Positions 1 to 64,000 of a stretch of DNA of 64,000 nucleotides are shown here, piece by piece. Both the position numbers and the translations under genes were made by a program. Positions within the stretch are counted from its first letter, which is position 1; every line of letters starts with the position of its first letter. Origin of the DNA: an uncultured delta proteobacterium (GTDB taxonomy: Bacteria; Desulfobacterota; Syntrophia; Syntrophales; UBA2185). The stretch lies in assembly GCA_963695875.1 (NCBI GenBank), contig CAVOID010000007.1, positions 1 through 64,000 of the forward strand, read 5' to 3'. The notes beneath the pieces were generated by a model that saw only the letters and a list, made by a program, of their open reading frames with translations, searched no databases and had not been told where the DNA came from.

Positions 1-119
1 GTCACCTATTAAAAGGCACCTTGTCAAGTAACAAAATTACACGTCTCGAAAATAATAATTTTCGTAAAAATAAAAGATACAGTATCGTTGTCATCAGCAT
101 CTTTTCTGGTGCCGTAGTT

Positions 120-400
120 TCTTTGCTTTGTGGTGTCAGTCTTCACTGCACCAGTCACCCATCAGGATTAAGGTCTTGCTGAAATAGAACATATCAGGAC
201 CCATTCCGCCATAGCGGACCAGAAAATCTTCGGTTCCAGGCCATGTCCAATTGTGGCTTCTAAGCTCAATTCTCATGGTTTTTAACCATCCTTCGTATGG
301 CTCACGGCATGGTCAGTAAAGATGTGAGAGCATCTGTCGGACGAAACGCTCTACCAATCAATAATATGGTTCTGCCAACGAAATCTCTGGATGAGCGTTC
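120..400 (-). ncRNA. putative bridge/seek RNA of IS110 #1
   Basis: CAATAAT at 359-365 equals the target flank at 1529-1535; CACCCAT at 156-162 approximates the donor end CACCTAT at 3-9; each sits beside a hairpin; ends approximate. Confidence 0.6.
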
Positions 401-409
401 CGTCCTTTT

Positions 410-1432
410 TCATGTGGCAAACAGTTTCTCCGGTATGAACGGTACCTGATCCTTCATGACATGATATGCTGCTCGGGCCAATTTATGGGCCAGTGCATTA
501 TGTGCAATCATAAAATTTGTCTTCTGCATTTTACGGTTGTAATAAGCTCTTGACAGGGGATCATACCGCCTGGCAAGTTCCGCTGCTTCGGAAAATGCCC
601 ATGCCAGATACTTGTTACCATTTTTCTTATTTCCGCTGCCCTTTGCTTTTTCGTTGCTGGTCCAGCGGGACGAAACCTTGCGACAATAGGAACAGTAATT
701 GCCTACTTTCTGAAACCGGTCAATGGATCCTGTTTCCAGCATGATAGTTAGACCAAGAACCTTTCCAATGCCGGGTAGCGTTAACAATTTTTGATAGGGA
801 TCCTTTAATCGAACCTTACACTCAACGGTGTATTCAATGGCCCGAATCTTCGATGTTAAAAAGTCGATGCTCTCTTTGGTGACCTTGCCGGACAGGGCTA
901 ACTCCTCATTTTCCTTTAGAAGAGGGGTCACACGGTCTTCCTTTAATCTTTTGATGTCATTACTGTCAATCTTGACGCCGCAGTTCCTCACGATAATGTT
1001 CTGCAGACTCAAGATCAGGGATGTCCTCAACTTGACCAGATGTCCCCTTTTGCGAAGCAGATCCCGAATAGCCCGCTCTTCCTTCGGATATATATGGCCT
1101 TCCGGTAAAATATCGAGTCTCAACATCTCCGCAAGCCAGAAAGCATCTTCTTTGTCATCCGAATGTTTCAGGCCCTTATACTTCTTAATGGCTGCCGTAT
1201 TCGCCAGATGAACCTTATAACCCGCATCCACCAAGGTGTCCACGATCCAATACCAGTTATAGGTGGATTCCACGACAATGCCGATTATGTGTTTCCGATG
1301 GGGACTGAGAAAATCGAGAATAATCCCAGAATCATTTGGTAATTTCTTCTTGGCAACCCTGTTCCCTTCGTGATCAATGATGGCCACATAAGTGTTGTTT
1401 GCATGTAAATCAAAAGCCGTGTACAATTCCAT
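410..1432 (-). CDS. IS110 family transposase/recombinase
   Basis: N-terminal DEDD RuvC-like motifs (AFDLH, VVEST, HSDDKEDA); C-terminal LPGIG...SN...GNKYLAWAFSEAA; GGAGG RBS before ATG at 1432. Confidence 0.95.
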   Translation of the reverse strand: MELYTAFDLHANNTYVAIIDHEGNRVAKKKLPNDSGIILDFLSPHRKHIIGIVVESTYNWYWIVDTLVDAGYKVHLANTAAIKKYKGLKHSDDKEDAFWLAEMLRLDILPEGHIYPKEERAIRDLLRKRGHLVKLRTSLILSLQNIIVRNCGVKIDSNDIKRLKEDRVTPLLKENEELALSGKVTKESIDFLTSKIRAIEYTVECKVRLKDPYQKLLTLPGIGKVLGLTIMLETGSIDRFQKVGNYCSYCRKVSSRWTSNEKAKGSGNKKNGNKYLAWAFSEAAELARRYDPLSRAYYNRKMQKTNFMIAHNALAHKLARAAYHVMKDQVPFIPEKLFAT

Positions 1433-1531
1433 ATAGCACCTCCTCAAGGTAAGATTGATCTCTTTCCCGGAGCATAACAGAATGTAACCATATCTGCTAT
1501 GCCCAGGAGGTGCCTTTTAGATGATTATCAA

Positions 1532-1542
1532 TAATCTTAAAA
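1532..1542. repeat. half of a dif-like X palindrome, abutting IS110 #1
   Basis: TAATCTTAAAA is the reverse complement of the arm TTTTAAGATTA seen at 8923 and 23385. Confidence 0.65.
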
Positions 1543-1582
1543 ATAACTGTACTTGCGAAAGAACTCTCGACACTTACTTTCA

Positions 1583-1679
1583 CTTACAAAGTGTGGGCGC
1601 GGCCCAGATATCGAAATGCTTCATTTCCATTTGTAATCTGGAATAAAACCTGCTTATACTTCAAGCGCAAATCAGAAAG
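1583..1679 (+). repeat. complete C-N36-A-N35-B site (degenerate)
   Basis: CTTAC 1583-87, 36 bp, TTTCCATTTGTA 1624-35, 35 bp, ATCAGAAAG 1671-79. Confidence 0.55.
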
Positions 1680-1748
1680 ACATAACGGATCAGATTGTTT
1701 TTAGTCTTTGTTCTTTAATTTTTCTTAGAATGAAAGGAGTGTATAATT

Positions 1749-2540
1749 ATGGAAGGTCAGAATTTCATAGAAGCAGTTGATTTTATAAGAAACAACCTGA
1801 GGCTCAAGACTTTCCCGGTGGCAGTTAAGTTCTTGAAGGATAAAAAGGAATTCCCTGAAAAAACCCGCCAACCGTCTGTAGCCCTCGGGAAAAGGATAAC
1901 CATTTGCCAGGCCGTTACTATGGCCCGTGTTTATGGATGGACTATGGGCTTGACAAAGGACGATATTATCTGCGTTCCCGCGGCCATTGCCTTCGGCTTC
2001 AGTACGTCAATCAATTCAGCTGATTCTCTGGGGAAGCTCTTCTGTGAGGGAAGCTACTCGAAAAGTGAGGATGTCGGGCGTAAGGAGGCTGCCTCGATCA
2101 AACTATTGGAGAAGGATGAGTATGAAGCCATTTTGCTTTCACCTTTACAAAGGGCGACCTTTGAACCGGATACGGTTGCCTTTTATGGAAATCCGGCTCA
2201 GCTCATGCGACTGGTACATGCTTGGACTTATCGAGAAGGCCAACGCGTTAAGGGTAACTTTGGAGGTAAAGTTGAATGCACCGAATATCTCCTTGCGCCA
2301 TTTAAGGATCAGGTGCCGCATATTGCCATCCCCGGGACAGGGGACCGTGTCTTCTCCATGACTCAGGATGACGAAATTGTTTTTTCAGCTCCAGGTAAAT
2401 ACCTTATGGAAATAGTTCAGGCTTTCAAGGAGGCAGGGAAAAAAGTTGGTGCACAGTATCCTGTGCCTGTTTATCTTAACTTTCAGCCGGAATTTCCAAA
2501 GCAGTTCAAAGAACTCGGAAAAGAGTTGGGTATTCTATAA
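1749..2540 (+). CDS. DUF169 domain protein
   Basis: PVAVKF..CQA...AR..G...C.A..FG and NPAQLMRL...EC...PG.GDR motifs. Confidence 0.85.
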   Translation: MEGQNFIEAVDFIRNNLRLKTFPVAVKFLKDKKEFPEKTRQPSVALGKRITICQAVTMARVYGWTMGLTKDDIICVPAAIAFGFSTSINSADSLGKLFCEGSYSKSEDVGRKEAASIKLLEKDEYEAILLSPLQRATFEPDTVAFYGNPAQLMRLVHAWTYREGQRVKGNFGGKVECTEYLLAPFKDQVPHIAIPGTGDRVFSMTQDDEIVFSAPGKYLMEIVQAFKEAGKKVGAQYPVPVYLNFQPEFPKQFKELGKELGIL

Positions 2541-2645
2541 GTATATAAAGCAAGAATTATTTGCGGAGGGTGATGCCTTTAAAGCATTGCCCTTTGCTTT
2601 TTAAGAAGAATGCCCCCATTCTTATCATTTACTTGATGCCGTTGT

Positions 2646-2996
2646 TCAGGCGAGCGCAGGATACCAGGTGTCGTGGGCTACGAAGTCTTCTTCGATGTCG
2701 TGTGGTTGGTGCAGTGTTCCTTTCGGAATTCTCAGAAAACTTCCCGCGACCAGCGGCACGTCTCCGATGCCTTCGACCCACATCTTGGCCTTGCCCTTCA
2801 GCACATAGATGATGTCGTCCGAGTTCTCGTGTAAGTGCTTCTCTACTTGCGACCCGACCGGCAGGTGAACGAGAGCGCATGTAATGTCAACCTTGTCCGC
2901 TCGTTTGGACACGAGATATGCGACTTCAACGCCAGGCAGTTGCGGATGAGGGTCCCACTTCCGTTCTTCGGGTTGAATAAGCTTATAGTTCTCCAT
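2646..2996 (-). CDS. cupin domain protein
   Basis: H.H..SDDIIYVLKG and IPKGTLHQP cupin motifs; start set at MENYK. Confidence 0.85.
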   Translation of the reverse strand: MENYKLIQPEERKWDPHPQLPGVEVAYLVSKRADKVDITCALVHLPVGSQVEKHLHENSDDIIYVLKGKAKMWVEGIGDVPLVAGSFLRIPKGTLHQPHDIEEDFVAHDTWYPALA

Positions 2997-3038
2997 GTTT
3001 TTCTCCCATTGCCTCACTGTTCCGATAAGGATGATAAG

Positions 3039-3096
3039 TATTTCCAGTTGAAATATTGTAACAGGAAACAATATCAAAAAGCAACACTTCAAGAAG
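3039..3096 (+). repeat. A-N35-B site
   Basis: TTTCCAGTTGAA, 35 bp, TTCAAGAAG. Confidence 0.65.
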
Positions 3097-3131
3097 AAGT
3101 GCTCGCTACCCTCTGTTGGGTCATGTCCCAT

Positions 3132-3410
3132 TTAGGACACATTAACTCTCTTCTTCAAGTCCTTCCCCACCTTGAAGAACGCCATCCTTTTGGGCTTCAC
3201 ATCAATTTTTCCTCCCGTCTTCGGGTTCCTTCCCGCATAAGATTTGTATTTCCTCACAGAAAATCTCCCAAATCCCCTGATCTCAATCTTACTACTATTT
3301 TTTAGTGTTTTGGTAAAACCGCCAAATATCAGGTTAATGATAGTCTTAGCGTCCTTCTCTGTGAGATCTTCTTTCTCTACTAATGCCATAATTAAATCGA
3401 ATTTGTTCAT
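3132..3410 (-). CDS. ihfB: integration host factor beta / HU family protein
   Basis: IEIRGFG.F...GRNPKTG...F..GK.LK motif. Confidence 0.85.
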   Translation of the reverse strand: MNKFDLIMALVEKEDLTEKDAKTIINLIFGGFTKTLKNSSKIEIRGFGRFSVRKYKSYAGRNPKTGGKIDVKPKRMAFFKVGKDLKKRVNVS

Positions 3411-3541
3411 ATTATGTTACCCCTAAAATATTATTCCTTTATTATTTTCAGTTCTACTGTAGTGTTGGCAATAAAGTGAAGTGACTGTTTCTAAGGTAAC
3501 ATATAAAATTTATCAGAATATGTCGAAGAACTACAGAATAT

Positions 3542-3569
3542 TTTTAAGATAATTACCATTTTCTTAAAA
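3542..3569. repeat. dif-like 11-6-11 palindrome X
   Basis: TTTTAAGATAA-TTACCA-TTTTCTTAAAA. Confidence 0.7.
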
Positions 3570-3781
3570 AAATCGACTTTTTTTGTATATGGTTGAACTT
3601 TATACCTGCCTATTCATATCTTTTTGTGAAGACGTAATTGGTTTTTATTGGAAGGCAACCTGCTTGTCCGCCCTAGGAATTACCTCAAAAACAAAAAATG
3701 CAGTTGAAGAAAAATCTCCAACCGCTGCGAAGCCAGTAATGAAGGGTAATCACTTATTTAACCATCAAAACCACTCCGTCC

Positions 3782-5755
3782 TTATCGCAACCCCTCTGCC
3801 ACGACCTCGGCGATGTCCTTGACCGCAACTCTATCGGCATTCTTGTCTTTCAGGCCGTCTTCAAACATGGTCATGCAGTATGGGCATGTCACGCAGACTG
3901 TGTCAGGATTCTTTTTGAGGGCTTCGGATACTCGCTCCAGATTGATGCGGGTGCCGAGGTGCTCTTCCATCCACATCCTGCCGCCGCCTGCGCCGCAGCA
4001 GAAAGAATTGTTCCTGTTCCTTTCCATCTCTTCCGGAGGCTTGCCGGTAGCCTGGTTGATTATATTTCTGGGCGAATCATAGATATCGTTATGCCGTGCC
4101 GAGGTAGCAGGAATCATGGAACACGATCTTGCCAAGATTGACGCTTGTTCTTGAGCTTCAGCTTGCCCGTTGGGAGAAGATCATTGATGAGGTCGGCGTG
4201 ATGGATGACCTCTCCGTCGAAGCCATACTGCTTGTAGTCGTTCTTCAGGGTTGAAAAGCAGTGCGGGCACATGGTGATGATCTTCTTCACACCCTTGTCC
4301 TTGAACATCTTGACATTGTCCCTGGCCATCTTGTCGAAAACAAACTCGTTGCCGAGCCTGCGCAGGCTGTCACCGCAGCACATCTCGTCCTTGCCCAGGA
4401 TGCCCCAGGATATCTCCGGCTGCATCGAGGACCGCTGCCAAGTGCCACGGTGACCAGCTTGTTCCTGGAGTCGAAAGCGCCGGCGCACCCTACGAAGAGG
4501 AGGTACTCGGTGGATACCGTCGAACGGCTTCACCTGCATCTGGGAGCACCACTTGGTCCTCTCGGCGGTGCGATGCCCCACGGGTTGCTGCGCTGCTCCA
4601 TATTCTCGAAGAGGTTCAGCAGCTCTTCCGGAAAATGGGCCTTCATCTCCACCAGGTAGCGCCTGAGCTGGAGGATCTTGGGCATCTGCTCGATGAATAC
4701 CGGGCAGACTTCCATGCATGCACCGCAGGTAGTGCAGGACCAGATCTGCATCTTCGGTGATGCTGCCTTCGCCGTTATTGCCGATGAGCGGCAGCGTCGG
4801 CTTCTGGCTCTTCTTTCACGGCCGGGCCGTTGTCCAGCAGGTTGATCTTGAGATCATGGATGACCTGCCTCGGGTTCAACGGCTTGCCGGTATTTGCCGC
4901 AGGACATGCAATCTGGCACCTGCCGCACTCGGTACAGGCATAGGAATCGAAGAGGTCTTTCCAGGTAAACTGGTCGACGGTTTCCACACCGAATTTGTTG
5001 CCCTTTACAAACGTCTCCATAGGCAGCGTGTTGGCCTTCCCGAAACGCCTGAAGTAGCAGCTCGGGATGGAGGACAGTATGTGCATGTGCTTGCTGTACG
5101 GCAGATAGTTCAGGAAGGAGAGCAGCACGACGGCATGAACCCACCACCAGAAAGCGATAAGCGATTTCGCGCTCTCGGCTGTATGGCCGGCATATAATGA
5201 AGCACCTACGCATCGATGAGACGGGCATAAAGGCTGAAGCTGCTTCCTGGCCGACGGCTATCTCGATGCCGTGCAGGTTGAAGAAGGCGATCATCAGCAA
5301 GGCGATCAGGGAAAGGATGACATAGGCATCCAGTGTAATTGCCTCAGGATATGGAGGCCACAGCAGCCGCCTTATACCGGCGATAATTACGCAGACAAGG
5401 GCAATGAGCGATACGAGATCAAACAGGAATACGAGCGGGTGATAGATCGCGTTCGGCGAGCATCGAGAAGCTTATGGCCGGGAATATACCGTGTATGCAG
5501 AATTCGGCATTGGCAATCATCAGGATCATGAACGACCAGAAAAGGATGAAATGGTTGATACCGAAGGGCTTCTGCAAGACCCGCTTCTGGGCAAACGCAT
5601 AAATAAAGGTATCTCGAATCCTGGCAGCGACGTCCTTGAAACGGTCTTCCGGTTTGCCGATGGTCACCAGGCCGAAGCGTTGAAAGCAGCTCCACGCAAA
5701 CAGAAGAACAGCGGCAATAAAAACAACGGCAAAAATCAGTCGGATTGGGTATCAT
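3782..5755 (-). pseudogene. membrane Fe-S oxidoreductase (FadF/DUF224, HdrD-like CCG domains), multiply frameshifted
   Basis: Fragments carry CTECGRCQIACP, CTTCGACMEVCP, CCGD..RRLGNE, CPHC, CCGAGGGRMW and CPYC in different frames; the breaks may be read errors. Confidence 0.85.
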
Positions 5756-5784
5756 GAAAATATTCCTTCTCTCATACTTTCAGT

Positions 5785-7131
5785 CTAACAGACCTTCGGT
5801 GTCCCTCTCCGGGCCTTAACCTGCCGGACATGCTCCGTGATCGCCGGAACGATCTTGAAAAGATCGCCGACGATGCCGAATGTCGCCACCTCGAAGATCG
5901 GGGCCTCGCGATCGCGGTTGATGGCGATGATCATATCCGAGTCCTGCATGCCGACCAGGTGCTGAATGGCGCCGCTGATGCCGCAGGCGATGTAGATCTT
6001 CGGCCGCACGGTCTTGCCTGTCTGCCCGACCTGGCGTTCCACCGGCATCCACCCAGCGTCAACAGCGCTCCTGGATGAGGCTACCACGCCGCCCAGTTCG
6101 TCCGCAAGCTCCTGCAGGATTTTGAAGTTTTCTTTCGCCATCATGCCCCTGCCGCCGGAAACAATGTACTCCGCGCACCGACGATATCAACGCTGTCCTT
6201 TTGATCGGCATCACTGATGACATCCAGCACCTTGGTGAGGACGTCCTCTTCCTTCATGGTCATTTGTTCCCGGATGATTTCTCCAGTCGCATTCTCGATC
6301 CGGATAGGCATCGGCATGACGTGAGGACGGACCGAGGCCATCTGGGGCCGCCTTTGCTCGCAGACTATCGTTGCCATGATGTTCCCGCCGAAGGCCGGAC
6401 GCGTCTGCAGCAACAGTCCTTTCTCATCGATATCAAGGCCCGTACAGTCGGCTGTCAGACCGGTCCTCAGCTTTGTCGCAACAGCTCCGGCGAGATCCCT
6501 TCCCAGTCCGGTGGCTCCCATAAGGACGATCTCAGGTTTGTACTTTTCCACCAGGTAGCAGATGCTCTCGAGATAAGGGCCTGTCCGATAGTAATGACAG
6601 TACGGGATCATCGATGAGATATGCCTTGGTTGCCCCATAGGCGAATGCTTCCTGACAGAGCCTCTCCACATTGTGCCCGAGAACCACGGCGCACGATTCG
6701 ACCTGAAGCTGCGAAGCCAGTTGGCGCCGACTCCCAGGAGCTCCCAGGAGACCCTGGCAGGGATACAATCGGTCTGCTCGACAAAGACCCATACCCCCCG
6801 GTACTGGGCCAGATAATTCTTCAGCTTTGCCTCTTCGTAGTCTTCTTCCTCAACCGGTGCGCCCCCAATGCCCTTTTCCGCCGCAAGCTGCTTGAGGATT
6901 TCCATCTCCTCCGGGGTAAAGAACATCTCAAGGGCTTCAGCCGGGCAAATCTCAACGCATTTCTGGCAACCGATACATTTATCCGCAAGGATGATGGGCT
7001 CACCCTTTTCATTCATCTCAATCGCTTCCGCCAGGGCAGGCGCTCTGACAGCGCGCTCCGCAGGCAATACACTTGTTGGGGATGAGAGATGCTTTACCTC
7101 GCGGCTTCTTAACTTTTTTCGGTTTGTCCAT
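5785..7131 (-). pseudogene. etfA: electron transfer flavoprotein alpha with N-terminal 4Fe-4S domain, frameshifted
   Basis: [45 protein letters not shown]; several indels. Confidence 0.9.
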
Positions 7132-7167
7132 CTGTCTTGTTTCTATCGATATTCAGTTATTTCTTAA

Positions 7168-7983
7168 CTATCCCAGCGTCAGCAATTCCTTCTGGACCAG
7201 TTTTTCCACCAGCATTCCTGCGGTGCCGTTCGGGTCATTTACGCCATCACCAACGATCTCGCCCTTTTCGCGCTCAGGAGAGAATATTTTCCTCACCGCG
7301 GTAGGAGAACCCTTGAGACCGATCTGCTGGACATCAAGGTTCATAATCTTGTTGTCCCACAGGGTCAGGTCATGTTCCTGGGCCTCGAGGCGCATGGGGA
7401 CTGACGGATAGCGGGGTTTGTTGATCTCCCTGACTACGGATATCATCGCCGGCAGCTTGGCCTCGACGATCTCGTGACGTCCTTCGAGCTTCCTGCTCAC
7501 TCTGATCTTCTTGTTCCTGAGATCGATGTCATTGATGCGATCTACAAGGGTCAACGGGGCCAGACCGAGGCGGATCGCTATGCCGGGACCCACCTGGGCG
7601 GTATCGCCATCGATGGATTGCTTGCCGCAGAGCACAAGGGCAAGGTCATCTTCCTCAGCTAGCTTCATGATGGCCTTGCTGAGGACCAGGCTGGTGACCA
7701 GAGTATCTGCTCCGCTGAAGACACGATCCGATAGCATGATGGATTCATCCACACCCAGAGAAAGGGCCTTGCGCAGTGTCATCTCAGAATTGGGGGGACC
7801 CATGGAGATCGCCACCACCCGCGCTCCGAATTTATCCTTTATGCGGAGGGCCTCTTCCAGGGCATGGATATCAAAGGGATTCACGATAAAGGGTATCCCT
7901 TCCCGAACCAGGGAGTTGGTAACAGGATCGATTTTTACCTGAGTTGTGTCCGGCACCTGTTTGATGCAAGCAACGATGAGCAT
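7168..7983 (-). CDS. etfB: electron transfer flavoprotein beta
   Basis: CIKQVPDT, GADT, GKQSIDGDTAQVGP, GLKGSPT. Confidence 0.95.
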   Translation of the reverse strand: MLIVACIKQVPDTTQVKIDPVTNSLVREGIPFIVNPFDIHALEEALRIKDKFGARVVAISMGPPNSEMTLRKALSLGVDESIMLSDRVFSGADTLVTSLVLSKAIMKLAEEDDLALVLCGKQSIDGDTAQVGPGIAIRLGLAPLTLVDRINDIDLRNKKIRVSRKLEGRHEIVEAKLPAMISVVREINKPRYPSVPMRLEAQEHDLTLWDNKIMNLDVQQIGLKGSPTAVRKIFSPEREKGEIVGDGVNDPNGTAGMLVEKLVQKELLTLG

Positions 7984-8025
7984 TACTTATCCTTCTAAAA
8001 TTTTCCCATTCCCCTGCCTTCTTAC

Positions 8026-8511
8026 TCAATATTCGTCCAAAACAGAGAGCCCTCGCTCACCAATCAGAATAATCTCGGTATGGTTCAGACGGGTGGCTAT
8101 TACTTTTGCCGTGGCCTGCATGAAATTATATCCTAATGTAATGTCTTTATTCAGCAGCTCCCTGAGTTTAGCTCCATCGAAGGCAATGGCTTTCGAGTCA
8201 TCAATACATCGAGCTCCTAAGGTGTACACATAAGGCTCAATAACTGCTGACCATCCCATAGCATCTCCCTTTGTGATGAGATCCACAGTGACCTGCATTG
8301 GTGGTTTAGCAGTACCCATGTAGGTATCCATGACCAGAACAACCTTTCCCCCTGCCAACATGTAGAGGTTCTTCGCTGAATCTCCCTTTTTCCACAACTG
8401 GAAACCGGCCTTATAAGATTCTTCGGTAGCGATATCCGCCAGTTTTTTGATCTGTTCCTCACTGAACCCTTTGAAAAAATTGTATTGCTTTAAGAGATCT
8501 ACCGAAACCAT
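8026..8511 (-). CDS. stand-alone cyclic nucleotide-binding domain protein
   Basis: cNMP-fold pattern with GDAMGWSAV; no C-terminal HTH. Confidence 0.85.
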   Translation of the reverse strand: MVSVDLLKQYNFFKGFSEEQIKKLADIATEESYKAGFQLWKKGDSAKNLYMLAGGKVVLVMDTYMGTAKPPMQVTVDLITKGDAMGWSAVIEPYVYTLGARCIDDSKAIAFDGAKLRELLNKDITLGYNFMQATAKVIATRLNHTEIILIGERGLSVLDEY

Positions 8512-8922
8512 GAACTGTTACCTCCTTTCTGAATAGTTGGCATGCTTTTTTCCCCTACAGGAAGTGTTTTTCGAAATTGCATATATTATATTTTTAAATA
8601 CTTTTTTCCTTATAAATCCATCAGGCATATTCTGATTTCAACGGTCTAAATCCCTTAGTCAATAAAGGTCAGAGACAGACAGAGTTTTCTGACAGCAAAC
8701 CCATGAAATTCCTGTGTGGATAATTTGGATATAAAAGATGGCGTGACTTTTCTTGATTTTCACATGAAATGTTGGACTGACGGACTGACTAAGAAAAACA
8801 AAAGAGGAAGCCATCTGCATTTTACATAAACGGAAAGCAGACCGTCAAAGTTTCACATGTTTCTGTCGATTAGGAAGAAGGGAATGCAATTGACATCCAC
8901 ACAGATAGTTCATTTGCCAAAT

Positions 8923-8950
8923 TTTTAAGATTATCAGTATTCTCTTAAAA
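8923..8950. repeat. dif-like palindrome X
   Basis: TTTTAAGATTA-TCAGTA-TTCTCTTAAAA. Confidence 0.7.
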
Positions 8951-9116
8951 ATTTCATTTGCTGCCATACTAGGCGTAGTGGCAATCAAGATATCATAGAC
9001 TCATGAATATTTTATGCTCCGGCGCCAACTAATTTTTCCATGTTCGTCAGCAAGAGTGCCCAAGCGGAACCTTTGCCTTTCATCTCCTAAGTCTGTTTTT
9101 ATTAATGTACTTATAC

Positions 9117-9145
9117 TTGACATTTAGACGTCTAAATGGTAAATA
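9117..9145 (+). promoter_or_regulatory. sigma70-like promoter overlapped by a perfect 18-bp palindrome
   Basis: TTGACA 9117-22; CATTTAGACGTCTAAATG 9121-38. Confidence 0.55.
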
Positions 9146-9153
9146 CACTTCCC

Positions 9154-10308
9154 ATGATTGAGCGAACGTTTTGGATAAAACGGATTCAAGAGGCCTGGAA
9201 AAAGCGACCGATCGTATGGCTGTCGGGAGTTCGCAGGGTAGGGAAGACAACCTTAGCCCGGATGTTTCCCAAGGCAGTCTATCAAAATTGCGACCTGCCC
9301 TCAGTGGTGCGCCGATTAGTCGATCCGGAACCTTTCTACGACAGCCTCGATAAAGGGTCCATTGTTATCTTTGATGAAATCCACCGTGTAGAGGACCCGA
9401 GCCGTCTATTGAAAATTGCGGCAGACGCCTATCCGTACTTGAAAGTGCTCGCAACAGGCTCTTCAACGCTGGCGGCGACGAAGAAATTTCGCGATAGCCT
9501 GACGGGGCGAAAGCACATGATCTATTTGCCGCCGGTGCTCTGGAGCGAATGCATAGACAACTTCAACATAAAAGAACTGGACCGGCGATTGCTTCATGGA
9601 GGACTGCCGGAACCCTTGCTTTCGGATACGAAGCATGCCGCCTTTTTTTCGGAATGGATGGATAGTTTTTATGCCCGGGACATTCAGGAGCTTTTCAGTA
9701 TCCGCAACCGGACCGGCTTCATGAAGTTATTGCATTTGTTGTTTCGACAAAGCGGAAGTCTTATGGATTATACCAATCTGGCTCGATTAAGTGAATTAAG
9801 CAGACATACGGTAAAAGCGCACGTGGAAGCCATGGGTATTGCCCACGCAGTATTCCTGCTTCCTCCATTTCAGGGCGGGGGCCGCCGCGAAATTACGCGC
9901 AGACAGAAATGCTACGCCTTTGATACGGGGTTCGTAACGTTTGTTAAAGGTTGGGATACTATTCGTGATGACGATCGCGGTCTCTTGTGGGAACATCTGG
10001 CACTCGATATGCTGCGAACGCTAGTCGACGATCACAATGTGCTTTACTGGCGGGACAAATCCGGACGTGAGGTGGACTTTGTGGTCAGAGGCCAGGGGCA
10101 ACAAGCAAATGCCATTGAGTGCAAAATCAATCCTGATCACTTTGATCCTGCCAATCTTATGGTATTTCGATCGCTCTATCCTGAGGGGAAAAATTATGTG
10201 CTGAGTCCCAATATTAAATCCCCTTATCAGCGTCGTTATGAAAAAACCCTGATTCACTTTATATCGGTGGATCAGCTCTTTAAGATAAAAGAGAAGGGTT
10301 GTAGATAG
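9154..10308 (+). CDS. AAA ATPase with DUF4143 domain
   Basis: GVRRVGKT Walker A, IFDEIH Walker B, TGSS, GGLP, D.G, WRDKSGREVDF, IECK. Confidence 0.9.
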   Translation: MIERTFWIKRIQEAWKKRPIVWLSGVRRVGKTTLARMFPKAVYQNCDLPSVVRRLVDPEPFYDSLDKGSIVIFDEIHRVEDPSRLLKIAADAYPYLKVLATGSSTLAATKKFRDSLTGRKHMIYLPPVLWSECIDNFNIKELDRRLLHGGLPEPLLSDTKHAAFFSEWMDSFYARDIQELFSIRNRTGFMKLLHLLFRQSGSLMDYTNLARLSELSRHTVKAHVEAMGIAHAVFLLPPFQGGGRREITRRQKCYAFDTGFVTFVKGWDTIRDDDRGLLWEHLALDMLRTLVDDHNVLYWRDKSGREVDFVVRGQGQQANAIECKINPDHFDPANLMVFRSLYPEGKNYVLSPNIKSPYQRRYEKTLIHFISVDQLFKIKEKGCR

Positions 10309-10330
10309 GATCAAGAAAGATCACGGAAAG

Positions 10331-10828
10331 ATGATACTCCGACTCACACAAAGACTCTCAAAGAAACTCAGGATCACGCAACTGCACATCATTTCGCAGG
10401 ACGGGAATCCATATGCAGACTGGAGCGCCCATCTATTCACAGCACAACGTGTTCAATATATCATCCTGACCAACACCGTGTCTTTGTATTCCATGATTAT
10501 GTATGGGCGTGGCATGAGCAATGAAAAGAATTTTATTAAGGGAGTCCTGACCTACATAAAACAATTCATGGCCGCCGACGGTAATAAATCCATATTTGAA
10601 AAATACATTGAACCTCTCGCCGATGAAATATCATTCTCTAAGATAACGGATCGGAGAGTCATGGGATCAATGAATGACCTTATAGCTCAGGCGAAGGTCT
10701 ATCTCATCGAATGTCAACAATCGACTTTTCATGTTTCACTTCATCTGAATGAATCACCGATGTCGTATTTGAAGTATGGTCGTCCGAAAGATGCTTTCAA
10801 GGCGTTGAGTTTTGATAACAAAAAATAA
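10331..10828 (+). CDS. DUF6933-like hypothetical protein
   Basis: MILRLTQRL...W.AHLF...T.DRRV.GSMND pattern. Confidence 0.6.
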   Translation: MILRLTQRLSKKLRITQLHIISQDGNPYADWSAHLFTAQRVQYIILTNTVSLYSMIMYGRGMSNEKNFIKGVLTYIKQFMAADGNKSIFEKYIEPLADEISFSKITDRRVMGSMNDLIAQAKVYLIECQQSTFHVSLHLNESPMSYLKYGRPKDAFKALSFDNKK

Positions 10829-10849
10829 CCTTTCTCAATCTAAAAATGT

Positions 10850-11278
10850 CTAATCACCAACACTGATTTTGACATCATAAGGAGCGGGACGACCTTCGGC
10901 CCTTTCCAACCAATCCCTCAAACTTAAAAGAAATGTAGCCCATTTGGTACTGCAATGGTGCATAAATTCTGAGGGTTTCTTCCAGTTGGCGTGCGAGAAT
11001 AGGACAAAAGTTTGATCCTTTTTGGCTTTCAACTGAAAGGTCAAGTCTGTACCGAGCCACTCCTTAGGCCCCTTCACGCATTTCCATTTCACTAGTTTGT
11101 TAGGCTTTAACTCTACAACTCTCATGTCGGCGAACCCGAAGTGAATAATTCCACCTTGCTTGGCGTTCCCCTTAGTACCCACAATCCACCAATGAGAAAT
11201 TCCATCAATAGTGGAAAGCGCCTCAAAAACCTTTTTGGGTGTGGATCTAATTCCAACGCTGTGAAGAATATCAGGCAT
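10850..11278 (-). CDS. SRPBCC/AHSA1 domain protein
   Basis: KVFEAL..WW, EWLGT, HCSTKWATFLLSL. Confidence 0.85.
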   Translation of the reverse strand: MPDILHSVGIRSTPKKVFEALSTIDGISHWWIVGTKGNAKQGGIIHFGFADMRVVELKPNKLVKWKCVKGPKEWLGTDLTFQLKAKKDQTFVLFSHANWKKPSEFMHHCSTKWATFLLSLRDWLERAEGRPAPYDVKISVGD

Positions 11279-11318
11279 GGCTTCCCCTCCTTTCTCGGCG
11301 ATAAGCACCTTTTTCGAT

Positions 11319-12098
11319 TCAGTATGTCAGACCTTTCTCTTTTGGCAAACACCACACTTCTTTGATTTTGCAAAGTCGTGCAAGCATCTCTTCGTACTCT
11401 TTATTAATAGCTGCTCTTTCCGTCAGGCCGAGAAACTGGATGATGTATCCATGGGGGCCGGGCATTATAACAAAGGGATACATGCCACCGAGCTTCCCGC
11501 CGCCTATGTCTTCATTGGTTATATTGGGGGCGTAGTACATGACGTGTGGCACGTTAAGGGTGACGACACTGTCGATTTCTTCCGGATTGAAGTACGTTCT
11601 CAGCACTGGAGACAGCATGTCTGAGATACCGACTCGTTCCGGCGCTTTATAGTATCCTGATTTGTAACGGTCTTTTATGATTTTCTTTAGTTCTCCGGGA
11701 GGAGTACCCTTGGCCTGCATTTCTGCTGCGTCAAAGAAGACCCGCATCTGCGCCTTGGCTCCCGCTTTGTCAAAGGAAACCGGGTAGAGAATATCATCTC
11801 TATATTCCGTTAAGGGCCAGGACCCCCTGAACGTATCATCGCCGGTTCGAGCAACAAAAGTGTGGAATCCATTAGTGCCCTTACGGGCGACTTCGAAACC
11901 CTTGTCGGGGTTTAAAACATATACGGTTGCATTGTCTCTGAGGTGGGGCGGCAGCGCGCTTAGCGCAAGCTGAATTTCCAGATCTCGCGGCAATGGCGCG
12001 ATTTTCTTCGTCACCTCAAGAGCCTGTTTATCTTCCGCGCCCGCTGCAAGCGAGAATAATAGAACTGAAATTATTGCAATTATCTGTACCTTTCTCAT
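11319..12098 (-). CDS. secreted hypothetical protein
   Basis: Signal peptide; ALSALPPHLRD.ATVYVL and PHVMYYAPN motifs. Confidence 0.75.
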   Translation of the reverse strand: MRKVQIIAIISVLLFSLAAGAEDKQALEVTKKIAPLPRDLEIQLALSALPPHLRDNATVYVLNPDKGFEVARKGTNGFHTFVARTGDDTFRGSWPLTEYRDDILYPVSFDKAGAKAQMRVFFDAAEMQAKGTPPGELKKIIKDRYKSGYYKAPERVGISDMLSPVLRTYFNPEEIDSVVTLNVPHVMYYAPNITNEDIGGGKLGGMYPFVIMPGPHGYIIQFLGLTERAAINKEYEEMLARLCKIKEVWCLPKEKGLTY

Positions 12099-12112
12099 AT
12101 TGACCTCCCGCC

Positions 12113-12472
12113 TCACATGCCTGTCTTTGACTGCCACAGTCCAAATGTAGCGCCATTTGGATCTGTAATGACACTAAACCACCCCATGTCCGGAACCTCG
12201 GTGACGTCCTTGCAGATCGTTGCCCCCAGGGACTTCGCCTTTTTGGTCGAGGCTCTCACGTCATCGACCAGGATGTACGGAAGCCAATTGTCCGGAATGC
12301 CGGGATCGGGCTTCTTCATCATGCCTCCGCCCGTTCCTTCGCCGACCATGATAATTGTGTAGTCCATGCCCGGAATTTCTTCCAGCTTCCAGTTGAACAA
12401 GCTGGTGTAGAACTTTTTCGATTTCTCCAGGTCTTGCGTCGCCAATTCAACGTGAACAAATGGATTTGCCAT
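12113..12472 (-). CDS. VOC/glyoxalase family protein
   Basis: FVHVEL, GGGMM, WLPYILVDD, DPNGATFGLWQ. Confidence 0.9.
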   Translation of the reverse strand: MANPFVHVELATQDLEKSKKFYTSLFNWKLEEIPGMDYTIIMVGEGTGGGMMKKPDPGIPDNWLPYILVDDVRASTKKAKSLGATICKDVTEVPDMGWFSVITDPNGATFGLWQSKTGM

Positions 12473-12539
12473 ATCGCACCTCCCGTCAAGTTTTTTATGT
12501 CCGCAACCCCCACTAGGCAGGGGCCAAGAATGCGCTTGG

Positions 12540-13043
12540 TTATTTCTGCTCATATGCCCGCTTTAAGGTTTTTATGTCGATCTTTTTCATTTGCAGCATT
12601 GCCTTCATAACCCTTCCCGATTTCTCAGCATCCCTGTCTTGTAACATCTCTACTAAGACAGTGGGAACGATTTGCCATGATACGCTATACTTGTCTTTCA
12701 GCCAGCCGCATTGCTGCGCCTTTTCATCTCCGCCTTCGGAAAGTTTTTCCCAGTAATAATCTGCCTCCTCTTGCGTCTTGCAATGCACTTGAAACGAAAT
12801 GGCTTCGTTGAATTTGAATATCGGACCACCGTTGAGTGCTGTAAATATCTGACCTTCGACCTCGAATTCCACGGTCATGACCGTTCCCGCCGGTCTTCCA
12901 TGAATCTCATAGCCCTCTTTTCCATAGCGGGCAATTCTTCCGATCTTTGAGTTTTTAAAGATAGAGACGTAAAAATTAGCCGCCTCTTCGGCTTGGTTAT
13001 CGAACCATAAACATGGTGTGATTTTTTGAGTGGCGCTTTGCAT
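12540..13043 (-). CDS. PhnB-like VOC protein
   Basis: ITPCLWFD.QAEEA, ALNGGP, CGWLKDKY.VSWQ. Confidence 0.9.
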   Translation of the reverse strand: MQSATQKITPCLWFDNQAEEAANFYVSIFKNSKIGRIARYGKEGYEIHGRPAGTVMTVEFEVEGQIFTALNGGPIFKFNEAISFQVHCKTQEEADYYWEKLSEGGDEKAQQCGWLKDKYSVSWQIVPTVLVEMLQDRDAEKSGRVMKAMLQMKKIDIKTLKRAYEQK

Positions 13044-13323
13044 GGTGTCCCTCCTCAAGAATGAGTTTCTTAGCTTCGTCATCTTTTTTTATACACAACG
13101 AATTCCTGAGCTAAACAAACATTCTTCCTCCATATCGACCCCACCTTGACTATTTTCTGATCATGTGACTCCCTCATTTGATGATGTAAAACAATAGGGA
13201 TTGTTAAGTAGAGGAATGGTAGGCAAAAACTGATAACAAGGGATGATATTCAGCCTTAAGACATAACTTCTTACGGTAAGAGTATATGAAGAATGGTCTT
13301 GTGTCGATGGAACATCAATGACA

Positions 13324-13453
13324 GATTACCGTTTGAAGGGTTGTATGATTGAGAAATCCATCGGGTCATTGACAACAGGAAGGAGTGCTTGATGAAAACA
13401 CCTACAAAGCGAGAGTTTCCGATTTTCAATTGACTTGATGAATACCACTTGTA
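13324..13453 (+). repeat. A-N36-B followed by C-N36-A (130 bp)
   Basis: GATTACCGTTTGAA, N36, AACAGGAAG (13374-82); CCTAC 13401-05, N36, ATACCACTTGTA. Confidence 0.8.
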
Positions 13454-13762
13454 ACGGGCATTTATTAAAGCAGGCATAGCTATCGCGAAGATTGCAAAAA
13501 TAAATATGCCGGCTAATCAGTTGTTGGGTTTAAGGTCGCCACCTAAAAGGCAGGAAAAGGTTATATAGGTACTGAAAGCCTCTCTTAGTTTCAAACCTGA
13601 TTTGTCCAAAACTATATGAAAACTTCAAGAATCCTGCCTACCGAAGACGGTGCTATGAGTTTTAAATCCCTGACAACATGATTATTTGTTTCCATAACTA
13701 TCTCTCTGTATTTTTTATATTAATGACCGAAAAAACATTCAAAGAGAAATATCCGCTCCAGT

Positions 13763-14485
13763 CTATATTTTCATATGTCTCAATGCCCTGCATGGCTGAC
13801 ACATGAAATCCTTCAAACCGTAAACGACAAGGCTTTCATCGGACTTTCTCACCGATATCTCTTCACCCACTTCGAGACAGTCCGTTTCGTCTGCGTTGTC
13901 GTAAACTACTACGACCGGGCCGCGTGTAACCTTTATTCTTATGACAGAATACTCAGGGACGACAATATGGGTTGAATGATCCCTTGAATTGCTTAATGCA
14001 AGACCAATCCCGGATCTGAAAATACAATTAGTAATGTTTCTGAAATATGCGGTGCTGCCGTGAGGAGTGGCAATCCCGATGCCGTCATTCATGTCCTCCT
14101 TCAGATATAGTTCGTCATCAATCCAGACGCTGCACCGTATTGCCCTGTTCCTGTTATAGTTGTGAATAAAAATATCATTCAGTGCGGTAATTTTTTTATT
14201 CCTGAAAAATCCGTTAATCTTGATCAGCTCGCTTTTTTCAAGTTTTCCGGAAGCAAGACGTTCTACGAGGTCTCTGATATTATGCGCAGCGCAAAGCGGT
14301 CCAGTCCTGCTGTCCCGGAGAGGAAACTTCGGCAGGCCAGGGAAAGCTCTCTCAGACGACAAAAACGTACCATCCCCTCCGTATGCTATGACAGCATCGG
14401 GGGATTTGTCCGAGATTTCTATTCCGCATTGTTCGAGGACAGGAACAATGTCTTCTTTATATCGACTTACAACTGCAACTTTCAT
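13763..14485 (-). CDS. NAD kinase-like protein
   Basis: GGDGTFL, ALND, DG...ATPHGSTAY. Confidence 0.85.
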   Translation of the reverse strand: MKVAVVSRYKEDIVPVLEQCGIEISDKSPDAVIAYGGDGTFLSSERAFPGLPKFPLRDSRTGPLCAAHNIRDLVERLASGKLEKSELIKINGFFRNKKITALNDIFIHNYNRNRAIRCSVWIDDELYLKEDMNDGIGIATPHGSTAYFRNITNCIFRSGIGLALSNSRDHSTHIVVPEYSVIRIKVTRGPVVVVYDNADETDCLEVGEEISVRKSDESLVVYGLKDFMCQPCRALRHMKI

Positions 14486-14533
14486 AATGATATAGAAAAT
14501 AGCCCCAAAAAACTACTACACTTACCTTATGTC

Positions 14534-14767
14534 GATTACAAGTTGAAATATTGGATAAATAGATGCAAATGGAAAACCAACATAACAGGAAGCTATACTC
14601 AGAAAGAACTTCAGCAAAAATACATAGTATGAAATCATCATATTTTTAAGAATAATTACCATTATCTTAAAGATAATCGGTAGTCGTGAAAGAATTCTTG
14701 CAACACTTGTTAACACCTACAAACAAACGGACTCAAGTCGGTTAAAGTTCATCGACTACCGATGAAA
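14534..14767 (+). repeat. A-N36-B, X palindrome, C-N35-A
   Basis: GATTACAAGTTGAA, N36, AACAGGAAG; X at 14645-72 (TTTAAGAATAA-TTACCA-TTATCTTAAAG); CCTAC 14716-20; GACTACCGATGAAA. Confidence 0.8.
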
Positions 14768-14904
14768 ACAAGTGATAGCCACTCCCTTGATCCACCACCA
14801 GCTTCTGATGGACGAAGCGGCAGAAATGGCAGTGCTTGCAAGAGAAGTCCAGGAGATACAAATAAAGATAGCTGAGGGAGTAGTCGCAAGCGGCCCGCCG
14901 CACA

Positions 14905-15479
14905 TCAGAATGGATTGTAGGTCCTGGTCTTGGTGTAGTGCATGTAGCCTATGCTTGCGCCAGCGCGCAGGCCCACGCCCAGCCGTATCGGCGCGAGGAT
15001 GACTTTATCGCGCTGCTGGTAATTGATGCCCGCGCCACCGACGAAGTAGAAGCTGCCGTCCACCGCCGGGTAACGCCGGAACAACTGCTCGCTGTTGTCG
15101 AGGTGATAGACCAACACGAAAACCTTGGCTGCATTGCCGCCGTAGTCAAAGCCGATGGAGGGGCCGCTCCAGTAAACCTTGCGACTCTCGCCGCTCTTGC
15201 GCATCAGCGTGCCGTCACCGTAACGCAGTCCCACCGTCAATGGCGCCGCTTCGCCTCCTGACCCTTGATATAGGCGTTCGGTCTGCCGTAGTCCTTAAAT
15301 GCTTTCTCGATTACTTTCGCAAGTCCTTCAGTGCTCTTGCCAAAAAATTCAGTGGCATCTTTGAGCACGGAATCCTGGTCGTAGGTATCGGCATCCTTGT
15401 TCTCAGCGGCTAAAGCAGGTACCACGGATAGCGCCACAGTGAGCATGATTGCCAGTAACTTAAGCATGAGTTTAGTCAT
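14905..15479 (-). pseudogene. DUF1134/EipA family protein, frameshifted near 15240
   Basis: GRPNAYI.GQE, then VGLRYGDG..YWSGPSIGFD and LAPIRLGVGLRAG in another frame. Confidence 0.85.
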
Positions 15480-15612
15480 CGTCTTCCTCCTGGGTTGAAA
15501 CTAGCGTTTGTTTGATATTTGACAAGAATCCGCTTCTTGGCGATCCAAATTTATCAAAAGAGTAGTTATTGTGTCAAGAAAAGATGGCCACAAAATGTGG
15601 GGGTGCTGATGA

Positions 15613-15834
15613 TATTTCCGATTGAAATGTAGCATGGTTAGGGAGAAATCAAGATTAACTCTCATAGGAAGAAAGTATCTGAGAAGAAGCTTCTGTTATG
15701 TGAGAGATGAAACACCGGATCGGCATAAGGGTGGTAGATTTAGCAGTTCCGAAAAAATGGTTATTGAAATTGCGTGTTACACCTACTACTGTTCAGTGGT
15801 TGAAAGTTGTCAGAAATGATAATTACCATTTGAA
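15613..15834 (+). repeat. A-N36-B ... C-N36-A
   Basis: TTTCCGATTGAA, N36, CATAGGAAG; CCTAC 15782-86, N36, TTACCATTTGAA. Confidence 0.75.
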
Positions 15835-15904
15835 TTGTAGTATACGATATTGCTAATGAACCAAGCGAAGATTCCTCGCATTCCTTAAAAGGATTCTATG
15901 CGGA

Positions 15905-17419
15905 TCAGTGTGTGAGACAGGCGTTCACTGCCGCGGATTTTTCGCCCATTATTACTTCGCCAAATTTATTAAGCACAAGAAAGCTCTGTAGATTTTCCCA
16001 TTTGTCTTTTTTATGGGCTGACTCGGAAAAATAGCTCTGTACGTCCACGTCTACATCGCCGTTGCCCTTGCTGTGTACAGCGGCCTCTACTATAAAGTGC
16101 CGCTCCGCTGAGCCACTACCTATTAATACCTGTCGGTCCAGTGTCAGATTGACGATGTTTACATCATTGCTGTCTTTGACCGGTTTGCCTGCTTCATTAA
16201 AAACGCGTATCATTTCATTACGCAAGTCTTGCGAAAAACGTATTCCAGCCGGTCCAAGCGACTTAGCACGGGCGTAGACCTCTTCCATTGCACAACCAAG
16301 CGCTTTCTGCCAGCCCCTCTGCGCCTTTTCAGCTTTAGCTTTGAATTCCCCTGAACCTACAGGATCAATTTGGGGAATACCTTTCAAGGTTGAAAGGGGA
16401 TTATGTCGATTCTGTTCATCTAGTTGACGGTCGCTCTCTGCTGCTTTTTGAAGCATTTCTTCCTTTGCGTGCATTCGCTGTTTTGATATTTCATCGACCG
16501 GGCGCATCACCTGCTGGTTGTCCTGAAGAGACCGTACTTGTTTTTGCTCTTGTTGTTCATTGGAAGCACTGGATGAGGTTACAGGAGGAACGGCTGTTTT
16601 GGCCTTCATCGCTGCAGGTTTTGCCTCATGCGTCTGTATTTTATCCTTCACCACATTAGGGTCAACAACATAGGGAGCTTTTTTGTCGCTTAAGTCAACG
16701 ATGTTCTGGTCGCCCATGATTAGTGGCAGAGCATCGCCTGGATTAGCAGGAGCCACCGCGGTCGCCGAATAACCCTGCCGTGGTCTTAAATCAACAACTT
16801 TTGAATCATTATTAACGCTGGTAGCTGAGCCACCCAAGCCAAAAAATGACGTCCCTTGAGGGCGAAGGCCGTCGTCACCATCTCCCAGCATTAAGGGAAG
16901 ACTATGCCCTTGACCATCAAATCCTTCTGAGAGCTGGAGCTGTGAGGAAAGACGATCATATTGCTCCTGCCGCTTACGGGCCTCCTCAGCCGCTCGTATG
17001 CGGGCTTCTTCCTCAGCCCTTTGGCGGGCTATTTCGGCTTGCCTTGGGGCTTCGGCGGCCATTGCAGCTGCCTCCGCCCGTTTACGAGCTTCTTCCTGAG
17101 GATCACCGAACAGCGCCTTGCCGATTGACTGCCCAATGCTGTATCCAAGGCCATAAAAGGGTTGGTAAAGCCCACCAACGGCTGCACCGCCGCCACCGGA
17201 GGAAGAGCCTCCTTTCCGCTCGCTCATGCATTGGTTGTAGCAGAGCTGGTAATTACACCACTTAGATTCAACAGGATGGAAACTACCCCCGACACTTCTA
17301 CAGTCGCAGGGTGCAGCTGCGCAGCCCCCTTGTATATCGCCAGCGTATGTTAAGTTCATGGTTAGAGTAGTACATAATATAACTAAGCTTGAGATAAACA
17401 ATTTTTTCTTCATCTTCAT
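15905..17419 (-). CDS. secreted hypothetical protein with Cys-rich N-terminus and coiled coil
   Basis: Signal peptide, six N-terminal Cys, Gly linker, E/A/R-rich coil. Confidence 0.75.
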   Translation of the reverse strand: MKMKKKLFISSLVILCTTLTMNLTYAGDIQGGCAAAPCDCRSVGGSFHPVESKWCNYQLCYNQCMSERKGGSSSGGGGAAVGGLYQPFYGLGYSIGQSIGKALFGDPQEEARKRAEAAAMAAEAPRQAEIARQRAEEEARIRAAEEARKRQEQYDRLSSQLQLSEGFDGQGHSLPLMLGDGDDGLRPQGTSFFGLGGSATSVNNDSKVVDLRPRQGYSATAVAPANPGDALPLIMGDQNIVDLSDKKAPYVVDPNVVKDKIQTHEAKPAAMKAKTAVPPVTSSSASNEQQEQKQVRSLQDNQQVMRPVDEISKQRMHAKEEMLQKAAESDRQLDEQNRHNPLSTLKGIPQIDPVGSGEFKAKAEKAQRGWQKALGCAMEEVYARAKSLGPAGIRFSQDLRNEMIRVFNEAGKPVKDSNDVNIVNLTLDRQVLIGSGSAERHFIVEAAVHSKGNGDVDVDVQSYFSESAHKKDKWENLQSFLVLNKFGEVIMGEKSAAVNACLTH

Positions 17420-17468
17420 GCTCCTCTCATTTGTCTTCTTCTATCGACTTCTTTCTTACAGCCGCCTT

Positions 17469-18458
17469 TTATTTTACTCTTCTTTTAGGTGTCTCCGGCT
17501 CCTGCATGGCTTCTGAGGGGGATGGCGTCTCCTTTGCCTTTTCCTCCCAGAGGTACATCTTCTCCCGCGCAACTTTGGCGTTTGCGGCATCGGGAACGAG
17601 TTCCAGATAACGTTTCATATATAAGGCAGCCCATTTGTACCTCTGCAATTCTCCTGCAAGCATAGCGGCATTAAACTGCCCCTGCGGCCACAAAGGTTCA
17701 ATGGTCAATCCTTTTCTGTAATACTCAAGAGCTTTTTCAAAGTCTTTATTATTGAACGCGTCCTCAGCCACTACCCGGTATCGCTGCACATCTTCGGGCA
17801 GGGCGGGCTTCACCAGCAACTCGCGATACCTCTTGGCTTCATTTGCGAATGCGGTCTCTTCCACTTTCCGTCTAGCCTCCTCTGACTGCCTCCTGGCTTC
17901 CTCTTCTATCTTCAAGCAAAGATCTTCTATTGCATATTTCATAGCCTTGTTAATTGACACGCTGTCAGTCTCCGCAGTAAACCTGCTACCCACTCCCTTT
18001 ACGATGCCTTGTCCAGAGAAATTACCAAGATCCAACCCATCTTTGGAAATCAAAGTTGCGTGCATATTAACTATGTAATCAAAATAATCGTAGTTAGTTA
18101 AATGGTATCTAACATCAACATTCAATATACTATCCGATGGGCTATCAAGAACAGAGTGAAATATATTACGTGTATTTAGATATGTTATGAGTATTTCCTT
18201 TAAAGACTCCCTATTCACAAATATCGGAGTAGTAGAATTTGGATTTTCTTGTTTAACTTCTTTAAGTTCTACTCGCACTGAAAGCGGTAATTGAACCATG
18301 CTTTTTGACTCAGCCTGAAAAGGCGTAATCGTTATAGTACGGGAAAAAGCACAGCCCGTCATCAGTAAGCCAATCAAAAGGTAAACGCATATTTTCCATA
18401 AGGAACGGCCTCGCCTCCCCGTCACTCTATTAATACCAAAAAGGCTTAAATAATTCAT
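17469..18458 (-). CDS. lipoprotein with C-terminal TPR domain
   Basis: LMTGC lipobox; TPR-like C-terminus. Confidence 0.8.
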   Translation of the reverse strand: MNYLSLFGINRVTGRRGRSLWKICVYLLIGLLMTGCAFSRTITITPFQAESKSMVQLPLSVRVELKEVKQENPNSTTPIFVNRESLKEILITYLNTRNIFHSVLDSPSDSILNVDVRYHLTNYDYFDYIVNMHATLISKDGLDLGNFSGQGIVKGVGSRFTAETDSVSINKAMKYAIEDLCLKIEEEARRQSEEARRKVEETAFANEAKRYRELLVKPALPEDVQRYRVVAEDAFNNKDFEKALEYYRKGLTIEPLWPQGQFNAAMLAGELQRYKWAALYMKRYLELVPDAANAKVAREKMYLWEEKAKETPSPSEAMQEPETPKRRVK

Positions 18459-18459
18459 T

Positions 18460-19419
18460 TCATTTGCCCTCCACCGTCAACTTTTGTTGCATCTCCTCCT
18501 CCGCCTTTCCCTCCCAGAGATACATTTTCTCACGCCCGATGTTGGCGTTCTTGGCGTCGGGAACGAGTTCCAGATAATGTTTCATATATAATGCGGCCCA
18601 GTCGTACCAACGCAATTCACCTGCAAGCATAGCGGCATTGAACTGCCCCTGCGGCCACAAAGGTTCGATTGCCAACCCCTTACTGTAGTACTCGAGAGCT
18701 TTCTCAAAGTTCTTATTATTGAAAGCATCTTCAGCCATTACTCGGTATCGCTGAACATCTTCGGGCAGGGCCGGCTTCACCGGCATCTCGCGGTATCTCT
18801 CTGCCTTTTTTGCGAATGCGGCCTCGGCAGCAAGATCATCCCCGGGTGCGGCTGGTGTGTAACCTTCAGCGCAGCGTTTGAGCACATAGAACGCATTCGC
18901 CAAAGAAACTGCGTCATCCTTATTCATTGTGCCGAAATCAATATCGTTTCTATAGTATCTGGATTCACCCAAAGTGGGTGTGCCTTTAGCCTCGACCTCT
19001 ATATTGCCCAGGAATACGTAAAATATTCCGCTACCCCCCTTTCTGACACTAACGTTCATTGATTTAAAATATGACGTACAGAAATTATGTATGTAATTGT
19101 TACTATCAAACTCAATAGAAGGTCTCCAATAGTCATCCCAAGCTACTTTGTCGGAACCTATTTTAATGCTATTAATTAAATGAGTGCCGCCATAAGTGTA
19201 GCCGCCTGTCTTCCTAGTTGTGTTCCTATCGTCGACACGATACATCACCGTGAGTTTTTTCATAGACTCTATTTTTTTGTGCGCCCGCGAACACGACATC
19301 ATCGTTATCGTTGAGTCTTTTGGCTGATAAACGACTTCCAAATCAGCAGCCATGCTCGGTTGAATACTGACAAGTAACGTCATGACGGCTACTGCCAGGA
19401 TAAACAATTTTTTCTTCAT
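18460..19419 (-). CDS. secreted protein with C-terminal TPR domain
   Basis: Signal peptide; C-terminus nearly identical to both neighbours. Confidence 0.8.
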   Translation of the reverse strand: MKKKLFILAVAVMTLLVSIQPSMAADLEVVYQPKDSTITMMSCSRAHKKIESMKKLTVMYRVDDRNTTRKTGGYTYGGTHLINSIKIGSDKVAWDDYWRPSIEFDSNNYIHNFCTSYFKSMNVSVRKGGSGIFYVFLGNIEVEAKGTPTLGESRYYRNDIDFGTMNKDDAVSLANAFYVLKRCAEGYTPAAPGDDLAAEAAFAKKAERYREMPVKPALPEDVQRYRVMAEDAFNNKNFEKALEYYSKGLAIEPLWPQGQFNAAMLAGELRWYDWAALYMKHYLELVPDAKNANIGREKMYLWEGKAEEEMQQKLTVEGK

Positions 19420-19432
19420 CTTGATACTCCTT

Positions 19433-20380
19433 TCATTCGCCCGCACCCGTCAGCTTCTGCTGCTCCTCCTTAGCCTTTTCCTCCCAGAGGTACATCTTCT
19501 CCCGCGCAGCGTTGGCGTTCTTGGCATCGGGAACGAGTTCCAGGTAACGTTTCATATATAAGGCGGCCCATTTGTACGAGTGCAATTCACCTGCCAGCAT
19601 AGCGGCATTGAACTGCCCCTGCGGCCACAAAGGTTCAATTGCCAACCCTTTTCTGTAGTAATCGAGAGCCTTCTTGAAGTCTTTATTATTGAACGCGTCC
19701 TCAGCCACTACCCGGCATCGCTGCACATCTTCTGGCATCGCCGGTTTCACCGGCATCTCTCGGTACCTCTTAGCTCCATTTGCAAATGCTGCCGAGAAAG
19801 CAGGATCTTCAGGGGTGTAGCCTTCGGCGTAGCGCTTGAGCACATAGAAGGCGTTGACCAAAGAGACGGCTTCATCCTTTCTAAGTGCATCCCAAAAAGA
19901 AGCATTACCTTCATGAGTGTATCTGTGCTTCCCAGTCTCATAATGCACAGGCTCACCACCACCCAGTAATACATTGTATGTCCCATACGTACTTTTCACA
20001 ACATTAGGGTCCATCGATTTTAAATATGATGTATATGACCACACTACCTCCGGGTAATTCTTAGTAAAAGTTATCTTGTCGGAACTTATTTTAATGTCCT
20101 TGAGTATAGTGGCGTTATAGGTATAGTCAGTATATCCGGGAGGAATCGGAAGGCGGCGGTTTTCCATAGACTCTATTCTTCTTTTCGCCTGCGAATATGA
20201 CATCATTAGCAACAAGTCGTCATTCGGCGCATAAACTACTTTGTCTTCTTTATTGCCAGCAGCTAAACTCGGTTGAATACCGACAAGTAGGGTCATGAGG
20301 GATAATACCAGGGACAGATACGCAATAGCGTACAAATGGAAACGAAATGGTTTCATAAAAGCCTCCTTTATCGACCCCAT
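19433..20380 (-). CDS. secreted protein with C-terminal TPR domain
   Basis: Signal peptide; paralog of 18460-19419. Confidence 0.8.
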   Translation of the reverse strand: MGSIKEAFMKPFRFHLYAIAYLSLVLSLMTLLVGIQPSLAAGNKEDKVVYAPNDDLLLMMSYSQAKRRIESMENRRLPIPPGYTDYTYNATILKDIKISSDKITFTKNYPEVVWSYTSYLKSMDPNVVKSTYGTYNVLLGGGEPVHYETGKHRYTHEGNASFWDALRKDEAVSLVNAFYVLKRYAEGYTPEDPAFSAAFANGAKRYREMPVKPAMPEDVQRCRVVAEDAFNNKDFKKALDYYRKGLAIEPLWPQGQFNAAMLAGELHSYKWAALYMKRYLELVPDAKNANAAREKMYLWEEKAKEEQQKLTGAGE

Positions 20381-20685
20381 ATGTTAATATTTTTTGATAA
20401 GACATTATTTTCTGACAACATATATTGCATATAAAACAGGTTGATCAGATATGGCTGCGTTATCATACCCCCGCACTTATCGTAACATATTACCCATTCA
20501 TCTTTATAATATAAATTTATTTACGTGATAATACTCTTATAAACATCATTAAGACGCAGCGATTTTTATCTTAACAGTCTCTACTAAACAAAATCACTCA
20601 TACTTACCTATAGTTTCATTATCGTCATATTTTTTCAAATATTGAGGGACATTTAATAATTAATCAGGATAAATTTCAGAAAACA

Positions 20686-20716
20686 GAAGGCAGGTTCGAT
20701 TGACTCTGCCTTTTTT
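20686..20716 (+). terminator. intrinsic terminator hairpin
   Basis: AAGGCAG...CTGCCTT followed by a T run; related to hairpins at 43011 and 45660. Confidence 0.6.
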
Positions 20717-20731
20717 ATTTACCAGATTACT

Positions 20732-20790
20732 GATTAACGATTGTAATCTTCTATCTATTGCTGAAATCAAATTTTATCGCTTTCAGGAAG
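20732..20790 (+). repeat. A-N36-B site
   Basis: GATTAACGATTGTA, N36, TTCAGGAAG. Confidence 0.75.
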
Positions 20791-20840
20791 ATATCAAGGC
20801 TGTACTATATGTGCTAACAGAAAACTTGATGAAATACCGG

Positions 20841-21446
20841 GTCGGCCTAAGGGTCTTAGGAAGCCAACCGAAAATGGCACTTTAAAAAAGTTGTTTTCAG
20901 CTACTAAAGGTGAAACCGAGATTGTCAAGCTTTCCAATCTTTAAATTTATTTTTAACTCTTTATTAATTCTTCTAATTTTTCAACTTTTTCGTTTAGAGT
21001 AAAAACTAATTTTTCCAAAAGGTCTATTCTATTATAAAGTTTCCTTGCGATTTGTTTCTCGCAAAAAACGATAATCTCTTTCTCTTTTGTGCCAGTCACG
21101 TTTCCGTCCATAGATTGCCTCCATGTCCAGTCTAAAAATTAATATATGAATCAACTTTTCCTGCTGGTCTTGGTCGTAAACAGGGATATCTGCTGTTTCA
21201 CCTTCTTGCTTTTGCATTTCGGACATGTGGCTTTGCCCTTATCATGTTCGCTGAAACTCTGTATCAATGAAAACTCTTTTTTGCAGGCTTCGCAAAGATA
21301 CTCATACGTTGGCATGCTTTCACCTCCACATTAGGATTATTTATATTGCTATTTTTGATTTATATTTTAATTAAATGAGATATATTGTCAACTTCAGTAT
21401 TTCCAAGTTTTGATCTTAATATACCACACCTAAGTCATTTATTAAA
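20841..21446. repeat. ~600-bp direct repeat, copy 1 (copy 2 at 34328-34931)
   Basis: Near-identical sequence by direct reading. Confidence 0.95.
21151..21315 (-). CDS. FmdB-family zinc ribbon protein
   Basis: MPTYEYLCEACKKEF...CPKC; GGAGG RBS. Confidence 0.85.
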   Translation of the reverse strand: MPTYEYLCEACKKEFSLIQSFSEHDKGKATCPKCKSKKVKQQISLFTTKTSRKS

Positions 21447-21479
21447 GAATGCTTAAACCGGAAGAACAGGGGGCCTGAT

Positions 21480-21850
21480 TATTTGCAAAACTTTGCAAAA
21501 GAGATTCCATGATTCTCTGATAAGGGGTTTTAGGAGAGTCATGCTGTTTAATAGTTTTAGAACCGATACGTTCTTTGGCGGTGAATTTTACGGAGGTGCA
21601 GGAGAAGTTATGGAAGAGTCTCCATTCATTGCGATAGAGGTTATTAAGAAGCGCGATGACCCTGGGATTATCTGATCTCTGATAACCGAGCCATTGACAT
21701 ACGTGCGTCCAGTTTTTCTGTTCTACGTGTGCGTTATCATCTTTGTGATACGGTCTGCTGCGGGTGAATTTTACGGGGTGTTTTTGTTGGGTAAAATGTC
21801 TTACGAGGTGATAATTTAAGAACTCCGAGCCCGTTATCGCAATCGAAGCC
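21480..21850 (-). pseudogene. DDE/rve integrase (ISNCY-type) fragment
   Basis: GFDCDNG / SEFLNYHL..FTRSRPYHKDDNAHVEQKNWTHV, frameshifted and truncated. Confidence 0.75.
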
Positions 21851-21943
21851 CTCAGAGTGCTAGAAAACTAATTCTCTAGATGGACCAGTTTTGGGGGAAC
21901 CATCAGTACGTTCTGGGGGCAGGTCAACGGGCAGCCCAAGTTA

Positions 21944-22636
21944 TTAGTAAACGTCGGTTAGGTGAAAAAGTACAGTCAAGTGAAGGTTCATAATGCCGTA
22001 TCGGTCTAAAGGGATCATCACAGCATGATCTTCTTTCAGACCGGGAGGAAATGCTACTGAAATAGGTACTTCTCCAACAATGGCACCTTCACCGGCACAT
22101 CGAGAGCACTCATAAGGCCCCACACCGCCATATCCTTGGCATATTTTACAGATGGCTCTTACTGGAACCATGACCCTGGCATTTCCACCAGAAAGCGCCT
22201 GCTCATTTGTCAGAGGAACCTCAAGTGTTAGATTTTGTACCCGCCCCGATTTGGGGTAATTGAGAGTGGAAAAATTGGTCCACAACCAATCAAATATCTC
22301 GTCGAATGATGGCGTAAAGGTCTGAAACGACCTTACAAGCGAGATTTTACCAATATTAGTTGGCTGTTTCTCGGGAATGAGAGGTTCTGGCTGTGGATAA
22401 AACTTATGCCTGACAGGTACTCTTGTCTTTGCGTTTATTAAAATTTGATCGTATTGTCGTCGTTCCTGGTCATCGCTTAATACGGAGTAGGCTTCCTGAA
22501 TTTGCTGGAATATATGAATTCCACCTGAGTAGCGGTCTGGATGGAATTCTTTTACAAGGCGACGGTATGCTGCTCTAATTTCGTCTGCTTTCGCGCCGGA
22601 CGAAATGCCGAGAATTACATAGTAACTCTTGGCCAT
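21944..22636 (-). CDS. J-domain protein with partial zinc finger
   Basis: YY.ILG, HPD motif, CKICQGYG..CSRCAGEG. Confidence 0.85.
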   Translation of the reverse strand: MAKSYYVILGISSGAKADEIRAAYRRLVKEFHPDRYSGGIHIFQQIQEAYSVLSDDQERRQYDQILINAKTRVPVRHKFYPQPEPLIPEKQPTNIGKISLVRSFQTFTPSFDEIFDWLWTNFSTLNYPKSGRVQNLTLEVPLTNEQALSGGNARVMVPVRAICKICQGYGGVGPYECSRCAGEGAIVGEVPISVAFPPGLKEDHAVMIPLDRYGIMNLHLTVLFHLTDVY

Positions 22637-22783
22637 ACTCAACCTCCTTATCTTGATGAAATTCCCCTCAGGCGGTGTGTAGTTTGCTCGCAGGTAATTT
22701 TTATGTAAAGAGAGTTTAAGTATAAAACATTTTGATTAAGAAGTATGAACAACCACACGGGATAGGTGGCCAGAGCATGGACT

Positions 22784-23116
22784 CTATATTCCCAGATTAG
22801 AGAGCATCCTGCAGAAGGTATTGATAATCTCCACCAGCCTTGGATGAGATGTTTCGAAGCCCTGAACCGATGAGGCCAGACCTTCAATCGACAAATTGAG
22901 GAGCGCCGGATTCTTTTCGCTGCGTGTGGCTTCGCGGGCTGATAATTCGGCAAATCCTGTTATGCTTTCCGCCTGCTCATGGTGAGTCTGGGAAAGGTCG
23001 GCAATTTCCGTCCTCAGGGTCGTCAGGAGGGTCAACAGCTCGGCTTTGTCACTCTCTTTGACCGCTTCGCTCTGCTTCAGCCTCTCTTCAATCTTGTCAA
23101 GATGATCCTGAATCAT
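22784..23116 (-). CDS. DUF4404-like protein
   Basis: C-terminal FETSHPRL...LSNLGI. Confidence 0.7.
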   Translation of the reverse strand: MIQDHLDKIEERLKQSEAVKESDKAELLTLLTTLRTEIADLSQTHHEQAESITGFAELSAREATRSEKNPALLNLSIEGLASSVQGFETSHPRLVEIINTFCRMLSNLGI

Positions 23117-23180
23117 TTCCTTCCACCTTAATTCGCCTTCATTCCAAATGTCCCCCGAACCTCTCCGCCCCAGAGATAAA

Positions 23181-23209
23181 AGCATACGATGGGTGGCCTT
23201 GTGTGTCAA
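23181..23209 (-). promoter_or_regulatory. repeated sigma70 promoter P
   Basis: TTGACA-N17-TATGCT. Confidence 0.7.
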
Positions 23210-23294
23210 TGAAAAATGAACCACAGGTATGTATTATCATCTGTTATCTCAAATGCTTTATAATGACAGAAGTGTGTGGACTTCAGTCAATAAA

Positions 23295-23548
23295 GATAAT
23301 CATTTGAAAGGATGGATCAATGTTAAAAATGCCGGCCGCTTTGTTTCAGGAAGAACGGATTACACTTAGTTGACTGACGAATATTTTTAAGATTATCAGT
23401 ATTATCTTAAAAATGATCGGCACAGTGCAGATTGCCGCATGAAGAACATACAACGAGAGGAATCAGCGGATAAGCCCTTGCAACACTTGTTAACGCCTAC
23501 GAGTCAATATATTCATGAAGCCGGGAAAACTGAAGATTACCAATTGAA
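23295..23548 (+). repeat. A-N36-B, X palindrome, C-N36-A
   Basis: GATAATCATTTGAA, N36, TTCAGGAAG; X at 23385-412 (TTTTAAGATTA-TCAGTA-TTATCTTAAAA); CCTAC 23496-500, N36, TTACCAATTGAA. Confidence 0.85.
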
Positions 23549-23591
23549 AGAGAGTAGGACTCTGCGTCACCAAAAATTGAATGATGGAATT

Positions 23592-24395
23592 CTATCTGCT
23601 GGCTATCTGAATTTTGTTTTCCACGGATTCAACACCTTTGACTTTTATTGCAGCCCTCTCCGCAGCCGATTTTTCCCGGGGAACTTGCACAACCCCTGTT
23701 AACCGGACTTTTCCCGGCGCATCAACGAACGCGGAAACGTAACTTGATGGAAAACCGGCTTCTGCAAGGGCTGTCCCCACTCTCACTGCAAGTTCCATCA
23801 TATCCAGGGAGTTGATCATATCACCGTTGCATCCTTGGATTTCACCTGCGCGGGCTGCACATAAGACCATATCAGCCGCTGTATTGACGGCAAGCTTGTC
23901 CATATTGAGGACAATGTCATACAGCTCAGGATTGTGCCAATCCCGATGGAAGGCAAACCTGATGAAACTTTCTCTCTCGTGATCACTCTTCTCCAGTGCC
24001 ATAGCAGCGGCCTCCCTCGTATAACCCCTCTCCATAAGATTGCGTACACGTTTGTCCTGCGATGCGATTACCCGGACATGAAGCGCATACGGGAGAGACC
24101 GAAAAAGCATATTGCCTCCCCGTCCGAGTATTACTGCGCTCCCCAGGCGTGCAAGTTCATAAATGACTACATACAGCCGGTCCAGGCAAATCTCAGGCCG
24201 GATTGAAAAAAACCTCTTCAACGGAGGCGGAACCTTGCCGTTTACCTCTCTGACGTCATCAAGACATCCCATTTCTTCGGCTTTTTTTTCGATATCTTCT
24301 GTATCATAGAAGGCATACTTCAGTTCTTCCGCCACGAGCTTCGCAATTTCTGTTCCTTTTGTGCCCATCTTCCTGGAAAAGGTAATAAAATACAT
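23592..24395 (-). CDS. cytidylate kinase-like protein with C-terminal BON domain
   Basis: ITFSRKMGTKG, VILGRGG, YDIVLN; V.LTG...GVESVENKI. Confidence 0.85.
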   Translation of the reverse strand: MYFITFSRKMGTKGTEIAKLVAEELKYAFYDTEDIEKKAEEMGCLDDVREVNGKVPPPLKRFFSIRPEICLDRLYVVIYELARLGSAVILGRGGNMLFRSLPYALHVRVIASQDKRVRNLMERGYTREAAAMALEKSDHERESFIRFAFHRDWHNPELYDIVLNMDKLAVNTAADMVLCAARAGEIQGCNGDMINSLDMMELAVRVGTALAEAGFPSSYVSAFVDAPGKVRLTGVVQVPREKSAAERAAIKVKGVESVENKIQIASR

Positions 24396-24475
24396 AGTAT
24401 CCTCCCTACAATCCGACTACTCCGCTGCCAGGTCCTCTCCCTTCGCAACCTATCCGCCACCCACTGTTGAGACAC

Positions 24476-24802
24476 TTAGGCGTGAGGCCCCTGCGAGGCC
24501 CGCGGGGTTTGCTGGAATCGTTCGATTAGATCACGAATGGCTCGTGCGTCGTCTTTGCGATGCCCATGACTCACAATGGGGTTGCTTCCTCCTACCGAAT
24601 CAATTCGGATGTCGGACCATATTAAACCCGTTTGGATATTGACCGAAGCCACTTTAGCGATCGCAATGCTCTCTTCGTTGGAACCAAAGAGTCGCGGCTT
24701 AATCCGCGTAACCCGGGTTTGATTTACTTCAATACGCACCGGGAAAATCAGGTTGCCCGCAGTCCATCGGCTGGCGGTGAATACATGCTTGTCGTCACTC
24801 AT
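24476..24802 (-). CDS. bacterial PH-domain-like protein
   Basis: ASRWTAGN..FP, EESI....VASV. Confidence 0.65.
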   Translation of the reverse strand: MSDDKHVFTASRWTAGNLIFPVRIEVNQTRVTRIKPRLFGSNEESIAIAKVASVNIQTGLIWSDIRIDSVGGSNPIVSHGHRKDDARAIRDLIERFQQTPRASQGPHA

Positions 24803-24939
24803 CGCTTCCTCCTTCGATTCGATAATTTAAATTGATAAGGCATCGCTTCTTCACGGTGCAAGTACATGGTGATTCGAGTCTATGGATACCGAAAGTGGAA
24901 GTAGCTCGTGCAATCTTATCACTCCGGAATCTTGGTTTC

Positions 24940-25515
24940 CTACAAAGTCAACATGGCTGCATAGCTAAACGATATCTCAGGACTATCGACTATTTTGAAT
25001 CCCATTTCCTGAGCTGTTCTCAATGTATCATTAAAACGTCGTTTTGTAACATGGAAACGGGGTTCAGCGATTAAGAAAAAGGCTTTTGGTTTCATGATCT
25101 CTTTTACATTCACAAAAAAGTGCATCAACTCGGGAACCTCGTGCACCATCCAGAACGCTAATACAAAATCGGCTTTCACATCTAAACTAAAGTCATTGGG
25201 TCTGATTAGATTTGTGGTGAGGTTTGCAGCAAGCCCCGCTTCAGATGCCCTCCGTTGCAAGGCCCTTAACATCCTTTCCTGAATATCTACAGCAATGACC
25301 CTTCCTTCTCTTCCCACCAATTTACAGATGGGAATTGTAAAATAACCTTTCCCCGGTCCGATATCCACGACCGTATAGCCGGGTCTGATGTAAGGCGAAA
25401 GGATTTTATAGGGATCTTGGAATATTTTGCGTAGAGGATTATCAAAGGTGAAACATAACCATGACGGACATACATGTTTTCCTCTTACAAATAGCTTATC
25501 AAGAATACTGCCCAC
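24940..25515 (-). CDS. class I SAM-dependent methyltransferase
   Basis: VVDIGPGKG, AVDIQ, FWMVHEV. Confidence 0.9.
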   Translation of the reverse strand: MGSILDKLFVRGKHVCPSWLCFTFDNPLRKIFQDPYKILSPYIRPGYTVVDIGPGKGYFTIPICKLVGREGRVIAVDIQERMLRALQRRASEAGLAANLTTNLIRPNDFSLDVKADFVLAFWMVHEVPELMHFFVNVKEIMKPKAFFLIAEPRFHVTKRRFNDTLRTAQEMGFKIVDSPEISFSYAAMLTL

Positions 25516-25538
25516 CAGAAACCTCCTGTCGGTTCCTT

Positions 25539-25667
25539 TGAGTCGAGTATACCAGTTTCTTCAGATACCACAGGTTGACATTTGAAATATCAAATGTGCG
25601 GGTTATTGACGTTACCTACTACTATACATCCCAGAAAATTTCCATACATCAACGATTACCGCTTGAA
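25539..25667 (+). repeat. D motif followed by C-N36-A
   Basis: TGAGTCGAGTATACCAGTTTCT; CCTAC 25615-19, N36, TTACCGCTTGAA. Confidence 0.75.
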
Positions 25668-25739
25668 ACATTGATTAGAAAAGGCAGCGCCATTTCTGGC
25701 ACTGCCTTTGCCCTCAAACCATCAATCTAATTATTTGTC

Positions 25740-26255
25740 TTAGGGTAACATATACTTGATATTCGCTTTGACATAACTCTGGACGACTCCCTCTTTCGGA
25801 GGTAAAGCGTATCTGGTAAATTCGAAAGAGCCCTTAATCCCGGAGCATTTTCCGGTGCCGCCGATGATGGTAACAGTCCCCTTCGTGATACCCACCATTT
25901 CTGGTTTTGCTGCTTCGCCAGTAGCCTTCACAGTCAGGAACACCTTATCTCCGTTCATAAGATTCCAAACGCCGCTACCACGTTCATCGTTAAATTTACC
26001 TTGCTCAATTGTCAATGACCCAAGAATACGAACAGTCCCTTGATGAAATAGACCCTGTCCTGTGTCAGAAATGGTTAATCCAATGGCATCGTAGGACATG
26101 AAAGCGCGGTCTGCTCCCATAGGAACGACTTTCGCTGTAGCATAATAAGTGGTAGTGGCTGATTCGTTTACTTCTTTGGATTGGGCCTGAACATTTATCC
26201 CAAGAGCAAGCAATAAGACTAAACTCAATACCAATATCAAAATAGATTTTCTCAT
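25740..26255 (-). CDS. secreted beta-rich hypothetical protein
   Basis: Signal peptide; GDK.F and GGTGK..GI.G motifs. Confidence 0.75.
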   Translation of the reverse strand: MRKSILILVLSLVLLLALGINVQAQSKEVNESATTTYYATAKVVPMGADRAFMSYDAIGLTISDTGQGLFHQGTVRILGSLTIEQGKFNDERGSGVWNLMNGDKVFLTVKATGEAAKPEMVGITKGTVTIIGGTGKCSGIKGSFEFTRYALPPKEGVVQSYVKANIKYMLP

Positions 26256-26345
26256 GGTCACCCTCCTTTTTCTCCTTAGGGGCAGTGCTCGATCAGACGT
26301 CCTTGACAGCACCGCCCCTCTATATAATCGGTTGAATTTAAATAA

Positions 26346-26642
26346 TCACTTGGTCAGGGCTTTTATCATTTCCTCTGCCTGACTTACTGAACCAATGGGA
26401 TGTACCTTGAAACGGACAAATGGGGTGTAGCGTTGTACGGCATTCATAACTTCTAACTCAGATCCTTCATTAACCGCATATCCGCCAAGTTCGCCAATAA
26501 ACGTTCCCCAATCCTTGGTTAAACCTTTTTTCATATCTTCCTTGACCATCTCCAATAAGAGACTCCATCCAGCCCCTCGCTCTTTTGGATTCAAAGGTAC
26601 CTTCGTCCAATCAATCTCCCAAAGCATAAGATACTTTCCCAT
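26346..26642 (-). CDS. DUF3303-like small protein
   Basis: RBS and intact ORF; family call tentative. Confidence 0.6.
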   Translation of the reverse strand: MGKYLMLWEIDWTKVPLNPKERGAGWSLLLEMVKEDMKKGLTKDWGTFIGELGGYAVNEGSELEVMNAVQRYTPFVRFKVHPIGSVSQAEEMIKALTK

Positions 26643-26968
26643 AACTTATCCCTCCTTATTAAAAGAATGTTCTTGAATCGGTTCTTGACAAATTAGTGAA
26701 GGAGGCTCCGCAGGAATGCAATCATCCCTGGAAGCCCACAGTATCGGCACCTTCCGGAAACTCCCTCTCATGAACTTCCTCAAGAAGGTTAGGGGTTAGG
26801 TTATTGGTTTACTGAGCTAAGGTTAGTTACTGAGCTACGGGAGGAATATGAATTACTAATGAGCTACAGAAGGAGTGACAATTTATAAAAAGATACTCCT
26901 AACATCAGTGGTAGTCAAGGGGAAATTTTCTCCTGGAAATAGCCTCGATTTTTCAATTCTAAACTGAG

Positions 26969-27027
26969 GATCAGCGATTGAAATCTTGCATTCTGAAGGA
27001 AATTGCAAAAAACAAGACTACAGAAAG
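26969..27027 (+). repeat. A-N36-B site
   Basis: GATCAGCGATTGAA, N36, TACAGAAAG. Confidence 0.7.
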
Positions 27028-27047
27028 TTAGCTTCCTTTCAAGCGCA

Positions 27048-27626
27048 TCAATGTTTGCCGTGACCTGGATACGGGAAGAACATAGGGACTTTTTTCCTGT
27101 ATTCCACATAGGATGCGCCAATACGTTTTTCCAGTTCCGGTTCTTCGATCATCTTGAATTCAAGAAAGGAAATTACCATAAACATCGGCGTGTATATGAT
27201 GACCAGTGAGAGCGACTGAAACAGAAAGCCGATGCCGAAAAGCATAAGAAAGACACCGGAGAGCATGGGGTTTCGCGAATAACTATAAGGTCCGGTGTCA
27301 ACAAGCTTCGGGGGCGGGCTGAGAGGCACTGGTGTGCCTCTGGATTTGAAAAATGTCAACACAGACCATAGCCAAAGCCAGATTCCGGCTGCAAGCAGGG
27401 GAGTGGACAGGACAAGGTTTGCAGGCGAGGGCGGCCATGCGTGCAAGCCCAGCAGTTTGTCGGATACAAATGCCAGAAAGATGACGAAAAGGACAACGCC
27501 GAAAAAAAACAGGCCCCCCAGAAAAGTCAGAAGGCCGTGATGTCTTTCCCGCATGGTTGCTTTCCGGTAGATATAGTCGATTATCCTGTCACGCAAGCGC
27601 GCCATTAATCTACTTTCTTCCCCCAT
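27048..27626 (-). CDS. isoprenylcysteine carboxyl methyltransferase family protein
   Basis: GTP.P..PP..LV..GPY..SRNPM, EEPEL, Y.EYRKKVP. Confidence 0.9.
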   Translation of the reverse strand: MGEESRLMARLRDRIIDYIYRKATMRERHHGLLTFLGGLFFFGVVLFVIFLAFVSDKLLGLHAWPPSPANLVLSTPLLAAGIWLWLWSVLTFFKSRGTPVPLSPPPKLVDTGPYSYSRNPMLSGVFLMLFGIGFLFQSLSLVIIYTPMFMVISFLEFKMIEEPELEKRIGASYVEYRKKVPMFFPYPGHGKH

Positions 27627-28012
27627 ACAGGGACACTTTCATTTGATAAGAAATCGCTTCTGCGGAGAAAAAATTACTATGGGCGGCCATGTGTGTCAAA
27701 GAAATAATGACCGCAAGATATTGTTTGGGAAAATATATGGTTGAACCTCACACCTGTTTAACCTGAGGGCATCAGATCTTAGGCGTAGGAATAATCATTC
27801 ATGTAACTATAGCAAGAATTTCAATACATTCCGTGATTTTAATTTTTTTGATTGAAGCAGAATCCATACAATTTTCTGACCCCTGCCGGCTACTTTTAAG
27901 TGCGAAAAATAATGATAATCTTTATATATCAACAGCTTACGTATTAAGACCATTTCTGGGTACATCTCTTGCTTTATCTAAATATTCGTATTAATAATCG
28001 AGTAGACCAAAA

Positions 28013-28375
28013 ATGAGACTGCTGGTAGTGGATGACGCGTCGGGTGTTGTGAGTATCTTGTCTTTATGGCTGAAAGAATCCGGCTATGAAGTAGATGGGG
28101 CGCATGACGGGATCGAGGCTGTTGAGCGTCTTCGGAACAATTCATACGACGTTGCTATCGTAGATGCTATTATGCCTAATATGAACGGCTCAGAAGTCTG
28201 CAAATTCATAAAGTCTCATAATCCCGGTACGTATATCATCGGTATAAGCGGCTATCCTGACTCTCTGAAAAAGCTAAAGAATGAAGGCGCCGATATCTGC
28301 TTCACCAAGCCTTTCAGCATTGACCAAATCAAAAGGGCCATAGAAAATCAATTTCATTTAGTGCCCATTTCTTGA
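28013..28375 (+). CDS. single-domain response regulator
   Basis: LVVDD, IVD..MP, ISG, KPF. Confidence 0.9.
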   Translation: MRLLVVDDASGVVSILSLWLKESGYEVDGAHDGIEAVERLRNNSYDVAIVDAIMPNMNGSEVCKFIKSHNPGTYIIGISGYPDSLKKLKNEGADICFTKPFSIDQIKRAIENQFHLVPIS

Positions 28376-28925
28376 CGCCAGCGAGAGAAGTTATGAAGGC
28401 CCTGGGCAGCAATGTAACAAAATGAAGAGGTTTGCAAAATGAAAGAGATAAATAGCATGTATACATCTGATAATAGGCAGTTGTTCCCAGCTTTCAAAGC
28501 TGATCTATTCGTGAATCCCCTGAGGCCGTTAAACAGTGATTATCAGAAAAAGGAAAAAGATGCGGCGATAATAAGGAAAGAGCTCCCCGCCGAGCACTTG
28601 ACCGCGACCTACTGGGGATGATGGGCTGTCTTTCATAGCAGGAAGAGATAAAAGCCGGATCGCATGATCTATGCTTACTTTTTTTCCAAATGTCTCAGGA
28701 TCTCCCAGCTCTTGAGAAGTTCTATTGCACTCTTTAATTGATTATCTTTCATAGTATCTAAATCTCCTTTTGCCTGAATCGCTCCCTGCGCGGCATCTTT
28801 CAGCTCATTCAATTGGGATTTCATAAAATTAATGTATTTTGAAGCTCAAAATAAGGGAAAGCCTTATATTCATCCGCCGCGTCTGTGATAAAATAATCAA
28901 AAATGGTTTAAAGGAGGTGACACCG

Positions 28926-29099
28926 ATGCCACGATATTGTGTTGACCCTGTCTGTAAGTGCAAATTGGAGGAAGAAAAAGCGGCGCAAAGCAGTGAACAC
29001 GACGGGAAGAAAGTTTATTTCTGCTCCGTGGAATGTAAAGAGGAGTTCGAAAAAAACCCTCAGGAGTATATGGCTGAATATCTGAGGACCGGTGCTTAA
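28926..29099 (+). CDS. YHS domain protein
   Basis: DPVC...YFCS..C...F..NP..Y. Confidence 0.85.
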   Translation: MPRYCVDPVCKCKLEEEKAAQSSEHDGKKVYFCSVECKEEFEKNPQEYMAEYLRTGA

Positions 29100-29526
29100 T
29101 CGACATTTCACTTTTCTAATTTATTATCTCTCTTCTTGAGAGGCATACCATACCCATTGGAGTGACGTTTGCAGGCCTGTCATCCGGTTTCGTTTTCCTG
29201 CGTGGCGCCAACTGGAAATCAGATTTGCCGATATCCTGACAACCCGCAAGTACATGGTGAAGCTATGCCCCACTAAACAGTCACGATGGTCTGCACTTTC
29301 GTCCTTGTTTCTTTGTTGAGTAGCTCACAGGCAATTGGCGATTGTGCCTGGGTGATGTGGATCAAGCATCACGAGGTTCAACTTAATGATGGCAGGGAAA
29401 AAGTGTGGTGGGAGATTGAGACAGCGATTCCCAGGTATGATCAATGTGTGCAGGTCAAGCAGGACATCTGGAATAAACAAGGAAGAAGGGGAAAATGAAT
29501 TTTTACAATGAAAACAGGAGGGTAAC

Positions 29527-29967
29527 ATGGATATTGATCTTAAGAATCGCATAACCGAATACATAGAGAAGTGCCGTTTCTGTACTATAGCAACCGTCAG
29601 TGCAGATGGACAACCAAATGCATCAACAGTCGCTTTTAATAATGTAGGAATGGATATTTATTTCAATACAGCTAGAGATAGTAAGAAAATACAGAATATT
29701 TTATCTAATCCCCGGGTGGCTATAGCTATGCGAAAGCCTCGCCTTCCTAAAACTGACCAGGAAATAACGGGAATCCAATATAGCGGCACTGCAAAAATTC
29801 TGTCTGACGATGAAATTGCTAAAGCACCCAAAAGAGTCGTGGCCAGAAATAGGCTTTTCAACAGTTTAAAACCTGGATCATCAGTGATCGTTAAAGTGAC
29901 ACCTTTGGAGATTTACCTAATCGACTATTCCCGAGGGCTTCGACATCGAGAGCTTCTTCAATTATAG
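29527..29967 (+). CDS. pyridoxamine 5'-phosphate oxidase-like FMN-binding protein
   Basis: IATV..DGQP, SKK.QNI..NPRVA. Confidence 0.85.
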   Translation: MDIDLKNRITEYIEKCRFCTIATVSADGQPNASTVAFNNVGMDIYFNTARDSKKIQNILSNPRVAIAMRKPRLPKTDQEITGIQYSGTAKILSDDEIAKAPKRVVARNRLFNSLKPGSSVIVKVTPLEIYLIDYSRGLRHRELLQL

Positions 29968-30109
29968 CCAAAATCATTGAAGAAGGTATTATTTGTTACA
30001 CCTACACTTATAAGGCCTCCAGATGTCAATAGATAAATTTATCCATCAACGAAATTTTTTTCTTCCGCTCTTTCAAATAACGAACCATCTGGCTATTGGC
30101 AGCAATTCT

Positions 30110-30450
30110 GACTTTGTTTCAACATAGGCGTCGGGAGAATGATCCCGCACCATACACTTATAGAGGTTCAACTACCTATTCAATCTGCCCAGGGGAAAAG
30201 AGAGAGTCCGCCGGGCATCAGGCAGCTGCAAGGCGAAATCATCACCTTGCGACCTGGAAAATATACCGTACCCTCATGCCGTCCTAATCAAATAACGGGG
30301 TATGGGAATCATCCCCAGTAAGTAGCAGGTTCGGTTGAGGAGCAGAACCTTTCCAACGAGCCAAAGAGCACGTTATGGAAAATTGTAGGAGCGGAACGGA
30401 CCTCCAATCAAGTCAAGGGAATATCGGGTTTATTCGTCATATCATCGAAT
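30110..30450 (-). ncRNA. putative bridge/seek RNA of IS110 #2
   Basis: Target guides at 30409-14 and 30383-89; donor guide at 30155-62; ends approximate. Confidence 0.75.
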
Positions 30451-30553
30451 ATGCGTTCATGGACGCAAGGGTTTTCTTCTCCCTCGATGCGGACACATGC
30501 TCGTACCCATAGTTGTTCCATTAGGTGCCCGGGCTGATCCGTTCCCTCCATAT

Positions 30554-31598
30554 TCATAGGCTCAGCAGTTTGTTTTGATCGAAAGCCTCCTTGTTCTTGA
30601 GCATGAAATATACGGCCCGTCCCAATTTATGGGCAAGGATAGACAGGGCTTTTGCTTTGCCGTGTTTCCTGGTAAGCCTGTCTACATATTTCTTTGCCAG
30701 ATCATTGCTTTTGAGAAAGAAGACGGCGGCCTCGGAAAAGGCCCACTTGAGGTGAACGTTTCCTATTTTACTGCCGCCGGAGCCGCATTTTTTCCCATTG
30801 GATTCTTTGGCGCATTTTACGAGGCGGCTGTATGAGGCAAAGTCCTGCACACTGGCAAAGCGGCGGATATTTTCTATTTCGTACAGCATGATCAGGGCGA
30901 TGATTTTTCCAACTCCCGGGATGGTCTGGAGTAAGGCATAGGAAACCGGGTCGTGGTTATTGGCCAGTTTAATTATGGATTTTTCGAGTTGCAATAAGAT
31001 GCCGTCATAGGTCCTGATCATTTCAATATCTACGGCAATGCTTTTCTGCACGGAAGGCTGTTCAAATTGCCCGGCAATGCCGTTCCTGTTCTGATGTCTT
31101 GAAATGGGGCCAAAGGAATCAGGCAGGTTGTACTGGCTGTTGGTGTTCTGGATGTGAGCGTAGAGTTCGGAGCGTTTTCTCATAAGGTGATTCCGGCGTC
31201 TCATGAGGTCACGCGTGGATCTCATCTTTGCTGGATATACATAGGCCATGGGGATCATGCCTCCTCTGAGGAGTGCGGCGATCTTTTGGGAGTCGATCTT
31301 GTCGGTTTTTTGCTTTCCCGCCATGGATTGCCTTCATGTAGAGGGCATGTCCGAGGACGAAGGGAATGCCTTCGTTGTGGCAAAGATCGGCTACCCAGTA
31401 CCAGGTGAAGATGCATTCTACGGCAACGACGATATCCTCACGAAAGGGAGCGATGGCTTTGAGAAAGGCATCACGGTCGGTTTTCAGGTTGCGATGTTCC
31501 CTGATTTCTCCTTTTTCATCGAGGATGCAGATATACATTTTTCTTGTGTGTAGATCGATTCCGCAGTGATACTTGTGCTGATTAGTGTAAAATCTCAT
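30554..31598 (-). pseudogene. IS110 transposase with a single frameshift near 31305
   Basis: GIDLH, AVEC, HGGKAK / DKIDS, IPGVG, GNVHLKWAFSEAA. Confidence 0.9.
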
Positions 31599-31783
31599 GG
31601 GGCTTCCTCCTTCTTCTGGTATTATTTGGCCCTACTCAATTCCAAATATACCATGCTTTGGGGGAGGCCTTAAATAGTATCAAGTCCTCAATCCAAGATA
31701 ATTCCGAAAGTCAACGATTATGGTTAGAAATGTGCATAAAAAAACAGGGACATAGCGACCCCGCCTTTGTGGAGTGTAGTGAA

Positions 31784-32470
31784 TCAGGTTTTTTGTTTTG
31801 TTAAATGAAGCACTCTTGTGGCGGCAGACCCAATTGCGGAAGGTATAAAATTAATAAATGTATATTTCGTGATGAGGTCAAAAATCTTAATTAGAAAGTC
31901 GAAGCAGGCACCATAGTATTCAGGTTCTTTGTTTGTATCATGTTTAACCGTAAATCTTTTGTCTGGGAACTCACCTTCGTAGATGTCTGCTATGTGTTTT
32001 ATCAGAATATTTATAGCAATATTAGTTGTTGGCCCACCTTTATCAGGGCGAATATTTTTACTCTCTTCCTCAAACTTGTCCTTCATTATTCGTGTTAATT
32101 CTTTTACTCTATCCAAAGCCAATATAATATAAGATTCGTCAAGGTCATATAAGTCATCCTTCCTTATTACAAGCTCTCCTGTTCTTGCAACTGCAAGCTT
32201 CAAATATTCGTCCAACTCTTCTGCGTGCTTTAAGAGGACATCTGCGTGCTGCTCTAATATTTTTAAATCAGCCTTGATTTGGGAGTCACGTCTCGAAACA
32301 TCCAAGCCAAATGCGCATATTACAATAGAATGATATATTTCTTTTATAGCGTTGTCACTAAACGGGAATCCCATTTCCTCTATTAACTTGCGGATGTCGG
32401 CTTCTTTTAGCATCTCGCTTTTTAGTTTTCCAGAGAGTATGCCTCGGATTGTGGCTTCGTCTGCTACCAT
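31784..32470 (-). CDS. hypothetical protein
   Basis: Intact low-GC ORF with RBS and upstream promoter P. Confidence 0.7.
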   Translation of the reverse strand: MVADEATIRGILSGKLKSEMLKEADIRKLIEEMGFPFSDNAIKEIYHSIVICAFGLDVSRRDSQIKADLKILEQHADVLLKHAEELDEYLKLAVARTGELVIRKDDLYDLDESYIILALDRVKELTRIMKDKFEEESKNIRPDKGGPTTNIAINILIKHIADIYEGEFPDKRFTVKHDTNKEPEYYGACFDFLIKIFDLITKYTFINFIPSAIGSAATRVLHLTKQKT

Positions 32471-32597
32471 CTGCAACCTCCTGTTGTTTTGCTCCTGTGT
32501 TAATAGGGAAAGGCGGCTCAGGATTGCCGCTTTTCGGGAGCGACCCTATCTTTGATTTTTTGATAGGTTTGATAGGAACTTCATTTTTCGTGAGGGA

Positions 32598-32626
32598 AGT
32601 ATAAGACAAGCGGCCTTGTGTGTCAA
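32598..32626 (-). promoter_or_regulatory. repeated sigma70 promoter P
   Basis: TTGACA-N17-TATACT. Confidence 0.8.
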
Positions 32627-32642
32627 TGCAATGCTGACCATT

Positions 32643-32697
32643 GATTACCACTTGAAAGGATGCATATCTGTCAAAATCATCGGATGCTTGACTTCAG
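32643..32697 (+). repeat. A-N36-B site with B split by IS110 #3
   Basis: GATTACCACTTGAA, N36, TTCAG | GAAG (34315-18). Confidence 0.85.
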
Positions 32698-32795
32698 CTT
32701 GCTATATTGTAGTTCGGGATTGAATCGACTTCGAGAATGTCATATATCCTTCCGATGCAAGATTGGTTATTCCAGGAAAATGGCAAGGGAGGGAT

Positions 32796-34067
32796 ATGGT
32801 TATGAAGAAAGCAGATACCGGGAAAGTGAGAGGTGTAAGGGACGACGCGTTGATCGTAGCGGTAGATATAGGAATGGAGATGAATCGGGGATATTGTACC
32901 ACCCCAGACGGGAGGAGCACGAAGACTTTCAAGTTTGAAAATACCAGGGAGGGAATGGATACGCTCTGGGGCATGATTATGGCGAGCAAGAACAGATTTA
33001 AATGTAACGAGGTGATTGTCGGATATGAATCAACCGGTCCCTATGGGGAGCCTATGCTTCATTACCTGATGAAAAAGCCGGTTAGGATTGTGCAGGTCAA
33101 TCCCATGCACACAAAGAGGGTAAAGGAGATAAACGACAATTCTCCGTTAAAGACCGATGAGAAGGATCCGCGGGTCATTGCGGATATCATACGGTGGGGC
33201 CATGCATTGAGCATTGTCATCCCGGAAGGTGATGCGGCGTATTTACGGAGGTTGAACAACTCGCGGGAGAGGCATGTAAGGGAACGGACTGCCCTTGTGA
33301 ACCAGTTACAGCAATTGGTCTTTCTGTTGTTTCCCGAGTTCATGACAGTGATAAAAGATATAAAATGCAAGACACCTCTCTACCTTCTCAAGAGATATCC
33401 GACGCCGGAGGCCATAAGTGTTTTGGACAAGCAGCTCCTTGGCGAAGAAATGAGGAAGCGGAGCAGGGGCAAGTTTAGAGAGCACCATGCGGACATGCTG
33501 ATCAATCTTGCCAAGAATACCGTCGGTATCAGAGAAGGCGTTTCTGGTCTCTCCATGGACATAAGACATATCCTCGTTCAATTGGAGATGCTAAAAAACC
33601 TTATTGCCGAGATAGAGAGCGAGATGGAGATAGCCCTTGGGAGGATACCTTATAGCTCAAAGTTGCTTTCCATAAAAGGGCTTGGCGTAGTATCCGTGGC
33701 AGGCATCATCGGAGAGATAGGAGATTTTAAGAAATTCAAGACACGGTCAGAGATCATGAAACTGGCCGGTCTTGACCTCTACGAGATAAGCTCCGGCAAA
33801 ATGAAAGGACAGCGGAGGATCTCAAAAAGAGGAAGGAGTCTGCTCCGGAAGATACTCTATTATGCGGCGATCCAGACCATAAGAAAGAATGGCATCCTGC
33901 ATGATTACTACACAAGACTGACCGACAGGGGCATGAAAAGGATGATGGCCCTCGTTGCGGTTTCCAGGAAGCTTTTGGGAATCATCTATGCGATTGTAAG
34001 GGATGACAGCGAATATTCAGTCAACTTTGAATCCATGAAAAGGCAGGTGATAAAAAAGGCTGCATAA
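32796..34067 (+). CDS. IS110 family transposase/recombinase
   Basis: AVDIG, YESTG, KTDEKD, IKGLG, AGL....SSG, ISKRG...LR. Confidence 0.95.
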   Translation: MVMKKADTGKVRGVRDDALIVAVDIGMEMNRGYCTTPDGRSTKTFKFENTREGMDTLWGMIMASKNRFKCNEVIVGYESTGPYGEPMLHYLMKKPVRIVQVNPMHTKRVKEINDNSPLKTDEKDPRVIADIIRWGHALSIVIPEGDAAYLRRLNNSRERHVRERTALVNQLQQLVFLLFPEFMTVIKDIKCKTPLYLLKRYPTPEAISVLDKQLLGEEMRKRSRGKFREHHADMLINLAKNTVGIREGVSGLSMDIRHILVQLEMLKNLIAEIESEMEIALGRIPYSSKLLSIKGLGVVSVAGIIGEIGDFKKFKTRSEIMKLAGLDLYEISSGKMKGQRRISKRGRSLLRKILYYAAIQTIRKNGILHDYYTRLTDRGMKRMMALVAVSRKLLGIIYAIVRDDSEYSVNFESMKRQVIKKAA

Positions 34068-34079
34068 GGTATTATTACA

Positions 34080-34230
34080 TAGGCGGGGAGATTATCGTTT
34101 TCTTCCATTGAGGCGCATAGCGACCTCCTACTTCAGAATACATAACTCCCCGTCAACATCCTAACCTCAATTGAGCAAGGTAAAAGCGTTTCATACGACT
34201 TTCAAATTACAAGGGTTGGGTAGGATGTCA
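34080..34230 (+). ncRNA. putative bridge RNA of IS110 #3
   Basis: Two stem-bounded loops containing all four guide segments. Confidence 0.85.
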
Positions 34231-34410
34231 TACAACAAGATGGGGATAACCGCCTATGAAAATACCTTCAAACATAAAATACATATGAAAAATATCTTGA
34301 CTGGAATAAACAAGGAAGAAGCAGAGTGTCGGCACAAGGGCCGTGGGAAGCCAACCGAAAATGGCACTTTAAAAAGTTGCTTTCGGCTACTAAAGGTGAA
34401 ACCGAGATTG

Positions 34411-34596
34411 TCAAGCTTTCCAATCTGTAAATTTATTTTTAATCTTTATTAATTCTTCTAATTTTTCAACTTTTTCGTTTAGAGTAAAAACTAATTTTTC
34501 CAAAAGGTCTATTCTATTATAAAGTTTCCTTGCGATTTGTTTCTCGCAAAAAACGATAATCTCTTTCTCTTTTGTGCCAGTCACGTTTCCGTCCAT
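34411..34596 (-). CDS. small coiled-coil hypothetical protein
   Basis: GGAGG RBS; the copy at 20953-21111 is shortened by a 1-nt indel. Confidence 0.55.
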   Translation of the reverse strand: MDGNVTGTKEKEIIVFCEKQIARKLYNRIDLLEKLVFTLNEKVEKLEELIKIKNKFTDWKA

Positions 34597-34635
34597 AGAT
34601 TGCCTCCATGTCCAGTCTAAAAATTAATATATGAA

Positions 34636-34800
34636 TCAACTTTTCCTGCTGGTCTTGGACATAAACAGGGATATCTGCTGTTTCACCTTCCTGCTTTTGC
34701 ATTTCGGACATATGGCTTTGCCTTTATCATGTTCGCTGAAACTCTGTATCAATGAAAACTCTTTTTTGCAGGCTTCGCAAAGATACTCATACGTTGGCAT
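34636..34800 (-). CDS. FmdB-family zinc ribbon protein
   Basis: MPTYEYLCEAC...CPKC. Confidence 0.85.
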   Translation of the reverse strand: MPTYEYLCEACKKEFSLIQSFSEHDKGKAICPKCKSRKVKQQISLFMSKTSRKS

Positions 34801-35157
34801 GCTTTCACCTCCACATTAGGATTATTTATATTGCTATTTTTGATTTATATTTTAATTAAATGAGATATATTGTCAACTTCAGAATTTCCAAGTTTTAGTC
34901 TTAATATACCACACCCAAGTCATTTATTAAAAAATAAAAAACAGACCCCCAAAATACAGCATAAAAATTGTCTTGGCTTCTGAATTGATGGTAGTATCCT
35001 AAAGGTAATAAAACATACTGTAAGCGGGGGGTACATCCGAAAATGTCTCTTTTTACTTCTAAGGATAATTTGCTCACAGCGTCCGAAACCGTGAGGTCAG
35101 GAAGGTGTCTTACAGCACCTAATCAACGCTGGGGGCTTTTTTCACGGAGGTGGAGAA

Positions 35158-35337
35158 ATGACAAGGATTAAAAAAGATGAAATACTGGGGTATCAATTTG
35201 ATACTGAAACCATCTGCAGAGAATGTGCGACACCGGAAGAACTGAAAGATTTAAACAGGGATGAGGTACTTACTGCGGAAAGCATCGGTGTTGATCTGGT
35301 TTTTTGTGACAGGTGCAAAAAACATATTGAAGATTGA
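35158..35337 (+). CDS. small protein with two CxxC motifs (59 aa)
   Basis: GGAGG RBS; CREC and CDRC. Confidence 0.65.
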   Translation: MTRIKKDEILGYQFDTETICRECATPEELKDLNRDEVLTAESIGVDLVFCDRCKKHIED

Positions 35338-35580
35338 TTCTTGAAGGGTGGGTGATGGGCTTTTTTATGAAAGGAGGTAAGGCAAATGAAAACGGAATAT
35401 AAAAATTATCCTCATTATCAAACTGCTAAATGGGTATTTTCACTCGTACCATTTGCTATTGCTATTCTCCCAGACTCTTCAAATGGATATTGGCATACGG
35501 CTTTTTTGTTTTAACGTTTGGTCTGATAGTTATTTCAGAGCAGATAGAAAGGATAATTGATAAGACAAAAGGAGAACAAA

Positions 35581-36006
35581 ATGGATAAACGCAGATTCTT
35601 CTCAACGCTCTATATTGTATTTTTCGTCAGTCTGTTTATATTACTCTGCGTTTCAAAAAAAGTGATTAGTGCAGATTGGACATTTATCGGTCAAGCAGAA
35701 AATAATGATTCATGGTATTATGACGCAGATAATATAAATTTTCTACCAAACAATATTATTCGAGTATGGGCAAAACATATTCCAAATGAAGATGCTGCTC
35801 TTCGATACGCGTATTCATTATTGTTATATGAAGTTAATTGTAAAGATAACACGCTGACTATTTTGGCAGTAATGGACTACAATGATGATGACGAATTAAT
35901 ATATTCAGTTCAACCGGCAAAACCAGCCCCCGATTATATTGTTTCAGACTCTATTGGATACATATTTCATAAAACTATATGCTCATTGAAAGACTTAAAA
36001 AAGTAA
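35581..36006 (+). CDS. surface-adhesin E-like exported protein
   Basis: Signal peptide; ADW....WYYD..I.....RVW, EVNC. Confidence 0.65.
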   Translation: MDKRRFFSTLYIVFFVSLFILLCVSKKVISADWTFIGQAENNDSWYYDADNINFLPNNIIRVWAKHIPNEDAALRYAYSLLLYEVNCKDNTLTILAVMDYNDDDELIYSVQPAKPAPDYIVSDSIGYIFHKTICSLKDLKK

Positions 36007-36055
36007 AGGCGGTGAGGATTAAACAAGGGGTCGGGAAACTGACCCTTCATATTTC

Positions 36056-36253
36056 TTAAATCGTCTCTTTCTTTGGATAGAGCCCGTTATCATCAAGTTC
36101 AGATGTGTCTACTTCTTTGGCGGTTTGGTTAAGTGGCGAACAATTGAAACGTTTGATTCTTTCACGGGTTGCCATACGTTTAGAGCGAATCATTTGGTCG
36201 GTGGCTATATCATAGCCTATGAAGTAATATACTGTTGTTTTCGGCATGGGCAT
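36056..36253 (-). CDS. small hypothetical protein
   Basis: AAGGAG RBS; intact ORF. Confidence 0.55.
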   Translation of the reverse strand: MPMPKTTVYYFIGYDIATDQMIRSKRMATRERIKRFNCSPLNQTAKEVDTSELDDNGLYPKKETI

Positions 36254-36269
36254 GTCTCCTTTATTTCTT

Positions 36270-36537
36270 TGAGTCAAGTAGACCGGTTTCTCCCCATTGA
36301 ACGTAATAAATACAAAACCCCGCACTCTTTTTGAGTAACAGGGTTTTAATAATCTCTTCATGGCACCACCCTTACAAAAAGGGTTCAGATTAGTTGTTAA
36401 CCTTTCGACGATGCCCTATTTAAATATGATTATTTTTGTGCTCCCAATTCTTTAAAAAGTCAAGAGACAAATTTCATTGATAACCATTTGAAAGGGTGCA
36501 TATCTGTCAAAATCACCGGATACTCCCTTTCAGGAAG
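36270..36537 (+). repeat. D motif, weak C-N36-A, A-N36-B
   Basis: D at 36270-96; CTTAC 36371-75, N36, TGCCCTATTTAA; GATAACCATTTGAA, N36, TTCAGGAAG (36479-537). Confidence 0.75.
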
Positions 36538-36658
36538 AACTAAATAGGCTTTCCCACTGCTCGATGTGAACAAGATTGAACCGCATGATTATCAAAGAAC
36601 CTGGCAAATTTTTTGCTAGAGCATTAGTGCTGGAAATGGGCGATAGACAACTCTCCAG

Positions 36659-37909
36659 CTAAACCATCTCCAAAGCGGTGGCCATGGCTACACCGCCGCC
36701 CCCACAGATAGTTGCTAGGCCAAGGGTCTTCCCACGCCTTTTCATCTCGTGAATCAGAGTAACCATAATACGGCATCCCGTGGAACCAACAGGGTGACCA
36801 AGTCCAATACCAGAACCATTAACGTTGGTAATTTCCCTCTTTAGCCCCAGTTCTTTTTCGCATCCAATATACTGGGCCGCGAATGCCTCATTCACCTCTA
36901 ATAACTCAAAATCCTCCAATTTCAATCCTGATTTCATTAGAAGCATACGTACTGCAGGTGTTGGACTCAAACCCATGACCGAAGGATGACATCCCCCGTA
37001 ACCAACAGCCCTTATTCTTGCGATTGGTCTGATCCCGAGTTCCTTTGCTTTGTCAGCAGACATAATGATCATCCCGCTTGATCCGTCATTAATACCCGAT
37101 GAATTCCCTGCTGTTACTTTACCAATTTTGGGAACAAAGGCAGGGGGTAAAGCTGACAGTTTCTCCATGGTCAGGCCCGGCATAAAATGTTCGTCCATAT
37201 CAAAGATTATAGGGGGTTTACCCTTCTTTTGAGGAATCTCAATCGGAACGATTTCTTCTCGAAAATAGCCTTCTTTAGTAGCCTTTTCAGCATTGTTGTG
37301 ACTGCGCAGTGCTACTTCATCTAATTCGTTTCTGCTGATATTATGGAGTTGTGCAATGAACTCCGCTGTATGTCCCATAATGTATGGTTTACCCTTAAAT
37401 AGCTCCAGAGGCATACCTTCTTTAAGAGGTCCTTTCTCAGGTCCTGGCAGTAAGTGTGAACCGCAATGCAAGGCATGGATCATGGTATCCACAAAGAGGT
37501 GATCCTGTAGACGGCATCCCCAGCGTGCTCCTGGAACAGAATAAGGAATACCTGACATGTGCTCTACACCACCAGCCAGAATGACGTCAGCCAATCCGGA
37601 TTTAATCATGGCCATACCTGATATGACAGCTTCCATTCCTGATACACAAACCCGGTTGATAGTAACAGCGGTTGCTGTATCAGGAATCCCAGCCATAAGG
37701 GCTGATACGCGTGCGACGTTTAGAGCATCAGCAGGTTCCATGCAACAGCCATAACGAACATCGTCTATCATACCGGGTTCTATACCTGCTCGCTTGATAG
37801 ACTCTTTCATGGTCACACTTCCAATAACTGCCGCATTACTGTCTTTTAGAGTGCCGCCAAACGATCCTATTGCTGTTCGGCAAGCCGATACAATCACAAC
37901 ATCTTGCAT
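36659..37909 (-). CDS. acetyl-CoA C-acyltransferase (thiolase)
   Basis: INRVCVSG, NEAF, GHPVGSTG, CGGGG. Confidence 0.95.
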   Translation of the reverse strand: MQDVVIVSACRTAIGSFGGTLKDSNAAVIGSVTMKESIKRAGIEPGMIDDVRYGCCMEPADALNVARVSALMAGIPDTATAVTINRVCVSGMEAVISGMAMIKSGLADVILAGGVEHMSGIPYSVPGARWGCRLQDHLFVDTMIHALHCGSHLLPGPEKGPLKEGMPLELFKGKPYIMGHTAEFIAQLHNISRNELDEVALRSHNNAEKATKEGYFREEIVPIEIPQKKGKPPIIFDMDEHFMPGLTMEKLSALPPAFVPKIGKVTAGNSSGINDGSSGMIIMSADKAKELGIRPIARIRAVGYGGCHPSVMGLSPTPAVRMLLMKSGLKLEDFELLEVNEAFAAQYIGCEKELGLKREITNVNGSGIGLGHPVGSTGCRIMVTLIHEMKRRGKTLGLATICGGGGVAMATALEMV

Positions 37910-38557
37910 GTTTCTCTCCTTAAAATTATTTATGAAATACTCATTGTCCTCTCTCGGGAAGGAATCTCGCCATGTCGTCCTGTGATATGGTGGATGCTGA
38001 CGGCAATTTTTTGCTATCTCACTTGTAGCACCCTGCCAACGGTCATGATTTCAGCCTCTTTGGTTCATTCATAGATCTCGAGGATCTTGGCATTACGGTA
38101 CTATTTCTGGACACTATACTCATCGATATAGCCATATCCCCCGTGAAGTTTCAACACGGCGTCGTCTAAAATCTTACATATTCGTTAGAATATATCAAGT
38201 GCTGATGACATAAAGAAAACCATGAAAAGGAAGTTGTTGAGTTCACCTTGTGTTCTTATGGATTAATGAATGTTATAAACTACCGGCTGGGAAGCCGGGG
38301 TAAAATGGGAGGAGAGAATCTGTACGAGTCGATGGTTTTTGATTTGGAATTGAAGTGAGGATTACGAATCGAACTGTAGCCTTTAACAGTGTTAGCCATA
38401 CCACCGCAGCATCTGCTCACGCCTGTTCGGGATGTGTGATCACAGGTTGACCAGCCACTCCAGCGCAGGGAAACTCTTGCTTGTCCTGCTGTCTTTGGAT
38501 ATATATTTGAACTGCATCATGTGTTGCTTTGTATGTACAAATCCCCTTTTCGGTTTT

Positions 38558-39094
38558 TTAGGCGCCTTCAAGATTAGGATCTTCCCATTCCATAAACCAA
38601 GAACCGGGATCAGTCAGATATAACTCTGTATCTCTGAGTGATGCGTAGTGTTCGTGCTCAATATTGGAAAGGAGGTTAAAAAATGCTTTTTCCTTCGGGT
38701 CGATGACTTCATCACGGAGTTTTGCATAACTTTCTGCTCCCTTGAACTCAAAATCGATTGCCATTTGAATGGCCTTTAGGTCATCGGCGTCTCTATTAAA
38801 TGTCTTCGAAGCATTTTTTGCTGCCTCCCTCAGGACTGTCTTGACAACCGTATCTTTCACCTTGAGTGGAATGGTTTCTGGCCATATTTTTCCCTTTTCC
38901 CAGTTCTCATGGACTTGCTTCAACCTCTCGTAGTGCTCCATCTCTTCACCGGCTATTTGTGTAAACATAGCTTTACTAACAGGGTTCTTGGTCCTCTGTG
39001 CATTCTTAAGATAAAACTCACGTTCTCTTATTTCGTTATTGAGTGCAACCTTTAGCGCGTTTAGTCGTTCTTTCATATCAATCTCCTTCTTCAT
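38558..39094 (-). CDS. ferritin-like / rubrerythrin domain protein
   Basis: Two E..FY...EE..H-type repeats. Confidence 0.85.
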   Translation of the reverse strand: MKKEIDMKERLNALKVALNNEIREREFYLKNAQRTKNPVSKAMFTQIAGEEMEHYERLKQVHENWEKGKIWPETIPLKVKDTVVKTVLREAAKNASKTFNRDADDLKAIQMAIDFEFKGAESYAKLRDEVIDPKEKAFFNLLSNIEHEHYASLRDTELYLTDPGSWFMEWEDPNLEGA

Positions 39095-39400
39095 TGTTAG
39101 TTTCTTATAGAACTTTTAACATTATCTATGTCCAAAGCTCTACGGTTAAGAGAATTGTTACTGTACAACGAACATCATTGTTTAGTATCAAAGCTTGCTC
39201 AATAATATTGTTAATAAATCAGTCTTTTGATTGCGGCAGGGAAGACGTAACAGTGATATCCCATGGTTACAATCAGCAATCATTATTAATCGTGAAATAC
39301 AGAATTATACAGAGATCCACAATAGGGGATATTCTTATTTTGGGCTTCGAAAATTCTTATTCATAATGGATCTGATGAAAACTTCCTTTTTTGTGGGGGA

Positions 39401-39429
39401 AGTATAAGACAAGGGGCCTTGTGTATCAA
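39401..39429 (-). promoter_or_regulatory. repeated sigma70 promoter P
   Basis: TTGATA-N17-TATACT with flanks matching 32581-32630. Confidence 0.7.
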
Positions 39430-39831
39430 TGGTATCCATGACAAGCAGGTTCAAAGATCAAATGAAAATCAGCAATGTGGGGTAAATTACGGAATAGAAT
39501 TTCCCTCCTTGACTGTCCATGCAGATGAGAGTATAGTTTATATGGTATTTCCTACCTGACCTTGATTAATCTAACAACCTAACATCTAACCTTTTGGAGT
39601 GTAGTATGAGAACGAGCTTCCGAAAGGTACCAATATGAAGCCTCCGAGGGGACAGTAATGTCCCTTTGGGGGGCCATCCCTGCATGATCTCAATACCTAA
39701 AGCGAGTTCTTATCAAGTAAACGATGTAGTATTATTACCTTAGTGCAGTAGGAAATCAGTAAGCCGGTTTTGTGGTGATCTCTAATAAATTTCCAGGAAA
39801 TAGAACAATTGAGAAAAAAGGAGGGATTATT

Positions 39832-40041
39832 ATGTCAGTGTACAGTATTATTGAAATCGTGGGGACCAGCCCGACATCGTGGGAAGATGCTGCCCAAGGC
39901 GCCCTGGCAACTGCTTCCAAGACTCTCGAAGATCTTAGAATCGCAGAGGTTGTAAAACAGGATGTTACTGTTGAAAATGGGAAAATAACATCCTTCAGGG
40001 TAAGACTCAATATCTCATTCAAGTATCATGCACGTGCCTGA
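39832..40041 (+). CDS. dodecin family protein
   Basis: VY..IEIVGTS..SWEDAA...ISFKY. Confidence 0.9.
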   Translation: MSVYSIIEIVGTSPTSWEDAAQGALATASKTLEDLRIAEVVKQDVTVENGKITSFRVRLNISFKYHARA

Positions 40042-40199
40042 GCAGATTAGGTTTACATTAAGACGTATAACAATAAGCGGGATCAAAAGACCTTATGTGA
40101 TGAATTATTTCTAAGGCGGCGTACTCTGCGACATTAAGAAAACGGTAAGAAGCAACAGAGCCCAAAAAGCATCTTTTTTTCTGAAAGGAGGTAACACAC

Positions 40200-40685
40200 A
40201 TGGTTTCCGCAGATCTCTTAAGACAATTCGTGTTTTTTAAAGGTTTTGATGAGGGTGATTTAAAGAAACTGTCAGGTGTCGCTTCTGAAGAATCGTTTAA
40301 AGCAGGAGTTCAGGTCTATAAGAGAGGTGATCCGGCAAAAAAACTCTATCTCGTGGAAGAGGGAAAATTTGTCATGCTCATGGAGAGTTACATGGGCACC
40401 GCTAAACCCCCCATGCAGGTGACTGTGGATATCGTCACAAAGGGTGATGCCATGGGATGGTCCGCTGTTGTTGAACCTTACGCTTATACCTTAGGGGCCC
40501 TGTGCATTGACAATGCAAAGGCCATTGCTTTTGATGCGGAGAAACTCAGGGAACTACTGATTCAAGACGGTGCTTTAGGACTTAATTTTATGCAGGCCAC
40601 GGCGCGGGTAATAGCCGCCCGTCTGACCCACACCCAGATCATATTGGTTGGTGAGAGGGGACTGTCTACCTTGGCTGAGACGTGA
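40200..40685 (+). CDS. cyclic nucleotide-binding domain protein
   Basis: Close paralog of 8026-8511. Confidence 0.85.
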   Translation: MVSADLLRQFVFFKGFDEGDLKKLSGVASEESFKAGVQVYKRGDPAKKLYLVEEGKFVMLMESYMGTAKPPMQVTVDIVTKGDAMGWSAVVEPYAYTLGALCIDNAKAIAFDAEKLRELLIQDGALGLNFMQATARVIAARLTHTQIILVGERGLSTLAET

Positions 40686-40716
40686 TGAAGGATAGATCAT
40701 AAAGGAGGTAACTACG

Positions 40717-41136
40717 ATGTTCATACAAGAAGTAGAGCTTTTCAAAGGGATTCCCTCACATATCATTGACGAAATTGCAGAACTCGTCACTCAGGAAAGT
40801 CACCCGGCAGGACATGTATTGTTTCGAGAAGGCGATTTTGCAGATTATCTTTATATTCTTGAAGAAGGAGATCTTGATCTTACCGTTAAGAGGGATAAAC
40901 AACTCTCCTTTTCAGTAGATAAGACAGGTTCTGTATTTGGTTGGTCATCACTTGTAGAGCCGAATCTGTACACGGCTAAAGCGGAATGTGTAAAGGAAAG
41001 CAGGGTGATAAAAATTGACGCAGATCGCCTGATGCGCGTGTTTCAAAAGCATCCTGCCGAGGGTCTGACGATCATGAAGCGTCTGGCAGGGGTCATCGCT
41101 ACACGGCTTATTAAGAGTTACAAGGAGGTCATCTGA
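40717..41136 (+). CDS. cyclic nucleotide-binding domain protein
   Basis: LFREGD, FGWSSL. Confidence 0.85.
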   Translation: MFIQEVELFKGIPSHIIDEIAELVTQESHPAGHVLFREGDFADYLYILEEGDLDLTVKRDKQLSFSVDKTGSVFGWSSLVEPNLYTAKAECVKESRVIKIDADRLMRVFQKHPAEGLTIMKRLAGVIATRLIKSYKEVI

Positions 41137-41210
41137 ACAGTCGTTCCATTTGAGCAATCAGGATGTGAACCTTGTAGTGACAAGTAGTGGGTTGCCTCAA
41201 CGACCTGCAT

Positions 41211-41269
41211 CTTCCTGTAATATGGTTTTTATAATTCAGTCAATCTCGACAGCACTTCAAGTAGCAATC
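41211..41269 (-). repeat. A-N36-B site
   Basis: + strand reads CTTCCTGTA, N36, TTCAAGTAGCAATC. Confidence 0.75.
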
Positions 41270-41344
41270 AGTAGTGACCTAGGAACATTACAATAAAAAG
41301 GGGTTAGAGCTGATCTCTAACCCCGCGGTGTAATTTTTTTCTTT

Positions 41345-41518
41345 CTATGCCTTCAAGCGATTGATCAAACCACTCATGAACTCTTCTCTCTTCCGGAGAA
41401 ATCTCCTAAACTCCCTGTCATCAGTGTTCACTACTTCAACTCGGAGGTCGTGGTAATACCTCTCCAGAATCGCCAGAAGCTCTTTTTCCTCATCAGGTGT
41501 CAACTCAAGCTTTGACAT
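41345..41518 (-). CDS. small hypothetical protein (57 aa)
   Basis: AAGGAGG RBS; MSKLELTPDEE... Confidence 0.7.
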   Translation of the reverse strand: MSKLELTPDEEKELLAILERYYHDLRVEVVNTDDREFRRFLRKREEFMSGLINRLKA

Positions 41519-41570
41519 GGTTTTACCTCCTTTCCATCTATTAACGAATTCCCATACCCCGGTCTTCCTT

Positions 41571-41831
41571 TTACTTTCTCAGTAACGCCTTGGTTGCGCC
41601 GATTGGATAAACGGGGAATATCTCAAACTTGAGGAGATCGATCCATGCAGCCCGTGTAGCAATCAACCCGATTTCGTCGCTCTCAATAACCCAAATGGAT
41701 CTGCGGCCCTGAAGGTCCTGAAATCCGAAAAGGACCTTTTTCACTTCCTTTGGCCACTCCCAGTTTGCCATCTTTGACCTGACTTCTCTTTCATCCTCCG
41801 GCTCCCATGTGCAGATCATCATGAAGTACAT
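41571..41831 (-). CDS. DUF3303-like small protein
   Basis: AGGAGG RBS; MYFMMICTWEP; family call tentative. Confidence 0.6.
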   Translation of the reverse strand: MYFMMICTWEPEDEREVRSKMANWEWPKEVKKVLFGFQDLQGRRSIWVIESDEIGLIATRAAWIDLLKFEIFPVYPIGATKALLRK

Positions 41832-42159
41832 ATACTCACCTCCTATCAATCTTACTTCTGTAAAACAGTTATCAAATATAATGTTTGTATTAACTGAATC
41901 CACTTTCTAATATTCTACTCTCAGATAGAGACTTTTTCAAGCCTTGTCTCATAGCGCATACACCGCCGCCTGTTGAATACGCCGGAGGTGATGCTTATAA
42001 CCATAATGCTGATTTCCTGAAGCCCTCACATGTGACGCCGTAATTGTACGTTAATTAATGTTTGCATTATTGTGACAAAATATGGCAGTCTGCAAACCTC
42101 GCATTCACGAGTGCTTTATACTGATACCTTCACCAACAATAAGATCGTGATAGGGGATA

Positions 42160-42864
42160 ATGCCATTGAAACAATATCTTTTCCTTTTTATGATCGTGTG
42201 TTTTGCATCCGTCCTGGGCTGTGCAACGACATATGACCTGCAGCGCGTTCAGGAGAAACTTGATTCGGATATTCAGTCTCTGAAAGAGGAGAATGCGGGT
42301 ATCCGTAAGGATATCGAAAAGGTTCATAAGGATGCCTCTGCCTTAACAGCGAAGGATGGAGGATGTAATGATATTAAGAAAACGCTCGATCAGATATCCA
42401 ACAAAATCGATTTTATAGAAGAATTCCTTGATATTGCGAAAAATCAGAATCAATCAGAGGGGAATTCGAAGAATGTCTTAACTGGTAAAATGGTCGAAAA
42501 GTCAGTTTATGAATTGGCCTATGAAACTTTTAAGAAAGGAAAGTATGGCAAGGCCAGGATAAGGTTTCAAAGCTTTCTGAAGCAATATCCGAACACGGAA
42601 TATTCCGATGATGCCGAGTTTTGGATTGGGGAGTGCTATTATCTTGAAAAGAAATATAAGGAGGCTATCCTGGAATATGAAAAAGTGGTCAAAAACTATC
42701 CTGAGGGAAATAAAGTATCCTCCGCGTTGCTAATGCAGGGACTTTCCTATCTGAGGCTGAATGACAAGCAAAGCGCAAAACTCATTCTGCAACGTGTTAT
42801 ACAAGATTATCCCAACACCAGCCAGGCAAGAATAGCAAAGGAAAAACTAATTGAGATCAATTAA
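42160..42864 (+). CDS. ybgF: tol-pal protein YbgF/CpoB-like lipoprotein
   Basis: Lipobox, coiled coil, TPR with FLKQYP..A.FWIGECYY. Confidence 0.8.
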   Translation: MPLKQYLFLFMIVCFASVLGCATTYDLQRVQEKLDSDIQSLKEENAGIRKDIEKVHKDASALTAKDGGCNDIKKTLDQISNKIDFIEEFLDIAKNQNQSEGNSKNVLTGKMVEKSVYELAYETFKKGKYGKARIRFQSFLKQYPNTEYSDDAEFWIGECYYLEKKYKEAILEYEKVVKNYPEGNKVSSALLMQGLSYLRLNDKQSAKLILQRVIQDYPNTSQARIAKEKLIEIN

Positions 42865-42935
42865 ATTAATGACTAAAATAGTATCGGAAAAATTTTGACC
42901 TGTCCCCCCCGAAAATCAGATTATAGTACGTATAG

Positions 42936-43095
42936 CTTCCTGTAATCTAGTTTTTCTCAACTTGTTGCTCTATGCAATATTTCAATCGATAATCCTTATT
43001 CCTATCAACAAAAAAGGCAGAGCCACTCGACCCTGCCTCTCCGATGAAAGTTAAAAATTAGTTTACTCTTTAACCTTTTTTCTTACTCCTGCCAA
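42936..43095 (-). repeat. A-N36-B plus terminator; ~160-bp repeat, copy 1
   Basis: CTTCCTGTA, N36, TTCAATCGATAATC; matches 45584-45745. Confidence 0.85.
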
Positions 43096-43098
43096 GCC

Positions 43099-43764
43099 TT
43101 ACTGTGTTTGTGGTGCAATTTTGATTTCTACTCTCCTGTTTTTTTGACGTCCGGCTTCTGTGTTATTACTTGCCACGGGCATGGTCTCTCCAAACCCGAC
43201 AACTTCAATGCGGCTTCCGGCTATGCCCCGCTGAACTAATAAATTTCTTACTGCATTGGCGCGCCGGTTCGAAAGGTCCATATTGTATTCATTGGAACCT
43301 TTACTGTCAGTATGCCCTTCCACTCTAATTAAAGTGTTAGGGTATTGATTCATAACGCGTGCGACACGGTCTAATTCAGAGTAAAGCCCCGGTCTGACGA
43401 CTACAGAGTTGGTATCGAACGTAACGTCGCCTTTAAAAGTCACCGCCAGGAGATTGCCTTCCCTTGAAACGGCAGCAGCTTCCGAAGAAGCCAAAGCAGC
43501 ACGCATGTCTCTTTCCTGATTGTCCATCATTTTGCCAACTCCGGCACCCCCAAGTCCCCCTATAGCAGCGCCGATAGCAGCGCCGATAAGAGTACCCTTC
43601 GTATCATGGGCGATAACCTGTCCAAGCACTGCTCCGGCTGCAGCGCCGCCCGCCGTCCCGTAAACAGCGCCTTGCCCAGTTTTTGTTTGAGGAGCCGCGC
43701 AACCGATTAAAAGTGAAACGACAAGTGAAATGGACAGAAATAAAGAAATTATTTTTTTATTCAT
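43099..43764 (-). CDS. OmpA-family lipoprotein with glycine zipper (YiaD-like)
   Basis: LIGC lipobox; GHTDS, LS.RRA, NRRVEI. Confidence 0.95.
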   Translation of the reverse strand: MNKKIISLFLSISLVVSLLIGCAAPQTKTGQGAVYGTAGGAAAGAVLGQVIAHDTKGTLIGAAIGAAIGGLGGAGVGKMMDNQERDMRAALASSEAAAVSREGNLLAVTFKGDVTFDTNSVVVRPGLYSELDRVARVMNQYPNTLIRVEGHTDSKGSNEYNMDLSNRRANAVRNLLVQRGIAGSRIEVVGFGETMPVASNNTEAGRQKNRRVEIKIAPQTQ

Positions 43765-44124
43765 TTTTATCCTCTTTATCCTCCTTTGAAACGCAATATA
43801 ATATGTTTTTTTATATACAGGTTTTTTTCCCCTGATTCAATAAGGGGATTTATTATTCTTAGCTAACCTTTTAATTGAAAAAAAGCATACATTCCATTCA
43901 ATGCAACATAACCATGAGTGGATATATTTTATCCAACTGGATAGCGAAGATGGATAATTACTATCCACTATTTTGCCTGATGACGGGAAGAATAGGTATT
44001 GATAGACTTGACTATTTATCAATAATTAACTTATTTCAATTAGTTACATTGCTTATCGATCTCCTGGCACAGCAAATGCAGTATATAAAGCTGAAACGAA
44101 ATAAATTAAAAGGAGACGATGATT

Positions 44125-44409
44125 ATGAAAAAATTAGCAATGACATTTATCACGATTCTCTTTCTGACGAGCTTAACAACTTCTGCTTTTGCATTTGGTT
44201 CAGGCTGGCAAGATCGTGGACGATATAATAATCATGGTAGATATGACCGTGTACATTATCGGTATGACAATTATGACCGGCGTGTGTATCCTCAGCCCCA
44301 TAGCTACTATGCTCCTGTCTATGCACCTAGGCCGGTGGTCTTTGTCCCACCGCTCCCGTTGCCGGGAATTAACATCTTGTTCCCGAATGTCAATATTAGA
44401 ATTCGGTAA
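44125..44409 (+). CDS. small secreted Pro/Tyr-rich protein
   Basis: Signal peptide; low-complexity repeats. Confidence 0.65.
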   Translation: MKKLAMTFITILFLTSLTTSAFAFGSGWQDRGRYNNHGRYDRVHYRYDNYDRRVYPQPHSYYAPVYAPRPVVFVPPLPLPGINILFPNVNIRIR

Positions 44410-44583
44410 GAATAAATCTCCTTCCTCCAATGATAGGTGGCGGCACATAAATGAGGGACGGCGAGAATAGCTGTCCCTCATTCATATTTGATAATACACT
44501 AAAGTAACTAATCATCTGAAAGGGATGCGGCGAAAAGAACAGCCAATATAAATGCAGATAAGAGATTCGGAAGAGGAAATTGT

Positions 44584-45420
44584 TTAGTGAGGTCGATAAT
44601 ACCTCATGGCTTCGGGGACTAGGGCCTCAATCTGCTTTATCCGTGTCTCTGGGGCAGGGTGGGTTGACAAGAATTCAGGTGGTTTGCTCCCCCCCTTCTC
44701 ATTCATCCTCTGCCAGAAAGGAACAGCGGCTCTCGGATCATACCCCGCCCTCGCCATTAAAGACAGCCCTATCCGATCTGCCTCAGACTCATGGATACGA
44801 CTGTAGGGAAGCAGGATTCCCACGTTTGTCCCCACTCCATAAGCGGCCATGAAGATATCGCTCGTGGGTCCTGGCTGTGTCGAGAGGGCAACAGACAGTC
44901 CGACCGCTCCGAGCTGAGCCAGGAGCCCTTGACTCATCCTCTCATTTCCATGTTTGGCGATGGCATGGGCGACCTCGTGGCCCATGACAACCGCCAGCCC
45001 GGTTTCATCGCGGGTCACCGGAAGGATGCCTGTGTAAACCCCTACTTTACCGCCGGGCATGCACCAGGCATTGACCGTTTTGTCATCCTGGATCACATTG
45101 AATTCCCATTGATAATTCTTGATCTCCGACTCCATTCCGGCTTCTCTCATGAATTCCTCGGAGGCCCGCGCTATTCTCGTCCCTACTCTCCTTACCATCT
45201 GCACCTTTGCAGTGTCGTTCGAAAGTTTTGATGTTTTCAAGACTTCACTGTATTGCTGCAAGCTCATACTCGCCACTTCAGAATCCGGAAGTATATGCAA
45301 GCTACTTCTTCCTGTTACGGGGACAGTGGCACAGGACAGAATGACCAGCAAAAATCCGATGATTCCCATGCTGAGAAAAAAATGAGAAACTCTACCTTTC
45401 AAAGTATATAGGGTTTTCAT
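44584..45420 (-). CDS. M48 family metallopeptidase lipoprotein
   Basis: NAWCMPGG, HEVAH, ESEAD, LSTHP. Confidence 0.95.
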   Translation of the reverse strand: MKTLYTLKGRVSHFFLSMGIIGFLLVILSCATVPVTGRSSLHILPDSEVASMSLQQYSEVLKTSKLSNDTAKVQMVRRVGTRIARASEEFMREAGMESEIKNYQWEFNVIQDDKTVNAWCMPGGKVGVYTGILPVTRDETGLAVVMGHEVAHAIAKHGNERMSQGLLAQLGAVGLSVALSTQPGPTSDIFMAAYGVGTNVGILLPYSRIHESEADRIGLSLMARAGYDPRAAVPFWQRMNEKGGSKPPEFLSTHPAPETRIKQIEALVPEAMRYYRPH

Positions 45421-45583
45421 AAATACCTCTCACTTGTCCCGGCTTCTGAATTCTATTATCCTATTGGACTATATTTTTTTCAATCCATTTTTTTACACAT
45501 GGTTGATGTATGCCTCACCATTTTTGTCCTCGCGGTTTGAGGCACTTTGGAGGTGAACTAAACAACCTCCTTTTTATGATTTC

Positions 45584-45745
45584 CTTCCTGTAATCTAGTT
45601 TTTCTCAATTTGTTGCTCTATGCAATATTTCAATCGTTAATCGATAAAGTGGGTAAATAAAAAAGGCAGGGCTAATCGACCCTGCCTTTCTGTTGAAAGT
45701 TAAAAAATTAGTTTACTCTTTAAACTTCCTCCTCGCTCCTGCAAC
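45584..45745 (-). repeat. A-N36-B plus terminator; ~160-bp repeat, copy 2
   Basis: CTTCCTGTA, N36, TTCAATCGTTAATC. Confidence 0.85.
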
Positions 45746-45847
45746 CCAAATTAAACCAAGACCAAGAAGAAGTATGGTGTTGGTTTCTGGGGTCATGGCA
45801 AGTGTTATCAAGTTAAGATCTATGTATTAAATAATCTGTGATGCTGA

Positions 45848-46033
45848 TTAAAAAAAAACGTCTTTATATTTTTTATTTAACGCTTTTGCAACCTTCAATT
45901 CAGAATACTTTCGTGTTGGCAATCCTTTTTCCATCTTTGTAATGGTCTGAGGGACTAATTCTGCTCTCCGTGCAAGTTCGGCAATGCTCAGAGGAATAGA
46001 TTCACGAAGCTGTTTTACTTTATTTCTTCTCAT
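45848..46033 (-). CDS. XRE-family HTH regulator
   Basis: N.VKQLRE..LSIAELARRA....TI.KMEKG. Confidence 0.8.
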   Translation of the reverse strand: MRRNKVKQLRESIPLSIAELARRAELVPQTITKMEKGLPTRKYSELKVAKALNKKYKDVFF

Positions 46034-46418
46034 ATATGATTGAAAAGCTGACCTTATGTTACGAACTTATTATAAATTATGTAAAGCGAAAATCATCATT
46101 CACATTTAATGTATTTTAATATTAATCAATATTAATCAATATTGTCTGTTATTCTTATTATCGCCAACTTAATAGCAAAACTTTAGAATAAATTTTATAT
46201 GCCTAAGTTTCTATCCAAATGAATTAATGGGATACTTTACTTCAGCTGAGATAGCCTTTGCTTCGTCCTGAAGTTTTGATTTACCAATTTTACCTATTTA
46301 TACTACATTATAATAGAAAATAATCAAAAGCAGCAGAATTATAACTTTAAATGTGGTACATAGACAACATAACCTACGAATATGACCATTAACGATCAGC
46401 ATGTAAAGGAGAAGGGAT

Positions 46419-47657
46419 ATGAGAAGACTTTATCTCGTGCTCTGTATTGTTTTACTTGTGGCGGGATGCAATACAACGCGTCCTCCCGGTCCTACCTGTA
46501 ACCTTCACTTGCTACCTGAAGCTCAAGCAATTACCTCCCCAACGCTGGCCCCATTAACAGGCGATGACCATACCACCCGGACAGGGAAACTGATTGCTAC
46601 TAAATCATCGCCGTCAATTCTGTTGCTTCGCGAAAAGATCTCGAAGAGCTTTGAGGCGCGGCGTAAGAAAAAGCTGAGAACAATGACACCGTCAGAGGAA
46701 AGCTTCGTCGTCCTATTGCTGTCGGCTGGTGGCCAGTATGGCGCATACGGTTCCGGGTTTCTGAAAGGCTGGAGCGAGAATGCTCAACTAATGCCTCGCG
46801 ATAGTATTGACGTAGTTACTGGTGTCAGCACAGGTGCTATGATGTCCACTTATGCTTTTCTGGGCTCATCGGATGACCCCGTGGTCAGGGCAAAGTATGA
46901 CGATCTTCTGAAAAGAGAATATACCACCCTACACGACGAGGACGTGTTCCGCCGTCGCTGCCCCATAGAACTGCTGTGGGCGAATTCTATTTATGATAGT
47001 GAGCCGTTACGAAAAAGAATTGAGGACACCATCACCGAAGGCCTCCTCGATGAAGTCGTAACCGAGGCGGATAAGACCCATCGTCTACTGTTTGTTGGAG
47101 CAGTCAACACCAACTCCGGCGAGTTCGACGTCTTTGATTTGGTGGCCATTGCTAGGGATAAGAATCAGGACCGCAGGGCGTGTTACACGGCCGCAGTGCT
47201 CGCCTCTGCAGCCATTCCTGCCACTTTCGATGCCATATTCATAAATGGCAAAATGTATATTGACGGAGGAATCCGCAGGCAAGGGTTTTTTGTCGAGCAA
47301 GCAGCTACTGCCCTGCCGAATGTCAGGGTCAAAAAAATATTCGGTATCCTTCACGGAAACCTCGACGTGCCGTCGACCCCAAAGACGAAAAATAATCTGA
47401 TAGGCGTTGTATCGCGTACTGTTTCTATAGCAAACGACGAACTACTAATCGATTCAGCTTTCTATGTAGATACAAAAGGGAAAGATAATGGATTTACAAG
47501 ATTCTGGACAGCACCAGTCAAGTCTACATGTGAGTCGACATCTCCAGAGGGTCACAAGTTCGACCCCGGCTTTGGTACCTGCCTATGGAACAAAGGGTAT
47601 GACGATGCGAAACAGCAAAAACCATGGAAGACGTTAGATGAACTTCTGCAACAATAG
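46419..47657 (+). CDS. patatin-like phospholipase lipoprotein
   Basis: SAGGQYGAYG, GVSTG, ASAAIP, DGG. Confidence 0.9.
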   Translation: MRRLYLVLCIVLLVAGCNTTRPPGPTCNLHLLPEAQAITSPTLAPLTGDDHTTRTGKLIATKSSPSILLLREKISKSFEARRKKKLRTMTPSEESFVVLLLSAGGQYGAYGSGFLKGWSENAQLMPRDSIDVVTGVSTGAMMSTYAFLGSSDDPVVRAKYDDLLKREYTTLHDEDVFRRRCPIELLWANSIYDSEPLRKRIEDTITEGLLDEVVTEADKTHRLLFVGAVNTNSGEFDVFDLVAIARDKNQDRRACYTAAVLASAAIPATFDAIFINGKMYIDGGIRRQGFFVEQAATALPNVRVKKIFGILHGNLDVPSTPKTKNNLIGVVSRTVSIANDELLIDSAFYVDTKGKDNGFTRFWTAPVKSTCESTSPEGHKFDPGFGTCLWNKGYDDAKQQKPWKTLDELLQQ

Positions 47658-47757
47658 TGGCTATGGACCGTCCTTGAAACAAAGAGGTCTTTGGGGTAAT
47701 AAAATATATAGATGTCAAGGCGGTTATGATTTCTCAAGTGCATAGATTGCTACGGTG

Positions 47758-47816
47758 CTTCCTGAAAGAGTGATTTTTAAAAATCTCGCCTCGATACAAC
47801 ATTTCAAGAGGTAATA
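47758..47816 (-). repeat. A-N36-B site
   Basis: CTTCCTGAA, N36, TTCAAGAGGTAAT. Confidence 0.8.
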
Positions 47817-48077
47817 AAGAATCTCATTCTGGTGATGAAGTGTTTTCCATATCGTAACCCCATGGAAGGTGCGTAATTTGTGGAGAAGTCTTCAATCTGA
47901 ACAGAAGTCATTGCCGGAGCTTTTCCTATCAATAATTCTTTATTTCTATTGGATAAAACTTACAACTAAACAGTTCTAAAGAATTAATGCCCCGTGGATT
48001 AATACGGTTTGAATCTTAAGACTGGATGATGTAAGTTAAAATTAAATTTGAAAAATAGAATACGAAGGAATCATCCT

Positions 48078-48608
48078 ATGCAAGGACATAGCAAGAATAT
48101 ATTCATTTATTTAACCGCTGTATTTTGTCTTTTCTTTTCTGTTAGCTGTTTTGCACAGGCCGATGCGGTCAAGCAGTCGAAGAAAGACATTAAGGAGATT
48201 AACGAGAAGAATAAGAGCACAAACACGGGTGACCCGTGGACGATAGAAAATGTTATTACGGTTGATGAGCTCGTATCGCTGTTAAAGAAACAAGGTTCAA
48301 AGGATGTTTATATCTACCATATAGGTTTTAATAATCATTATACAAAAGGACGCATAAAAGGCGCGTTGTATGCAGGCTCTGCATCAACAGAAGAAGGTTT
48401 GCAGAAGCTTGAATCTTCCATTAAAGCTTTGCCCCACGATACGGAAATCATTCTTTACTGCGGCTGCTGCAATTGGGTTGACTGCCCCAACATCCGCCCC
48501 GCATTTGAAACTGTCAATAAGATGGGCTTTAAAAATGTAAAAGTTCTTTATCTGCCCGATAATTTCACTGTTGATTGGATGAATAAAGGGCTCCCGGTTG
48601 AGAAATAG
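48078..48608 (+). CDS. rhodanese-like exported protein
   Basis: GRIKGA, LYCGCC...CPN, DW..KGLPVEK. Confidence 0.85.
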   Translation: MQGHSKNIFIYLTAVFCLFFSVSCFAQADAVKQSKKDIKEINEKNKSTNTGDPWTIENVITVDELVSLLKKQGSKDVYIYHIGFNNHYTKGRIKGALYAGSASTEEGLQKLESSIKALPHDTEIILYCGCCNWVDCPNIRPAFETVNKMGFKNVKVLYLPDNFTVDWMNKGLPVEK

Positions 48609-48623
48609 CTGACCCTTTAACTC

Positions 48624-48682
48624 CTTCCTGAAATCAATAGACCTGCCGTTCTCGCATGAATACAAGACCTCAATGCGTAATG
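48624..48682 (-). repeat. A-N36-B site
   Basis: CTTCCTGAA, N36, CTCAATGCGTAAT; starts 16 bp after the rhodanese stop. Confidence 0.7.
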
Positions 48683-48740
48683 ATCACGTCCTTTAGACGA
48701 TCATTAACACACCACCCCACATCTTTTGGTCACTCTTCCA

Positions 48741-48769
48741 TTGACACACAAGGACGCTTTTCTTATACT
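48741..48769 (+). promoter_or_regulatory. repeated sigma70 promoter P
   Basis: TTGACA-N17-TATACT. Confidence 0.8.
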
Positions 48770-48835
48770 CCCTCCACGAAAAAGGAAGTTCTTATCAATT
48801 CAATAATTCAATTATCATAAATCTGGAAGGCTGAA

Positions 48836-49768
48836 ATGGATATCACATCCGCTCTCCTCATCGTCCTGGGGCTTGCCCTCTTCGAATCGATCACTAGCAT
48901 CGACAACGCCATCATCAACGCTGAGGTCCTGCGGGGCATGCAGCCCCGGGCGCGGAGGTGGTTTCTCACCTGGGGGATTTTTATTGCCGTCTTCGTCGTC
49001 CGGGGGGTTCTGCCCTGGCTTATCGTCTGGGTCATGACACCGGGCCTCGGGCCATGGGATGCCCTAACGGCAAGCTTCACCGCTAATCCTGCAGCGCTAG
49101 AGGCCATTCAGTCAAGCTCCCCGGTCCTGCTCATGGGGGGCGGGGTATTCTTCATCTTCCTTTTCTGCCACTGGATCTTCCTCGAGCCCAAGAAGATAGG
49201 CCTTCCCGTCGAGCGTCTCATCGCTCGACATGGGGCTTGGTTCTATGCCGTCGTCTCAATCGCCCTGATGCTTATCGTCTGGTTTGCCCTTGATGACAGC
49301 CGCATGCTCGCCTTCGGAGCCGTCGCGGGCTCATCGGCCTTCTTTATCACCCACGGTTTCAAACGCTACGCCGAGGAGCAGGAGGCACGCATTCTTTCCG
49401 GCGACGGGCACATGTCCGTCATCGGGAAGATCCTCTACCTCGAGGTGATCGACCTGACCTTTTCCATCGATGGCGTTGTAGGGGCCTTCGCCTTCACGCT
49501 GTCGGTGCCCCTGATCCTTATTGGAAACGGAATCGGCGCTATCGTCGTCCGGCAGCTCACGGTCTACGGCGTCGACAGGATTAAAAAATACGTCTATCTC
49601 AAAAACGGTGCCATGTACTCCATTTTCGTCCTGGGCTGCGTGATGCTCGCACACGGCTTCGGCCTGCACGTCCCCGAGTGGGTCACGCCCCTGGCTACCT
49701 TCCTCATCGTCGGCTACTTCTTTTTCAAGTCCAGATGGCAGGCCAGGAAAGCCGGAGAGTTATCCTGA
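48836..49768 (+). CDS. DUF475 (TerC-like) membrane protein
   Basis: SIDNAIINA, YLEVID.TFSIDGVVGAF. Confidence 0.9.
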   Translation: MDITSALLIVLGLALFESITSIDNAIINAEVLRGMQPRARRWFLTWGIFIAVFVVRGVLPWLIVWVMTPGLGPWDALTASFTANPAALEAIQSSSPVLLMGGGVFFIFLFCHWIFLEPKKIGLPVERLIARHGAWFYAVVSIALMLIVWFALDDSRMLAFGAVAGSSAFFITHGFKRYAEEQEARILSGDGHMSVIGKILYLEVIDLTFSIDGVVGAFAFTLSVPLILIGNGIGAIVVRQLTVYGVDRIKKYVYLKNGAMYSIFVLGCVMLAHGFGLHVPEWVTPLATFLIVGYFFFKSRWQARKAGELS

Positions 49769-49951
49769 ATAAAAAGGGAAGTGGCCGTGGACGGCATGGT
49801 TACGCTAACTGGTTGTTGTCCTGCTTCTCTCGCCATGCCTCTTCTTTATTCCGATCCCGGCACCGGATGGAGATTTTTATAAAGCGTTCTTCTCCGCACT
49901 GCCTTTTGAAGTATTGTATATTTCTTCAAAAGACCGCCACAACTGTCAATT

Positions 49952-50233
49952 CTATTTTTTTGCCAGTTGTCTTGCCCAAAGTGTCAGCCAGATGACGACA
50001 AATATCATCATTCCGACGCCGAGCTTATATGCCACCATTGCCCACAGCCATATAGTGCGAATTTCCGGCCATGTAACACCTTCACCCCAGAAGCAAAGTA
50101 TTCCTGCCGGCTGCCTGGTCATGATCAGCAAATAAGCAAACCATTGGATCAGCAGGATACAATAGGCGATTAACACAGTCCACCATCCAGCCATTGCCGC
50201 CGCCCGCACTTTTTTTATAAATATTTCATCCAT
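49952..50233 (-). CDS. small membrane protein
   Basis: Two hydrophobic segments. Confidence 0.7.
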   Translation of the reverse strand: MDEIFIKKVRAAAMAGWWTVLIAYCILLIQWFAYLLIMTRQPAGILCFWGEGVTWPEIRTIWLWAMVAYKLGVGMMIFVVIWLTLWARQLAKK

Positions 50234-50536
50234 ACTTAACCCCCATATCTTTTTATTCAAATTTATTTGTAAGCTACAGTTCAGTCAATGGTATTTTATC
50301 ACCATTCTTATTTATAGTCTTCCTTACAGAGGTTGCAATCAGTATTGATCCCCCAAGTGTTCTGTCATCTGAAATTTTATGAGTATATTACAAAAAGAAA
50401 GAGTGAGTTTTTTTAGGAGGGATGATTCATTTCTCGGAGTGGGGCATTATTCCTCAAGAGAGAGGAAAACTATCTCAGCAGGGATGGGATAACATTGCCA
50501 ATCTTTCAAAGTTATGATCGTATCCCGGTATATCCT

Positions 50537-51484
50537 TCAAGGCTGGAACTCTCTCGCCTTTTCCACCTCAAAACGGCTCCCGATGTAGATCGGAGAACGC
50601 TGATTAAGTTCCTCCACCTTGATAGACATGAGATCCTGTTTACCGTCCGTGGCCATACCACCGGCCTGTTCAATGATGAATGCCATGGGCTGAAGCTCAA
50701 ACAGAAGCCGCAATTTCCCTTGGGGATTCTTCTTTAGTGCAGGGTATGCAAAAACGCCCCCCCTCTTAATCAGAACCTGATTGACATCCGGCACAAATCC
50801 GCCACTGTAACGGAGCTTATACCCTTCCTTTTCCAGGAAATCTATGTATTCAAGGTGTTCCGGAGTCCAATCCCTTCTCAATCCTCCCAAGCTGTAAATG
50901 TCTCCCCGTTCTCTTAAGGTTATGTTTTCCTCAGAAAGAATGTATTCCCCTTCTCTGTTCAGTACAAATTCATGGGTTCCCTTTCCTGCAGAATAGACCA
51001 TCGTAATCAGCGGTCCATACACAATGTACATGGCTGCCACCAATGTTTTTCTCCCCTCGGCTAACATCGACTCTCTATGAATGCCTATTATCGTTCCTAT
51101 GGACAGATTCGCATCCACTAAAGAAGAACCGGCCAAAGGATCTGCAGTGACGAAATATTTTTCTTCTCCCTTGCCGATCTGAATCACTGAATCCTGTTCT
51201 TCTGAAGCATATGCTCTGACAAATCCTGAATCCTGGAGTTGATTCTTGAGAATCTCATCGGCGCTTCTATCCATAGTCAATTGCTCTTCACCGTGACGGA
51301 AAACGCGAATGTTCCTAAAACCAGCCAGTTTCCGATTCGATTCTTGAATTTTAGCAGAGATATACTTCCCTATAACGGCTATTTGCCATATCAATCTGCG
51401 TAATTCCATTTCCACACCTGATTTCCACATATGTCTGCGCAGGTCGACGATAAATTTTGTGTAGTCCGAAATCCCCTCTCCCAT
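50537..51484 (-). CDS. fbp: class 1 fructose-1,6-bisphosphatase with an altered motif
   Basis: GEEQ, SEE, DPLAGSS, LRYSG..VPD, GKLRLLFE. Confidence 0.9.
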   Translation of the reverse strand: MGEGISDYTKFIVDLRRHMWKSGVEMELRRLIWQIAVIGKYISAKIQESNRKLAGFRNIRVFRHGEEQLTMDRSADEILKNQLQDSGFVRAYASEEQDSVIQIGKGEEKYFVTADPLAGSSLVDANLSIGTIIGIHRESMLAEGRKTLVAAMYIVYGPLITMVYSAGKGTHEFVLNREGEYILSEENITLRERGDIYSLGGLRRDWTPEHLEYIDFLEKEGYKLRYSGGFVPDVNQVLIKRGGVFAYPALKKNPQGKLRLLFELQPMAFIIEQAGGMATDGKQDLMSIKVEELNQRSPIYIGSRFEVEKAREFQP

Positions 51485-51579
51485 GGGCGTTCATCCTTAT
51501 AAAATATTTGTCTTTTTATAACAATTAATAATCATTTTAACAAGCGCATTTTAATTTTTCCGAGAAGATACCCATCAAT

Positions 51580-51638
51580 TATTAACGCATGAAAGCCTGC
51601 ATATCAATCGATGCTGAAGATTTGAGGAGTGCAGGAAG
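51580..51638 (+). repeat. A-N36-B site
   Basis: ATTAACGCATGAA, N36, TGCAGGAAG. Confidence 0.65.
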
Positions 51639-51761
51639 CACTAAATGAGTCGTCTATCACTCATTATTTGAGACAATAATGATCAGAATTTTATAATACA
51701 CCTGTATGGGTAGTGATTCATACTAGCGTTTTCTTCTCTATCTTTGCAGTACCGCGGTATA

Positions 51762-53529
51762 TCAATCAGCACCCTGCTCTTCGAGAATCTTTTTTACATG
51801 GTCGAGGGCGCGGCGTATATATGTTTCATCAAATTTTCCCACAGGAGATGATATCTCGAAGATTCTTTTCGGGATGCGCAGTTCGTCCAGGGAAAATCCT
51901 TCTTTTGTTTTAAACCGGTACTTTTCGCGATAAATTTCTGTGCCGATCCTGTTGATGTCTTCAAGTTTCAACTCGAATCCAAGTAAAGGAAGCAGTTTCG
52001 ATACAATGTCAGGCGTATAGATTCCCCTCGCGAAAAAACAGACGACCAGGCTTGATAATATCTGACGCCATCTTTCCTCCTCCAGGAGCATATCGGCGAG
52101 TTCCTCGGGACTGACTTGTTTTTGGGCAAGCACTTTCTGGTCAATACTGTAGCCTGCATTGTCCAGATGGCTGTGTCGCAAGCCGATTAAATTTCCTACA
52201 TGGGTACCGGGGCCCGTATGGTATCCTGCCATTTCATTCTTTCCAAAGGCAAGGGCGGAATCTCTATTTCCATATATTGAGGCAGCGTATTCGACACCCT
52301 TTGCCAAGGCCATGTAAAACTCATTGGGCTGCTCAGTGATCAATCTGCTACGCATTTATGTATGGCACCGGATCTCCCCAGGAGAATTTAATCCCCATCG
52401 TTTCTTTTTCAGAGATGAGTCCCTGTTCCTGTGCCTCCGTTACCCATGCCAGAACGACACCAGTGCTTATGGCATCCATCCCCCATGTCTCGACACTATC
52501 CATCAATTTCAAGATGCCCTCGGGATCGGAAATACCCAGCATGGAGCCTAATGAATATATAGGTTCATAGTCGTAGGATATCATGGACGTCTTATAGTAA
52601 TACGGTTCATCCTCATATGGTTCTCTGAATGCAGCGATATGGATGCACCCCACAGGACAATGAGAACAGGCCAACCGCCTGCCCAAATATCCCGCTGCAA
52701 ACGCCTCACCGGAAATCGCATCCGCTTTCTCAAAGGTTGCCTCTTTTAGATTTCTCGTGGGGAAACCACCGAATTTATTCAGTGCTATGATATTCTCGGC
52801 GGTTCCCAGATCGTGATATTTCTTCATGACAGGGGATTCTACCGCTGTCTGATAGATTTCCTCATACATTTTTCGGTAAAGCTTTGTGTCGACAACAGGC
52901 ACTGATGATTTTCCGGAGATGGCAATCGCCTTGAGTTTTTTACTTCCGAAAACGGCGCCCAATCCCAATCTGCCAAAATGACGATAAGTCTCCGTCGTTA
53001 CACTGGCATATGAAACAAGGTTTTCCCCGGCCTTGCCGATTCGCATGATCGTGCGCAAGCCTCCTCCCGTCTCATTCTCTCTGATGATACGCCCCGTTGC
53101 GGAACTGCCCATCCCCCACAATGAGGAGGCATCACGAAAGTACACCTTGTTCCCATGAATGGATAAATAGATGGGGATATCACTGGCACCTTTAAAGACA
53201 ATGGCCCCGTATCCGGCCATACGGATTGCGACCGCGCTTCTACCGCCACAGTGGCTCTCTCCCAGGTTGCCGGTATGGGGAGATTTAAACATGGCGACTG
53301 TTTTGGAGGCCAGAGGGAACACTGACGTAAGGGGACCAACCGCGAATATGATCGGGTTTTCCGGGCCGATAGGATCGCAACCTGTGGGACATTCTTCATG
53401 AAGAAGCTGTATGGCCACGCCGGTGCCTCCGATATACCTGTCAAAAAGTTCAGGCCTCTTTTTCGTCATGAAGGTTCTGTTTGATAGGTCTATATAAAGG
53501 ATATTGGCAAGGGGATCATCTTTTAACAT
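51762..53529 (-). pseudogene. aldehyde:ferredoxin oxidoreductase, frameshift near 52350
   Basis: KSPHTG..GES..GG, GR.GLGAVFGSKKLKA, C..CPVGC, GMDAIS. Confidence 0.9.
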
Positions 53530-53935
53530 GGTCCACCCCCTCCTTTTTCTCCAATCCCAAGACCTTGTGGGGACAGAATTTGACGCAGTAACCGCAGTGG
53601 ATACAGATCATGGGTTTATTTGTGGTATCATCCCATAAAATGGCTCCAATAAGGCAGGCATCCTGGCAGTGCCCGCATCCTATGCATTTCTTCATATCGA
53701 GGCGAACGCCGCCGTCTTTTCTTGGCTCCAGAGCATTCGTTGGACAGACTTTCGCGCAGGGAGGATTATCACAGGCCCGGCAGACAATGACTGTAAAACC
53801 CCGCTCCATCCCTCCGACGGACTTCACGGCAATACAGGCCTTGGTGAGGCCGGCCTCATCCTGCCTGCGTGAGCACGCGAACATGCAACATTGACAGCCT
53901 ACACATCGTTCTGTTTCCAATACCGCAAGTCTCAT
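53516..53935 (-). CDS. 4Fe-4S dicluster protein (AOR partner)
   Basis: Four Cys clusters. Confidence 0.9.
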   Translation of the reverse strand: MRLAVLETERCVGCQCCMFACSRRQDEAGLTKACIAVKSVGGMERGFTVIVCRACDNPPCAKVCPTNALEPRKDGGVRLDMKKCIGCGHCQDACLIGAILWDDTTNKPMICIHCGYCVKFCPHKVLGLEKKEGVDHVKR

Positions 53936-53961
53936 TGACTTGTTCCTTTCGCTCTCATATC

Positions 53962-54150
53962 TGAGTCGAGTAGACCAGTTTCTCCCCATACCACAGGTTG
54001 AGGTTTGTTTTCTCCGTTTACCGCTTGGTTTCCCAGCGGTATCACAATATTTTAATCTTATATCAGATTTCTTAAGGCTTTGCATACCAATTACTACTAC
54101 TTGTAATCTACGACTGAACTCCAAAATTTTATTCTAACAGTTACTGGAAG
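53962..54150 (+). repeat. D motif, degenerate X, A-N36-B
   Basis: D at 53962-54001; CTACTACTTGTA, N36, TACTGGAAG (54092-150). Confidence 0.7.
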
Positions 54151-54380
54151 GACTAAACAAAAAATCCAATTGGCGATTTTTCAAGATCACTTTTTGCCCT
54201 TCCATACATACAGAGGTGTGAAATTGGGAGATGTTTCAGTACCGAATAATAATAACGCATGAATTTTACCATTACGTGTGATACAGATTTCGGCGGTAGG
54301 TATTTGAATCCGCCAGAATCACGGGGATGATTCCGCCCGCTATCGGATTCGCCAGGATTCTTTGCTGAGGCAAGATAATA

Positions 54381-57300
54381 TTGGCTCAAGGAATCATAAG
54401 AAGTCGCTGCCGCCATTGCGACTGGTTTATCGATACTGCTCCTCGGAAAGAGGGTTTGAAAGTGAATTTAAACATCAAGACCATTCCCGGGCTTCTGTCC
54501 CATGTGTGGGCGAGTCTCCGTGGAAACGATTTGACACAAAAGTACGCCTGTTTCGAGCCGCCGCTGCGAGCGGAATTATTCAGCGCCGATCAGATGGAGC
54601 AGCATGGCAAGACTCTCGCAGGCTCACACACGTTAAGCCCGGGACACGCTCCGGATCGGCTTCTGAAACGACTGGCTGAGAATGAAGGCCTCCTGATTGG
54701 CGTCCAAAGTCTGCTGACGGAGGCAGTTGAGGCAAACCGCCGGGTTACGCCTGCCGGGGAATGGCTGCTCGACAACTTCTATCTGATTGAAGAGCAGATA
54801 CGCACGGCCCGGAGACATTTGCCAAAAGGGTACAGCCGGGAACTCCCCCGCCTGATGACTGGTCCTTCGGCTGCTCTGCCGCGCGTATACGACATTGCGC
54901 TGGAGATGATCTCACATGGCGATGGGCGGGTCGATCCGGAGATTCTCAGCAGATTTGTTGCAGCATACCAGACCGTCACTTCCCTGAAGTTAGGCGAATT
55001 GTGGGCAATTCCTATCATGCTGCGCCTGGCGCTGATCGAGAATCTCCGACGCGTTGCCGGCCGGATCGCTACTGATAGAATCGACCGCAACCTGGCCGAT
55101 TATTGGGCAGACCAGATGACGGAAAGCGCCGTGAAGGACCCGAAGAGCCTGATCATTGTGATCGCAGACATGGCGCGATCGAACCCGCCGATGGTAAGCT
55201 CCTTTATAGCGGAAATTACGCGCCGCCTGCAGGGACAAGGCCCTGCTCTGTCATTGCCGCTTACCTGGCTTGAGCAGCGGCTGTCTGAGTGTGGACAGAC
55301 GATCCGGCAAATGGTGCTGGCGGAGAACCAACAGCAGGCTGCCGATCAGGTATCCGTGAGCAACAGTATCGGAAGCCTGCGATTTCTGGGCGCGATGGAC
55401 TGGCGCGAATTCGTCGAGACGATGAGCGTTGTCGACCAAGTGCTGCACGAGGACCCTAGCGGTGTTTACGGCACGATGGATTTTTCTACCCGTGACCGTT
55501 ACCGCCATGTCGTGGAAAAGATAGCGAGACACAGCCAGTTTTCCGAGAACGAGGTGGCGCACAAGGCGATCGGGCTGGCGCATGAGGGTGCAAACGGGAA
55601 AGACGGCAATGATCGCGCGGCACATGTGGGCTTTTACTTGGTTGACAAGGGATTGGCCCAACTTGAACAGACGCTGGAGGTAAGCCTTTCCCCATCTGAG
55701 TACCTTCAGAGATGGAGCCGCCGGTTTCCTTTACTCCTCTATCTGGGTACAATCACGCTGATGACGGCAGTATTCGCCGGGGGCTTGCTGGCAAAGGGGC
55801 ATGTCGATGCGTTGCCTGGCTGGGCAATTATTCTGATCGTACTCCTCTCAGTTCTAAGCGTAAGTCAGCTCGCCGTTGCCCTGGTGAATTGGCTGGCGAC
55901 ACTGCTGGCGACGCCCCATCCGTTGCCGCGCATGGACTTCTCCAAAGGGATACCGCCAGAATTCCGCACACTGGCCGTAGTTCCTACGATGCTCACAAGC
56001 ACGCAGAATATAGAGGATCTGATCGAGGCGCTTGAAGTGCGGTTCCTGGCAAATCGGGACGCTAACCTGCACTTCGGCCTGTTGACCGATTATCGAGACG
56101 CACAGGAAGAAACGCTCCCTGAAGACGAACCGCTGTTGCGGCTTGCGCGGCAAAGGATCGAAGGGCTGAATGCCAAGTACGGTCATTCCCGAGGCGACAC
56201 CTTCTTCCTTTTCCATCGCCCCCGTCGATGGAATCCTCAGGAGCGGATTTGGATGGGTTACGAGCGCAAACGGGGGAAACTTGCTGCATTGAATGCTCTC
56301 CTGCAGGGCGAGGAACATGCGGGGGATCGTTTTTCCCTCATCATCGGTGACACGAGAGTCTTATCGAGCGTGAAGTATGTGATCACCCTGGACACGGATA
56401 CGCAACTGCCGCGCGACGCGGCGTGGCAGTTTGTGGGCGCCATGGCGCACCCTTTGAATCGTGCGCGTTACGATGAAGATAAGCAGCTTGTCTGTGAGGG
56501 TTACGGCATCCTTCAGCCACGGGTCGCCGTAAGTCTGCCCGGCATGAACCGGTCGCGGTATGCGGCAATGTGCGGAAGCGAGCCCGGCATCGATCCCTAT
56601 ACGCGTGCTGTTTCCGATGTTTACCAGGACCTGTTTGGCGAAGGCTCGTTCATCGGCAAGGGCATTTACGAGGTTGATGCCTTCGAGCGAACGCTCAAAG
56701 GACGTTTCCCCGAGAACCGGATCCTCAGCCACGATCTTCTGGAAGGGTGTTACGCGCGGGCGGGGTTGTTGAGCGATGTAATGCTCTATGAGGAATATCC
56801 GTCTGCGCTACAATGCGGACGTGAACCGTCGGCATCGCTGGATTCGCGGTGATTGGCAGCTCCTGCGATGGTTGCTGTCGGGTGTTCCCGGCCCTGATGC
56901 GCGTCTTCAAAAGAATCCGCTCTCATGGCTGTCCCAATGGAAGCTATTCGACAACCTGCGGCGCAGTCTCATGCCAGCGGCGTTGACACTCCTTTTGCTG
57001 CTGGGCTGGACGGTCTTGTCAGCGGCCTGGTTCTGGACCCTATCGGTGCTCGGAATCATCCTGATCCCTTCTCTGATTACCTCTCTCCTGGAAGCGCTTC
57101 AGAAGCCGGACGACGTGCATTCTGAGTCAGCACCTCGATGCCATCCTGCACTCCGCCGGCCGGCACTTCGCTCAGGCGGCATTTACGCTCGTCTGCCTTC
57201 CCTACGAGGCGTTTTTCAGTCTCGATGCGATTGTGCGCACGTGCTGGCGGATGCTGGTCACCCACAAGCGGCTTCTCGAATGGAATCCGTCGGGCGATCG

Positions 57301-60300
57301 GGATCGCCACAGCCGCACGGACCTTGCCGCCTCTTGGGGATCGATGTGGATCGCCCCGGCCCTGGCCATTGCCGCGACGATTTATCTGACGCTTTCGAGG
57401 CCGATGTCATTAGCAGTGGCCGGGCCCATACTGGGACTCTGGTTTGCCTCTCCTGTTGTCGCCTGGTGGATCAGCCGGCCGCTTGCTCGTCGCGAAGCAA
57501 GGCTGACGGCTGACCAGACCACCTTTCTCCGGAAGCTTTCCCGCAAGACCTGGGCGTTTTTCGAAACCTTCGTCGGCCCGGAAGATCATTGGCTGCCCCC
57601 TGACAATTTTCAGGAGCATCCCGCTGCCGTAATTGCGCATCGCACGTCGCCGACCAACATGGGCCTGGCTCTTCTCGCAAATTTGTCCGCCTACGACTTC
57701 GGCTACATCCCGGCGGGACAACTCATCGAGCGCACGGCAAATGCACTCCATACGATGGAAGCATTGGAACGTTACCGAGGCCACTTCTACAACTGGTACG
57801 ACACGCAATCCCTGCAACCGCTGCGACCTACCTACATCTCGACCGTGGACAGCGGAAACCTTGCCGGCCATCTGCTGACACTGCGGCAGGGACTGCTCGC
57901 ACTTCCCGACGACCGGATTCTGGGATCGCGAGTGTTTGAGGGAATCAGCGACACCATCCGTGTCCTCGAGGACATGGATGGCAAAACCGCTTCGGACCAA
58001 CTCGTGCAACTGCAAAAATTGCTGAAGTCCGCAATCGATTCCCCGCCCACCACGCTTGCGGCGGCGCGGCTGTGCCTTGATCAGTTGGCAACGTCCGCCG
58101 CGGAAGTGGTCACCGGCGTCAATGTTCTCGATGCGGACCCCGAGAGCCAGGCGCAGTGGTGGGCGCATGCCCTTGCCGGGCAATGCCGGGCCGCCCTCGA
58201 TGAGCTGACGTTTCTCGCGGCCTGGACATCATTGCCGGCATCATCGCCGGGACAGGCTCCGCGAGATGCCGGATATCGATGAAATCCCGACGCTGCGCCA
58301 ATTGGCCAACCTTGAGGCGGAACTCCTGCAGGCAATCGAAGGGCGCCCAAACTCTGACGAGACATCGGAGAGCGTATGGCCTGGCGAACGTCGTCAGCTC
58401 ATTACGGAGGCAAGCCGGCGCGCCGGAGCGAGGATCAGGGCTATCGAAGGGCTGGCACGGCAAATCGACGAACTCGCCCATATGGAATACGACTTTCTGT
58501 TCGACGAGGCACGCAATCTCCTGGCTATCGGGTACAACGTCGGTGAACGTCGGCGGGACCCGAGTTACTATGATCTGCTGGCTTCGGAAGCACGGTTTTG
58601 CAGTTTCATAGCGATTGCGCAGGGACAGCTGCCGCAGGAGAGCTGGTTCGCCCTGGGACGTTTGCTGACCACTGCCGGTGGAGAGCAGATCCTCCTTTCG
58701 TGGAGCGGTTCGATGTTCGAATACCTCATGCCGCTCCTGGTGATGCCGACGTACGAACACACACTGCTCGACCAGACCTGCAAGGCGGCGGTGGCCCGGC
58801 AGATCGAGTATGGGAGGAAACGCGGGGTGCCCTGGGGCAGTTCGGAATCCGGCTACAACGCAATCGACGTTCATCTCAACTACCAGTATCGCGCCTTCGG
58901 CGTGCCCGGCCTGGGTCTCAAACGCGGGCTCGCCGATGATCTGGTCATTGCGCCCTATGCCTCGGCGCTGGCGCTGACGGTAGCGCCCGAAGAGGCATGC
59001 CTGAATCTCGAGCGACTTGCGGCTGAAGGCGTTATGCCGGAACGTATGGCTTCTATGAGGCAATCGACTACACTCCTTCACGTCTGCCGCGCGGACAATC
59101 AAGCGCCGTGGTCCGCTCCTTCATGGCGCATCATCAGGGCATGAGCTTCCTCTCTCTGGCCTATGTGCTCCTGGACCGTCCGATGCAGAAGCGATTTGAG
59201 TCGGAACCCATGTTCCAGGCGACCATGCTGTTGCTCCAGGAGCGAATCCCCAAGGCGACGGCGTTCTATGCGCACACCGCCGAGCTCTCCGACCGCCATG
59301 CAGAATCCATGGGCACGGAGGCGCCGGTGCGCGTGTTCGGCAGCCCGAACACGCCGAAACCGGAAGTGCACCTGTTGTCAAACGGCAGATACCACGTGAT
59401 GATCACGAACGCGGGCGGCGGTTACAGCCGTTGGAAGGACATTGCCGTCACCCGCTGGCGCGAAGACAGCACCTGTGATAATTGGGGCACGTTCTGTTAC
59501 ATCCGCGACGTGACGAGCGGGGAATTCTGGTCAACGGCCTATCAGCCGGCGCTCAAACAAGCGGATACGTATGAAACGATCTTTTCGGAGGCGAAAGCGG
59601 AGTTCCGTTGCCGCGACCACGACCTCGACACGCATACGGAAATTGCCGTTTCGCCCGAGGATGACATCGAGCTGCGCCGCATCACCATCATCAACCGTTC
59701 CGGGAAACGCAGAGCCATTGATGTCACGAGTTATGCGGAGGTCGTCCTCGCCTCGCCGGCCGCGGATGCACTGCATCCGGCGTTCAGCAATCTCTTTGTT
59801 CAGACCGAGATCCTCCGCCGGCAGCGGGCGATTCTCTGCACGCGCCGGCCCCGCTCCCAGGGCGAGCACGCTCCCTGGATGTTTCATCTGATGGCCGTGC
59901 ACGGCGCGGACATCGGAGAAATCTCTTATGAGACCGACCGCCTGCGGTTCATCGGCCGCGGAAATACGGTTGCCGACCCGCAAGCGATGGGTGATGCATC
60001 GGCGCTCTCCGGCAGCGAGGGCTCCGTGCTGGATCCGATCGTCTCGATCCGTTATCGAATCACGCTCGATGCGGAAGAAACGGCAACGGTCAATATTGTC
60101 TCCGGCATCGGCGAGACTCGCGACGCAGCCTTAAGCCTGGTCGGGAAATACCAGGACCGGCGTCTCGCGGATCGGGTCTTCGATCTGGCGTGGACACACA
60201 GCGATGTCTTCTTGCGGCAGATCAATGCCACGGAGGCCGACGCGCAGCTCTACGGACGCCTCGCCGGCTCGGTGATCTATGCCAATGCTTCGCTGCGCGC

Positions 60301-63206
60301 CGATGCAAGCGTCATCATCAAGAATCACCGCGGGCAATCCGGTCTCTGGGGCTACGCCATTTCCGGCGATTTGCCGATCGTACTCCTGCGGATTGAAGAT
60401 CCGGCCAATATTGACCTGGTGCGTCAACTCATACAGGCCCATACGTACTGGCGCTTAAAAGGACTGGCGGTGGACCTGGTGATCTGGAACGAAGATCACG
60501 CCGGTTACCGGCAGCAACTCCAGGAACAAATCATGGGGCTCATTGCCGCAGGCGTCGGAGCCCACGTGACGGATCAACCGGGCGGCATTTTCGTAAGGCC
60601 TGCGGACCAGATATCGAGCGAGGAACGCATCCTGCTCCAAACGGTCGCCCGCGCCATCGTCACCGACAGCCGGGGGATGCTGGCGGACCAGATCAACCGC
60701 AGAAGCCTCGTGGAATTAACCGTGCCGCGCCTTACGCCGACCCGGACTCGACCGTGGCGCCCCCCCGGCAGTTGCCGCCTTGCCTCGCCACGATCTGCTG
60801 TTTTTCAACGGACTCGGCGGATTCACCCCTGATGGCCGCGAGTACATCATTACAACCACGCATGATCAGGTGACGCCGGCGCCATGGGTGAATGTCCTGG
60901 CGAATCCGCACTTCGGAACCGTCATCTCGGAGAGCGGCTCTGCCTATACCTGGGCCGAGAATGCCCACGAGTTTCGCCTCACTCCCTGGTATAACGATCC
61001 CGTGAGCGATACGAGCGGGGAAGCGTTCTACCTCCGCGATGAAGAGCGCGGCCACTTCTGGTCTCCCATGCCGCTGCCCAGCCGCGGGGCGACGCCTTAC
61101 GCCACCCGGCACGGATTCGGCTACAGCGTCTTCGAGCACACAGAGCGCGGCATCCGCTCCGAGGTATGGGTTTACGTGGCCATGGACGCATCGATCAAGT
61201 TTACGGTGTTGAAGGTGAGAAACGAGTCAGGCCGATCACGCCGGCTCTCTGCTACCGGATATGCGGAATGGGTTCTGGGAGATCTGCGGCCCAAAACGAC
61301 CATGCATGTGATCACCGAAATTGACCCCAACAGCGGAGCGCTTTTCGCGCGGAACCCTTACAATACGGAGTTCCCCGACCGGACTGCCTTTTTCGACGTG
61401 GACGAAGCGACCCGGACGGTAAGCGGCGACCGGACGGAATTCCTGGGGCGGAACGGCACGCTCGCGAGTCCGGCCGCGATGACCCGGTTGCGGCTCTCCG
61501 GCAGGGTAGGGGCCGCCCTGGACCCCTGCGCCGCGATCCAGGTTTCCTTCGAACTGGCCGCCGGGCAGGAACGTGAAATCGTCTTCAGGCTCGGCGTCGG
61601 GCGGGACGCCGAGGACGCCGGCAACCTGGTGCGTCGCTTCCGGGGATCTGCCGCCGCGCGCAACGCGCTCGAAACGGTCTGGCAATACTGGCAACACACG
61701 CTCGGCGCAGTGAACGTGGAAACACCGGACCAGTCCCTCAACATGTTGACCAACGGCTGGCTCTTGTACCAGACGCTGGCATGCCGCCTGTGGGCGCGCA
61801 GCGGCTACTACCAGTCCGGGGGCGCCTTCGGTTTTCGCGATCAGTTGCAGGACGTGATGGCGCTCATCCACACCGAGCCGCGCCTCGTGCGCGAGCACCT
61901 CCTTCTTGCCGCAGGCCGTCAATTCCCCGAGGGTGATGTACAGCACTGGTGGCATCCTCCTCAAGGCCGCGGCGTGCGCACACACTGTTCCGACGATTAC
62001 CTCTGGCTGCCGTTGGCGATGTGCCGCTACGTCCGGAGCACCGGGGATTACGGTGTATTGGATGAGACCATCCACTTCCTTCAGGGCCGCCCGATAAACG
62101 CGAATGAGGATTCCTATTACGATCTGCCCGGCCGGTCTCAAGAAGCGGCCAGTTTGTATGAACACTGTGTAAGAGCCATCCTGAGAGGTCTCAACTATGG
62201 CGAGCACGGATTGCCGCTCATGGGCTCCGGCGACTGGAACGACGGCATGAACATGGTGGGCGCAGAGGGGAAAGGCGAAAGCGTCTGGCTGGGCTTTTTC
62301 CTGTATGATGTGCTTATGCAATTCACTGAGGTTGCCCGCAGGCGTGGCGATCTACCCTTCGCCGAACGGTGCGAGGCAGAGGCGGCTCAGATGCGCCGGA
62401 ACATCGAGCAGCATGGCTGGGATGGCGGGTGGTACCGCCGCGCTTACTTCGACGACGGCTCGCCGCTTGGGTCGATGAGTAACCCCGAATGCCGGATTGA
62501 TTCGATTGCGCAAAGCTGGTCTGTTCTCTCCGGCGCAGGTGATGCCGAACGCGCGCGCATGGCCATGGAGGCGGCGGATCAGCGCCTTATCCACCGGGAC
62601 CAGGCGCTGATCCAACTCCTGGACCCGCCCTTCGACAAGTCTGATTTGAATCCCGGCTACATCAAGGGATACGTCCCCGGCGTACGGGAGAATGGCGGGC
62701 AATACACCCATGGGGCGATCTGGATGGCGATGGCCTTCGCTCAATTGGGCGACAGCCGGCGCGCCTGGGAACTGATGGCCATGATCAATCCGGTGAACCA
62801 TGCGAGGTCTCCTGAGTCGATTGCGACTTACAAAGTGGAACCCTACGCCGTCGCGGCCGACGTTTATGCGCTCTCACCGCACACCGGCCGCGGCGGATGG
62901 ACGTGGTACACCGGTTCGGCCGGCTGGATGTACCGGCTGATCGTGGAATCACTCCTGGGGCTGAGGCTGGAGGTGGATAGACTGAGTTTCGCACCGCTCC
63001 TCCCGGCGGATTGGGAGGGCTTCACGGTGCACTACCGTTATCGGGAAACGGTCTACCACATCGCCGTTCTGCGCAGGCAGGTCGGCGATGGCGCAACGAG
63101 TGTGACCGTCGACGGCGCCCCGCAACAGGATACAACGATTACCCTTGTTGACGACCATCAGGAACACGCAGTCGAGGTGAGAATACCCGCAGACGGAATT
63201 GAGTGA
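54381..63206 (+). pseudogene. ndvB: cyclic beta-1,2-glucan synthase (GT84 plus GH94), about 5 frameshifts
   Basis: [67 protein letters not shown]. Confidence 0.92.
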
Positions 63207-63369
63207 GTCGAGTAGACCGGTTTCTCCCGATGCTACAGCATATCTGCTGTAAACCTTTGTAGGAGAGGGATTAATTGATAACAGGAAATAGCCACGGAGG
63301 TTGCCTGTTTCATTCACCTACATGTCTTCACAAACGCTCGGCAAATAAGAGTTAAGATGTCGTAATGAA
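63204..63369 (+). repeat. D motif followed by C-N36-A
   Basis: TGAGTCGAGTAGACCGGTTTCTCCC begins at the ndvB stop codon; CCTAC 63317-21, N36, TGTCGTAATGAA. Confidence 0.65.
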
Positions 63370-63390
63370 AGCTTTTTAACCCGTGGTTCG

Positions 63391-63617
63391 CTAATTTTTC
63401 TTTAGATCTTCAAGTAATTGTCCTAAAAGTCTCAGCTGTTCCTGTTGAATTGAAATCAGCTCACTCCACTGTTTCTCCCTGAGTGAATCAACTTTCTCAT
63501 GAAGCCCTATTATTTCAAGCTCTGCCTTTAAATTGACTTCATAATCGTGTTCCGCACTTAGTCGATCCTTATAGGCCTGTCGATTTTGGGACATCAAAAT
63601 AATTGGAGCTTGATATG
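63391..63617 (-). pseudogene. DUF1003 C-terminal fragment
   Basis: QAPI.LMSQNRQ..KDR..AEHDY.VNLKAELEI; N-terminus missing. Confidence 0.8.
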
Positions 63618-63745
63618 ATCAGAAGAGGAGTTGTTAAATATAGCTATAAAAACTATGATATTCCATAGAAATAGTCTTAGAAATAAACTTGGTTTAAAGA
63701 ATCAAAAGCCAACCTTCGAGCCCAGCTATTAACTTTCATATAAGA

Positions 63746-64000
63746 TCAAATTATTGCCTGAATTAACCTAGTAATAATTAGGCATTGCATTTGCCAAAAT
63801 TTAACCGGATTATACACACTGGTTATTTTAGTATCTTCCAGTCCTATCTTCAGAAAGCCCACGTATTGAGAAGCAAACAGACCTGCAAACTGAAGCTCGC
63901 CAAGAGGGAGGGCAGTTTCTTCGACGCAGTGATCGATACCATGGCTGTAATAGATGGTGAAGGTAAATTCGATCATTACCGGTCTGCTGTCACCGACATC
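63746..64000 (-). CDS. partial hypothetical ORF at the window edge
   Basis: Open frame running off the window end. Confidence 0.35.
   Translation of the reverse strand, partial: DVGDSRPVMIEFTFTIYYSHGIDHCVEETALPLGELQFAGLFASQYVGFLKIGLEDTKITSVYNPVKFWQMQCLIITRLIQAII

Follow-up and report, generated by a model that had tools for sequence, protein, structure and literature searches.

Why should three different IS110 elements lie in one 64,000-nucleotide stretch of DNA (the window, contig CAVOID010000007.1 of an uncultured Syntrophales bacterium), each in a different conserved motif of what seems to be a single family of intergenic sites? The initial annotation had proposed this arrangement from the letters alone. 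The window carries three distantly related IS110/IS1111-type insertion sequences, here called IS1, IS2 and IS3: the Pfam domains PF01548 and PF02371 are found in the ORF set of each, and their transposases share only 32% (IS1 versus IS2), 26% (IS1 versus IS3) and 25% (IS2 versus IS3) identity and thus represent three separate lineages. All three have the IS1111 layout, in which the left end is short and much non-coding sequence lies 3' of the transposase gene (downstream versus upstream, about 405 versus 81 bp in IS1, about 549 versus 82 bp in IS2 and 245 versus 65 bp in IS3). Subterminal inverted repeats that fit the IS1111 pattern (11-13 bp, with extensions of 7 bp on the left and 3 bp on the right) are present in IS1 (TAAAAGGCACC/GGTGCCTTTTA) and in IS2 (GGAGGCCTTA/TAAGGCCTCC; TTAAGGCCTCC/GGAGGCCTTAT); in the sole 13-nt inverted pair of IS3, the left arm lies 66 bp into the element. 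Each IS shows an identical core dinucleotide at both of its junctions, with no long target duplication.

The sites themselves are built from a few short bricks. Motif A reads GATTACCnTTTGAAAG; from its start it is 51 nt to that of motif B (ACTTC-AG-GAAGAA); from the start of motif C (ACACCTA-CA-AGTC) it is 41 nt to the next A; and X is a palindrome of 26-30 bp, TTTAAGAT-N10-ATCTTAAA. Between genes these bricks follow one another in the order A-B-(X)-C-A, and the neighbouring genes are usually on the other strand. Intact copies in the window include the following:

13324-13455, plus strand: A-B-C-A array
23295-23550, plus strand: A-B-X-C-A array, used for comparison
36479-36538, plus strand: A-B unit, the closest paralogue of the unit that bears IS3

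An iterated nhmmer search with a 59-nt unit saturated at 17 and 58 matches and missed diverged copies, so that fixed-spacing patterns were used for counting. TTGAAA-N37-CAGGAAG occurs 16 times against 0-3 times for other gap lengths, and ACCTAC-N33/34-GATTA 5 + 9 times against 0-2. In a genome of which ORFs cover 83%, all 16 A-B units and 13 of the 14 C-A units lie outside ORFs; the upstream neighbour is on the opposite strand for 13/16 A-B units, as is the downstream neighbour for 12/13 C-A units. The same bias appears in genome G054 (27/32 for A-B, 15/18 for C-A), in stretches picked for holding A-B matches, so that these counts are no random sample. Every genome searched within the family of the window has the motifs, and they extend to several further families of the same order: the A-B pattern is found 4-21 times per genome within the family and up to 81 times elsewhere (reversed-pattern control, 0-2), with 60 and 81 strict matches in two genomes from other families. 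In chance controls with two mismatches or fewer, the window has 7 matches to A (0.23 expected) and 3 to X (0.05 expected). On the strength of the spacing peaks, the intergenic position and this spread, A, B and C form a real, abundant and conserved repeat family, as the initial annotation had supposed. Its inclusion of X is borne out in part: X stands between B and C, or just 5' of C, at four loci, among them that of IS1, but only 3 of the 12 X sites (two mismatches or fewer) lie within 200 nt of an A, B or C motif, and X is only loosely tied to the other repeats. A full-text literature search and the accessible text of a Smithellaceae comparative-genomics paper yielded no description of these repeats, and the family appears to be undescribed so far.

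How IS2 sits in motif C can be read from a site that lacks it. The relevant features are:

29994-30006, plus strand: left half of motif C, TGTTACACCTA followed by the core CA
30005-31680, minus strand: IS2, 1676 bp including one copy of the core (joint 30004 to 31681)
30404-30414, minus strand: IS2 guide 2, GACTTG then ATTGG, equal to the upstream flank plus the core TG
30522-30527, minus strand: IS2 guide 1, CACCTA on the transposase strand, reverse complement of the flank TAGGTG
30554-31598, minus strand: IS2 transposase, frameshifted in the window (ORFs 30554-31324 and 31209-31598)
31681-31731, plus strand: CAAGTCC, the right half of motif C, then the A motif belonging to the same C-A unit (31716-31731)

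A contig of metagenome run X1 joins 30004 to 31681, with 1676 bases absent and 2 letters shared, and the joint reads ACACCTA-CA-AGTCC, i.e. TGTTACACCTACAAGTC; removal of IS2 thus restores motif C, as had been predicted. A second copy (C11:223994-225671, 98.5% identical) has the same junctions and unrelated sequence further out, and there the transposase is an intact ORF of 347 aa; contigs of runs X1 and X3 have one base fewer at 31304, within the transposase gene. Guide 1 covaries with the flank among seven loci (CACCTA/TAGGTG at four, CAAATA/TATTTG at two, one mismatch case), and one full copy (L024) lies at a site that disagrees with its guide. The initial annotation had advised collecting the flanks of homologues. 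For IS2, of 17 left junctions, 6 carry CACCT and 4 AAAT, but 7, several of them truncated fragments, belong to neither class. At 13 right junctions an A motif about 31 nt away is clear in 9, weak in 3 and absent in 1.

The insertion of IS3 splits motif B:

32643-32697, plus strand: motif A at 32643-32658, then ACTTCAG, the left half of motif B, at 32691-32697
32698-34312, plus strand: IS3, 1615 bp; its core AG stands at 32696-32697 and is repeated at 34313-34314
32763-34067, plus strand: IS3 transposase, 434 aa (PF01548, E 1.5e-25; PF02371, E 1.5e-21)
34100-34136, plus strand: IS3 guides, TTCTTCC at 34100-34106 (GGAAGAA in reverse complement) and ACTTCAG at 34130-34136
34313-34320, plus strand: right half of motif B, AGGAAGAA

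The left junction reads ...GACTTCAG|CTTGC and the right one ...AAACA|AGGAAGAAG. A contig of metagenome run X4 passes from ...CTGACTTC directly to 34313 and onward, which restores ACTTCAGGAAGAA without IS3, and the A motif at 32643-32658 stands at the standard distance of the family from the split motif; the claim that excision leaves motif B beside A is thereby confirmed. Among homologues in eight genomes, all 10 left junctions read (A/T)CAG and all 10 right junctions (A)GGAAG, every one inside motif B, and an A-like motif judged by eye is found at the standard distance in nearly all. The two guides combined equal motif B. Guide 2 reads ACTTCAG, ACTACAG, AGTACAG, ATTACAG or ACCTCAG among nine homologues, and where the flank is known it agrees at 7/7 positions twice and at 6/7 twice. 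The guide region (34100-34136) has a 100-fold excess of read depth in four metagenome runs.

IS1 opens the contig, and its ends were set from homologues at 28 loci together with the 7-bp/3-bp extension rule as given in the text of PMC11187229:

3-1530, minus strand: IS1, of which 5-1528 is the element proper; its core CA stands at 3-4 and is repeated at 1529-1530
354-365, minus strand: IS1 guide, ATTATTG then ATTGG on the transposase strand, equal to GATTAT, the upstream flank, joined to the core TG
410-1447, minus strand: IS1 transposase, 345 aa (PF01548, E 2.5e-16; PF02371, E 1.3e-12)
1531-1637, plus strand: right arm of X (1531-1543), X-C linker, C-like motif (about 1581) and A-like motif (1622-1637)

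The window starts with GT-CA-CCTATT..., and at its other end IS1 passes into the flank as ...GATTAT-CA-ATAATCTTAAAAA (1529-1543); joining the flanks gives GTCAATAATCTTAAAA, which is indeed sequence from inside the X palindrome. Both IS1 copies of this genome open their contigs, and the left flank is therefore known from a relative (G016), in which a 92%-identical copy is preceded by ...TTTTTAAGAGATCGT. An intact, near-identical target, TTTAAGAAATCGTCAATTATCTTAAA, exists at C11:218013 in the window's own genome. Based on this flank and this intact site, IS1 occupies the centre of palindrome X, and the X-C linker to its right is homologous to those at 14646 and C11:223921. Among the 28 homologous loci, the 7-mer before ATTGG equals the flank plus TG at 7/7 positions in 16 and at 6/7 in 7, and these matches span at least eight different guide sequences. 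The right flank of the second copy (C8:1-1535), however, agrees with X over only about 5 nt, with no clear X arm; read from the sequence, the first IS1 guide has no clean match to an X arm.

In all three elements, then, the guide segments match the target strands and covary with the flanks among homologues, an arrangement that agrees with the guide segments and guide layout of seekRNAs in the sections of PMC11187229 that describe them. The explanation that we hold to be probable is that three elements of IS1111 layout carry guide sets tuned to three different conserved motifs of one intergenic mosaic repeat family, the targets being the centre of X for IS1, motif C for IS2 and motif B for IS3. 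Each IS would make a guide RNA (seekRNA or bridge RNA) out of the non-coding region downstream of its transposase, and two short segments of this RNA would pair with both strands of a target that spans 12-14 bp and surrounds the shared core dinucleotide, which is TG/CA in IS1 and IS2 and AG in IS3. Guide expression and guide-directed insertion are predicted here from sequence. Together the empty sites, the homologue junctions in other genomes and the identity of guides and flanks support the independent, sequence-specific targeting that had been proposed. Since the motifs are multicopy, conserved and located outside genes, they may offer many harmless landing sites.

The attC core sites of integron cassettes are inverted pairs, R''/L'' and L'/R' (RYYYAAC ... 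GTTRRRY), which fold as a hairpin. Read from the sequence, A, B and C are not mutually complementary and do not fit this consensus. In Escherichia coli, BIMEs, whose REP units go with a RAYT transposase, are extragenic mosaics of high copy number, in which a few short bricks stand in set orders between genes; the repeats described here resemble them in position, copy number and mosaic build, whereas the brick sequences are unrelated and the bricks are direct rather than alternating inverted REPs. Insertion sequences of the IS110/IS1111 kind transpose in an RNA-dependent way through a circular intermediate, and elements of the IS1111 group are known to exploit comparable sites. ISKpn4 and ISPst6 target attC (Post & Hall 2009, as cited in PMC11187229), and IS1-IS3 are like them in having a DEDD transposase, a long non-coding region 3' of the gene, guides that match both target strands and a multicopy target at gene boundaries, as well as, for IS1 and IS2, subterminal inverted repeats with 7/3-bp extensions. 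The analogy with attC drawn in the initial annotation therefore holds for several IS lineages sharing a multicopy extragenic site, but not for the site itself: unlike attC, the targets here lack R/L inverted cores, the best integron integrase candidate is below cut-off, and one composite site serves three IS lineages, each at a motif of its own. ISPa11 and ISPpu9 insert in REP sequences of Pseudomonas, according to the passages of PMC11187229 and PMC12288879 that treat them, and there too an IS110/IS1111 element occupies a constant position within an extragenic repeat of high abundance. The present family shares with REP/BIME sequences its extragenic, multicopy, short conserved units and their mosaic combinations; a REP, however, is a single imperfect palindrome, while here X alone is palindromic and B and C are asymmetric and keep fixed distances from the third motif, A. 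The targeting of a conserved end of another repeated DNA element by an IS1111-type element follows the same strategy, although nothing marks our arrays as transposon ends. In the IS110 group, as outlined in accounts of the IS621 bridge RNA, recombination is also RNA-guided and donor and target share the core dinucleotide, but the guide RNA lies upstream of the transposase gene and not downstream as here. REP, attC and transposon ends are known landing sites of IS1111/IS110 elements; here three lineages divide among them the three motifs of one composite site.

Other readings of these data have to be weighed. It is extremely improbable that the junction sequences belong to the IS, their ends having been drawn too far in, and that no host motif is split: two IS2 copies do share 13 nt on the left and 4-6 nt on the right beyond the drawn ends, and two IS1 copies share 7 nt past 1528, but the contig without IS2 holds a joined motif C, IS-free copies are many (16-47 A-B units, 14-22 C-A units, 7-12 X sites) and the flanks diverge right outside the motif in every genome. 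We also consider it unlikely that the A-B-(X)-C-A arrays are gene-cassette boundaries, at which an unknown system of site-specific recombination would cross over in C, B or X and so move genes singly or in small blocks, and that the IS target them as IS1111 elements do attC; the same doubt applies to their being junctions of an integrase-independent cassette system widespread in Syntrophales, in which accessory genes would carry a C-A element 3' and an A-B element 5', and each of the three IS lineages would have evolved guides to another part of the junction. Gene blocks are flanked in just this way, with A in direct orientation, and the gene at 31784-32476, with C-A on one side and A-B on the other, lacks a DNA homologue in the 21 other genomes of the family, while its flanking bricks occur in 22/22. 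The sole 95%-identical block shared with the same-genus genome G002 in 21.9-27.7 kb begins exactly at C, but its right end lies away from any motif, and other shared blocks stop at gene borders, also away from motifs. A contig of run X1 fuses two A-B units with 3.8 kb deleted, which homologous recombination between repeats can explain. The genes of 35.5-53.6 kb map onto different contigs in G002; we gave no weight to this scatter, since G001 and G002 are only 75-91% identical and many matches may be paralogues. Against cassettes also stand the absence of attC-like inverted pairs in A, B and C and the integrase search, in which the best TIGR02249 score was 82 bits against a cut-off of 265 (genome 83% complete). 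If the cassette reading were true, it would provide a second, non-integron case of the attC/IS1111 relationship.

Two further proposals concern the nature of the repeats, and both seem improbable to us. The units might be small structured RNAs, or cis-regulatory RNA, made from the repeat strand, with one hairpin formed by TTGAAA (motif A) and TT(T/A)CA (motif B) and others inside the B-C linker. The strict spacing of the bricks would suit this, one subclass pairs over 8-11 bp (TGAAATGTTGT with ACAACATTACA) and in G054 some B-C linkers show 9-10 bp of pairing, including one compensatory change. The candidate A/B stem was nonetheless dropped, because the inner stem in 61 units pairs no better than column composition predicts (one pair excepted) and without covariation, and the single-sequence folds of 16 units conflict; Rfam gave nothing above noise (gathering-threshold scan of the whole window; E<=1 for 13-36.7 kb and six further loci), and a consistent promoter 5' of A was not found on reading the sequence. 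Alternatively, the repeats could be MITE-like non-autonomous mobile elements, or decayed copies of a recent burst, conserved by descent and not by function. Many brick combinations exist, and the identity between some copies is 85-90% over stretches of 60-220 bp, but no terminal inverted repeats or target duplications were seen on reading around the units, the interiors have diverged while motif positions are fixed within 1 nt across genomes of different families, and the strand bias relative to genes is present in two genomes.

Under the preferred reading, in which three guide sets are tuned to one repeat family, guide-flank matches that can be read from sequence and that covary across genomes are natural examples of guide reprogramming, and the guides of resident IS become a practical pointer to conserved non-coding elements. 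The family found through them, in an order of syntrophic bacteria, flanks genes on both sides with a spacing that is exact to the base. As to what the repeats do, our best guess, a weakly supported one, is that they may be protein-bound DNA punctuation of transcription-unit boundaries. Several other candidates were set aside: A as a CRISPR repeat remnant (a whole-genome k-mer scan gave only two protein-coding or other tandem repeats), A-B as a promoter, read on both strands (on visual inspection the three subclasses have no hexamer pair 16-18 nt apart in common), B as a ribosome-binding site or small-ORF start (no conserved start codon or frame 3' of B) and sigma-54, sigma-32, ECF and IHF sites (no fit to their consensuses). 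No tRNA or tmRNA was found. A promoter scanner run on A-B returned only a weak TTGAAA-17-AATCAT at 32652. Because the arrays lie on the strand opposite to the neighbouring genes, a gap read in gene orientation runs stop, terminator, A', C', (X), B', A', promoter, next start, and two features next to the gene at 31784-32476 may be listed in this regard:

31747-31762, minus strand: terminator-like hairpin of this gene, directly before the reverse complement of A
32598-32626, minus strand: P module, a promoter-like TTGACA-17-TATACT facing this gene and itself a repeated brick

The window covers contig C7 from its start to 64 kb, in an assembly of 2.86 Mb, 16 contigs and 83% completeness. A Pfam scan of 51 ORFs in it finds three genes for IS110-type transposases.

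410-1447, minus strand: transposase of IS1 (element 5-1528)
30554-31598, minus strand: transposase of IS2 (element 30005-31680), its ORF split by a frameshift
32763-34067, plus strand: transposase of IS3 (element 32698-34312)

With pairwise transposase identities of 25-32% (IS1/IS2 32%, IS1/IS3 26%, IS2/IS3 25%), these are three different elements; the close relatives of one of the transposases come from records named Syntrophaceae, Smithellaceae and other Desulfobacterota. The genome carries IS1 twice, each time at the start of a contig, IS2 as two full copies with additional fragments, and IS3 as one full copy and a right-end fragment of 334 bp. The IS2 copy on another contig, C11, encodes an intact 347-aa transposase, as against the frameshifted copy of the window, and one base is missing at position 31304, within the IS2 transposase gene, in contigs of the metagenome runs X1 and X3; the frameshift is either genuine, inactivating the transposase, or due to misassembly.

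The sites that these elements occupy belong to arrays of the motifs A, B and C and a palindrome, X. Motif A (GATTACCnTTTGAAAG) is the fixed point of two unit types. Where it is combined with B (A-B unit), the core of B ([A/T]CAGGAAG) begins 51 nt past the start of A; where it is combined with C (C-A unit), the core of C (CACCTAC[A/T]A) begins 40-41 nt ahead of A.

Motif pairs at the modal gap and at other gaps, and chains of motifs
TTGAAA-N37-CAGGAAG: 16 at the modal gap, 0-3 at others
ACCTAC-N33/34-GATTA: 5 + 9 at the modal gap, 0-2 at others
CAGGAAG-N29-ACCTAC: 4 at the modal gap, 0-1 at others
13324-13455: A-B-C-A chain
23295-23550, and 14534 onward: A-B-X-C-A chains

G054 is a genome from the same order but a different family; over 386 kb of it, the 37-nt A-B gap occurs 37 times against 0 at other gaps, a count biased because these sequences were chosen for holding A-B matches, and the C-A gap is 34 nt in 19 cases and 33 nt in one. 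Both the spacing and the strand counts of G054 agree with those of the window's genome.

The initial annotation had proposed that IS2 interrupts motif C, IS3 motif B and IS1 the palindrome X, and its observation is confirmed by the flanks and empty sites (within the family, informative junctions number 10 for IS3, 13-17 for IS2 and 3 for IS1). For IS2, an X1 contig connects window position 30004 to 31681, skipping 1676 bases with two letters fitting either side (a contig-joining result flagged 'between: not known'), and the joined sequence gives back motif C, ACACCTA-CA-AGTCC. The C11 copy has identical junctions, beyond which the DNA is unrelated. For IS3, ten left and ten right junctions from 8 genomes were compared: all ten left flanks end in (A/T)CAG (ACTTCAG 3, ACTACAG 3, ATTACAG 2, GTACAG 1, ATAACAG 1) and all ten right flanks start with (A)GGAAG, while a contig of run X4 carries ...CTGACTTC followed directly by 34313 onward. 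IS3 therefore spans 32698-34312 with AG at both junctions, and its excision in silico gives ACTTCAGGAAGAA, that is, motif B. The left flank of IS1 is truncated by the contig end, and its placement in X had been deduced from two visible bases. Homologues at 28 loci in other genomes end, on the transposase strand, in ATAATCA...AATGGG with TG on either side, in agreement with the 7-bp/3-bp extension rule as given in the accessible part of PMC11187229. A copy 92% identical in the comparison genome G016 has the left flank ...TTTTTAAGAGATCGT, TTTAAGAAATCGTCAATTATCTTAAA is present at C11:218013 of the window's own genome, and the right flank in the window reads CA-ATAATCTTAAAAA; taken together, these data place IS1 at the centre of X. 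The right flank of the IS1 copy on contig C8 agrees with X over ATAAT only.

The stretches that follow two B motifs, 20841-21400 and 34328-34900, are about 89% identical by BLAST where aligned (34328-34400 with 20841-20914). Further along, both contain a TTGACA-16-TAAAAT site and a terminator-like hairpin, so that IS3 has a repeated segment as its right flank. An X1 contig joins 32692 to 36529, fusing the A-B unit at 32643 with that at 36479, so that IS3 and 2.2 kb of genes are absent; the two units being direct repeats, this is a deletion or variant between them.

Putative guide segments in the non-coding region downstream of each transposase match these flanks. In IS3 (34100-34106 and 34130-34136), the first segment is the reverse complement of GGAAGAA and both combined make up motif B. 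Across 9 homologues with alignable regions, the first segment is constant in 8, and the second (ACTTCAG in five, otherwise ACTACAG, AGTACAG, ACCTCAG or ATTACAG) varies in parallel with the B variants found as IS3 flanks, agreeing with the known left flank at 7/7 positions in two cases and 6/7 in two more. The first IS2 guide, CACCTA (30522-30527), lies about 26 nt past the stop codon and equals the flank TAGGTG in reverse complement; the second, GACTTG (30409-30414) followed by ATTGG, corresponds to the opposite flank plus core. Two IS2 homologues have CAAATA instead, and exactly these two adjoin TATTTG; guide and flank fit at 6 of 7 loci, the exception being a CACCTA copy at a non-matching site. 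The IS1 guide ATTATTG (359-365), followed by ATTGG, equals the flank GATTAT plus TG. Over the 28 loci of its family, which include non-independent copies within one genome and at least 8 different guide sequences, the 7-mer before ATTGG matches the upstream flank plus TG at 7/7 positions in 16, at 6/7 in 7 and at fewer in 5, partly due to slipped automatic anchoring in these last. This layout is that of the seekRNA arrangement reported in the accessible part of PMC11187229. The independent targeting lends support to the initial interpretation of the motifs as a real, abundant and conserved family. In four peat metagenome runs the IS3 guide region (33980-34253) reaches about 100-fold the depth of its surroundings (140-860 versus 2-30), which fits a sequence common to many related IS copies in those communities.

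The repeats lie outside ORFs in 16/16 A-B units and 13/14 C-A units (filtered ORFs covering 83% of the genome), mostly on the strand opposite to neighbouring genes. For A-B, the upstream neighbour is encoded on the other strand in 13/16 cases (35/41 with relaxed matching), and for C-A the downstream neighbour is in 12/13 (16/19); the G054 values are 27/32 and 15/18. Read along the genes, a gap thus begins with stop and terminator, continues with A', C', (X), B' and A', and ends with promoter and start, as around one gene of the window.

31716-31731: motif A
31747-31762: terminator-like hairpin
31784-32476: gene
32598-32626: TTGACA-17-TATACT site, beside the A at 32643

A survey of the order (91 genomes) counted 4-21 strict A-B patterns per genome in all 6 members of the window's family, and 60 and 81 in two genomes from different families, against 0-2 per genome for a reversed-pattern control; many other genomes of the order have just 0-3 matches, close to the control. 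The A-B brick and P, a promoter-like repeated brick, each have copies in 22/22 family genomes, and no DNA homologue of the gene 31784-32476, flanked by P and A-B, was found in the 21 other family genomes. P (about 70 nt; TTGACA-17-TATACT plus a conserved spacer) is present at 32568-32640 (minus strand), 39373-39431, 48727-48798 and C7:69413-69546, its copies preceding unrelated genes (a 230-aa ORF, rubrerythrin, TerC/DUF475). On the minus strand, 45660-45800 and 43010-43075 have a common 3' module before A-B units (AGAGTAAACTAATTTTTTAACTTTCA..., then the hairpin GGCAGGG...CCCTGCC with a T run). The one at 45720-45800 comes after an ORF of 27 codons, apparently the remnant of a gene, which consists solely of a PEP-CTERM-like tail.

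Palindrome X (TTTAAGAT-N10-ATCTTAAA) has 7 copies with at most one mismatch at spacer 10 and 2 at spacer 11, with none at 6-9 or 12-14. With up to two mismatches, 12/12 copies are outside ORFs.

23386 and 14646 (a 3-mismatch copy): X between B and C
C11:223921: X just before C, at the locus of the second IS2 copy
IS1 site: X just before C, with 1544-1637 containing the X-C linker, then a C-like and an A-like motif

The attribution of all three targets to the same site family thus holds for the window's three loci; for X generally it is loose, an A, B or C motif lying within 200 nt in only 3 of these 12 copies. Three small cNMP-binding-domain proteins are encoded in the window (8026-8511; 40200-41136), and X or X-like palindromes (X sites 8924 and 39114) occur upstream of one such gene and immediately before the start of rubrerythrin; X could act as an operator.

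No Rfam family, CRISPR array, supported fold, coding potential or shared promoter geometry was found for the repeats. Their spacing is base-exact although the interiors have diverged, they are biased away from the gene strand, and they follow directly on terminators and precede promoters; these features point to constraint on DNA or on transcript, and away from simple mobile-element decay. Our working reading is of a mosaic family outside genes that would mark transcription-unit borders and be comparable to BIMEs, which form such a mosaic. A bolder reading takes the A-B-(X)-C-A arrays as cassette junctions: the sole 95%-identical block common to the same-genus genome G002 in 21.9-27.7 kb starts exactly at C, and gene 31784-32476, which lies between bracketing motifs, is confined to the window's genome. 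However, gene borders end other shared blocks, no recombinase is linked to the sites, and no integron integrase was found in this 83% complete genome. The X1 contig connecting two A-B units across 3.8 kb would also suit cassettes, but recombination between repeats explains this deletion equally well.

That IS1111-type elements insert into attC and REP sequences and into Tn21 ends is established (accessible parts of PMC11187229 and PMC12288879). The window's elements probably work alike; the difference is that here three lineages divide one composite site, neither attC nor REP, among themselves. Full-text searches of published articles found no description of these repeats, and the accessible part of a 2026 comparative Smithellaceae study mentions only insertion sequences often ending contigs.

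The genome also contains at least 8 copies of a separate GC-rich repeat, about 110 nt long (GTGAAGCTCCCCGCCCACAGG...GGCGGGGCTTGCGGGATGTGCTCCCGGTCA).

C3:284685, C3:436095, C4:45909, C5:36984, C5:87362, C11:47651, C13:72826, C14:126179: copies of the GC-rich repeat

The aldehyde:ferredoxin oxidoreductase gene (51762-53529, minus strand) consists of two overlapping ORFs (393 and 197 aa) split at 52348-52355; a frameshift, recoding or misassembly could explain this split. Over 54000-63300 GC content climbs to 0.53-0.63 from about 0.44, and GH94/glucan-phosphorylase-like ORFs there overlap as though one very large gene were in pieces.

Follow-up and report, generated by a model that had tools for sequence, protein, structure and literature searches.

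The 64,000-nucleotide stretch of DNA analysed here (the window) raises the question of what a 59-bp sequence, repeated between its genes, marks and how it came to be there. A sequence-only reading had described two short blocks held at a constant distance and taken them for protein-bound recombination sites that delimit gene modules. The fixed spacing is well founded: TTGWA-N38-CAGGAAG (the N36 of that reading plus WW) is matched 9 times in the window, where 100 shuffles predict 0.02, and a genome-wide scan of TTGWA/CAGGAAG spacings gave 25 matches at N38 against 1–6 at other spacings from 27 to 49, except at N30, whose 13 matches arise because the motif has a second TTG word. Exact GATTACC, which had been proposed as the A block, is not enriched (9 window matches against 6.9 expected); only two of these nine words fall in sites (13324 and 32643), and the A block is the looser ATTACC. 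The fuller consensus reads tTTGAT-GATTACCGtTTGAAATgTTGCAT-N8-AAAAT-N3-AAAATCA-n-gATTACAGGAAG-nA.

Across 134 distinct copies from many genomes, TTG, AA, AT and CAGGAAG are 97–100% conserved and the interior is free. Because this set was selected by pattern, positions belonging to the pattern itself are bound to reach 100%; the blocks conserved beyond it are TG.AT, the A-tracts, a phased pair at site positions 32–36 and 40–44, and the ATT preceding CAGGAAG. The site is asymmetric. No complementary covariation was found in any column pair of 95 aligned copies with 60-bp flanks (the highest mutual information was 0.35, with no helix), in agreement with earlier statements that the copies lack a consistent hairpin and are not REP palindromes. 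The suggested Rfam search returned 0 matches over the window at gathering thresholds and 0 at E≤1 over 41000–55000. Judged by these patterns, the element is probably a DNA site rather than an RNA, and blocks conserved to nearly 100%, a free interior, a fixed length and no pairing fit binding by a protein, consistent with the original proposal.

Rescoring of the window with a weight matrix (PWM) trained on genome-wide copies gave scores of 21.9–64.5 for 17 of the 18 copies listed in the sequence-only reading. All 18 show the motif in the printed sequence, and the one low scorer (below 8), a degenerate N35 copy at 1622–1680 (+), lies 87 bp outside an IS110-family element ending at 1535. One copy had escaped the list, at 8755–8813 (+; PWM 27.0); its B block is degenerate, and ~140 bp of its A-side flank is common to three other copies in the genome. 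On the plus strand, 3039–3097 is a weak copy (21.9) with a one-base shift of the B block. It is followed by 13324–13382 (39.7), 14534–14592 (49.9; 49 bp upstream of the start of a minus-strand gene, 13763–14485), 15613–15671 (38.4), 20732–20790 (51.4), 23295–23353 (40.8; linked to a DUF4404 gene, 22784–23224), 26969–27027 (50.2), 36479–36537 (56.3), 51580–51638 (39.0; linked to an accessory second FBPase gene, 50537–51484) and 54092–54150 (33.9), the last at the upstream end of a ferredoxin/aldehyde:ferredoxin oxidoreductase operon. A further plus-strand copy is split by an IS, as had been described: site positions 1–55 (32643–32697) break off after ...TTCAG, a 1,617-bp IS110-family element (32698–34314; transposase 32763–34067) is inserted in the B block, and the remaining GAAG stands at 34315–34318. 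The minus-strand copies are 41211–41269 (43.7) and 42936–42994 (60.5), the second lying between convergent genes as reported and the first likewise, 45584–45642 (64.5), 46264–46322 (53.4; 97 bp upstream of a patatin-like gene, 46419–47657), which had wrongly been called degenerate, 47758–47816 (52.9; upstream of a rhodanese-domain gene, 48048–48608) and 48624–48682 (35.8; upstream of a TerC/DUF475 gene).

About one sixth of sites are followed by a discrete tail of ~40 bp. Eight of nine B-side alignments end 32–44 bp beyond the B end, and the word CACCTACWA is found 7 times in the 120 nt that follow B ends, where 0.08 would be expected. Tail family 1, which can fold into a small hairpin, adjoins the sites at 13324 (13383–13409, +, ending in CACCTACAAAG) and 45584 (45544–45583, −, hairpin-like AAAGGAGG...CACCTCC). 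Family 2 adjoins the site at 54092 (54151–54188, +); it shares 36 bp with a tail at C11:292233 and resembles another at C12:91314. No small ORF family was found downstream of sites.

The whole genome holds 95 copies, with a bimodal score distribution, and the proposed scan of relatives found model matches in all 21 sampled genomes of the same family (6–119 each). Among other families of the order, 13 of 19 genomes have at least one match, mostly six or fewer, with two outliers at 124 and 17. In the complete relative G007, 55 matches are distributed over a large part of the chromosome as several small clusters and many single sites; G016 has 87 and G011 has 41. Local same-strand arrays are evident, in that 34 of 83 neighbour gaps are shorter than 3 kb (9.5% expected) and 38 of the 46 neighbour pairs closer than 5 kb lie on the same strand. 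The statement that all copies are intergenic holds in large part: 87 of 95 lie outside ORF calls, which are crude (longest non-overlapping ORFs of at least 70 aa), but in the window long calls overlap, at their 5′ ends, with the copies at 3039 and 54092. Tandem, convergent and divergent intergenic regions hold 53, 18 and 24 copies, against length shares of 0.60, 0.16 and 0.23. Since these counts follow region length, the site is neither a plain promoter nor a plain terminator, and the earlier argument against a simple promoter is strengthened. Within tandem regions the sites favour one orientation by 46:7. In 70 of 95 copies transcription of the A-side gene leads away from the site, and a co-directional gene follows on the B side in only 31. 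Several site families have sigma-70-like promoters, separate from the site, 4–60 bp beyond the A end.

Homology, both between genomes and among paralogues, covers the site and its GATTACC-side flank and then breaks off at CAGGAAG. Within the genome, 23 of 32 in-register alignments between site regions contain the site interior; their right ends fall at position 58–61 in 11 cases, 63–70 in 4, 46–54 in 6 and 19–22 in 2, none runs more than 11 bp beyond the B end, and their left ends are spread from +8 to −237. The other nine begin inside the B block (positions 46–59). The site at 13324 recurs with 181 bp of A-side flank at C11:135773 and with 223 bp in G007, both alignments ending exactly at CAGGAAG; that at 26969 recurs with 186 bp, including a sigma-70-like promoter, at C11:218224; that at 36479 is found with ~170 bp of A-side flank in several genomes, the alignments ending at or near the B end; and those at 42936 and 45584 are near-identical, including ~97 bp of A-side flank (a terminator and gene 3′ end). 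The B-side module of site 20732 is found again at C11:220330, where homology begins inside the B block, a PEMT module in G009 begins 5 bp past the B end of site 26969, and the G016 homologue (95%) at site 41211 begins exactly at the B end. An M48 peptidase module of G007 ends exactly at the B end of site 45584, a G014 rhodanese module ends 9 bp inside the B block of site 48624, and homology with G013 at site 23295 stops 2 bp beyond the B end. Further inter-genome alignments end exactly at a B end (q5212, q9585) or within 10 bp of one (q15629, q12634, q1382, q11355, q15027, q15032). In G007, the same AFOR module (94% over 2.3 kb) begins inside the B block of a different site, the A side of which is a glucan-synthase gene, as exchange at the B block would produce. 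At site 51580, where homology in four genomes stops right after CAGGAAG, the FBPase gene together with the whole site is 92–97% identical in DNA in G018, G017 and G013, and the units of these genomes and the window diverge immediately into four different flanks. Both within the genome and in comparisons between genera, CAGGAAG forms a hard boundary, and the sites are linked to A-side DNA; they do mark module junctions, as had been claimed. At the opposite end, far from the site, module boundaries are ragged. Motif conservation combined with frequent rearrangement could account for part of the hard boundary, because alignments are prone to stop where any conserved word stops; precise junctions common to several genomes are also found where the motif is lacking, as near 24463–24468 and 22745 of the window.

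Modules adjoining sites are 92–97% identical across genera, which is typical of transfer and lends weight to the modules of the earlier proposal. At the amino acid level, the window FBPase is 89–97% identical to that of another genus, against 86–87% to the genome's second copy and to same-genus genomes, and a NifU module adjoining a site is 93.5–94.5% identical across genera. No site is present at any of 21 loci of core FBPase copies, and at the NifU, HemN/TetR and radical-SAM/DUF374 loci the genes that flank the site stand apart in other genomes. Site-linked genes have no common functional theme. Many of the common units consist of the site and 120–240 bp of non-coding flank before unrelated genes, as in a four-copy family whose members precede, among others, a cNMP-binding gene and an ABM gene. 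Several other families of short dispersed repeats are present in the same genomes. At one nifU locus, 9 nt separate the B end from the ribosome-binding site downstream of it, and nifU lacks there the promoter region of its own that it has in G007 and G013; read-through from an upstream co-directional gene is possible there.

Tentatively, and with slightly less than even confidence, we interpret the site as one that a protein recognises and that serves mobile gene modules of Smithellaceae as an end or as a place of recombination. DNA on the A side, often a promoter region with one to a few genes that point away from the site, would travel linked to it, and the B block (CAGGAAG) would be the point at which DNA of different ancestry is joined. 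A protein may bind the repeated ATTAC and TTG words, the phased A-tracts may bend the DNA, and strand exchange or end cleavage would occur inside the 11-bp B block or at its outer edge, with the ~40-bp tail possibly representing the other half of a larger composite site. We infer that the boundary was made by site-specific recombination or transposition. The use of the B block as a target by an IS110-family element counts in favour of a recombination site; against it count the failure to find an enzyme, the lack of a single platform and the scatter of sites over many loci.

The orientation of A-side genes (70 of 95 pointing away) and the separate sigma-70-like promoters 4–60 bp beyond the A end would also suit a cis-regulatory or architectural protein site (for example an operator, upstream activating sequence or nucleoid-protein site) carried in a reusable upstream unit or "mobile promoter", with the junctions being ends of units rather than products of catalysis. 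Site-plus-flank units before unrelated genes would be expected of such a sequence, and its strict conservation in G007, which has no extra recombinases, implies that a binding protein is resident there. Reused upstream sequences whose mode of mobility is not known are documented, and that account (PMC3575422) describes highly similar segments upstream of unrelated genes. In the present case, the common part is a 59-bp frame with a free interior instead of overall similarity, and one fifth of copies (18/95) are upstream of no gene; several site-plus-flank families do precede different genes, with predicted promoters. We regard a regulatory role as somewhat unlikely, since convergent regions are not depleted of sites, the sites are not kept at orthologous positions (the 21 core FBPase loci and three further loci), the linked genes share no theme, and an asymmetric 59-bp site is unlike usual operators. 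A distribution over intergenic classes resembling random insertion, site-plus-flank families with no shared genes, discrete tails and the other short repeat families would be explained if a miniature non-autonomous element of ~100–300 bp (the site with its tail, its A-side flank or both) had the site as its conserved end and were mobilised in trans into intergenic DNA, with genes as mere neighbours and mosaicism of other cause. This we consider unlikely: the interiors are mostly unrelated at fixed length, which is not the pattern of young MITE families, terminal inverted repeats are lacking, gene and site form one moving unit in four genomes, orientation in tandem regions is strongly biased, and no autonomous partner was found.

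Still less probable, to the point of being hard to sustain, is that GATTACC to CAGGAAG forms a complete promoter for a lineage-specific factor, with transcription starting just past CAGGAAG and yielding short leaders or small RNAs, to which the tails would correspond, and in some cases mRNAs. Its attractions are a TTGAAA word and A-rich hexamers at fixed spacing, conservation that ends where a transcript would begin, the small hairpin possible in tail family 1, and nifU, with its ribosome-binding site just past the B end and its own promoter region missing, though read-through could serve that gene. Few copies have a co-directional B-side gene, no downstream small ORF family or Rfam match was found, and the sigma-70 family of G007 comprises only RpoD and one sigma of 286 aa, putative sigma frames of 286–300 aa being listed in motif-free genomes too. 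A sigma-70-family promoter was rejected, as the best word pair, TTGAAA and an A-rich hexamer, is 15 bp apart instead of 16–18 bp, 19% of copies are convergent against 16% expected, and no family-specific sigma factor was found.

For the recombination-site interpretation, the closest comparison is with integrons, whose attC sites were formerly called "59-base elements". The likeness lies in a ~60-bp site linked to one neighbouring gene, a crossover at the site's far edge, single-gene units arrayed in the same orientation and diverse cargo exchanged between genomes. The site nevertheless lacks inverse-core/core ends and dyad symmetry. As the sequence-only reading had noted, attC ends (RYYYAAC/GTTRRRY) are missing, the 134-copy frequencies giving ATTACC... 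at one end and CAGGAAG at the other, which are not complementary. The label "integron-like array" is not supported, because there is no integrase/attI platform, the matches in G007 are scattered and its only tyrosine recombinases are two of Xer type; nor is the layout cassette-like, the site being mostly upstream of a linked gene that has its own promoter. An attC/cassette array was accordingly rejected (no attC ends, internal dyad, integron integrase/attI or single array), and two site-adjacent recombinases in G000 fall far below the NCBIfam integron-integrase cut-offs. Plasmid pdif modules and XerCD-exploiting elements have short sites as their borders and do without a recombinase gene of their own, and recombinase-free modules of this kind would fit the two Xer-type enzymes of G007. 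Unlike host dif, the present site has no two-arm core (two 11-bp arms and a 6–8-bp centre). The host dif candidate, the 28-mer ATGTCTTATAAGATATGTTATGTAAACT at C8:248972, single-copy in 4 of 5 family genomes tested with 1–2 mismatches, has no likeness to the A or B block, and a Xer/dif-type site was ruled out on this ground; a dif-like word at C6:17000 is unique to G000 and hence due to chance.

Dispersed intergenic repeats that are lineage-specific and number tens to hundreds per genome include REP/REPIN sequences with RAYT and MITEs, which the site resembles in all these respects and in copy number. It differs in having no palindrome or terminal inverted repeat and in its unrelated interiors. 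REP/REPIN with RAYT was discarded on the lack of a palindrome and of Y1 transposase PF01797, which was not found in G007, G016, G032, G002 or G021 and is present in motif-free genomes; a MITE was discarded because there are no inverted ends and most copies share blocks only. IS91/ISCR rolling-circle elements mobilise adjacent DNA from one end, leaving one end precise and the other ragged, much as here, where variable lengths of adjoining DNA are carried, but the present site has no hairpin. Y2 transposase PF04986 occurs in 10 of 21 family genomes, the richest motif genomes not among them (it was not found in G000, G007, G013, G014, G016 or G032), and six Y2 loci gave 0 matches of model R1 and no site within 1.5 kb; a one-ended element of this type was therefore rejected. 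A res or inversion site was likewise ruled out, since serine recombinase PF00239, and with it a resident resolvase/invertase gene, was not found in 11 of 21 family genomes, among them G016 (87 matches) and the complete G007. The suggested search for a co-occurring recombinase thus found no family that tracks motif counts, whether serine, Y1, Y2, extra tyrosine or IS110 recombinases, and no excised circle or empty site was seen. The site has the look of a novel boundary or recombination site of mobile DNA; the enzyme that would act on it was not found among the families searched.

The window had been said to contain no candidate recombinase, which is not entirely accurate: it has three IS110-family (DEDD) transposase genes, one of them in the element inside site 32643. 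IS110/IS1111-family elements use repeats as targets (REP, attC, transposon ends), and the precise position of this element in the B block is of that kind. A target at a fixed point of the site was found in this one case (32698–34314), however, the other copies examined lying outside sites, as does the single IS110 element of G007. IS110 genes are carried by 19 of the 21 family genomes and by 4 of the 19 others, and G011, with 41 matches, has no IS110 hit. IS110 targeting accounts for the landing point of the IS, not for the nature of the site.

All 18 places listed in the sequence-only reading, when printed out, share one common frame, and the fixed spacing reported there rises above background both in the window and genome-wide. 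TTGWA-N38-CAGGAAG has nine matches in the window against 0.02 expected; across the source genome (2.86 Mb in 16 contigs, ~46% G+C, with the window occupying positions 1 to 64,000 of contig C7) there are 25 matches at N38 and one to six at other spacings, the exception being N30, whose 13 matches come from a second TTG word of the motif. An iterated weight matrix yielded bimodal scores and 95 genome copies scoring at least 18. It passes 18 places in the window, namely 17 of those listed and an unlisted copy at 8755-8813; the listed copy at 1622 fails, and the exact word GATTACC shows no enrichment. From 134 distinct copies in many genomes we derived the consensus tTTGAT-GATTACCGtTTGAAATgTTGCAT-N8-AAAAT-N3-AAAATCA-n-gATTACAGGAAG-nA, in which the positions of the selecting pattern are invariant by construction because the set was chosen with that pattern. 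ATTAC forms a direct repeat, one at each motif end and 47 bp apart, and between the two words lie three TTG words and two A-tracts spaced 8 bp.

The proposal that this 59-bp element marks module boundaries is borne out at its CAGGAAG side (the B end, or B block; the GATTACC side is the A end), where homology stops within the genome and between genomes. Among 32 in-register alignments of site regions in the source genome, 23 hold the site interior and end at position 58-61 (11 alignments), 63-70 (four), 46-54 (six) or 19-22 (two); their right ends reach at most 11 bp past CAGGAAG, and their A-side extent ranges from +8 to -237. The other nine start within the B block, and eight of these stop 32-44 bp past it, thereby defining short "tails". 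One tail family terminates in CACCTACAAAG, and CACCTACWA occurs seven times within 120 nt after B ends where 0.08 occurrences are expected. It follows from these alignment ends that the site interior always goes with the A side and never with the B side.

Between genomes, the FBPase gene at 50537-51484, linked to site 51580, is a second copy whose product shares 89-97% amino acid identity with copies in five genomes of another genus and only 86-87% with the genome's other copy and those of same-genus genomes. At the DNA level the shared stretch, 92-97% identical, begins ~40 bp beyond the stop codon and takes in the gene and the entire site; homology stops directly after CAGGAAG in the window and in three other Syntrophales genomes (G018, G017 and G013), with four different sequences beyond. 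Elsewhere the locus keeps only the A half of the site (G019) or has no site (G014), and the site was found at none of 21 loci of the other FBPase type. In G014 the site-less accessory FBPase (G014:C26:209440-213384) lies between ~44-bp direct repeats that contain a CCAAC...GTTGG palindrome and may represent another type of boundary repeat.

When two 20-kb stretches of the window were aligned to 22 family genomes, their modules fell on different contigs, even in the same genus. Alignments ended exactly on B ends at query positions q5212 and q9585, exactly or within 10 bp at q1382 and q15027, and no more than 10 bp away at q15629, q15639-15649 (five alignments), q12634, q11355 and q15032; these stops cannot be counted as independent events, and alignments tend to break off at the edge of whatever word is conserved. 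In the complete relative G007, the module of the aldehyde:ferredoxin oxidoreductase operon (site 54092 in the window; 94%) starts within a different site's B block, and that site has the glucan-synthase gene on its A side, in an arrangement opposite to that of the window. The NifU module retains 93.5-94.5% identity across genera and has sites on its flanks in G007; in the source genome a B end lies 9 nt from the nifU ribosome-binding site. At two further loci the two neighbour genes of the site are far apart in other genomes. Short-contig alignments from four DNA runs show many breaks or divergences from the window at or near sites (at 42971, 43007, 45659, 47758, 47774 and 47781), one contig joint omits 43038-45749, and cover is near zero in single runs at 36664-37991 and 51936-52599 (run X2) and at 43304-45295 (run X4); we do not count these breaks as evidence, because the contigs are short, were aligned at 90% identity, and break at repeats.

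The copies had been described as all intergenic, which by crude ORF calls is true of 87 of the 95, the remainder overlapping such calls. Tandem, convergent and divergent regions carry 53, 18 and 24 copies and make up 0.60, 0.16 and 0.23 of intergenic length, so that copies follow region length and show neither the avoidance of convergent regions expected of promoters nor the avoidance of divergent regions expected of terminators; the objection to a simple promoter, raised in part from one convergent copy, extends to the genome. In 46 of the 53 tandem copies the site points its B end at the stop of the upstream gene and its A end at the start of the downstream gene (p=4e-8), and for 70 of the 95 copies transcription of the A-side gene leads away from the site. 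Clustering is evident: 34 of 83 gaps between neighbours are shorter than 3 kb, against 9.5% expected, close neighbours share a strand in 38 of 46 cases, and contigs C7 and C11 together carry 52 of the 95 copies. What survives of the suggested array is local, same-strand clustering; sites are scattered over G007 (55 matches, some in small clusters and others alone) and over G014 (99 on ~50 contigs). The linked genes share no theme.

The element is a DNA site and not an RNA. Across the 95 copies with 60-bp flanks no column pair shows complementary covariation, Rfam searches returned no match at gathering thresholds in the window and none at E<=1 in 41000-55000, and no tRNA was found in the window. 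Its fixed length, near-invariant blocks and free interior form the pattern expected from a protein-DNA complex. A mini-ORF within the site (ATG...TAA) is unconserved, and 90 candidate ORFs on the B side contain no small ORF family.

Recombinase and transposase families were surveyed against the motif. Serine recombinases (PF00239), not detected in 11 of the 21 family genomes, G007 and G016 among them, do not co-occur with it, and Y1 transposases (PF01797) show no association. Ten of the 21 family genomes have Y2 transposases (PF04986), the motif-richest not being among them, and no sites lie near six Y2 loci. Tyrosine recombinases (PF00589) show no co-occurrence either: G007 has two, both Xer-like, and G004 and G005 have three and four despite 66-67 motif matches. 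IS110-family genes (PF01548) are commoner inside the family (19 of 21 genomes) than outside it (4 of 19), but there are exceptions in each direction. Two recombinases adjoining sites in the source genome were rejected as generic and patchy; the tyrosine recombinase at site C5:2408 is found in 5 of 41 genomes, and its type adjoins a site in the source genome, G014, G015 and one G032 locus, with none in G006 or at another G032 locus. The sole IS110 element sitting in a site cuts it at CAG|GAAG, other IS110 elements lying outside sites; a 322-aa IS110 gene common to the source genome and G007 belongs to an ordinary 1.25-kb IS outside sites. Window positions 1-1535 and C8:1-1535 carry the same IS110-family element (99.5% identity over 1,535 bp), and since two contigs open with it, the assembly breaks at this IS. 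At three loci (G017:C306, G017:C184 and G003:C138) an IS91-type Y2 transposase gene directly adjoins a ~305-aa tyrosine-recombinase gene, and in the set of 41 genomes searched such two-gene elements are largely limited to this family.

As a known class of site the element failed the comparisons with attC, dif/Xer, REP, MITE, res and IS91-type ends; it may bear some resemblance to invertase crossover sites, a Firmicute dif arm or an ISCR end, to which we give no weight. The likely chromosomal dif, ATGTCTTATAAGATATGTTATGTAAACT at C8:248972-248999, is unlike the motif; it recurs as a single copy with one or two mismatches in G007, G013, G004 and G005, whereas G008 yielded no match.

How, then, is the element to be read? 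The best-supported account, which we favor tentatively and rate somewhat short of an even chance, is that a protein recognises it as the end, or as the recombination site, of mobile modules, which would be joined in or at the B block. A forward promoter producing short transcripts we consider highly improbable. Ordinary sigma-70-like promoters lie past the A end, at variable distance and in several flank families, and the linked genes therefore need no promoter function from the site. Strict sigma-54 words are found in none of the 95 site flanks, and a TGGTAC word common to four A-side flanks lacks a -12 element. The sigma-70 family of G007 comprises only RpoD and one 286-aa sigma; frames of 286 to 300 aa, compared by length alone, are also listed in motif-free genomes, and the sigma survey (PF04542) showed no co-occurrence with the motif. 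It is somewhat unlikely that the element is a regulatory or architectural site riding on reusable upstream units, for which promoter reuse offers a comparison (PMC3575422); many shared units do consist of just a site and 120-240 bp of flanking non-coding DNA, placed in front of genes that are unrelated. A miniature self-moving element could account for units of this kind as well, and we regard it as decidedly unlikely.

A stronger form of the recombination-site account, which we hold to be quite doubtful, is a new chromosomal gene-cassette system with a composite recombination site of ~100 bp at which cassettes would be excised, inserted and inverted. Such a site would combine a 59-bp accessory arm ending in a ATTACAGGAAG crossover block with the ~40-bp tail, and could be served by an unrecognised recombinase or by a DEDD/IS110-type enzyme in trans; the cassettes would be promoter-bearing single genes, traded among Smithellaceae genera and at least one neighbouring family. 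The shared site-and-flank units count against a simple system of this kind, as do the ragged far boundary of modules, the motif-free junctions common to several genomes and the scatter of sites in G007 and G014.

The motif is broadly distributed within one lineage. R1, a sequence-only model built from 15 window copies, has 6-119 matches per genome in 21 of 21 sampled same-family genomes; among 19 genomes of the order from other families, six have none, most others have six or fewer, and two outliers have 124 and 17. In the species collection at least 135 stretches match the exact pattern; among the 80 shown, about 12 are titled outside Thermodesulfobacteriota or "delta proteobacterium", and the remainder are Syntrophales, Syntrophaceae, Smithellaceae or Smithella MAGs. 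Viral contigs gave 16 pattern matches, of which only four pass the matrix, with one site apiece. The window's genes for ETF, CCG-domain proteins, aldehyde:ferredoxin oxidoreductase and rubrerythrin are consistent with an anaerobic syntroph, and Smithellaceae are key syntrophic degraders of fatty acids and alkanes in peat, sediments and digesters. Among literature listings covering Smithella and Syntrophales integrons, cassettes, repeats, promoters and mobile promoters, we found no description of such a site. Should the sites prove to be ends used in recombination or transposition, Smithellaceae would possess a gene-shuffling system invisible to current integron, IS and repeat finders; this would account for how extremely mosaic their accessory regions are and point to an undescribed recombinase, or to an undescribed use of a known one. 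Even if regulatory, the element would still provide the whole lineage with a 59-bp protein-binding frame, present at ~50-120 copies per genome, for which no binder is known. In either case the motif model can be applied directly in phylogenetic profiling, in DAP-seq and in population studies by long reads.

Several other features of the window and genome were observed. The aldehyde:ferredoxin oxidoreductase gene at 51762-53529 is split into two ORFs at ~52350; contigs of two runs lack the base at 52350 (depth 16.9/16.9 in X4 and 6.1/11.7 in X5), so either strain variation or an assembly error may account for the split. An ETF alpha-like gene at 5785-7067 likewise appears as two ORFs of 119 and 308 aa, the longer of which has a ferredoxin-like N-terminus, reflecting either a frameshift or a real fusion or split. 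At 54381-63206, four or five overlapping ORFs resemble GH94 and cyclic beta-1,2-glucan synthase; this region has 52-63% G+C versus ~44% in the rest of the window, and its G007 counterpart spans 8.7 kb at 93.5% identity. Two other dispersed repeats lie at 21501-21850 and 21139-21399: one, of ~350 bp, recurs four more times in the source genome and several times in G019, and the other, of ~250 bp, is carried by most family genomes. Dispersed repeats also occur at module edges, one of ~85 bp on contig C4 (L209:1183-1268) with many copies in G005, G007 and G013, and one of ~120 bp on C3 (L204:866-990) with many in G001, G002 and G007. Small proteins consisting of a cyclic-nucleotide-binding domain alone have many paralogues, three in the window (8026-8511 and 40200-41136) and four in an array on C11 (222998-227607), and the block at 39699-41149 is 93% identical to C11:226657-228057.

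Follow-up and report, generated by a model that had tools for sequence, protein, structure and literature searches.

The window analyzed here is a 64,000-nucleotide (nt) stretch of DNA from an uncultured delta-proteobacterium of the order Syntrophales. Its genes include those for a NAD kinase, EipA, a TPR cluster, an OmpA-family protein, and an M48 peptidase. Between gene units, short sequences recur that are built from three boxes, called C, A, and B, and these boxes belong to a lineage-specific, modular family of intergenic repeats of Smithella-like Syntrophales. Two modules share the 15–17-nt A box and keep fixed spacings. The A–B module, ∼65 nt long, consists of an A box, a fixed spacer, and B, with a sharp end in CAGGAAG; the C–A module, ∼62–70 nt long, starts with CACCTAC. 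The full recurrent form is a composite, A–B–linker–C–A, of ∼135–150 nt, in which B and C appear by eye to be partly inverted about a 16–28-nt linker (AGG-N3-AAC … GTT-N3-CCT). In the main repeat forms, the A boxes are direct, not inverted.

On the plus strand, an A–B module at 13320..13384 (nhmmer E 4.9e-05), which has an orthologue in the related genome G007 and a paralogue on contig C11, is followed 7 nt past its B box by a C–A module at 13391..13454 (E 1.4e-07), and the two make up a full A–B–C–A composite. Additional plus-strand A–B modules lie at 14530..14594 (E 8.4e-07), ∼45 nt upstream (other strand) of the NAD kinase start, and at 15609..15673 (E 2.2e-06), 20728..20792 (E 5.7e-04), 23291..23355 (E 2.4e-05), 26965..27029 (E 1.8e-07), and 36475..36539 (E 1e-10), along with a weak copy at 3035..3099 (E 2.2e-04) and a partial one at 8751..8801 (E 7.7e-05, model positions 3–51). 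C–A modules on this strand occupy 15770..15834 (E 2.9e-09), 23486..23550 (E 2.5e-08), at the opening of the unit 23477–25542, and 25601..25668 (E 3.2e-07), where the terminator of a neighboring minus-strand gene follows. The minus strand carries A–B modules at 41209..41273 (E 1.9e-07), 42934..42998 (E 2.2e-10), 45582..45646 (E 9.2e-11), 46262..46326 (E 1.6e-04), and 47756..47820 (E 5.9e-10). The second of these lies behind the terminator of the OmpA-family gene, and G007 has, by eye, a diverged copy at the same place; the third lies beside the M48 peptidase unit.

The C box is also part of a larger sequence. Specifically, a GATAAT-N4-ATTATC palindrome, which may resemble Fur-family operators, is linked to C. 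At 14640..14721 (plus strand), an 80-nt palindrome-plus-C element ends exactly at the C box of a C–A module, 14708..14768 (plus strand), whose A box is degenerate; the module was found by a regular expression allowing ≤3 mismatches and is not reported by nhmmer. Copies of the element that are 88–96% identical exist on contig C11 of this genome (G000) and in G019, G013, G018, G002, G016, and G020, and weaker copies (∼82–85%) exist in G017 and G003. In most of the copies that were fetched, C is followed by a spacer and then by A.

B and C are landing sites for IS110 elements. The plus-strand C–A module at 29995..31731 is split just past CACCTA by an IS110 copy (30005–31680), as judged from the sequence and from an IS-free joint, 30004→31681, present on a contig of run X1. 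A second copy, 98.5% identical, also sits within a C box, on contig C11, so that IS110 occupies C at two loci in this genome, and it does so at one more in G018. Likewise, the plus-strand A–B module at 32639..32697 (E 4.2e-07, model positions 2–59) is cut within B (after TTCAG) by another IS110 element, 32698–34312, which has transposase Pfam matches; the remainder of B resumes at 34313.

Spacing, Copy Number, and Fold

The initial annotation listed seven strong sites with CCTAC 35–36 nt ahead of the TTACC in A, and six of them bear this out. The distance to TTACC, or to a variant of it, is 36 nt at 13401, 15782, 23496, and 25615, and 35 nt at 14716; at 30001/31681, taking out the 1676-nt IS110 copy leaves 36 nt. 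At the seventh site, 63317, the C box is present, but its A partner has >3 mismatches and no profile match is reported. Weaker copies had also been proposed at 1583, 36371, and 41936–88, along with a fused C–A–B site at 1583..1679 (plus strand). Run with the two module profiles, nhmmer reports no match at E ≤ 1 for any of these, and the supposed fused site is a degenerate look-alike, recognized by eye beside an IS110 copy and not significant. C and B, described as about equidistant from A, are so only approximately: the C–A gap is ∼34–36 nt and the distance from the end of A to AGG is ∼36–38 nt.

The C–A spacing is enriched genome-wide. Of the CCTAC words found near A, 21 of 52 lie at 35–37 nt, with 13 at exactly 36, compared to 1 of 37 for the reverse complement GTAGG, which served as the spacing control. 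In the window, five of the six CCTAC words 0–75 nt upstream of A-like sites are at 35–36 nt. The A pattern, with ≤3 mismatches, has 26 window matches versus 8.9 expected (0/100 shuffles reach 26), and the B pattern has 47 versus 18.7 expected (0/100 shuffles as high). The C word alone is weak, with 19 matches versus 9.9 expected, a number reached by 2/100 shuffles. The 2.86-Mb genome contains 60 A–B copies (E < 1e-3), which are clustered, and 36 C–A matches (E ≤ 1).

Across the whole order, the information profile displays conserved boxes separated by spacers that vary in sequence and are fixed in length. Such position-specific conservation, with spacers of fixed length, is at least as compatible with protein binding as with a selfish repeat. 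Module copies are ∼64% alike per column, and that degree of likeness, except within near-identical subfamilies, makes a poor substrate for homologous recombination.

No hairpins were found. Alifold found no consensus structure on either strand of A–B, and the window has no Rfam matches at gathering thresholds and no tRNA or tmRNA. The A–B consensus is self-complementary (0.645 paired versus 0.38–0.43 when slid), yet the row-shuffled control gives 0.631±0.013, and thus there is no covariation in A–B and the hairpin was rejected. Of 12 modules, 11 have fold z-scores close to 0, as do 5 of 6 junction strands. An attC-like fold across whole A–B–C–A junctions was also rejected, with only 13320–13458 folding well (z −2.3) and two others failing to do so. 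Finally, C was rejected as a leader peptide because the reading frame differs between its TTGTTAACACC and TTGTTACACC variants.

Gene Context and Relatives

The order C–A [genes] A–B, also proposed initially, is correct for all five cargos named: the NAD kinase, EipA, the TPR cluster, a small-gene pair, and a hypothetical gene. At least 17 same-orientation pairs of this kind, 0.25–4.9 kb apart, exist in the genome. Given that the natural unit is A–B–linker–C–A, such an arrangement is a promoter-carrying gene unit flanked by two successive composites. In the cases inspected, the composite occupies the gap that separates the terminator of one unit from the sigma-70-like promoter of the following one. 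A terminator adjoins the A of one C–A module, and the promoter-like sites are located between A and the start of the gene, 36 to 86 nt from A. The polarity of the composite is fixed and points against the flanking genes. Specifically, A–B modules between co-oriented neighbors are antisense in 32 cases and sense in 3 (binomial p 4e-7). Replication-linked polarity was considered and set aside, the link to regional GC skew being weak (p 0.066).

Of 121 genomes of the order, 75 carry the A–B module, with 1 to at least 42 copies in each. G007, a complete genome, has 36, and G032, G054, and G125 have at least 42 apiece. Some close relatives carry only 0–3, and within the single genus g21, copies number at least 42 in G054, 7 in G035, and 3 in G113. 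When the exact pattern was searched in 185,579 species genomes, 23 of 23 loci were labelled Smithella, Smithellaceae, Syntrophaceae, or delta-proteobacterium. G125 and G054, distant relatives from another family, possess highly regular composite arrays in which 11/11 and 13/13 ORFs, respectively, are opposite in strand to the repeats. The genes in the arrays are ordinary: Fur–rubrerythrin–catalase, HU, CspA, SOD, and PAS/GGDEF proteins.

Gene order around the repeats is scrambled. In relatives, window positions 10.8–21 kb and 38–52 kb have matches to single genes only, scattered over different contigs, in contrast to a repeat-free control region (C3:120–134 kb), which is collinear with relatives over 5.6–8.2 kb. 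This comparison upholds the claim that the motifs bound gene units placed in different contexts in related genomes; the unit 23477–25542, for example, is 95% identical in G002 and has different neighbors there. Some unit borders lack a repeat, namely the right end of 23477–25542 (relative to G002), the left end at 10831 (relative to G007), and a two-gene insertion, 12068–13096. The relatives' loci that were retrieved are nonsyntenic or repeat-free and offer no clean filled/empty-site pairs; nhmmer finds the module in none of 16 such loci, nor in L006 and L007. G012 has one A–B copy ∼630 nt past the 3′ end of its NAD kinase gene. That synteny is lost where repeats are dense may be a coincidence because repeats accumulate where insertions are tolerated.

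Homology borders coincide with B and C. Among 52 pairwise alignments of A–B copies with their flanks, 23 stop within the final 5 nt of B, whereas the positions at which they start are spread up to 235 nt beyond A. The window copy at 13320–13384, its C11 paralogue, and its G007 orthologue diverge directly after CAGGAAG, and for the M48 peptidase unit, homology to G007 stops within a few bases of the B end of 45582..45646. To the left of C, contexts differ between copies.

Explanations for the Repeats

We favor, with a probability of about 0.55, the reading that these are mobile-like repeats serving as homology patches for the exchange of gene units, with no dedicated lambda- or integron-type integrase. 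The repeats would act as double-stranded DNA rather than as hairpins. Presumably, they spread and are lost like non-autonomous mobile repeats, given that relatives differ in copy number between 0 and at least 42. Dispersed patches of homology would thus be available at which gene units could be exchanged by general recombination, either between repeat copies or with incoming DNA, and neither a dedicated lambda-type nor a dedicated integron-type integrase would take part. Exchange at dispersed repeats predicts that repeat-rich regions would be the plastic part of the genome.

An unlikely alternative is that these are plain MITE-like repeats that insert into terminator–promoter gaps, with the plasticity of the neighborhood being incidental. 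Their patchy copy number, strongly variable within genera, and their size of 65–200 nt suit this idea. So do near-identical copies (42936–42994 and 45584–45642 are 97% alike) and a 123–127-nt subfamily with inverted A boxes at both ends, the inverted box lying 40–49 nt past B in 8 of 60 A–B copies. However, no target-site duplication is visible by eye at six copies of that subfamily, homology runs past its inverted A box, no transposase-bearing element is flanked by A boxes in this genome (G000), and a search between inverted A boxes turned up no convincing autonomous element there. The direct A boxes of the main forms also speak against insertion of this type, and random insertion leaves the strict polarity to neighboring genes unexplained. 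Mobilization by a RAYT/IS200 transposase, which the TTAC and GTAG resemblance would suggest, was likewise rejected. The inverted repeats flanking the single RAYT gene of the genome are unrelated to A, B, or C, and Y1_Tnp has no match in repeat-rich G007 (complete) or G032.

Improbable as well, in our estimation, is that the composite A–B|C–A is a site-specific cassette site, acted on by host XerCD, an IS110-type enzyme, or another recombinase, with crossover at B|C and movement of promoter-bearing units. A narrower version, which we rate no higher, has the composite as the attachment site for a second cassette platform independent of integrons, with a trans-acting non-IntI recombinase (host Xer, an IS110-type RNA-guided enzyme, or another protein) excising and re-inserting units at B|C junctions; it would account for the regular arrays, for the strict polarity, and for synteny being lost one gene at a time. 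The sharp homology borders at B and C, the partial inversion of B and C around the linker, and the presence of the units in other contexts among relatives all fit a cassette site. Nonetheless, G054 and G125, despite their many copies, have only two tyrosine-recombinase matches with the query that was applied, and these are presumably XerC and XerD. This genome (82.6% complete) has six, two of which are XerC and XerD. An integrase pair near repeats on contig C11 was discarded as a candidate, with close homologues in 6 of 120 other genomes and a distribution that does not track copy number; no recombinase that does so was found. Excision joints are also lacking in four metagenome runs, which reveal gene deletions and IS presence/absence and, among the joints listed, none from repeat to repeat. 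Moreover, the array genes, ordinary operons included, have their own promoters, and several unit borders have no site.

We are more doubtful still that the repeats are architectural or regulatory punctuation, that is, protein-binding boxes that bracket transcription units as an insulator, a looping site, or the target of a global regulator. The box-and-spacer profile with its fixed lengths, the position between terminator and promoter, the polarity tied to the immediate genes, the palindrome linked to C, and the retention of A and B at the orthologous G007 site despite spacer divergence (by eye) are all in keeping with such a role. Yet 0–3 copies in close relatives would be odd for a core regulatory site, and promoter-like sites lie at variable distances from A. 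A–B as a promoter was itself rejected: by eye, neither strand has an acceptable −35/−10 pair, and the promoter-like sites lie outside the module.

The initial annotation had inferred a lambda-type arm–core–arm site, C–A–B, with crossover in A and with C–A and A–B as the attL and attR of each cargo. Fixed C–A and A–B spacings and the C–A [genes] A–B order agree with that model, which we nevertheless regard as very improbable. Homology borders fall at B and C, not in A, and the two A boxes of a given cargo resemble each other no more than unpaired A boxes do (11.5 versus 12.3 of 20 positions identical; permutation p 0.99, 17 pairs). C–A–B as an empty site or circle junction fares no better, since the genome has no significant fused copy, and A–B–linker–C–A recurs instead. 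The 13 joints listed from the four runs include no A-to-A link, a zero that does not prove absence given that contigs drop rare variants; joint 14576→15797, which rests on 20 letters only, was left out. Phage_integrase matches none of the 68 window ORFs, and the 57 ORFs at seven loci of relatives include no integrase, nor is one consistently near the arrays. Last, although co-oriented single-gene units with ∼140-nt repeats between them recall an integron or CALIN, the reading of the repeats as attC sites is refuted on the defining features examined and is scarcely credible: a consensus fold is absent on both strands, stem pairing equals that of the row-shuffled control, the end boxes are direct repeats, the units have their own promoters, and all six tyrosine-recombinase matches fall below the TIGR02249 and NF011946 integron-integrase cut-offs.

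Known Repeat Systems and Significance

A full-text search of one literature collection found no published description of these repeats. The closest parallels are partial. Neisserial intergenic mosaic elements (NIMEs) consist of short dRS3 boxes and variable RS spacers in arrays beside variable genes; they have been proposed to foster the exchange of neighboring genes and are integration sites for an element-encoded transposase or recombinase (PMC1797815). Short boxes, variable spacers, and clustering beside variable genes are likewise found in the A/B/C repeats, which resemble NIMEs in having boxes with variable spacers of fixed length, in occupying nonsyntenic regions, and in being hit by IS110. 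In NIMEs, dRS3 is a 20-bp inverted repeat and the arrays are repeat-only, whereas the A, B, and C boxes are asymmetric, keep strict polarity to genes, and supply one composite per gap between gene units. The present repeats reside in anaerobic Syntrophales and share no sequence similarity with NIMEs.

The BOX elements of Streptococcus pneumoniae (boxA–boxB–boxC) are modular, intergenic, and variable in copy number, with set orders of sub-elements; they carry terminal inverted repeats and target-site duplications and are predicted to form stem-loops (PMC3049150). The present modules are similarly small, interspersed, ordered, and variable in copy number; unlike BOX, they have no fold signal and mostly direct A boxes. 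REPs are abundant extragenic repeats chosen by IS110-family elements for insertion (PMC1525189, PMC11208160, PMC11187229), and to that extent, the present repeats are like REPs and BIMEs. REPs, however, are palindromic hairpins mobilized by RAYTs, and the present modules are not palindromic. Integron arrays and CALINs also have co-oriented units, a recurring site between them, and units that appear in other contexts elsewhere. They differ in that the present repeats have no attC fold and no IntI, their polarity is opposite to that of the genes, and the units have their own promoters.

If the reading of the repeats as homology patches for gene-unit exchange is true, they would constitute a previously undescribed repeat system carried across a whole order of syntrophic anaerobes, most of them uncultured. 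This system would punctuate transcription units and coincide with scrambled gene order. It would also present IS110 (bridge-RNA) elements with recurrent, naturally occurring landing sites, and it would furnish a convenient marker of variable compartments in metagenome-assembled genomes and a handle on accessory-gene movement in organisms that lack genetic tools.

Module architecture and placement

The C box, found in the context TGTTA(A)CACCTAC, lies upstream of the A box, whose consensus is GATTACCnnTTGAAA. The initial annotation placed the CCTAC of C 36 nt before the TTACC of A, and that gap is indeed present at 13401, 15782, 23496, and 25615, with the 35-nt variant at 14716. The pair 30001/31681 also shows the 36-nt gap once an IS110 copy (30005-31680) is removed, and a contig from metagenome run X1 carries the IS-free joint 30004->31681. 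Of the six CCTAC words found in the window no more than 75 nt upstream of an A-like site, five have a spacing of 35-36 nt. Genome wide, the spacing is 35-37 nt for 21 of 52 CCTAC words, whereas the control word GTAGG has it in 1 of 37 cases. The C-A spacing is far from chance. A is enriched in the window (26 occurrences versus 8.9 expected), as is B (47 versus 18.7), and the C word by itself is weakly enriched (19 versus 9.9).

Iterated nhmmer over the source genome (2.86 Mb in 16 contigs, 82.6% complete; the window is contig C7, 1-64000) defined two modules. The A-B module, approximately 65 nt long, has 60 copies at E<1e-3, and the window contains 15 of these. The C-A module, of approximately 62-70 nt, has 36 matches at E<=1, six of them in the window. 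A-B length is invariant, and the information profile consists of boxes and spacers: ATT(acc), TTGAAA, tgTTGnAT, a weakly conserved spacer, AAAaT, AAAAaC, and aTTnCAGGAAG, with conservation ending abruptly past the final G. Sites previously proposed at 63317, at three "weaker copies," and at a "fused C-A-B" (1583-1679) were not recovered by the profile search (E<=1). The proposed order, C-A followed by A-B, is borne out by at least 17 same-orientation pairs in the genome, 0.25-4.9 kb apart. In six cases, a called C-A lies 7-131 nt after an A-B, and thus, the recurrent compound is A-B-linker-C-A. The original observation is sound and generalizes well beyond the window.

Relatives were searched with a sequence-only covariance model of A-B. 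Of 121 genomes from the order, 75 contain matches, ranging from 1 to at least 42 per genome, and counts differ within one genus (at least 42 in G054, 7 in G035, and 3 in G113). When 185,579 species genomes were scanned for the exact pattern, 23 loci emerged, each from a MAG record with Smithella, Smithellaceae, Syntrophaceae, Thermodesulfobacteriota, or delta-proteobacterium in its title. Two genomes from another family, G125 and G054, have strikingly regular arrays: one or more genes, A-B, a 16-nt linker, C-A, and one or more genes, repeated six to eight times. The repeats share one strand, and every ORF is on the opposite one (11/11 ORFs at locus L045 and 13/13 at L047). Thus, "C-A [cargo] A-B" is a gene unit between two composites. 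The array genes are ordinary; among them are those for a Fur-rubrerythrin-catalase group, HU, KhpA, a cold-shock protein, superoxide dismutase, and PAS/GGDEF or HD-GYP proteins, and none of 57 ORFs encodes an integrase or transposase.

Where both neighboring genes share an orientation, A-B is antisense to them in 32 cases and sense in 3 (p = 4e-7, using crude longest-ORF gene calls); its orientation is weakly associated with regional GC skew (p = 0.066). Promoter-like sites in the window, such as TTGACA-17-TATGCT at 23209-23181, separate the A of an A-B module from the start of the minus-strand gene. Terminators adjoin the A of C-A modules, as at 31762-31747. In such cases, the composite has the terminator of one unit on one side and the promoter of the next on the other.

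Homology borders and gene-order plasticity

When A-B copies were aligned pairwise together with their 300-nt flanks, 23 of the 52 alignments stopped in the last 5 nt of B; alignment starts extend up to 235 nt beyond A, into the adjoining promoter region. The copy at 13320-13384, its paralogue on contig C11, and its orthologue in the relative G007 all diverge immediately past CAGGAAG. Homology between the M48 peptidase unit and G007 ends a few bases at most from where B closes module 45582-45646. An 80-nt palindrome-plus-C element terminates exactly at C, and six relatives spanning several genera carry copies with 88-96% identity; in metagenome contigs the same sequence right of C is joined to differing left contexts. 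The 80-nt element is more conserved than its neighboring genes. Its AT-rich palindrome, of the ATTTTTAAGATAAT-N4-ATTATCTTAAAAAT type, recurs at 14643-14674, 23383-23414, 8921-8952, and 3540-3571, and the 80-nt element arises where this palindrome is joined to a C box. It looks like an operator, and several stand-alone cNMP-binding proteins are encoded near it (8026-8511 and 40200-41136).

Window regions 10.8-21 kb and 38-52 kb have matches in five to forty relatives, but these never exceed one gene or a pair of genes at a time and are dispersed over separate contigs, even in members of the genus. The repeat-free control region, C3:120-134 kb, keeps collinearity with the relative G002 for 5.6 kb and with G007 for 8.2 and 5.8 kb. 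G002 also carries a 95% identical version of the unit 23477-25542, next to different neighbors. The repeat is absent from some unit borders, and nhmmer found no module at any of 16 loci carrying relatives' homologues of array genes, the contexts of which are mostly repeat-free. The window's NAD kinase gene (13453-14534) is the only copy found in the incomplete source genome. The correlation between repeats and lost synteny may be partly passive.

Relative to G007, a two-gene block (glyoxalase-like plus PhnB-like, 12068-13096) has been inserted into the 5' end of gene 11319-12137, leaving a relic of the old start at ~13097-13140; its junction has no repeat boxes. Contigs from metagenome run X2 skip 23597-24424, with loss of a cytidylate-kinase-like/BON gene, and 25837-26321, an internal deletion; neither of these population deletion variants has a repeat box at its ends. 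EipA is split into 14905-15240 and 15237-15479. Because a run X1 short-read contig is one base shorter at both 15237 and 15253, the frameshift looks like an indel error of assembly, not a pseudogene. The other split window genes (ETF, AFOR, and GH94 glucan phosphorylase) are probably assembly indel errors too.

Candidate mechanisms and mobile elements

The repeats are possibly MITEs. An inverted A box lies 40-49 nt after B in 8 of the 60 A-B copies, producing 123-127-nt units, and copy numbers are patchy; however, searches for a target duplication, a clear terminus, and a partner transposase found none of these. The 123-127-nt subfamily, with inverted A boxes at both ends, includes C4:122567-122690, C4:277038-277164, and C11:135709-135831, and its homology runs ~60 nt further to a TTTGTATTTG-type box. 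The repeat family has modules beyond A, B, and C. A further small repeat (TGAGTCGAGTAGACC...) has four copies, at window 25539-25584, 36270-36297, 53962-54007, and 63204-63249, one of which sits at the right border of a unit common to the source genome and G002.

The boldest reading, a dedicated cassette system using the composites, we consider unlikely.

The initial annotation interpreted C-A-B as a lambda-type arm-core-arm site with crossover in A and cargo between C-A and A-B. That mechanism is not supported. The borders of homology lie at the B end and at C instead of in A. A boxes flanking one cargo show no closer likeness than unpaired ones (11.5 versus 12.3 identical of 20 positions; p = 0.99, 17 pairs). 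The supposed fused C-A-B site has no significant copy. Four metagenome runs gave 13 joints, none of them between two A boxes; the variants in these runs are IS presence/absence and plain gene deletions. The window contains no integrase. The six tyrosine-recombinase matches in the source genome (XerD, XerC, two small Xer- or invertase-like proteins, and a pair on C11) all fall below integron-integrase cut-offs, and G054 and G125 show only two tyrosine-recombinase matches each. Of the 120 other genomes searched, only 6 have close homologues of the C11 pair, and the distribution of these homologues does not follow repeat load. This Xer-like pair (C11:107911-109901; L020:4412-6402) adjoins C-A modules, and one member has two in-frame TGA codons. 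Homologues in other families (G090, G014, and G093) are 84-89% identical and always form a 302-aa plus 380-400-aa pair. The pair is probably a separate mobile element.

Attribution to attC or REP-like sequences is ruled out by the lack of a consensus fold and of covariation; in 11 of 12 modules, and in 5 of 6 junction strands, the fold z-score is close to zero. Attribution to a RAYT is ruled out by the unrelated inverted repeats flanking the sole RAYT gene and by the repeat-rich G007 and G032, which show no Y1 transposase. The RAYT gene (C4:140133-140843; L001:1468-2178) encodes a REP-associated tyrosine transposase (NF047646, 82.5 bits versus an 80-bit cut-off); its flanking repeats, of the GGGGACGGTTCTC type, are unrelated to A, B, or C.

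The window carries three IS110-family elements. The copy at 30005-31680 lies in a C box, and the IS-free joint in run X1 shows it to be polymorphic in the sampled population. A 98.5% identical sister copy (C11:223982-225675) occupies a C box as well, a pattern suggestive of guide-directed targeting to CACCTA|C. An unrelated IS110 lies at a C box in the relative G018, and one window IS110 is inside a B box. These placements parallel the known preference of IS110 elements for extragenic repeats (PMC1525189, PMC11208160). Two cNMP-binding genes (40200-41136) are duplicated at C11:226129-227607, with 96-100% amino-acid identity, and the C11 copies adjoin the second IS110 copy.

A proposed intergenic repeat family

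Our best reading is that these repeats constitute an undescribed family that is modular, polar, double-stranded, and intergenic; a full-text literature search found no published description of them. The nearest analogues are the neisserial NIMEs (PMC1797815) and the modular BOX elements (PMC3049150). The repeats would have spread through these genomes and may drive the reshuffling of genes. On the same best reading, they mark the edges of promoter-carrying gene units where Smithella-like genomes are plastic.

Follow-up and report, generated by a model that had tools for sequence, protein, structure and literature searches.

Palindromic sites in the window

The window, by which we mean the whole stretch of 64,000 nucleotides that was analyzed, lies on contig C7 of a peat bacterium of the Syntrophales. 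It starts with an IS110-family element, followed by an HU-like gene (3410-3132), a minus-strand unit (3782-8511) with a cNMP-binding gene, etfB, Fer4-etfA and CCG-domain genes, and a gene pair that PADLOC assigned to an AAA_14/DUF4143 ATPase (PDC-S01) and DUF6933 (PDC-S63). Several frames of the etf/CCG unit are split. Between these genes lie copies of a 28-bp palindromic site of the form TTTTAAGA-N12-TCTTAAAA. An exact search of the window with the pattern TTTTAAGATWA-N6-TTHTCTTAAAR matched at 3542, 8923 and 23385, and the same pattern had no matches in 100 dinucleotide shuffles. The palindromes that the initial annotation had placed at these three positions are real and occur far above chance expectation. 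The further copy that it had listed at 14645 is present too, but spans 14644-14672, has an additional base in the left arm and does not match exactly. As had been described, the centers alternate TTACCA, TCAGTA, TTACCA, TCAGTA, with all sites in one orientation. The features of the window are the following.

1-1535, minus strand: IS110-family element inserted in a site copy (transposase 410-1447; Pfam DEDD_Tnp_IS110, Transposase_20)
1514-1544, plus strand: IS110-disrupted site copy; identity with C8:1-1535 stops at 1535
3498-3541, minus strand: R2 arm (arm cluster 2, 7 copies)
3542-3569, plus strand: 28-bp site, center TTACCA, exact pattern match
8923-8950, plus strand: 28-bp site, center TCAGTA, exact match
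8951-9000, plus strand: arm 'a' (arm cluster 3, 4 copies, center TCAGTA in all)
14644-14672, plus strand: 29-bp copy, center TTACCA, one additional left-arm base, found only at 3 mismatches
14673-14721, plus strand: R1 arm, 49 nt (arm cluster 0)
23348-23384, minus strand: arm 'b', 37 nt (arm cluster 5)
23385-23412, plus strand: 28-bp site, center TCAGTA, exact match
23413-23500, plus strand: diverged R1-like arm, terminating in CTTGCAACACTTGTTAACGCCTAC
54050-54077, plus strand: doubtful degenerate copy, 4 of 16 outer bases differing when read directly

The half site noted earlier at 1532 is a genuine remnant: the IS110-family element ends inside the copy and leaves only CTTAAAAAT (1536-1544) outside the insertion sequence, followed by a diverged R1-type flank. 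A second copy of this element is found at C8:1-1535 (99.5% identity). On contig C11 an IS110-family element directly follows the last bases of an R1 arm, and IS110- and IS3-family elements were observed within or close to sites. This aiming at the sites parallels the targeting of pdif by insertion sequences that is described in the accessible text of PMC10132070. The degenerate copy suspected near 54050 could be located, but with its 4 mismatches it remains doubtful as a member; its position is inside an ORF call or at its edge. The only repeat seen that might correspond to motif A, for which the initial annotation had considered these sites as partners, is at 13320, 23291, 32639 and 36475 and contains TTACCA in one of its four copies.

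The sites at 3542 and 8923 flank the unit 3782-8511, as expected from the earlier proposal that they bracket the etf/oxidoreductase operon, and the 3542 site sits between a terminator-like hairpin of this unit (3725-3700, minus strand) and the promoter in the R2 arm. This promoter-like sequence, TCGACA-17-TATGTT, was found by a promoter scan and is directed at the HU-like gene; in relatives, the R2 arm lies upstream of a gene for a secreted PLD-like nuclease, which is then followed by an HU gene. Arm 'a' is located upstream of the ATPase/DUF6933 gene pair, and the 8923 site with the same right flank is also present in genomes G001, G013 and G018. Sites of G013 and G018 also have arm 'b', but with different partners on the opposite side. 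The copy at 14644 and its flank are 96% identical over 82 nt to C11:223916-223996, and the R1 arm represents a conserved flank at 12 sites, always on one side of the center and adjoining the 3' ends of genes.

Distribution and sequence of the site family

To define the family in the genome, up to 2 mismatches were allowed in the outer 16 bases, which gave 34 matches. We kept 11 of these; the other 23 lacked a family-type center or flank, nearly all had 2 mismatches, and two of them were kept sites found again at a different spacing. The 11 copies form a cluster on the window contig C7 (1514, 3542, 8923, 14644, 23385), a cluster on C11 (195262, 197858, 218012, 223920) and two lone copies (C4:306892, C5:133477). 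The site is carried by 13 of 31 related Syntrophales genomes, in all 31 of which the reversed control pattern had no match, and by at least 80 metagenome contigs. Copy numbers range from about 2 to 11 per genome, and the copies are limited to islands.

Among 55 aligned sites the outer arms are invariant. The format can be read as two 11-bp arms around a 6-bp center or, just as well, as 12-4-12. Of the 55 sites, 14 have complementary bases at the mirror positions 9/20 and 22 at positions 10/19, and this absence of a pairing constraint points to protein binding and not to a hairpin. When the sites were folded as single-stranded DNA with 70 nt on either side, the core stem was weak (−1.2 to −9.4 kcal/mol), and the folds had no extended structure in common. 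Extra half-site-like copies adjoin many sites.

Gene borders and island content

The sites were found almost exclusively between genes, with 134 of 135 distinct sites lying outside ORF calls of at least 100 aa. The 82 sites that could be classified comprise 40 between tandem, 22 between convergent and 20 between divergent genes. C11:195262 and C11:197858 are two sites located between convergent genes. The modules between sites often correspond to whole defense systems and reach up to 16 kb. On contig C20 of G013, for instance, six sites divide a 40-kb stretch with an integrase at its start into modules that match Hma and Qat, TPR-CHAT, a TIR protein and two AbiE pairs. Elsewhere the neighbors include restriction-modification, SIR2, HEPN, reverse transcriptase, toxin-antitoxin, transposase and integrase genes, and a PLD-like nuclease gene lies within about 30-110 nt downstream in 10 of the 78 metagenome loci scanned for neighbors. 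The palindrome marks the borders of accessory and anti-phage gene blocks in this bacterium and its relatives.

Centers, polarity and reassortment of flanks

The centers fall into recurrent classes, which include TTACCA, TCAGTA, CGTCAA and TGCATA. The sites are polar: ATT is present at positions 17-19 in 51, 52 and 47 of 55 sites, respectively, with a variable mirror side, and 16 of 18 neighboring pairs sharing one contig point in the same direction, where polarity over the center classes depends on the orientation rule that we chose and the related genomes are not independent of each other.

Flanking sequences take the form of short, 37-55-nt modules (R1, R2, J, a, b, h, k) that occur in many combinations. 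TCAGTA sites have the flank pairs f-a and b-e in G000, b-a in G018, and c-a and c-d in G013. R1 flanks adjoin TTACCA, CGTCAA and TGCATA centers on a constant side, and the site at C11:223920 has the left flank of C11:197858 together with the right flank of C7:14644. The outer ends of the flanks break as well, and blocks common to different genera stop at gene ends and not at sites (the etf block, 3761-7995; the ATPase pair, 9105-10824), which implies that exchange is not confined to the palindrome. In G013, contig C11 has an 'empty' pair in which a TTACCA and a TCAGTA site are 29 bp apart. Among all fetched loci we found no module that was present between two sites in one case and absent in another, and no recombination event was seen at any site. 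In short, the sites are conserved and polar, are found only where transcription units meet within islands, have flanks that reassort and are targets of insertion sequences.

Host dif, Xer proteins and recombinase candidates

The host dif, ATGTCTTATAA GATATG TTATGTAAACT, is located at C8:248972-248999. Canonical dif was identified in 28 of the 31 relatives, in 25 of these 28 as a single copy, and is clearly a different site from the palindrome, with which the initial annotation had proposed to compare it. Our own alignment of the palindrome arm gave 7 of 11 matching positions for the host XerD arm and 6 of 11 for the XerC arm. Since both arms of the palindrome are alike, there is no distinct XerC side. 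The earlier description of the arms as XerD-like is not supported for the host's own arm: the positions that mismatch the host arm are invariant, and 9 of 11 positions agree only with the arm that had been quoted there. The listing of Xer homologs suggested at the same time did yield both genes, an XerC-like one (C12:47268-48248) and an XerD-like one (C8:43312-44199). The palindrome resembles a recombination site that differs from the chromosome's own dif. What holds of the proposed pdif-like modules is the dif-like 11-6-11 format, the alike arms, the alternating centers and the bracketed gene modules; the link to the host Xer proteins is not supported.

Tyrosine recombinase genes were searched with the general family PF00589. 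In this genome none was detected within about 85 kb of any site on the same contig, and contig C7 contains none at all. The suggestion of a single-recombinase site found no counterpart in the form of a single recombinase near any copy here, and no XerS ortholog scored above the NF003462 cut-off in the 31 genomes. Elsewhere, 7 copies of a subfamily of tyrosine recombinases of about 205 aa were examined. Three of them (loci L130, G014:C90 and G016:C132) begin at a distance of 50-125 nt from a site; the other 4 have no site nearby, and among 339 genomes of the class 4 contain the subfamily. In both G013 and G018, a 201-aa serine recombinase is encoded some 0.6 kb away from a TCAGTA site and separated from it by a 131-aa ORF. 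It has PDB matches to Gin and gamma-delta resolvase (E 6e-11 to 1e-6). Close forms of it are present in only 2 of the 13 site-bearing genomes and not in this genome, where the sole clear PF00239 match (C9:246993-247646) is far from all sites. The only Y1_Tnp gene, at C4:140166, is likewise not close to any site. No recombinase consistently accompanies the sites among the genomes compared.

Proposed function of the sites and alternative explanations

We tentatively regard the sites as junctions or crossover points in a cassette system comparable to integrons or dif modules, a reading whose chance of being correct we place a little below even. In its favor are the conservation and border position of the sites, the content of the islands, the reassorting flanks, the polarity, the 'empty' pair, the absent pairing constraint, the recombinase genes beside some copies, a possible likeness of the arms to difSL and the targeting by insertion sequences. 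The 28-bp palindromes would then be junctions recognized by a protein, most likely a site-specific recombinase that makes its crossovers there, and would separate exchangeable gene modules in the accessory and defense islands of Syntrophales. As the outer arms (TTTTAAGA / TCTTAAAA) are alike, each would be bound by one copy of the same protein, and the asymmetric inner part, with ATT conserved on one side only, would give the site its polarity. Heterospecific lox and FRT sites recombine only with sites that have the same center. By the same principle, the 6-8-nt center with its few recurrent classes could restrict recombination to same-center sites. Differing neighboring centers, as in TTACCA ... 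TCAGTA ... TTACCA ... TCAGTA, would keep a module from being lost, and a swap would still be allowed with a module bracketed by an identical pair of centers. That recombination takes place at the center, and by which enzyme, is an inference, and this genome may contain orphan copies. Besides the lack of an observed recombination event, the inconsistent recombinase genes and the shared blocks that stop away from the sites, further observations speak against this reading: relative to the R2 flank, the 3542 center is inverted, which is not the case at the other six R2 sites, and at one conserved metagenome locus the flanks are constant and the central 4 nt variable (GCAT, ATGT, GTGT, GTGC), as would be expected for an uncontacted spacer.

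It is also conceivable, although rather unlikely, that the sites are boundary elements that bind a host DNA-binding or nucleoid-associated protein without strand exchange. They would then form a BIME/REP-like mosaic repeat family that is a good target for insertion sequences, and homologous or illegitimate recombination would account for the spread and reassortment of the repeats. REP/BIME elements are targeted by IS110- and IS3-family elements, both of which were found in or near the present sites, and this explanation also fits the short separable flanks with their many combinations, the additional half-site-like copies, the strictly intergenic position in all gene orientations, the HU-like gene after the R2 flank here and in relatives, and the lack of a consistent recombinase. 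However, REP families have hundreds of copies and not the roughly 2-11 island-confined copies per genome seen here, hairpin covariation is missing, the core stem is weak, and the sole Y1 transposase gene is away from all sites; moreover, such elements do not need polarity, same-direction arrays or recurrent center classes.

Less probable still is an operator for a dimeric transcription factor at island promoters such as that in R2, with the center as the spacer that the protein does not contact. The invariant outer arms and the center that varies at one conserved locus agree with this idea, as do the four window sites 133-413 nt upstream of minus-strand genes and the PLD-like nuclease gene downstream of some metagenome sites. 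The R2 promoter also lies at a fixed distance, with the site center, by our own count, about 64 nt upstream of the expected start, but this is not independent evidence because the R2 arms are copies of one homologous flank. The fixed promoter position that the initial annotation had considered was not observed, since the 22 of 82 classifiable sites between convergent gene ends are as many as those between divergent starts. Furthermore, the center classes recur across genera and remain tied to particular flanks, no regulator gene travelling with the sites was found, and the half site is not enriched (24 genome copies, where shuffled 10-mers had a mean of 12 and a maximum of 24 and the reversed word had 16). 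We consider a plain operator unlikely. The use of the sites by host XerC/XerD as pdif-type sites appears the most improbable. It would account for the 11-6-11 format, the inner ATAA/TTAT of the best copies and the accessory-gene modules between sites, and the presence of XerC/XerD in every genome would explain why a dedicated enzyme is lacking. Yet the host dif is conserved and mostly single-copy, the outer bases in which the arms differ from it are invariant in 55 sites, a separate XerC side is missing, and the sites are confined to 13 of 31 genomes where dif is present in nearly all. Also, neighboring sites point in the same direction, whereas site orientation alternates in dif (pdif) modules.

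To our knowledge, the assembly and reshuffling of defense islands is largely unexplained outside integrons, phage/satellite hotspots and Acinetobacter dif modules. A short, conserved and polar border site would provide a concrete handle on the islands of uncultured peat and sediment syntrophs: it predicts where modules start and end, and the DNA between sites offers a route to mining unknown defense genes. If the center classes are compatibility groups, they would constitute a natural set of orthogonal recombination sites. If the sites are merely protein-binding boundary elements, they would still be useful markers of mobile islands and of target choice by IS110-family elements.

Comparison with known systems

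Integron cassette arrays, some of which have no integrase and which are targeted by IS110-family elements, also consist of gene units separated by same-direction recombination-type sites in variable regions rich in defense and unknown genes. Their attC sites measure about 57-141 nt and fold as an extended imperfect hairpin. In contrast, the present sites are 28 bp long with a weak short stem and without an attC-like extended structure, and each unit comprises several genes and has promoters and terminators of its own, with distinct center classes between the units. Site I of small serine recombinases is, like the present sites, a dyad-symmetric sequence of about 28 bp in which the outer bases are conserved, the inner part is A/T-rich and the middle is asymmetric. 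A resolvase/invertase-type gene is located about 0.6 kb away in G013 and G018 but not near any site of this genome; accessory subsites are only suggested, by the extra half-site-like repeats. BIME/REP elements, which are preferred targets of insertion sequences, share the palindromic unit, the interchangeable short flanking motifs and the strictly intergenic position. They differ in that the present family has about 10 copies and not hundreds, is A/T-rich and island-confined, and has neither hairpin covariation nor a nearby Y1 transposase.

Acinetobacter dif modules have in common with our sites that multi-copy 28-bp sites of the 11-6-11 type bracket accessory modules. Their combinations vary between replicons and their sites are targeted by insertion sequences, according to the accessible parts of PMC10132070, PMC6449649 and PMC13141974. 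The Syntrophales sites differ in being chromosomal, in having alike arms unlike the host dif and in their same-direction neighbors, and their modules are often entire defense systems of up to 16 kb; dependence on Xer is not indicated. The XerS/difSL system of lactococci and streptococci likewise has two imperfect inverted arms for one tyrosine recombinase. In our own alignment with Lactococcus lactis difSL, taken from the available portion of PMC2965235, the left arm agrees at 10 of 13 and the right arm at 9 of 11 positions, which could be due to chance in such A/T-rich sequences. The xerS gene adjoins difSL, as stated in the accessible text of PMC1914069, and the small tyrosine recombinase gene directly beside a site at three loci is reminiscent of this arrangement. 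However, difSL occurs once per chromosome beside xerS at the terminus, as opposed to 11 island copies here, where an XerS ortholog is missing and canonical dif, XerC and XerD are present besides. It is possible, rather than probable, that the sites belong to an undescribed cassette-exchange system of anaerobic Deltaproteobacteria-type bacteria, in which chromosomal defense and accessory islands would be built from modules with polar 28-bp sites of at least six mutually exclusive center classes at their ends, and which would be run by either a small cassette-borne recombinase or an unrecognized enzyme family. Such a multi-class exchange system would be the natural counterpart of heterospecific lox/FRT cassette exchange.

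Palindromic sites in the window and related genomes

The window belongs to a 2.86-Mb assembly of 16 contigs (estimated completeness 82.6%), whose closest relatives are uncultured Syntrophales and Syntrophaceae from peat, fen and sediment. The observation of palindromic sites in it is confirmed: the pattern proposed in the initial annotation matched exactly at 3542, 8923 and 23385 and in none of 100 dinucleotide-preserving shuffles, and the four central hexamers read, in order, TTACCA, TCAGTA, TTACCA and TCAGTA, as had been described. The copy reported at 14645 was recovered at three mismatches, but its left arm carries one extra base (29 nt, 14644-14672). A half site noted near 1532 proved to be the remnant of a site copy hit by insertion of an IS110-family element, and the supposed degenerate copy near 54050 does exist as a sequence (54050-54077) but is doubtful as a site, as 4 of its 16 outer bases differ. 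A scan of the whole assembly that allowed at most two mismatches in the 16 outer bases returned 34 hits, 11 of which were kept. Nearly all of the 23 dropped hits had two mismatches and no centre or flank of the family type; two re-found kept sites at another spacing. The 11 copies form two clusters, on the contig of the window (C7) and on contig C11, plus two lone copies.

C7: 1514, 3542, 8923, 14644, 23385
C11: 195262, 197858, 218012, 223920
Lone copies: C4:306892 and C5:133477

The half site alone was not enriched, and no Rfam family reached its gathering score within the window. The strict pattern TTTTAAGA-N12-TCTTAAAA was present in 13 of 31 related genomes, namely in 11 of the 18 other genomes of the same family and in 1 of 12 from the order's other families; two of the 31 genomes searched have nine copies each, and a reversed control pattern had no match in any of them. 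With a longer pattern, at least 121 stretches were found in metagenome contigs, of which 80 were fetched and 78 loci scanned together with their neighbours. A link to phages was dismissed, as the single viral-contig match fell in a giant-virus bin and was taken as chance. No description of the site was found among the papers listed in full-text literature searches: those listed for both arm words were unrelated, and none listed for defence islands, palindromes and cassettes was comparable.

Anatomy of the site

The alignment comprises 55 copies that share the 12-nt spacing, of which 9 come from this genome and 46 from relatives. The outer eight bases on either side hardly vary, a result that is partly circular since the search selected for them. 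The triplet ATT occupies positions 17-19 in 51, 52 and 47 of the 55 copies, respectively, whereas the mirror positions 10-12 are variable, which makes the site asymmetric and gives it a polarity. Complementarity between mirror positions is limited to 14 (9/20) and 22 (10/19) of the 55 copies, so no selection for a hairpin is evident, and single-strand folds of the site with 70 nt on either side gave a short, weak core stem and no shared extended structure. On the strength of the folds and the absent mirror covariation, an attC-like or terminator reading was rejected. The centres fall into the following classes, which recur in different genera.

Central hexamers among the 55 aligned copies
TTACCA: 13 copies
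TCAGTA: 12 copies
CGTCAA: 9 copies
TGCATA: 8 copies
CATACA: 4 copies
CACACC: 3 copies
Single-case centres: 6 copies

Nine of the metagenome loci (L112, L117, L142, L146, L150, L160, L163, L170, L176) represent one conserved locus beside Prim-Pol/DUF927 and DNA methylase genes. Its site is a perfect palindrome in which the central 4 nt vary by contig between constant flanks, and a third half site lies directly against it.

Flanks, polarity and reassortment

The sequences adjoining the sites, 37-55 nt on each side, group into families.

R1: 12 copies, always on the side toward which TTACCA, CGTCAA or TGCATA read, and adjoining the 3' ends of genes
R2: 7 copies, with a promoter-like TCGACA-17-TATGTT; in relatives ahead of a PLD-like nuclease gene followed by an HU gene
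J: 11 copies, always on the opposite side
Arm 'a': 4 of 4 copies with centre TCAGTA

On our own reading, small open reading frames crossing the J flank and the site do not keep their frame between copies and were set aside. One and the same arm has different partners in different genomes: among TCAGTA sites the pairs are f-a and b-e in the genome of the window (G000), b-a in the relative G018, and c-a and c-d in the relative G013. Within G000, the site at C11:223920 has its left flank in common with C11:197858 and its right flank in common with C7:14644. The inner arm bases track the flank (TTAT with R1 in 9 of 12; TTC, TTG or TTT with R2), which places the switch point in or near the centre. 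When each site was oriented by a rule of our own (centre class, else the ATT asymmetry), 16 of 18 pairs of neighbours sharing a contig pointed in the same direction, as did all eight C7 and C11 sites (binomial p of about 0.001, under this rule and with related genomes that are not independent). On contig C11 of G013, a TTACCA and a TCAGTA site are 29 bp apart with just a GC-rich hairpin between them, which looks like the empty slot of the TTACCA/TCAGTA pair that encloses 5.4 kb and 8.7 kb in G000.

Position between genes

Almost all distinct sites (134 of 135) lie outside open reading frames of at least 100 aa. The 82 that could be classified are located in 40 tandem, 22 convergent and 20 divergent gene gaps; among the others, 44 are at a locus edge and 9 have no neighbour inside 700 nt. 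The sites are borders of transcription units, independent of gene direction.

3542: on one side of the site the minus-strand etf/CCG unit has a terminator-like hairpin (3725-3700); on the other, a promoter-like TCGACA-17-TATGTT (3526-3498) is directed into an HU-like gene (3132-3410)
8923: flanked by the cNMP-binding gene at the head of the etf unit and, on the other side, by an ATPase gene in divergent orientation
14644 and 23385: each between the start of one gene and the end of another
C11:195262 and C11:197858: between the ends of convergent genes

Several genes in the window are split into two overlapping frames (3782-4719, 5785-7067, 14905-15479, 51762-53529 and 59108-63206, encoding CCG-domain, etfA, EipA, aldehyde ferredoxin oxidoreductase and GH94 proteins), as assembly indels or pseudogenes. 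A separate promoter-like block, TTGACA-17-TATGCT/TATACT with a conserved spacer (CACAAGGCC...), has five copies in the window.

23181-23209 (-): upstream of DUF4404
27670-27704 (-): upstream of PEMT
32597-32631 (-): upstream of an unknown gene
39400-39434 (-): upstream of rubrerythrin
48727-48769 (+): upstream of TerC/DUF475

Judging from the downstream genes, this block may mark a stress regulon. A companion repeat occurs upstream of it (13320, 23291, 32639, 36475).

Genes between the sites

On contig C20 of G013, a stretch of about 40 kb that starts with an integrase gene is cut by six sites into modules with matches to the following.

Hma system with embedded Qat system, 16 kb
TPR-CHAT-MotB protein
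TIR-domain protein with a large partner
TPR protein
Serine recombinase and two AbiE pairs in one block

In the window, the ATPase and DUF6933 pair to the right of 8923 matches the candidate defence families PDC-S01 and PDC-S63. Site neighbours in other relatives and the 78 metagenome loci include restriction-modification, SIR2, HEPN, reverse transcriptase, AAA_13, toxin-antitoxin and Prim-Pol/DUF927 genes, transposases and integrases. The etf block (3761-7995) is 87% identical to a block in another genus, where it adjoins an integrase fragment, whereas genomes of the same genus match it at just 71-75%; for the ATPase pair, the copy in that other genus reaches 95% identity. These matches indicate that the region is horizontally mobile. 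The shared blocks stop at gene ends, not at the palindromes.

There are also eight proteins of 139-168 aa that consist of a stand-alone cNMP-binding domain and in which a DNA-binding domain was not detected (8026-8511, 40200-40685 and 40717-41136 in the window and C11:197203-197709, 222998-223444 and 226120-227607); their genes often lie beside dodecin genes and share islands with the palindromes. A 0.6-kb repeat, apparently with small minus-strand open reading frames, has three copies that are 92-97% identical (20841-21450, 34328-34935, C11:219736-220339), all within site-bearing regions. Three tandem paralogs of about 320 aa with weak TPR matches occupy 17469-20380 (DNA 83-86% identical over 300 nt), and G+C rises from about 0.44 elsewhere to 0.53-0.63 across the GH94-type glycosyl hydrolase genes at 54000-62000.

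Insertion sequences at the sites

Mobile elements aim at the sites. An IS110-family element lies inside the copy at 1514: window positions 1-1535 are 99.5% identical to C8:1-1535, and beyond 1535, where the identity ends, there remain CTTAAAAAT and a diverged flank similar in type to those adjoining other copies. A second IS110 type is present at 29993-31686, where it is frameshifted, and at C11:223982-225675 (98.5% identical). Both copies are preceded by TTGTTA(A)CACCTACA, which in C11 forms the final bases of an R1 arm, and this common sequence suggests a target of about 14 nt. The end of this element resembles the outer part of R1-type flanks. An IS3-family element starts about 110 bp from C4:306892, and 4 of the 7 IS110-family genes of the assembly are in or beside the two site clusters. 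In Acinetobacter, insertion sequences targeting pdif sites are known (PMC10132070).

Comparison with dif and candidate recombinases

A canonical dif-arm motif matched the assembly perfectly at a single place, C8:248972-248999 (ATGTCTTATAAGATATGTTATGTAAACT). The core of this site, ATAA-GATAT(G/A/C)-TTATGTAAACT or a one-base variant (as in G022), was found in 28 of the 31 related genomes of the order and is single in 25 of these 28; G003 and G029 both contain one further match, whose centre differs. We take the gene at C8:43312-44199 (295 aa) to be XerD-like and that at C12:47268-48248 (326 aa) to be XerC-like, an assignment that rests on signature motifs. In an alignment of our own, the palindrome arm TTNTCTTAAAA shares 7 of 11 positions with the XerD arm of the host dif and 6 of 11 with its XerC arm, and the outer bases that differ are invariant among the palindromes. 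The 9/11 match put forward initially applies to the arm quoted there but not to the organism's own dif. The palindrome is not the chromosomal dif, and the proposed link to Xer/dif is not supported; that interpretation is partly right in form, in that the sites look like recombination sites, have two similar arms and bracket modules.

The genome has six tyrosine recombinase genes, but none shares a contig with a site less than about 85 kb away; C7 contains none, and a XerS model scored above its cut-off in none of the 31 genomes. The site arms do resemble the Lactococcus lactis XerS site difSL as printed in PMC2965235 (10 of 13 and 9 of 11 bases alike, by our own alignment). Such arms could fit a homodimeric tyrosine recombinase, and in A/T-rich DNA the likeness could also be due to chance.

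Recombinase genes beside sites in other genomes were considered as well. At the metagenome locus L130, the gene for a tyrosine recombinase of about 205 aa begins 50 nt from a site; in two relatives (G014:C90 and G016:C132) the distance to a TCAGTA site is about 125 nt, and both of these genes are broken. The subfamily, whose copy at G014:C68:31854-32462 is intact, has four other copies that lack an upstream site, and it was found in only 4 of the class's 339 genomes. In G013 and G018, the two most site-rich genomes, a TCAGTA site is about 0.6 kb away from the gene for a 201-aa serine recombinase of the resolvase/invertase type (G013:C20:38117-38722), and the right flank at this locus is homologous to that in G014 and G016; the close form of this enzyme is confined to G013 and G018 among the 31 genomes compared. 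None of these candidate recombinases is encoded in close form by G000. A 230-aa tyrosine recombinase (C5:1379-2071, with homologs in G006, G014, G015 and G029) was discarded because it occurs in 5 of the 31 genomes, is missing from the two site-richest and is accompanied just upstream by another conserved inverted repeat, TTTTCTATTGAGT ... ACTCAATAGAAAA, unlike the palindrome. The G014 homolog adjoins an apparent tRNA gene, so this type is likely a small integrative element. The PLD-like protein, whose gene is often the next one after the site and which is present in 10 of 13 genomes with sites and 7 of 18 without, was rejected as a DNA recombinase; its N-terminal, signal-peptide-like hydrophobic stretch makes it a putative secreted nuclease. 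No enzyme is thus tied to the sites.

Interpretation of the sites

Direct traces of recombination were sought among the fetched loci and five genomes, where no filled and empty versions of a module between a site pair were found; one apparent match was merely a duplicated gene end. The public runs consist of short assembled contigs, and no run contained more than 0.34 of the sampled words; stretches that lack coverage are uninformative. A contig of run X3 joining 14650 to 23380 was rejected, as its short side is only 30 letters and the shared palindrome explains the join.

Our tentative reading, to which we give somewhat less than an even chance, is that the sites are crossover or junction sites of a cassette system served by some recombinase, with the centre classes as compatibility groups. 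Two observations count against a clean cassette picture: the arms behave as short modules that break at their outer ends as well, and at 3542 the centre has the reverse orientation with respect to R2, in contrast to the other six R2 sites. A protein-binding boundary element within a mosaic intergenic repeat is a rather unlikely explanation, though one to be kept in view. That the palindrome is an operator seems improbable, for a classical operator would avoid convergent gaps, in which 22 of the 82 classified sites lie. Use of the sites by the host XerC/XerD is very improbable, the palindrome arms being unlike the host dif arms at invariant outer bases. If the sites do delimit cassettes, the logic of the system would be related to that of dif modules and of integrons.
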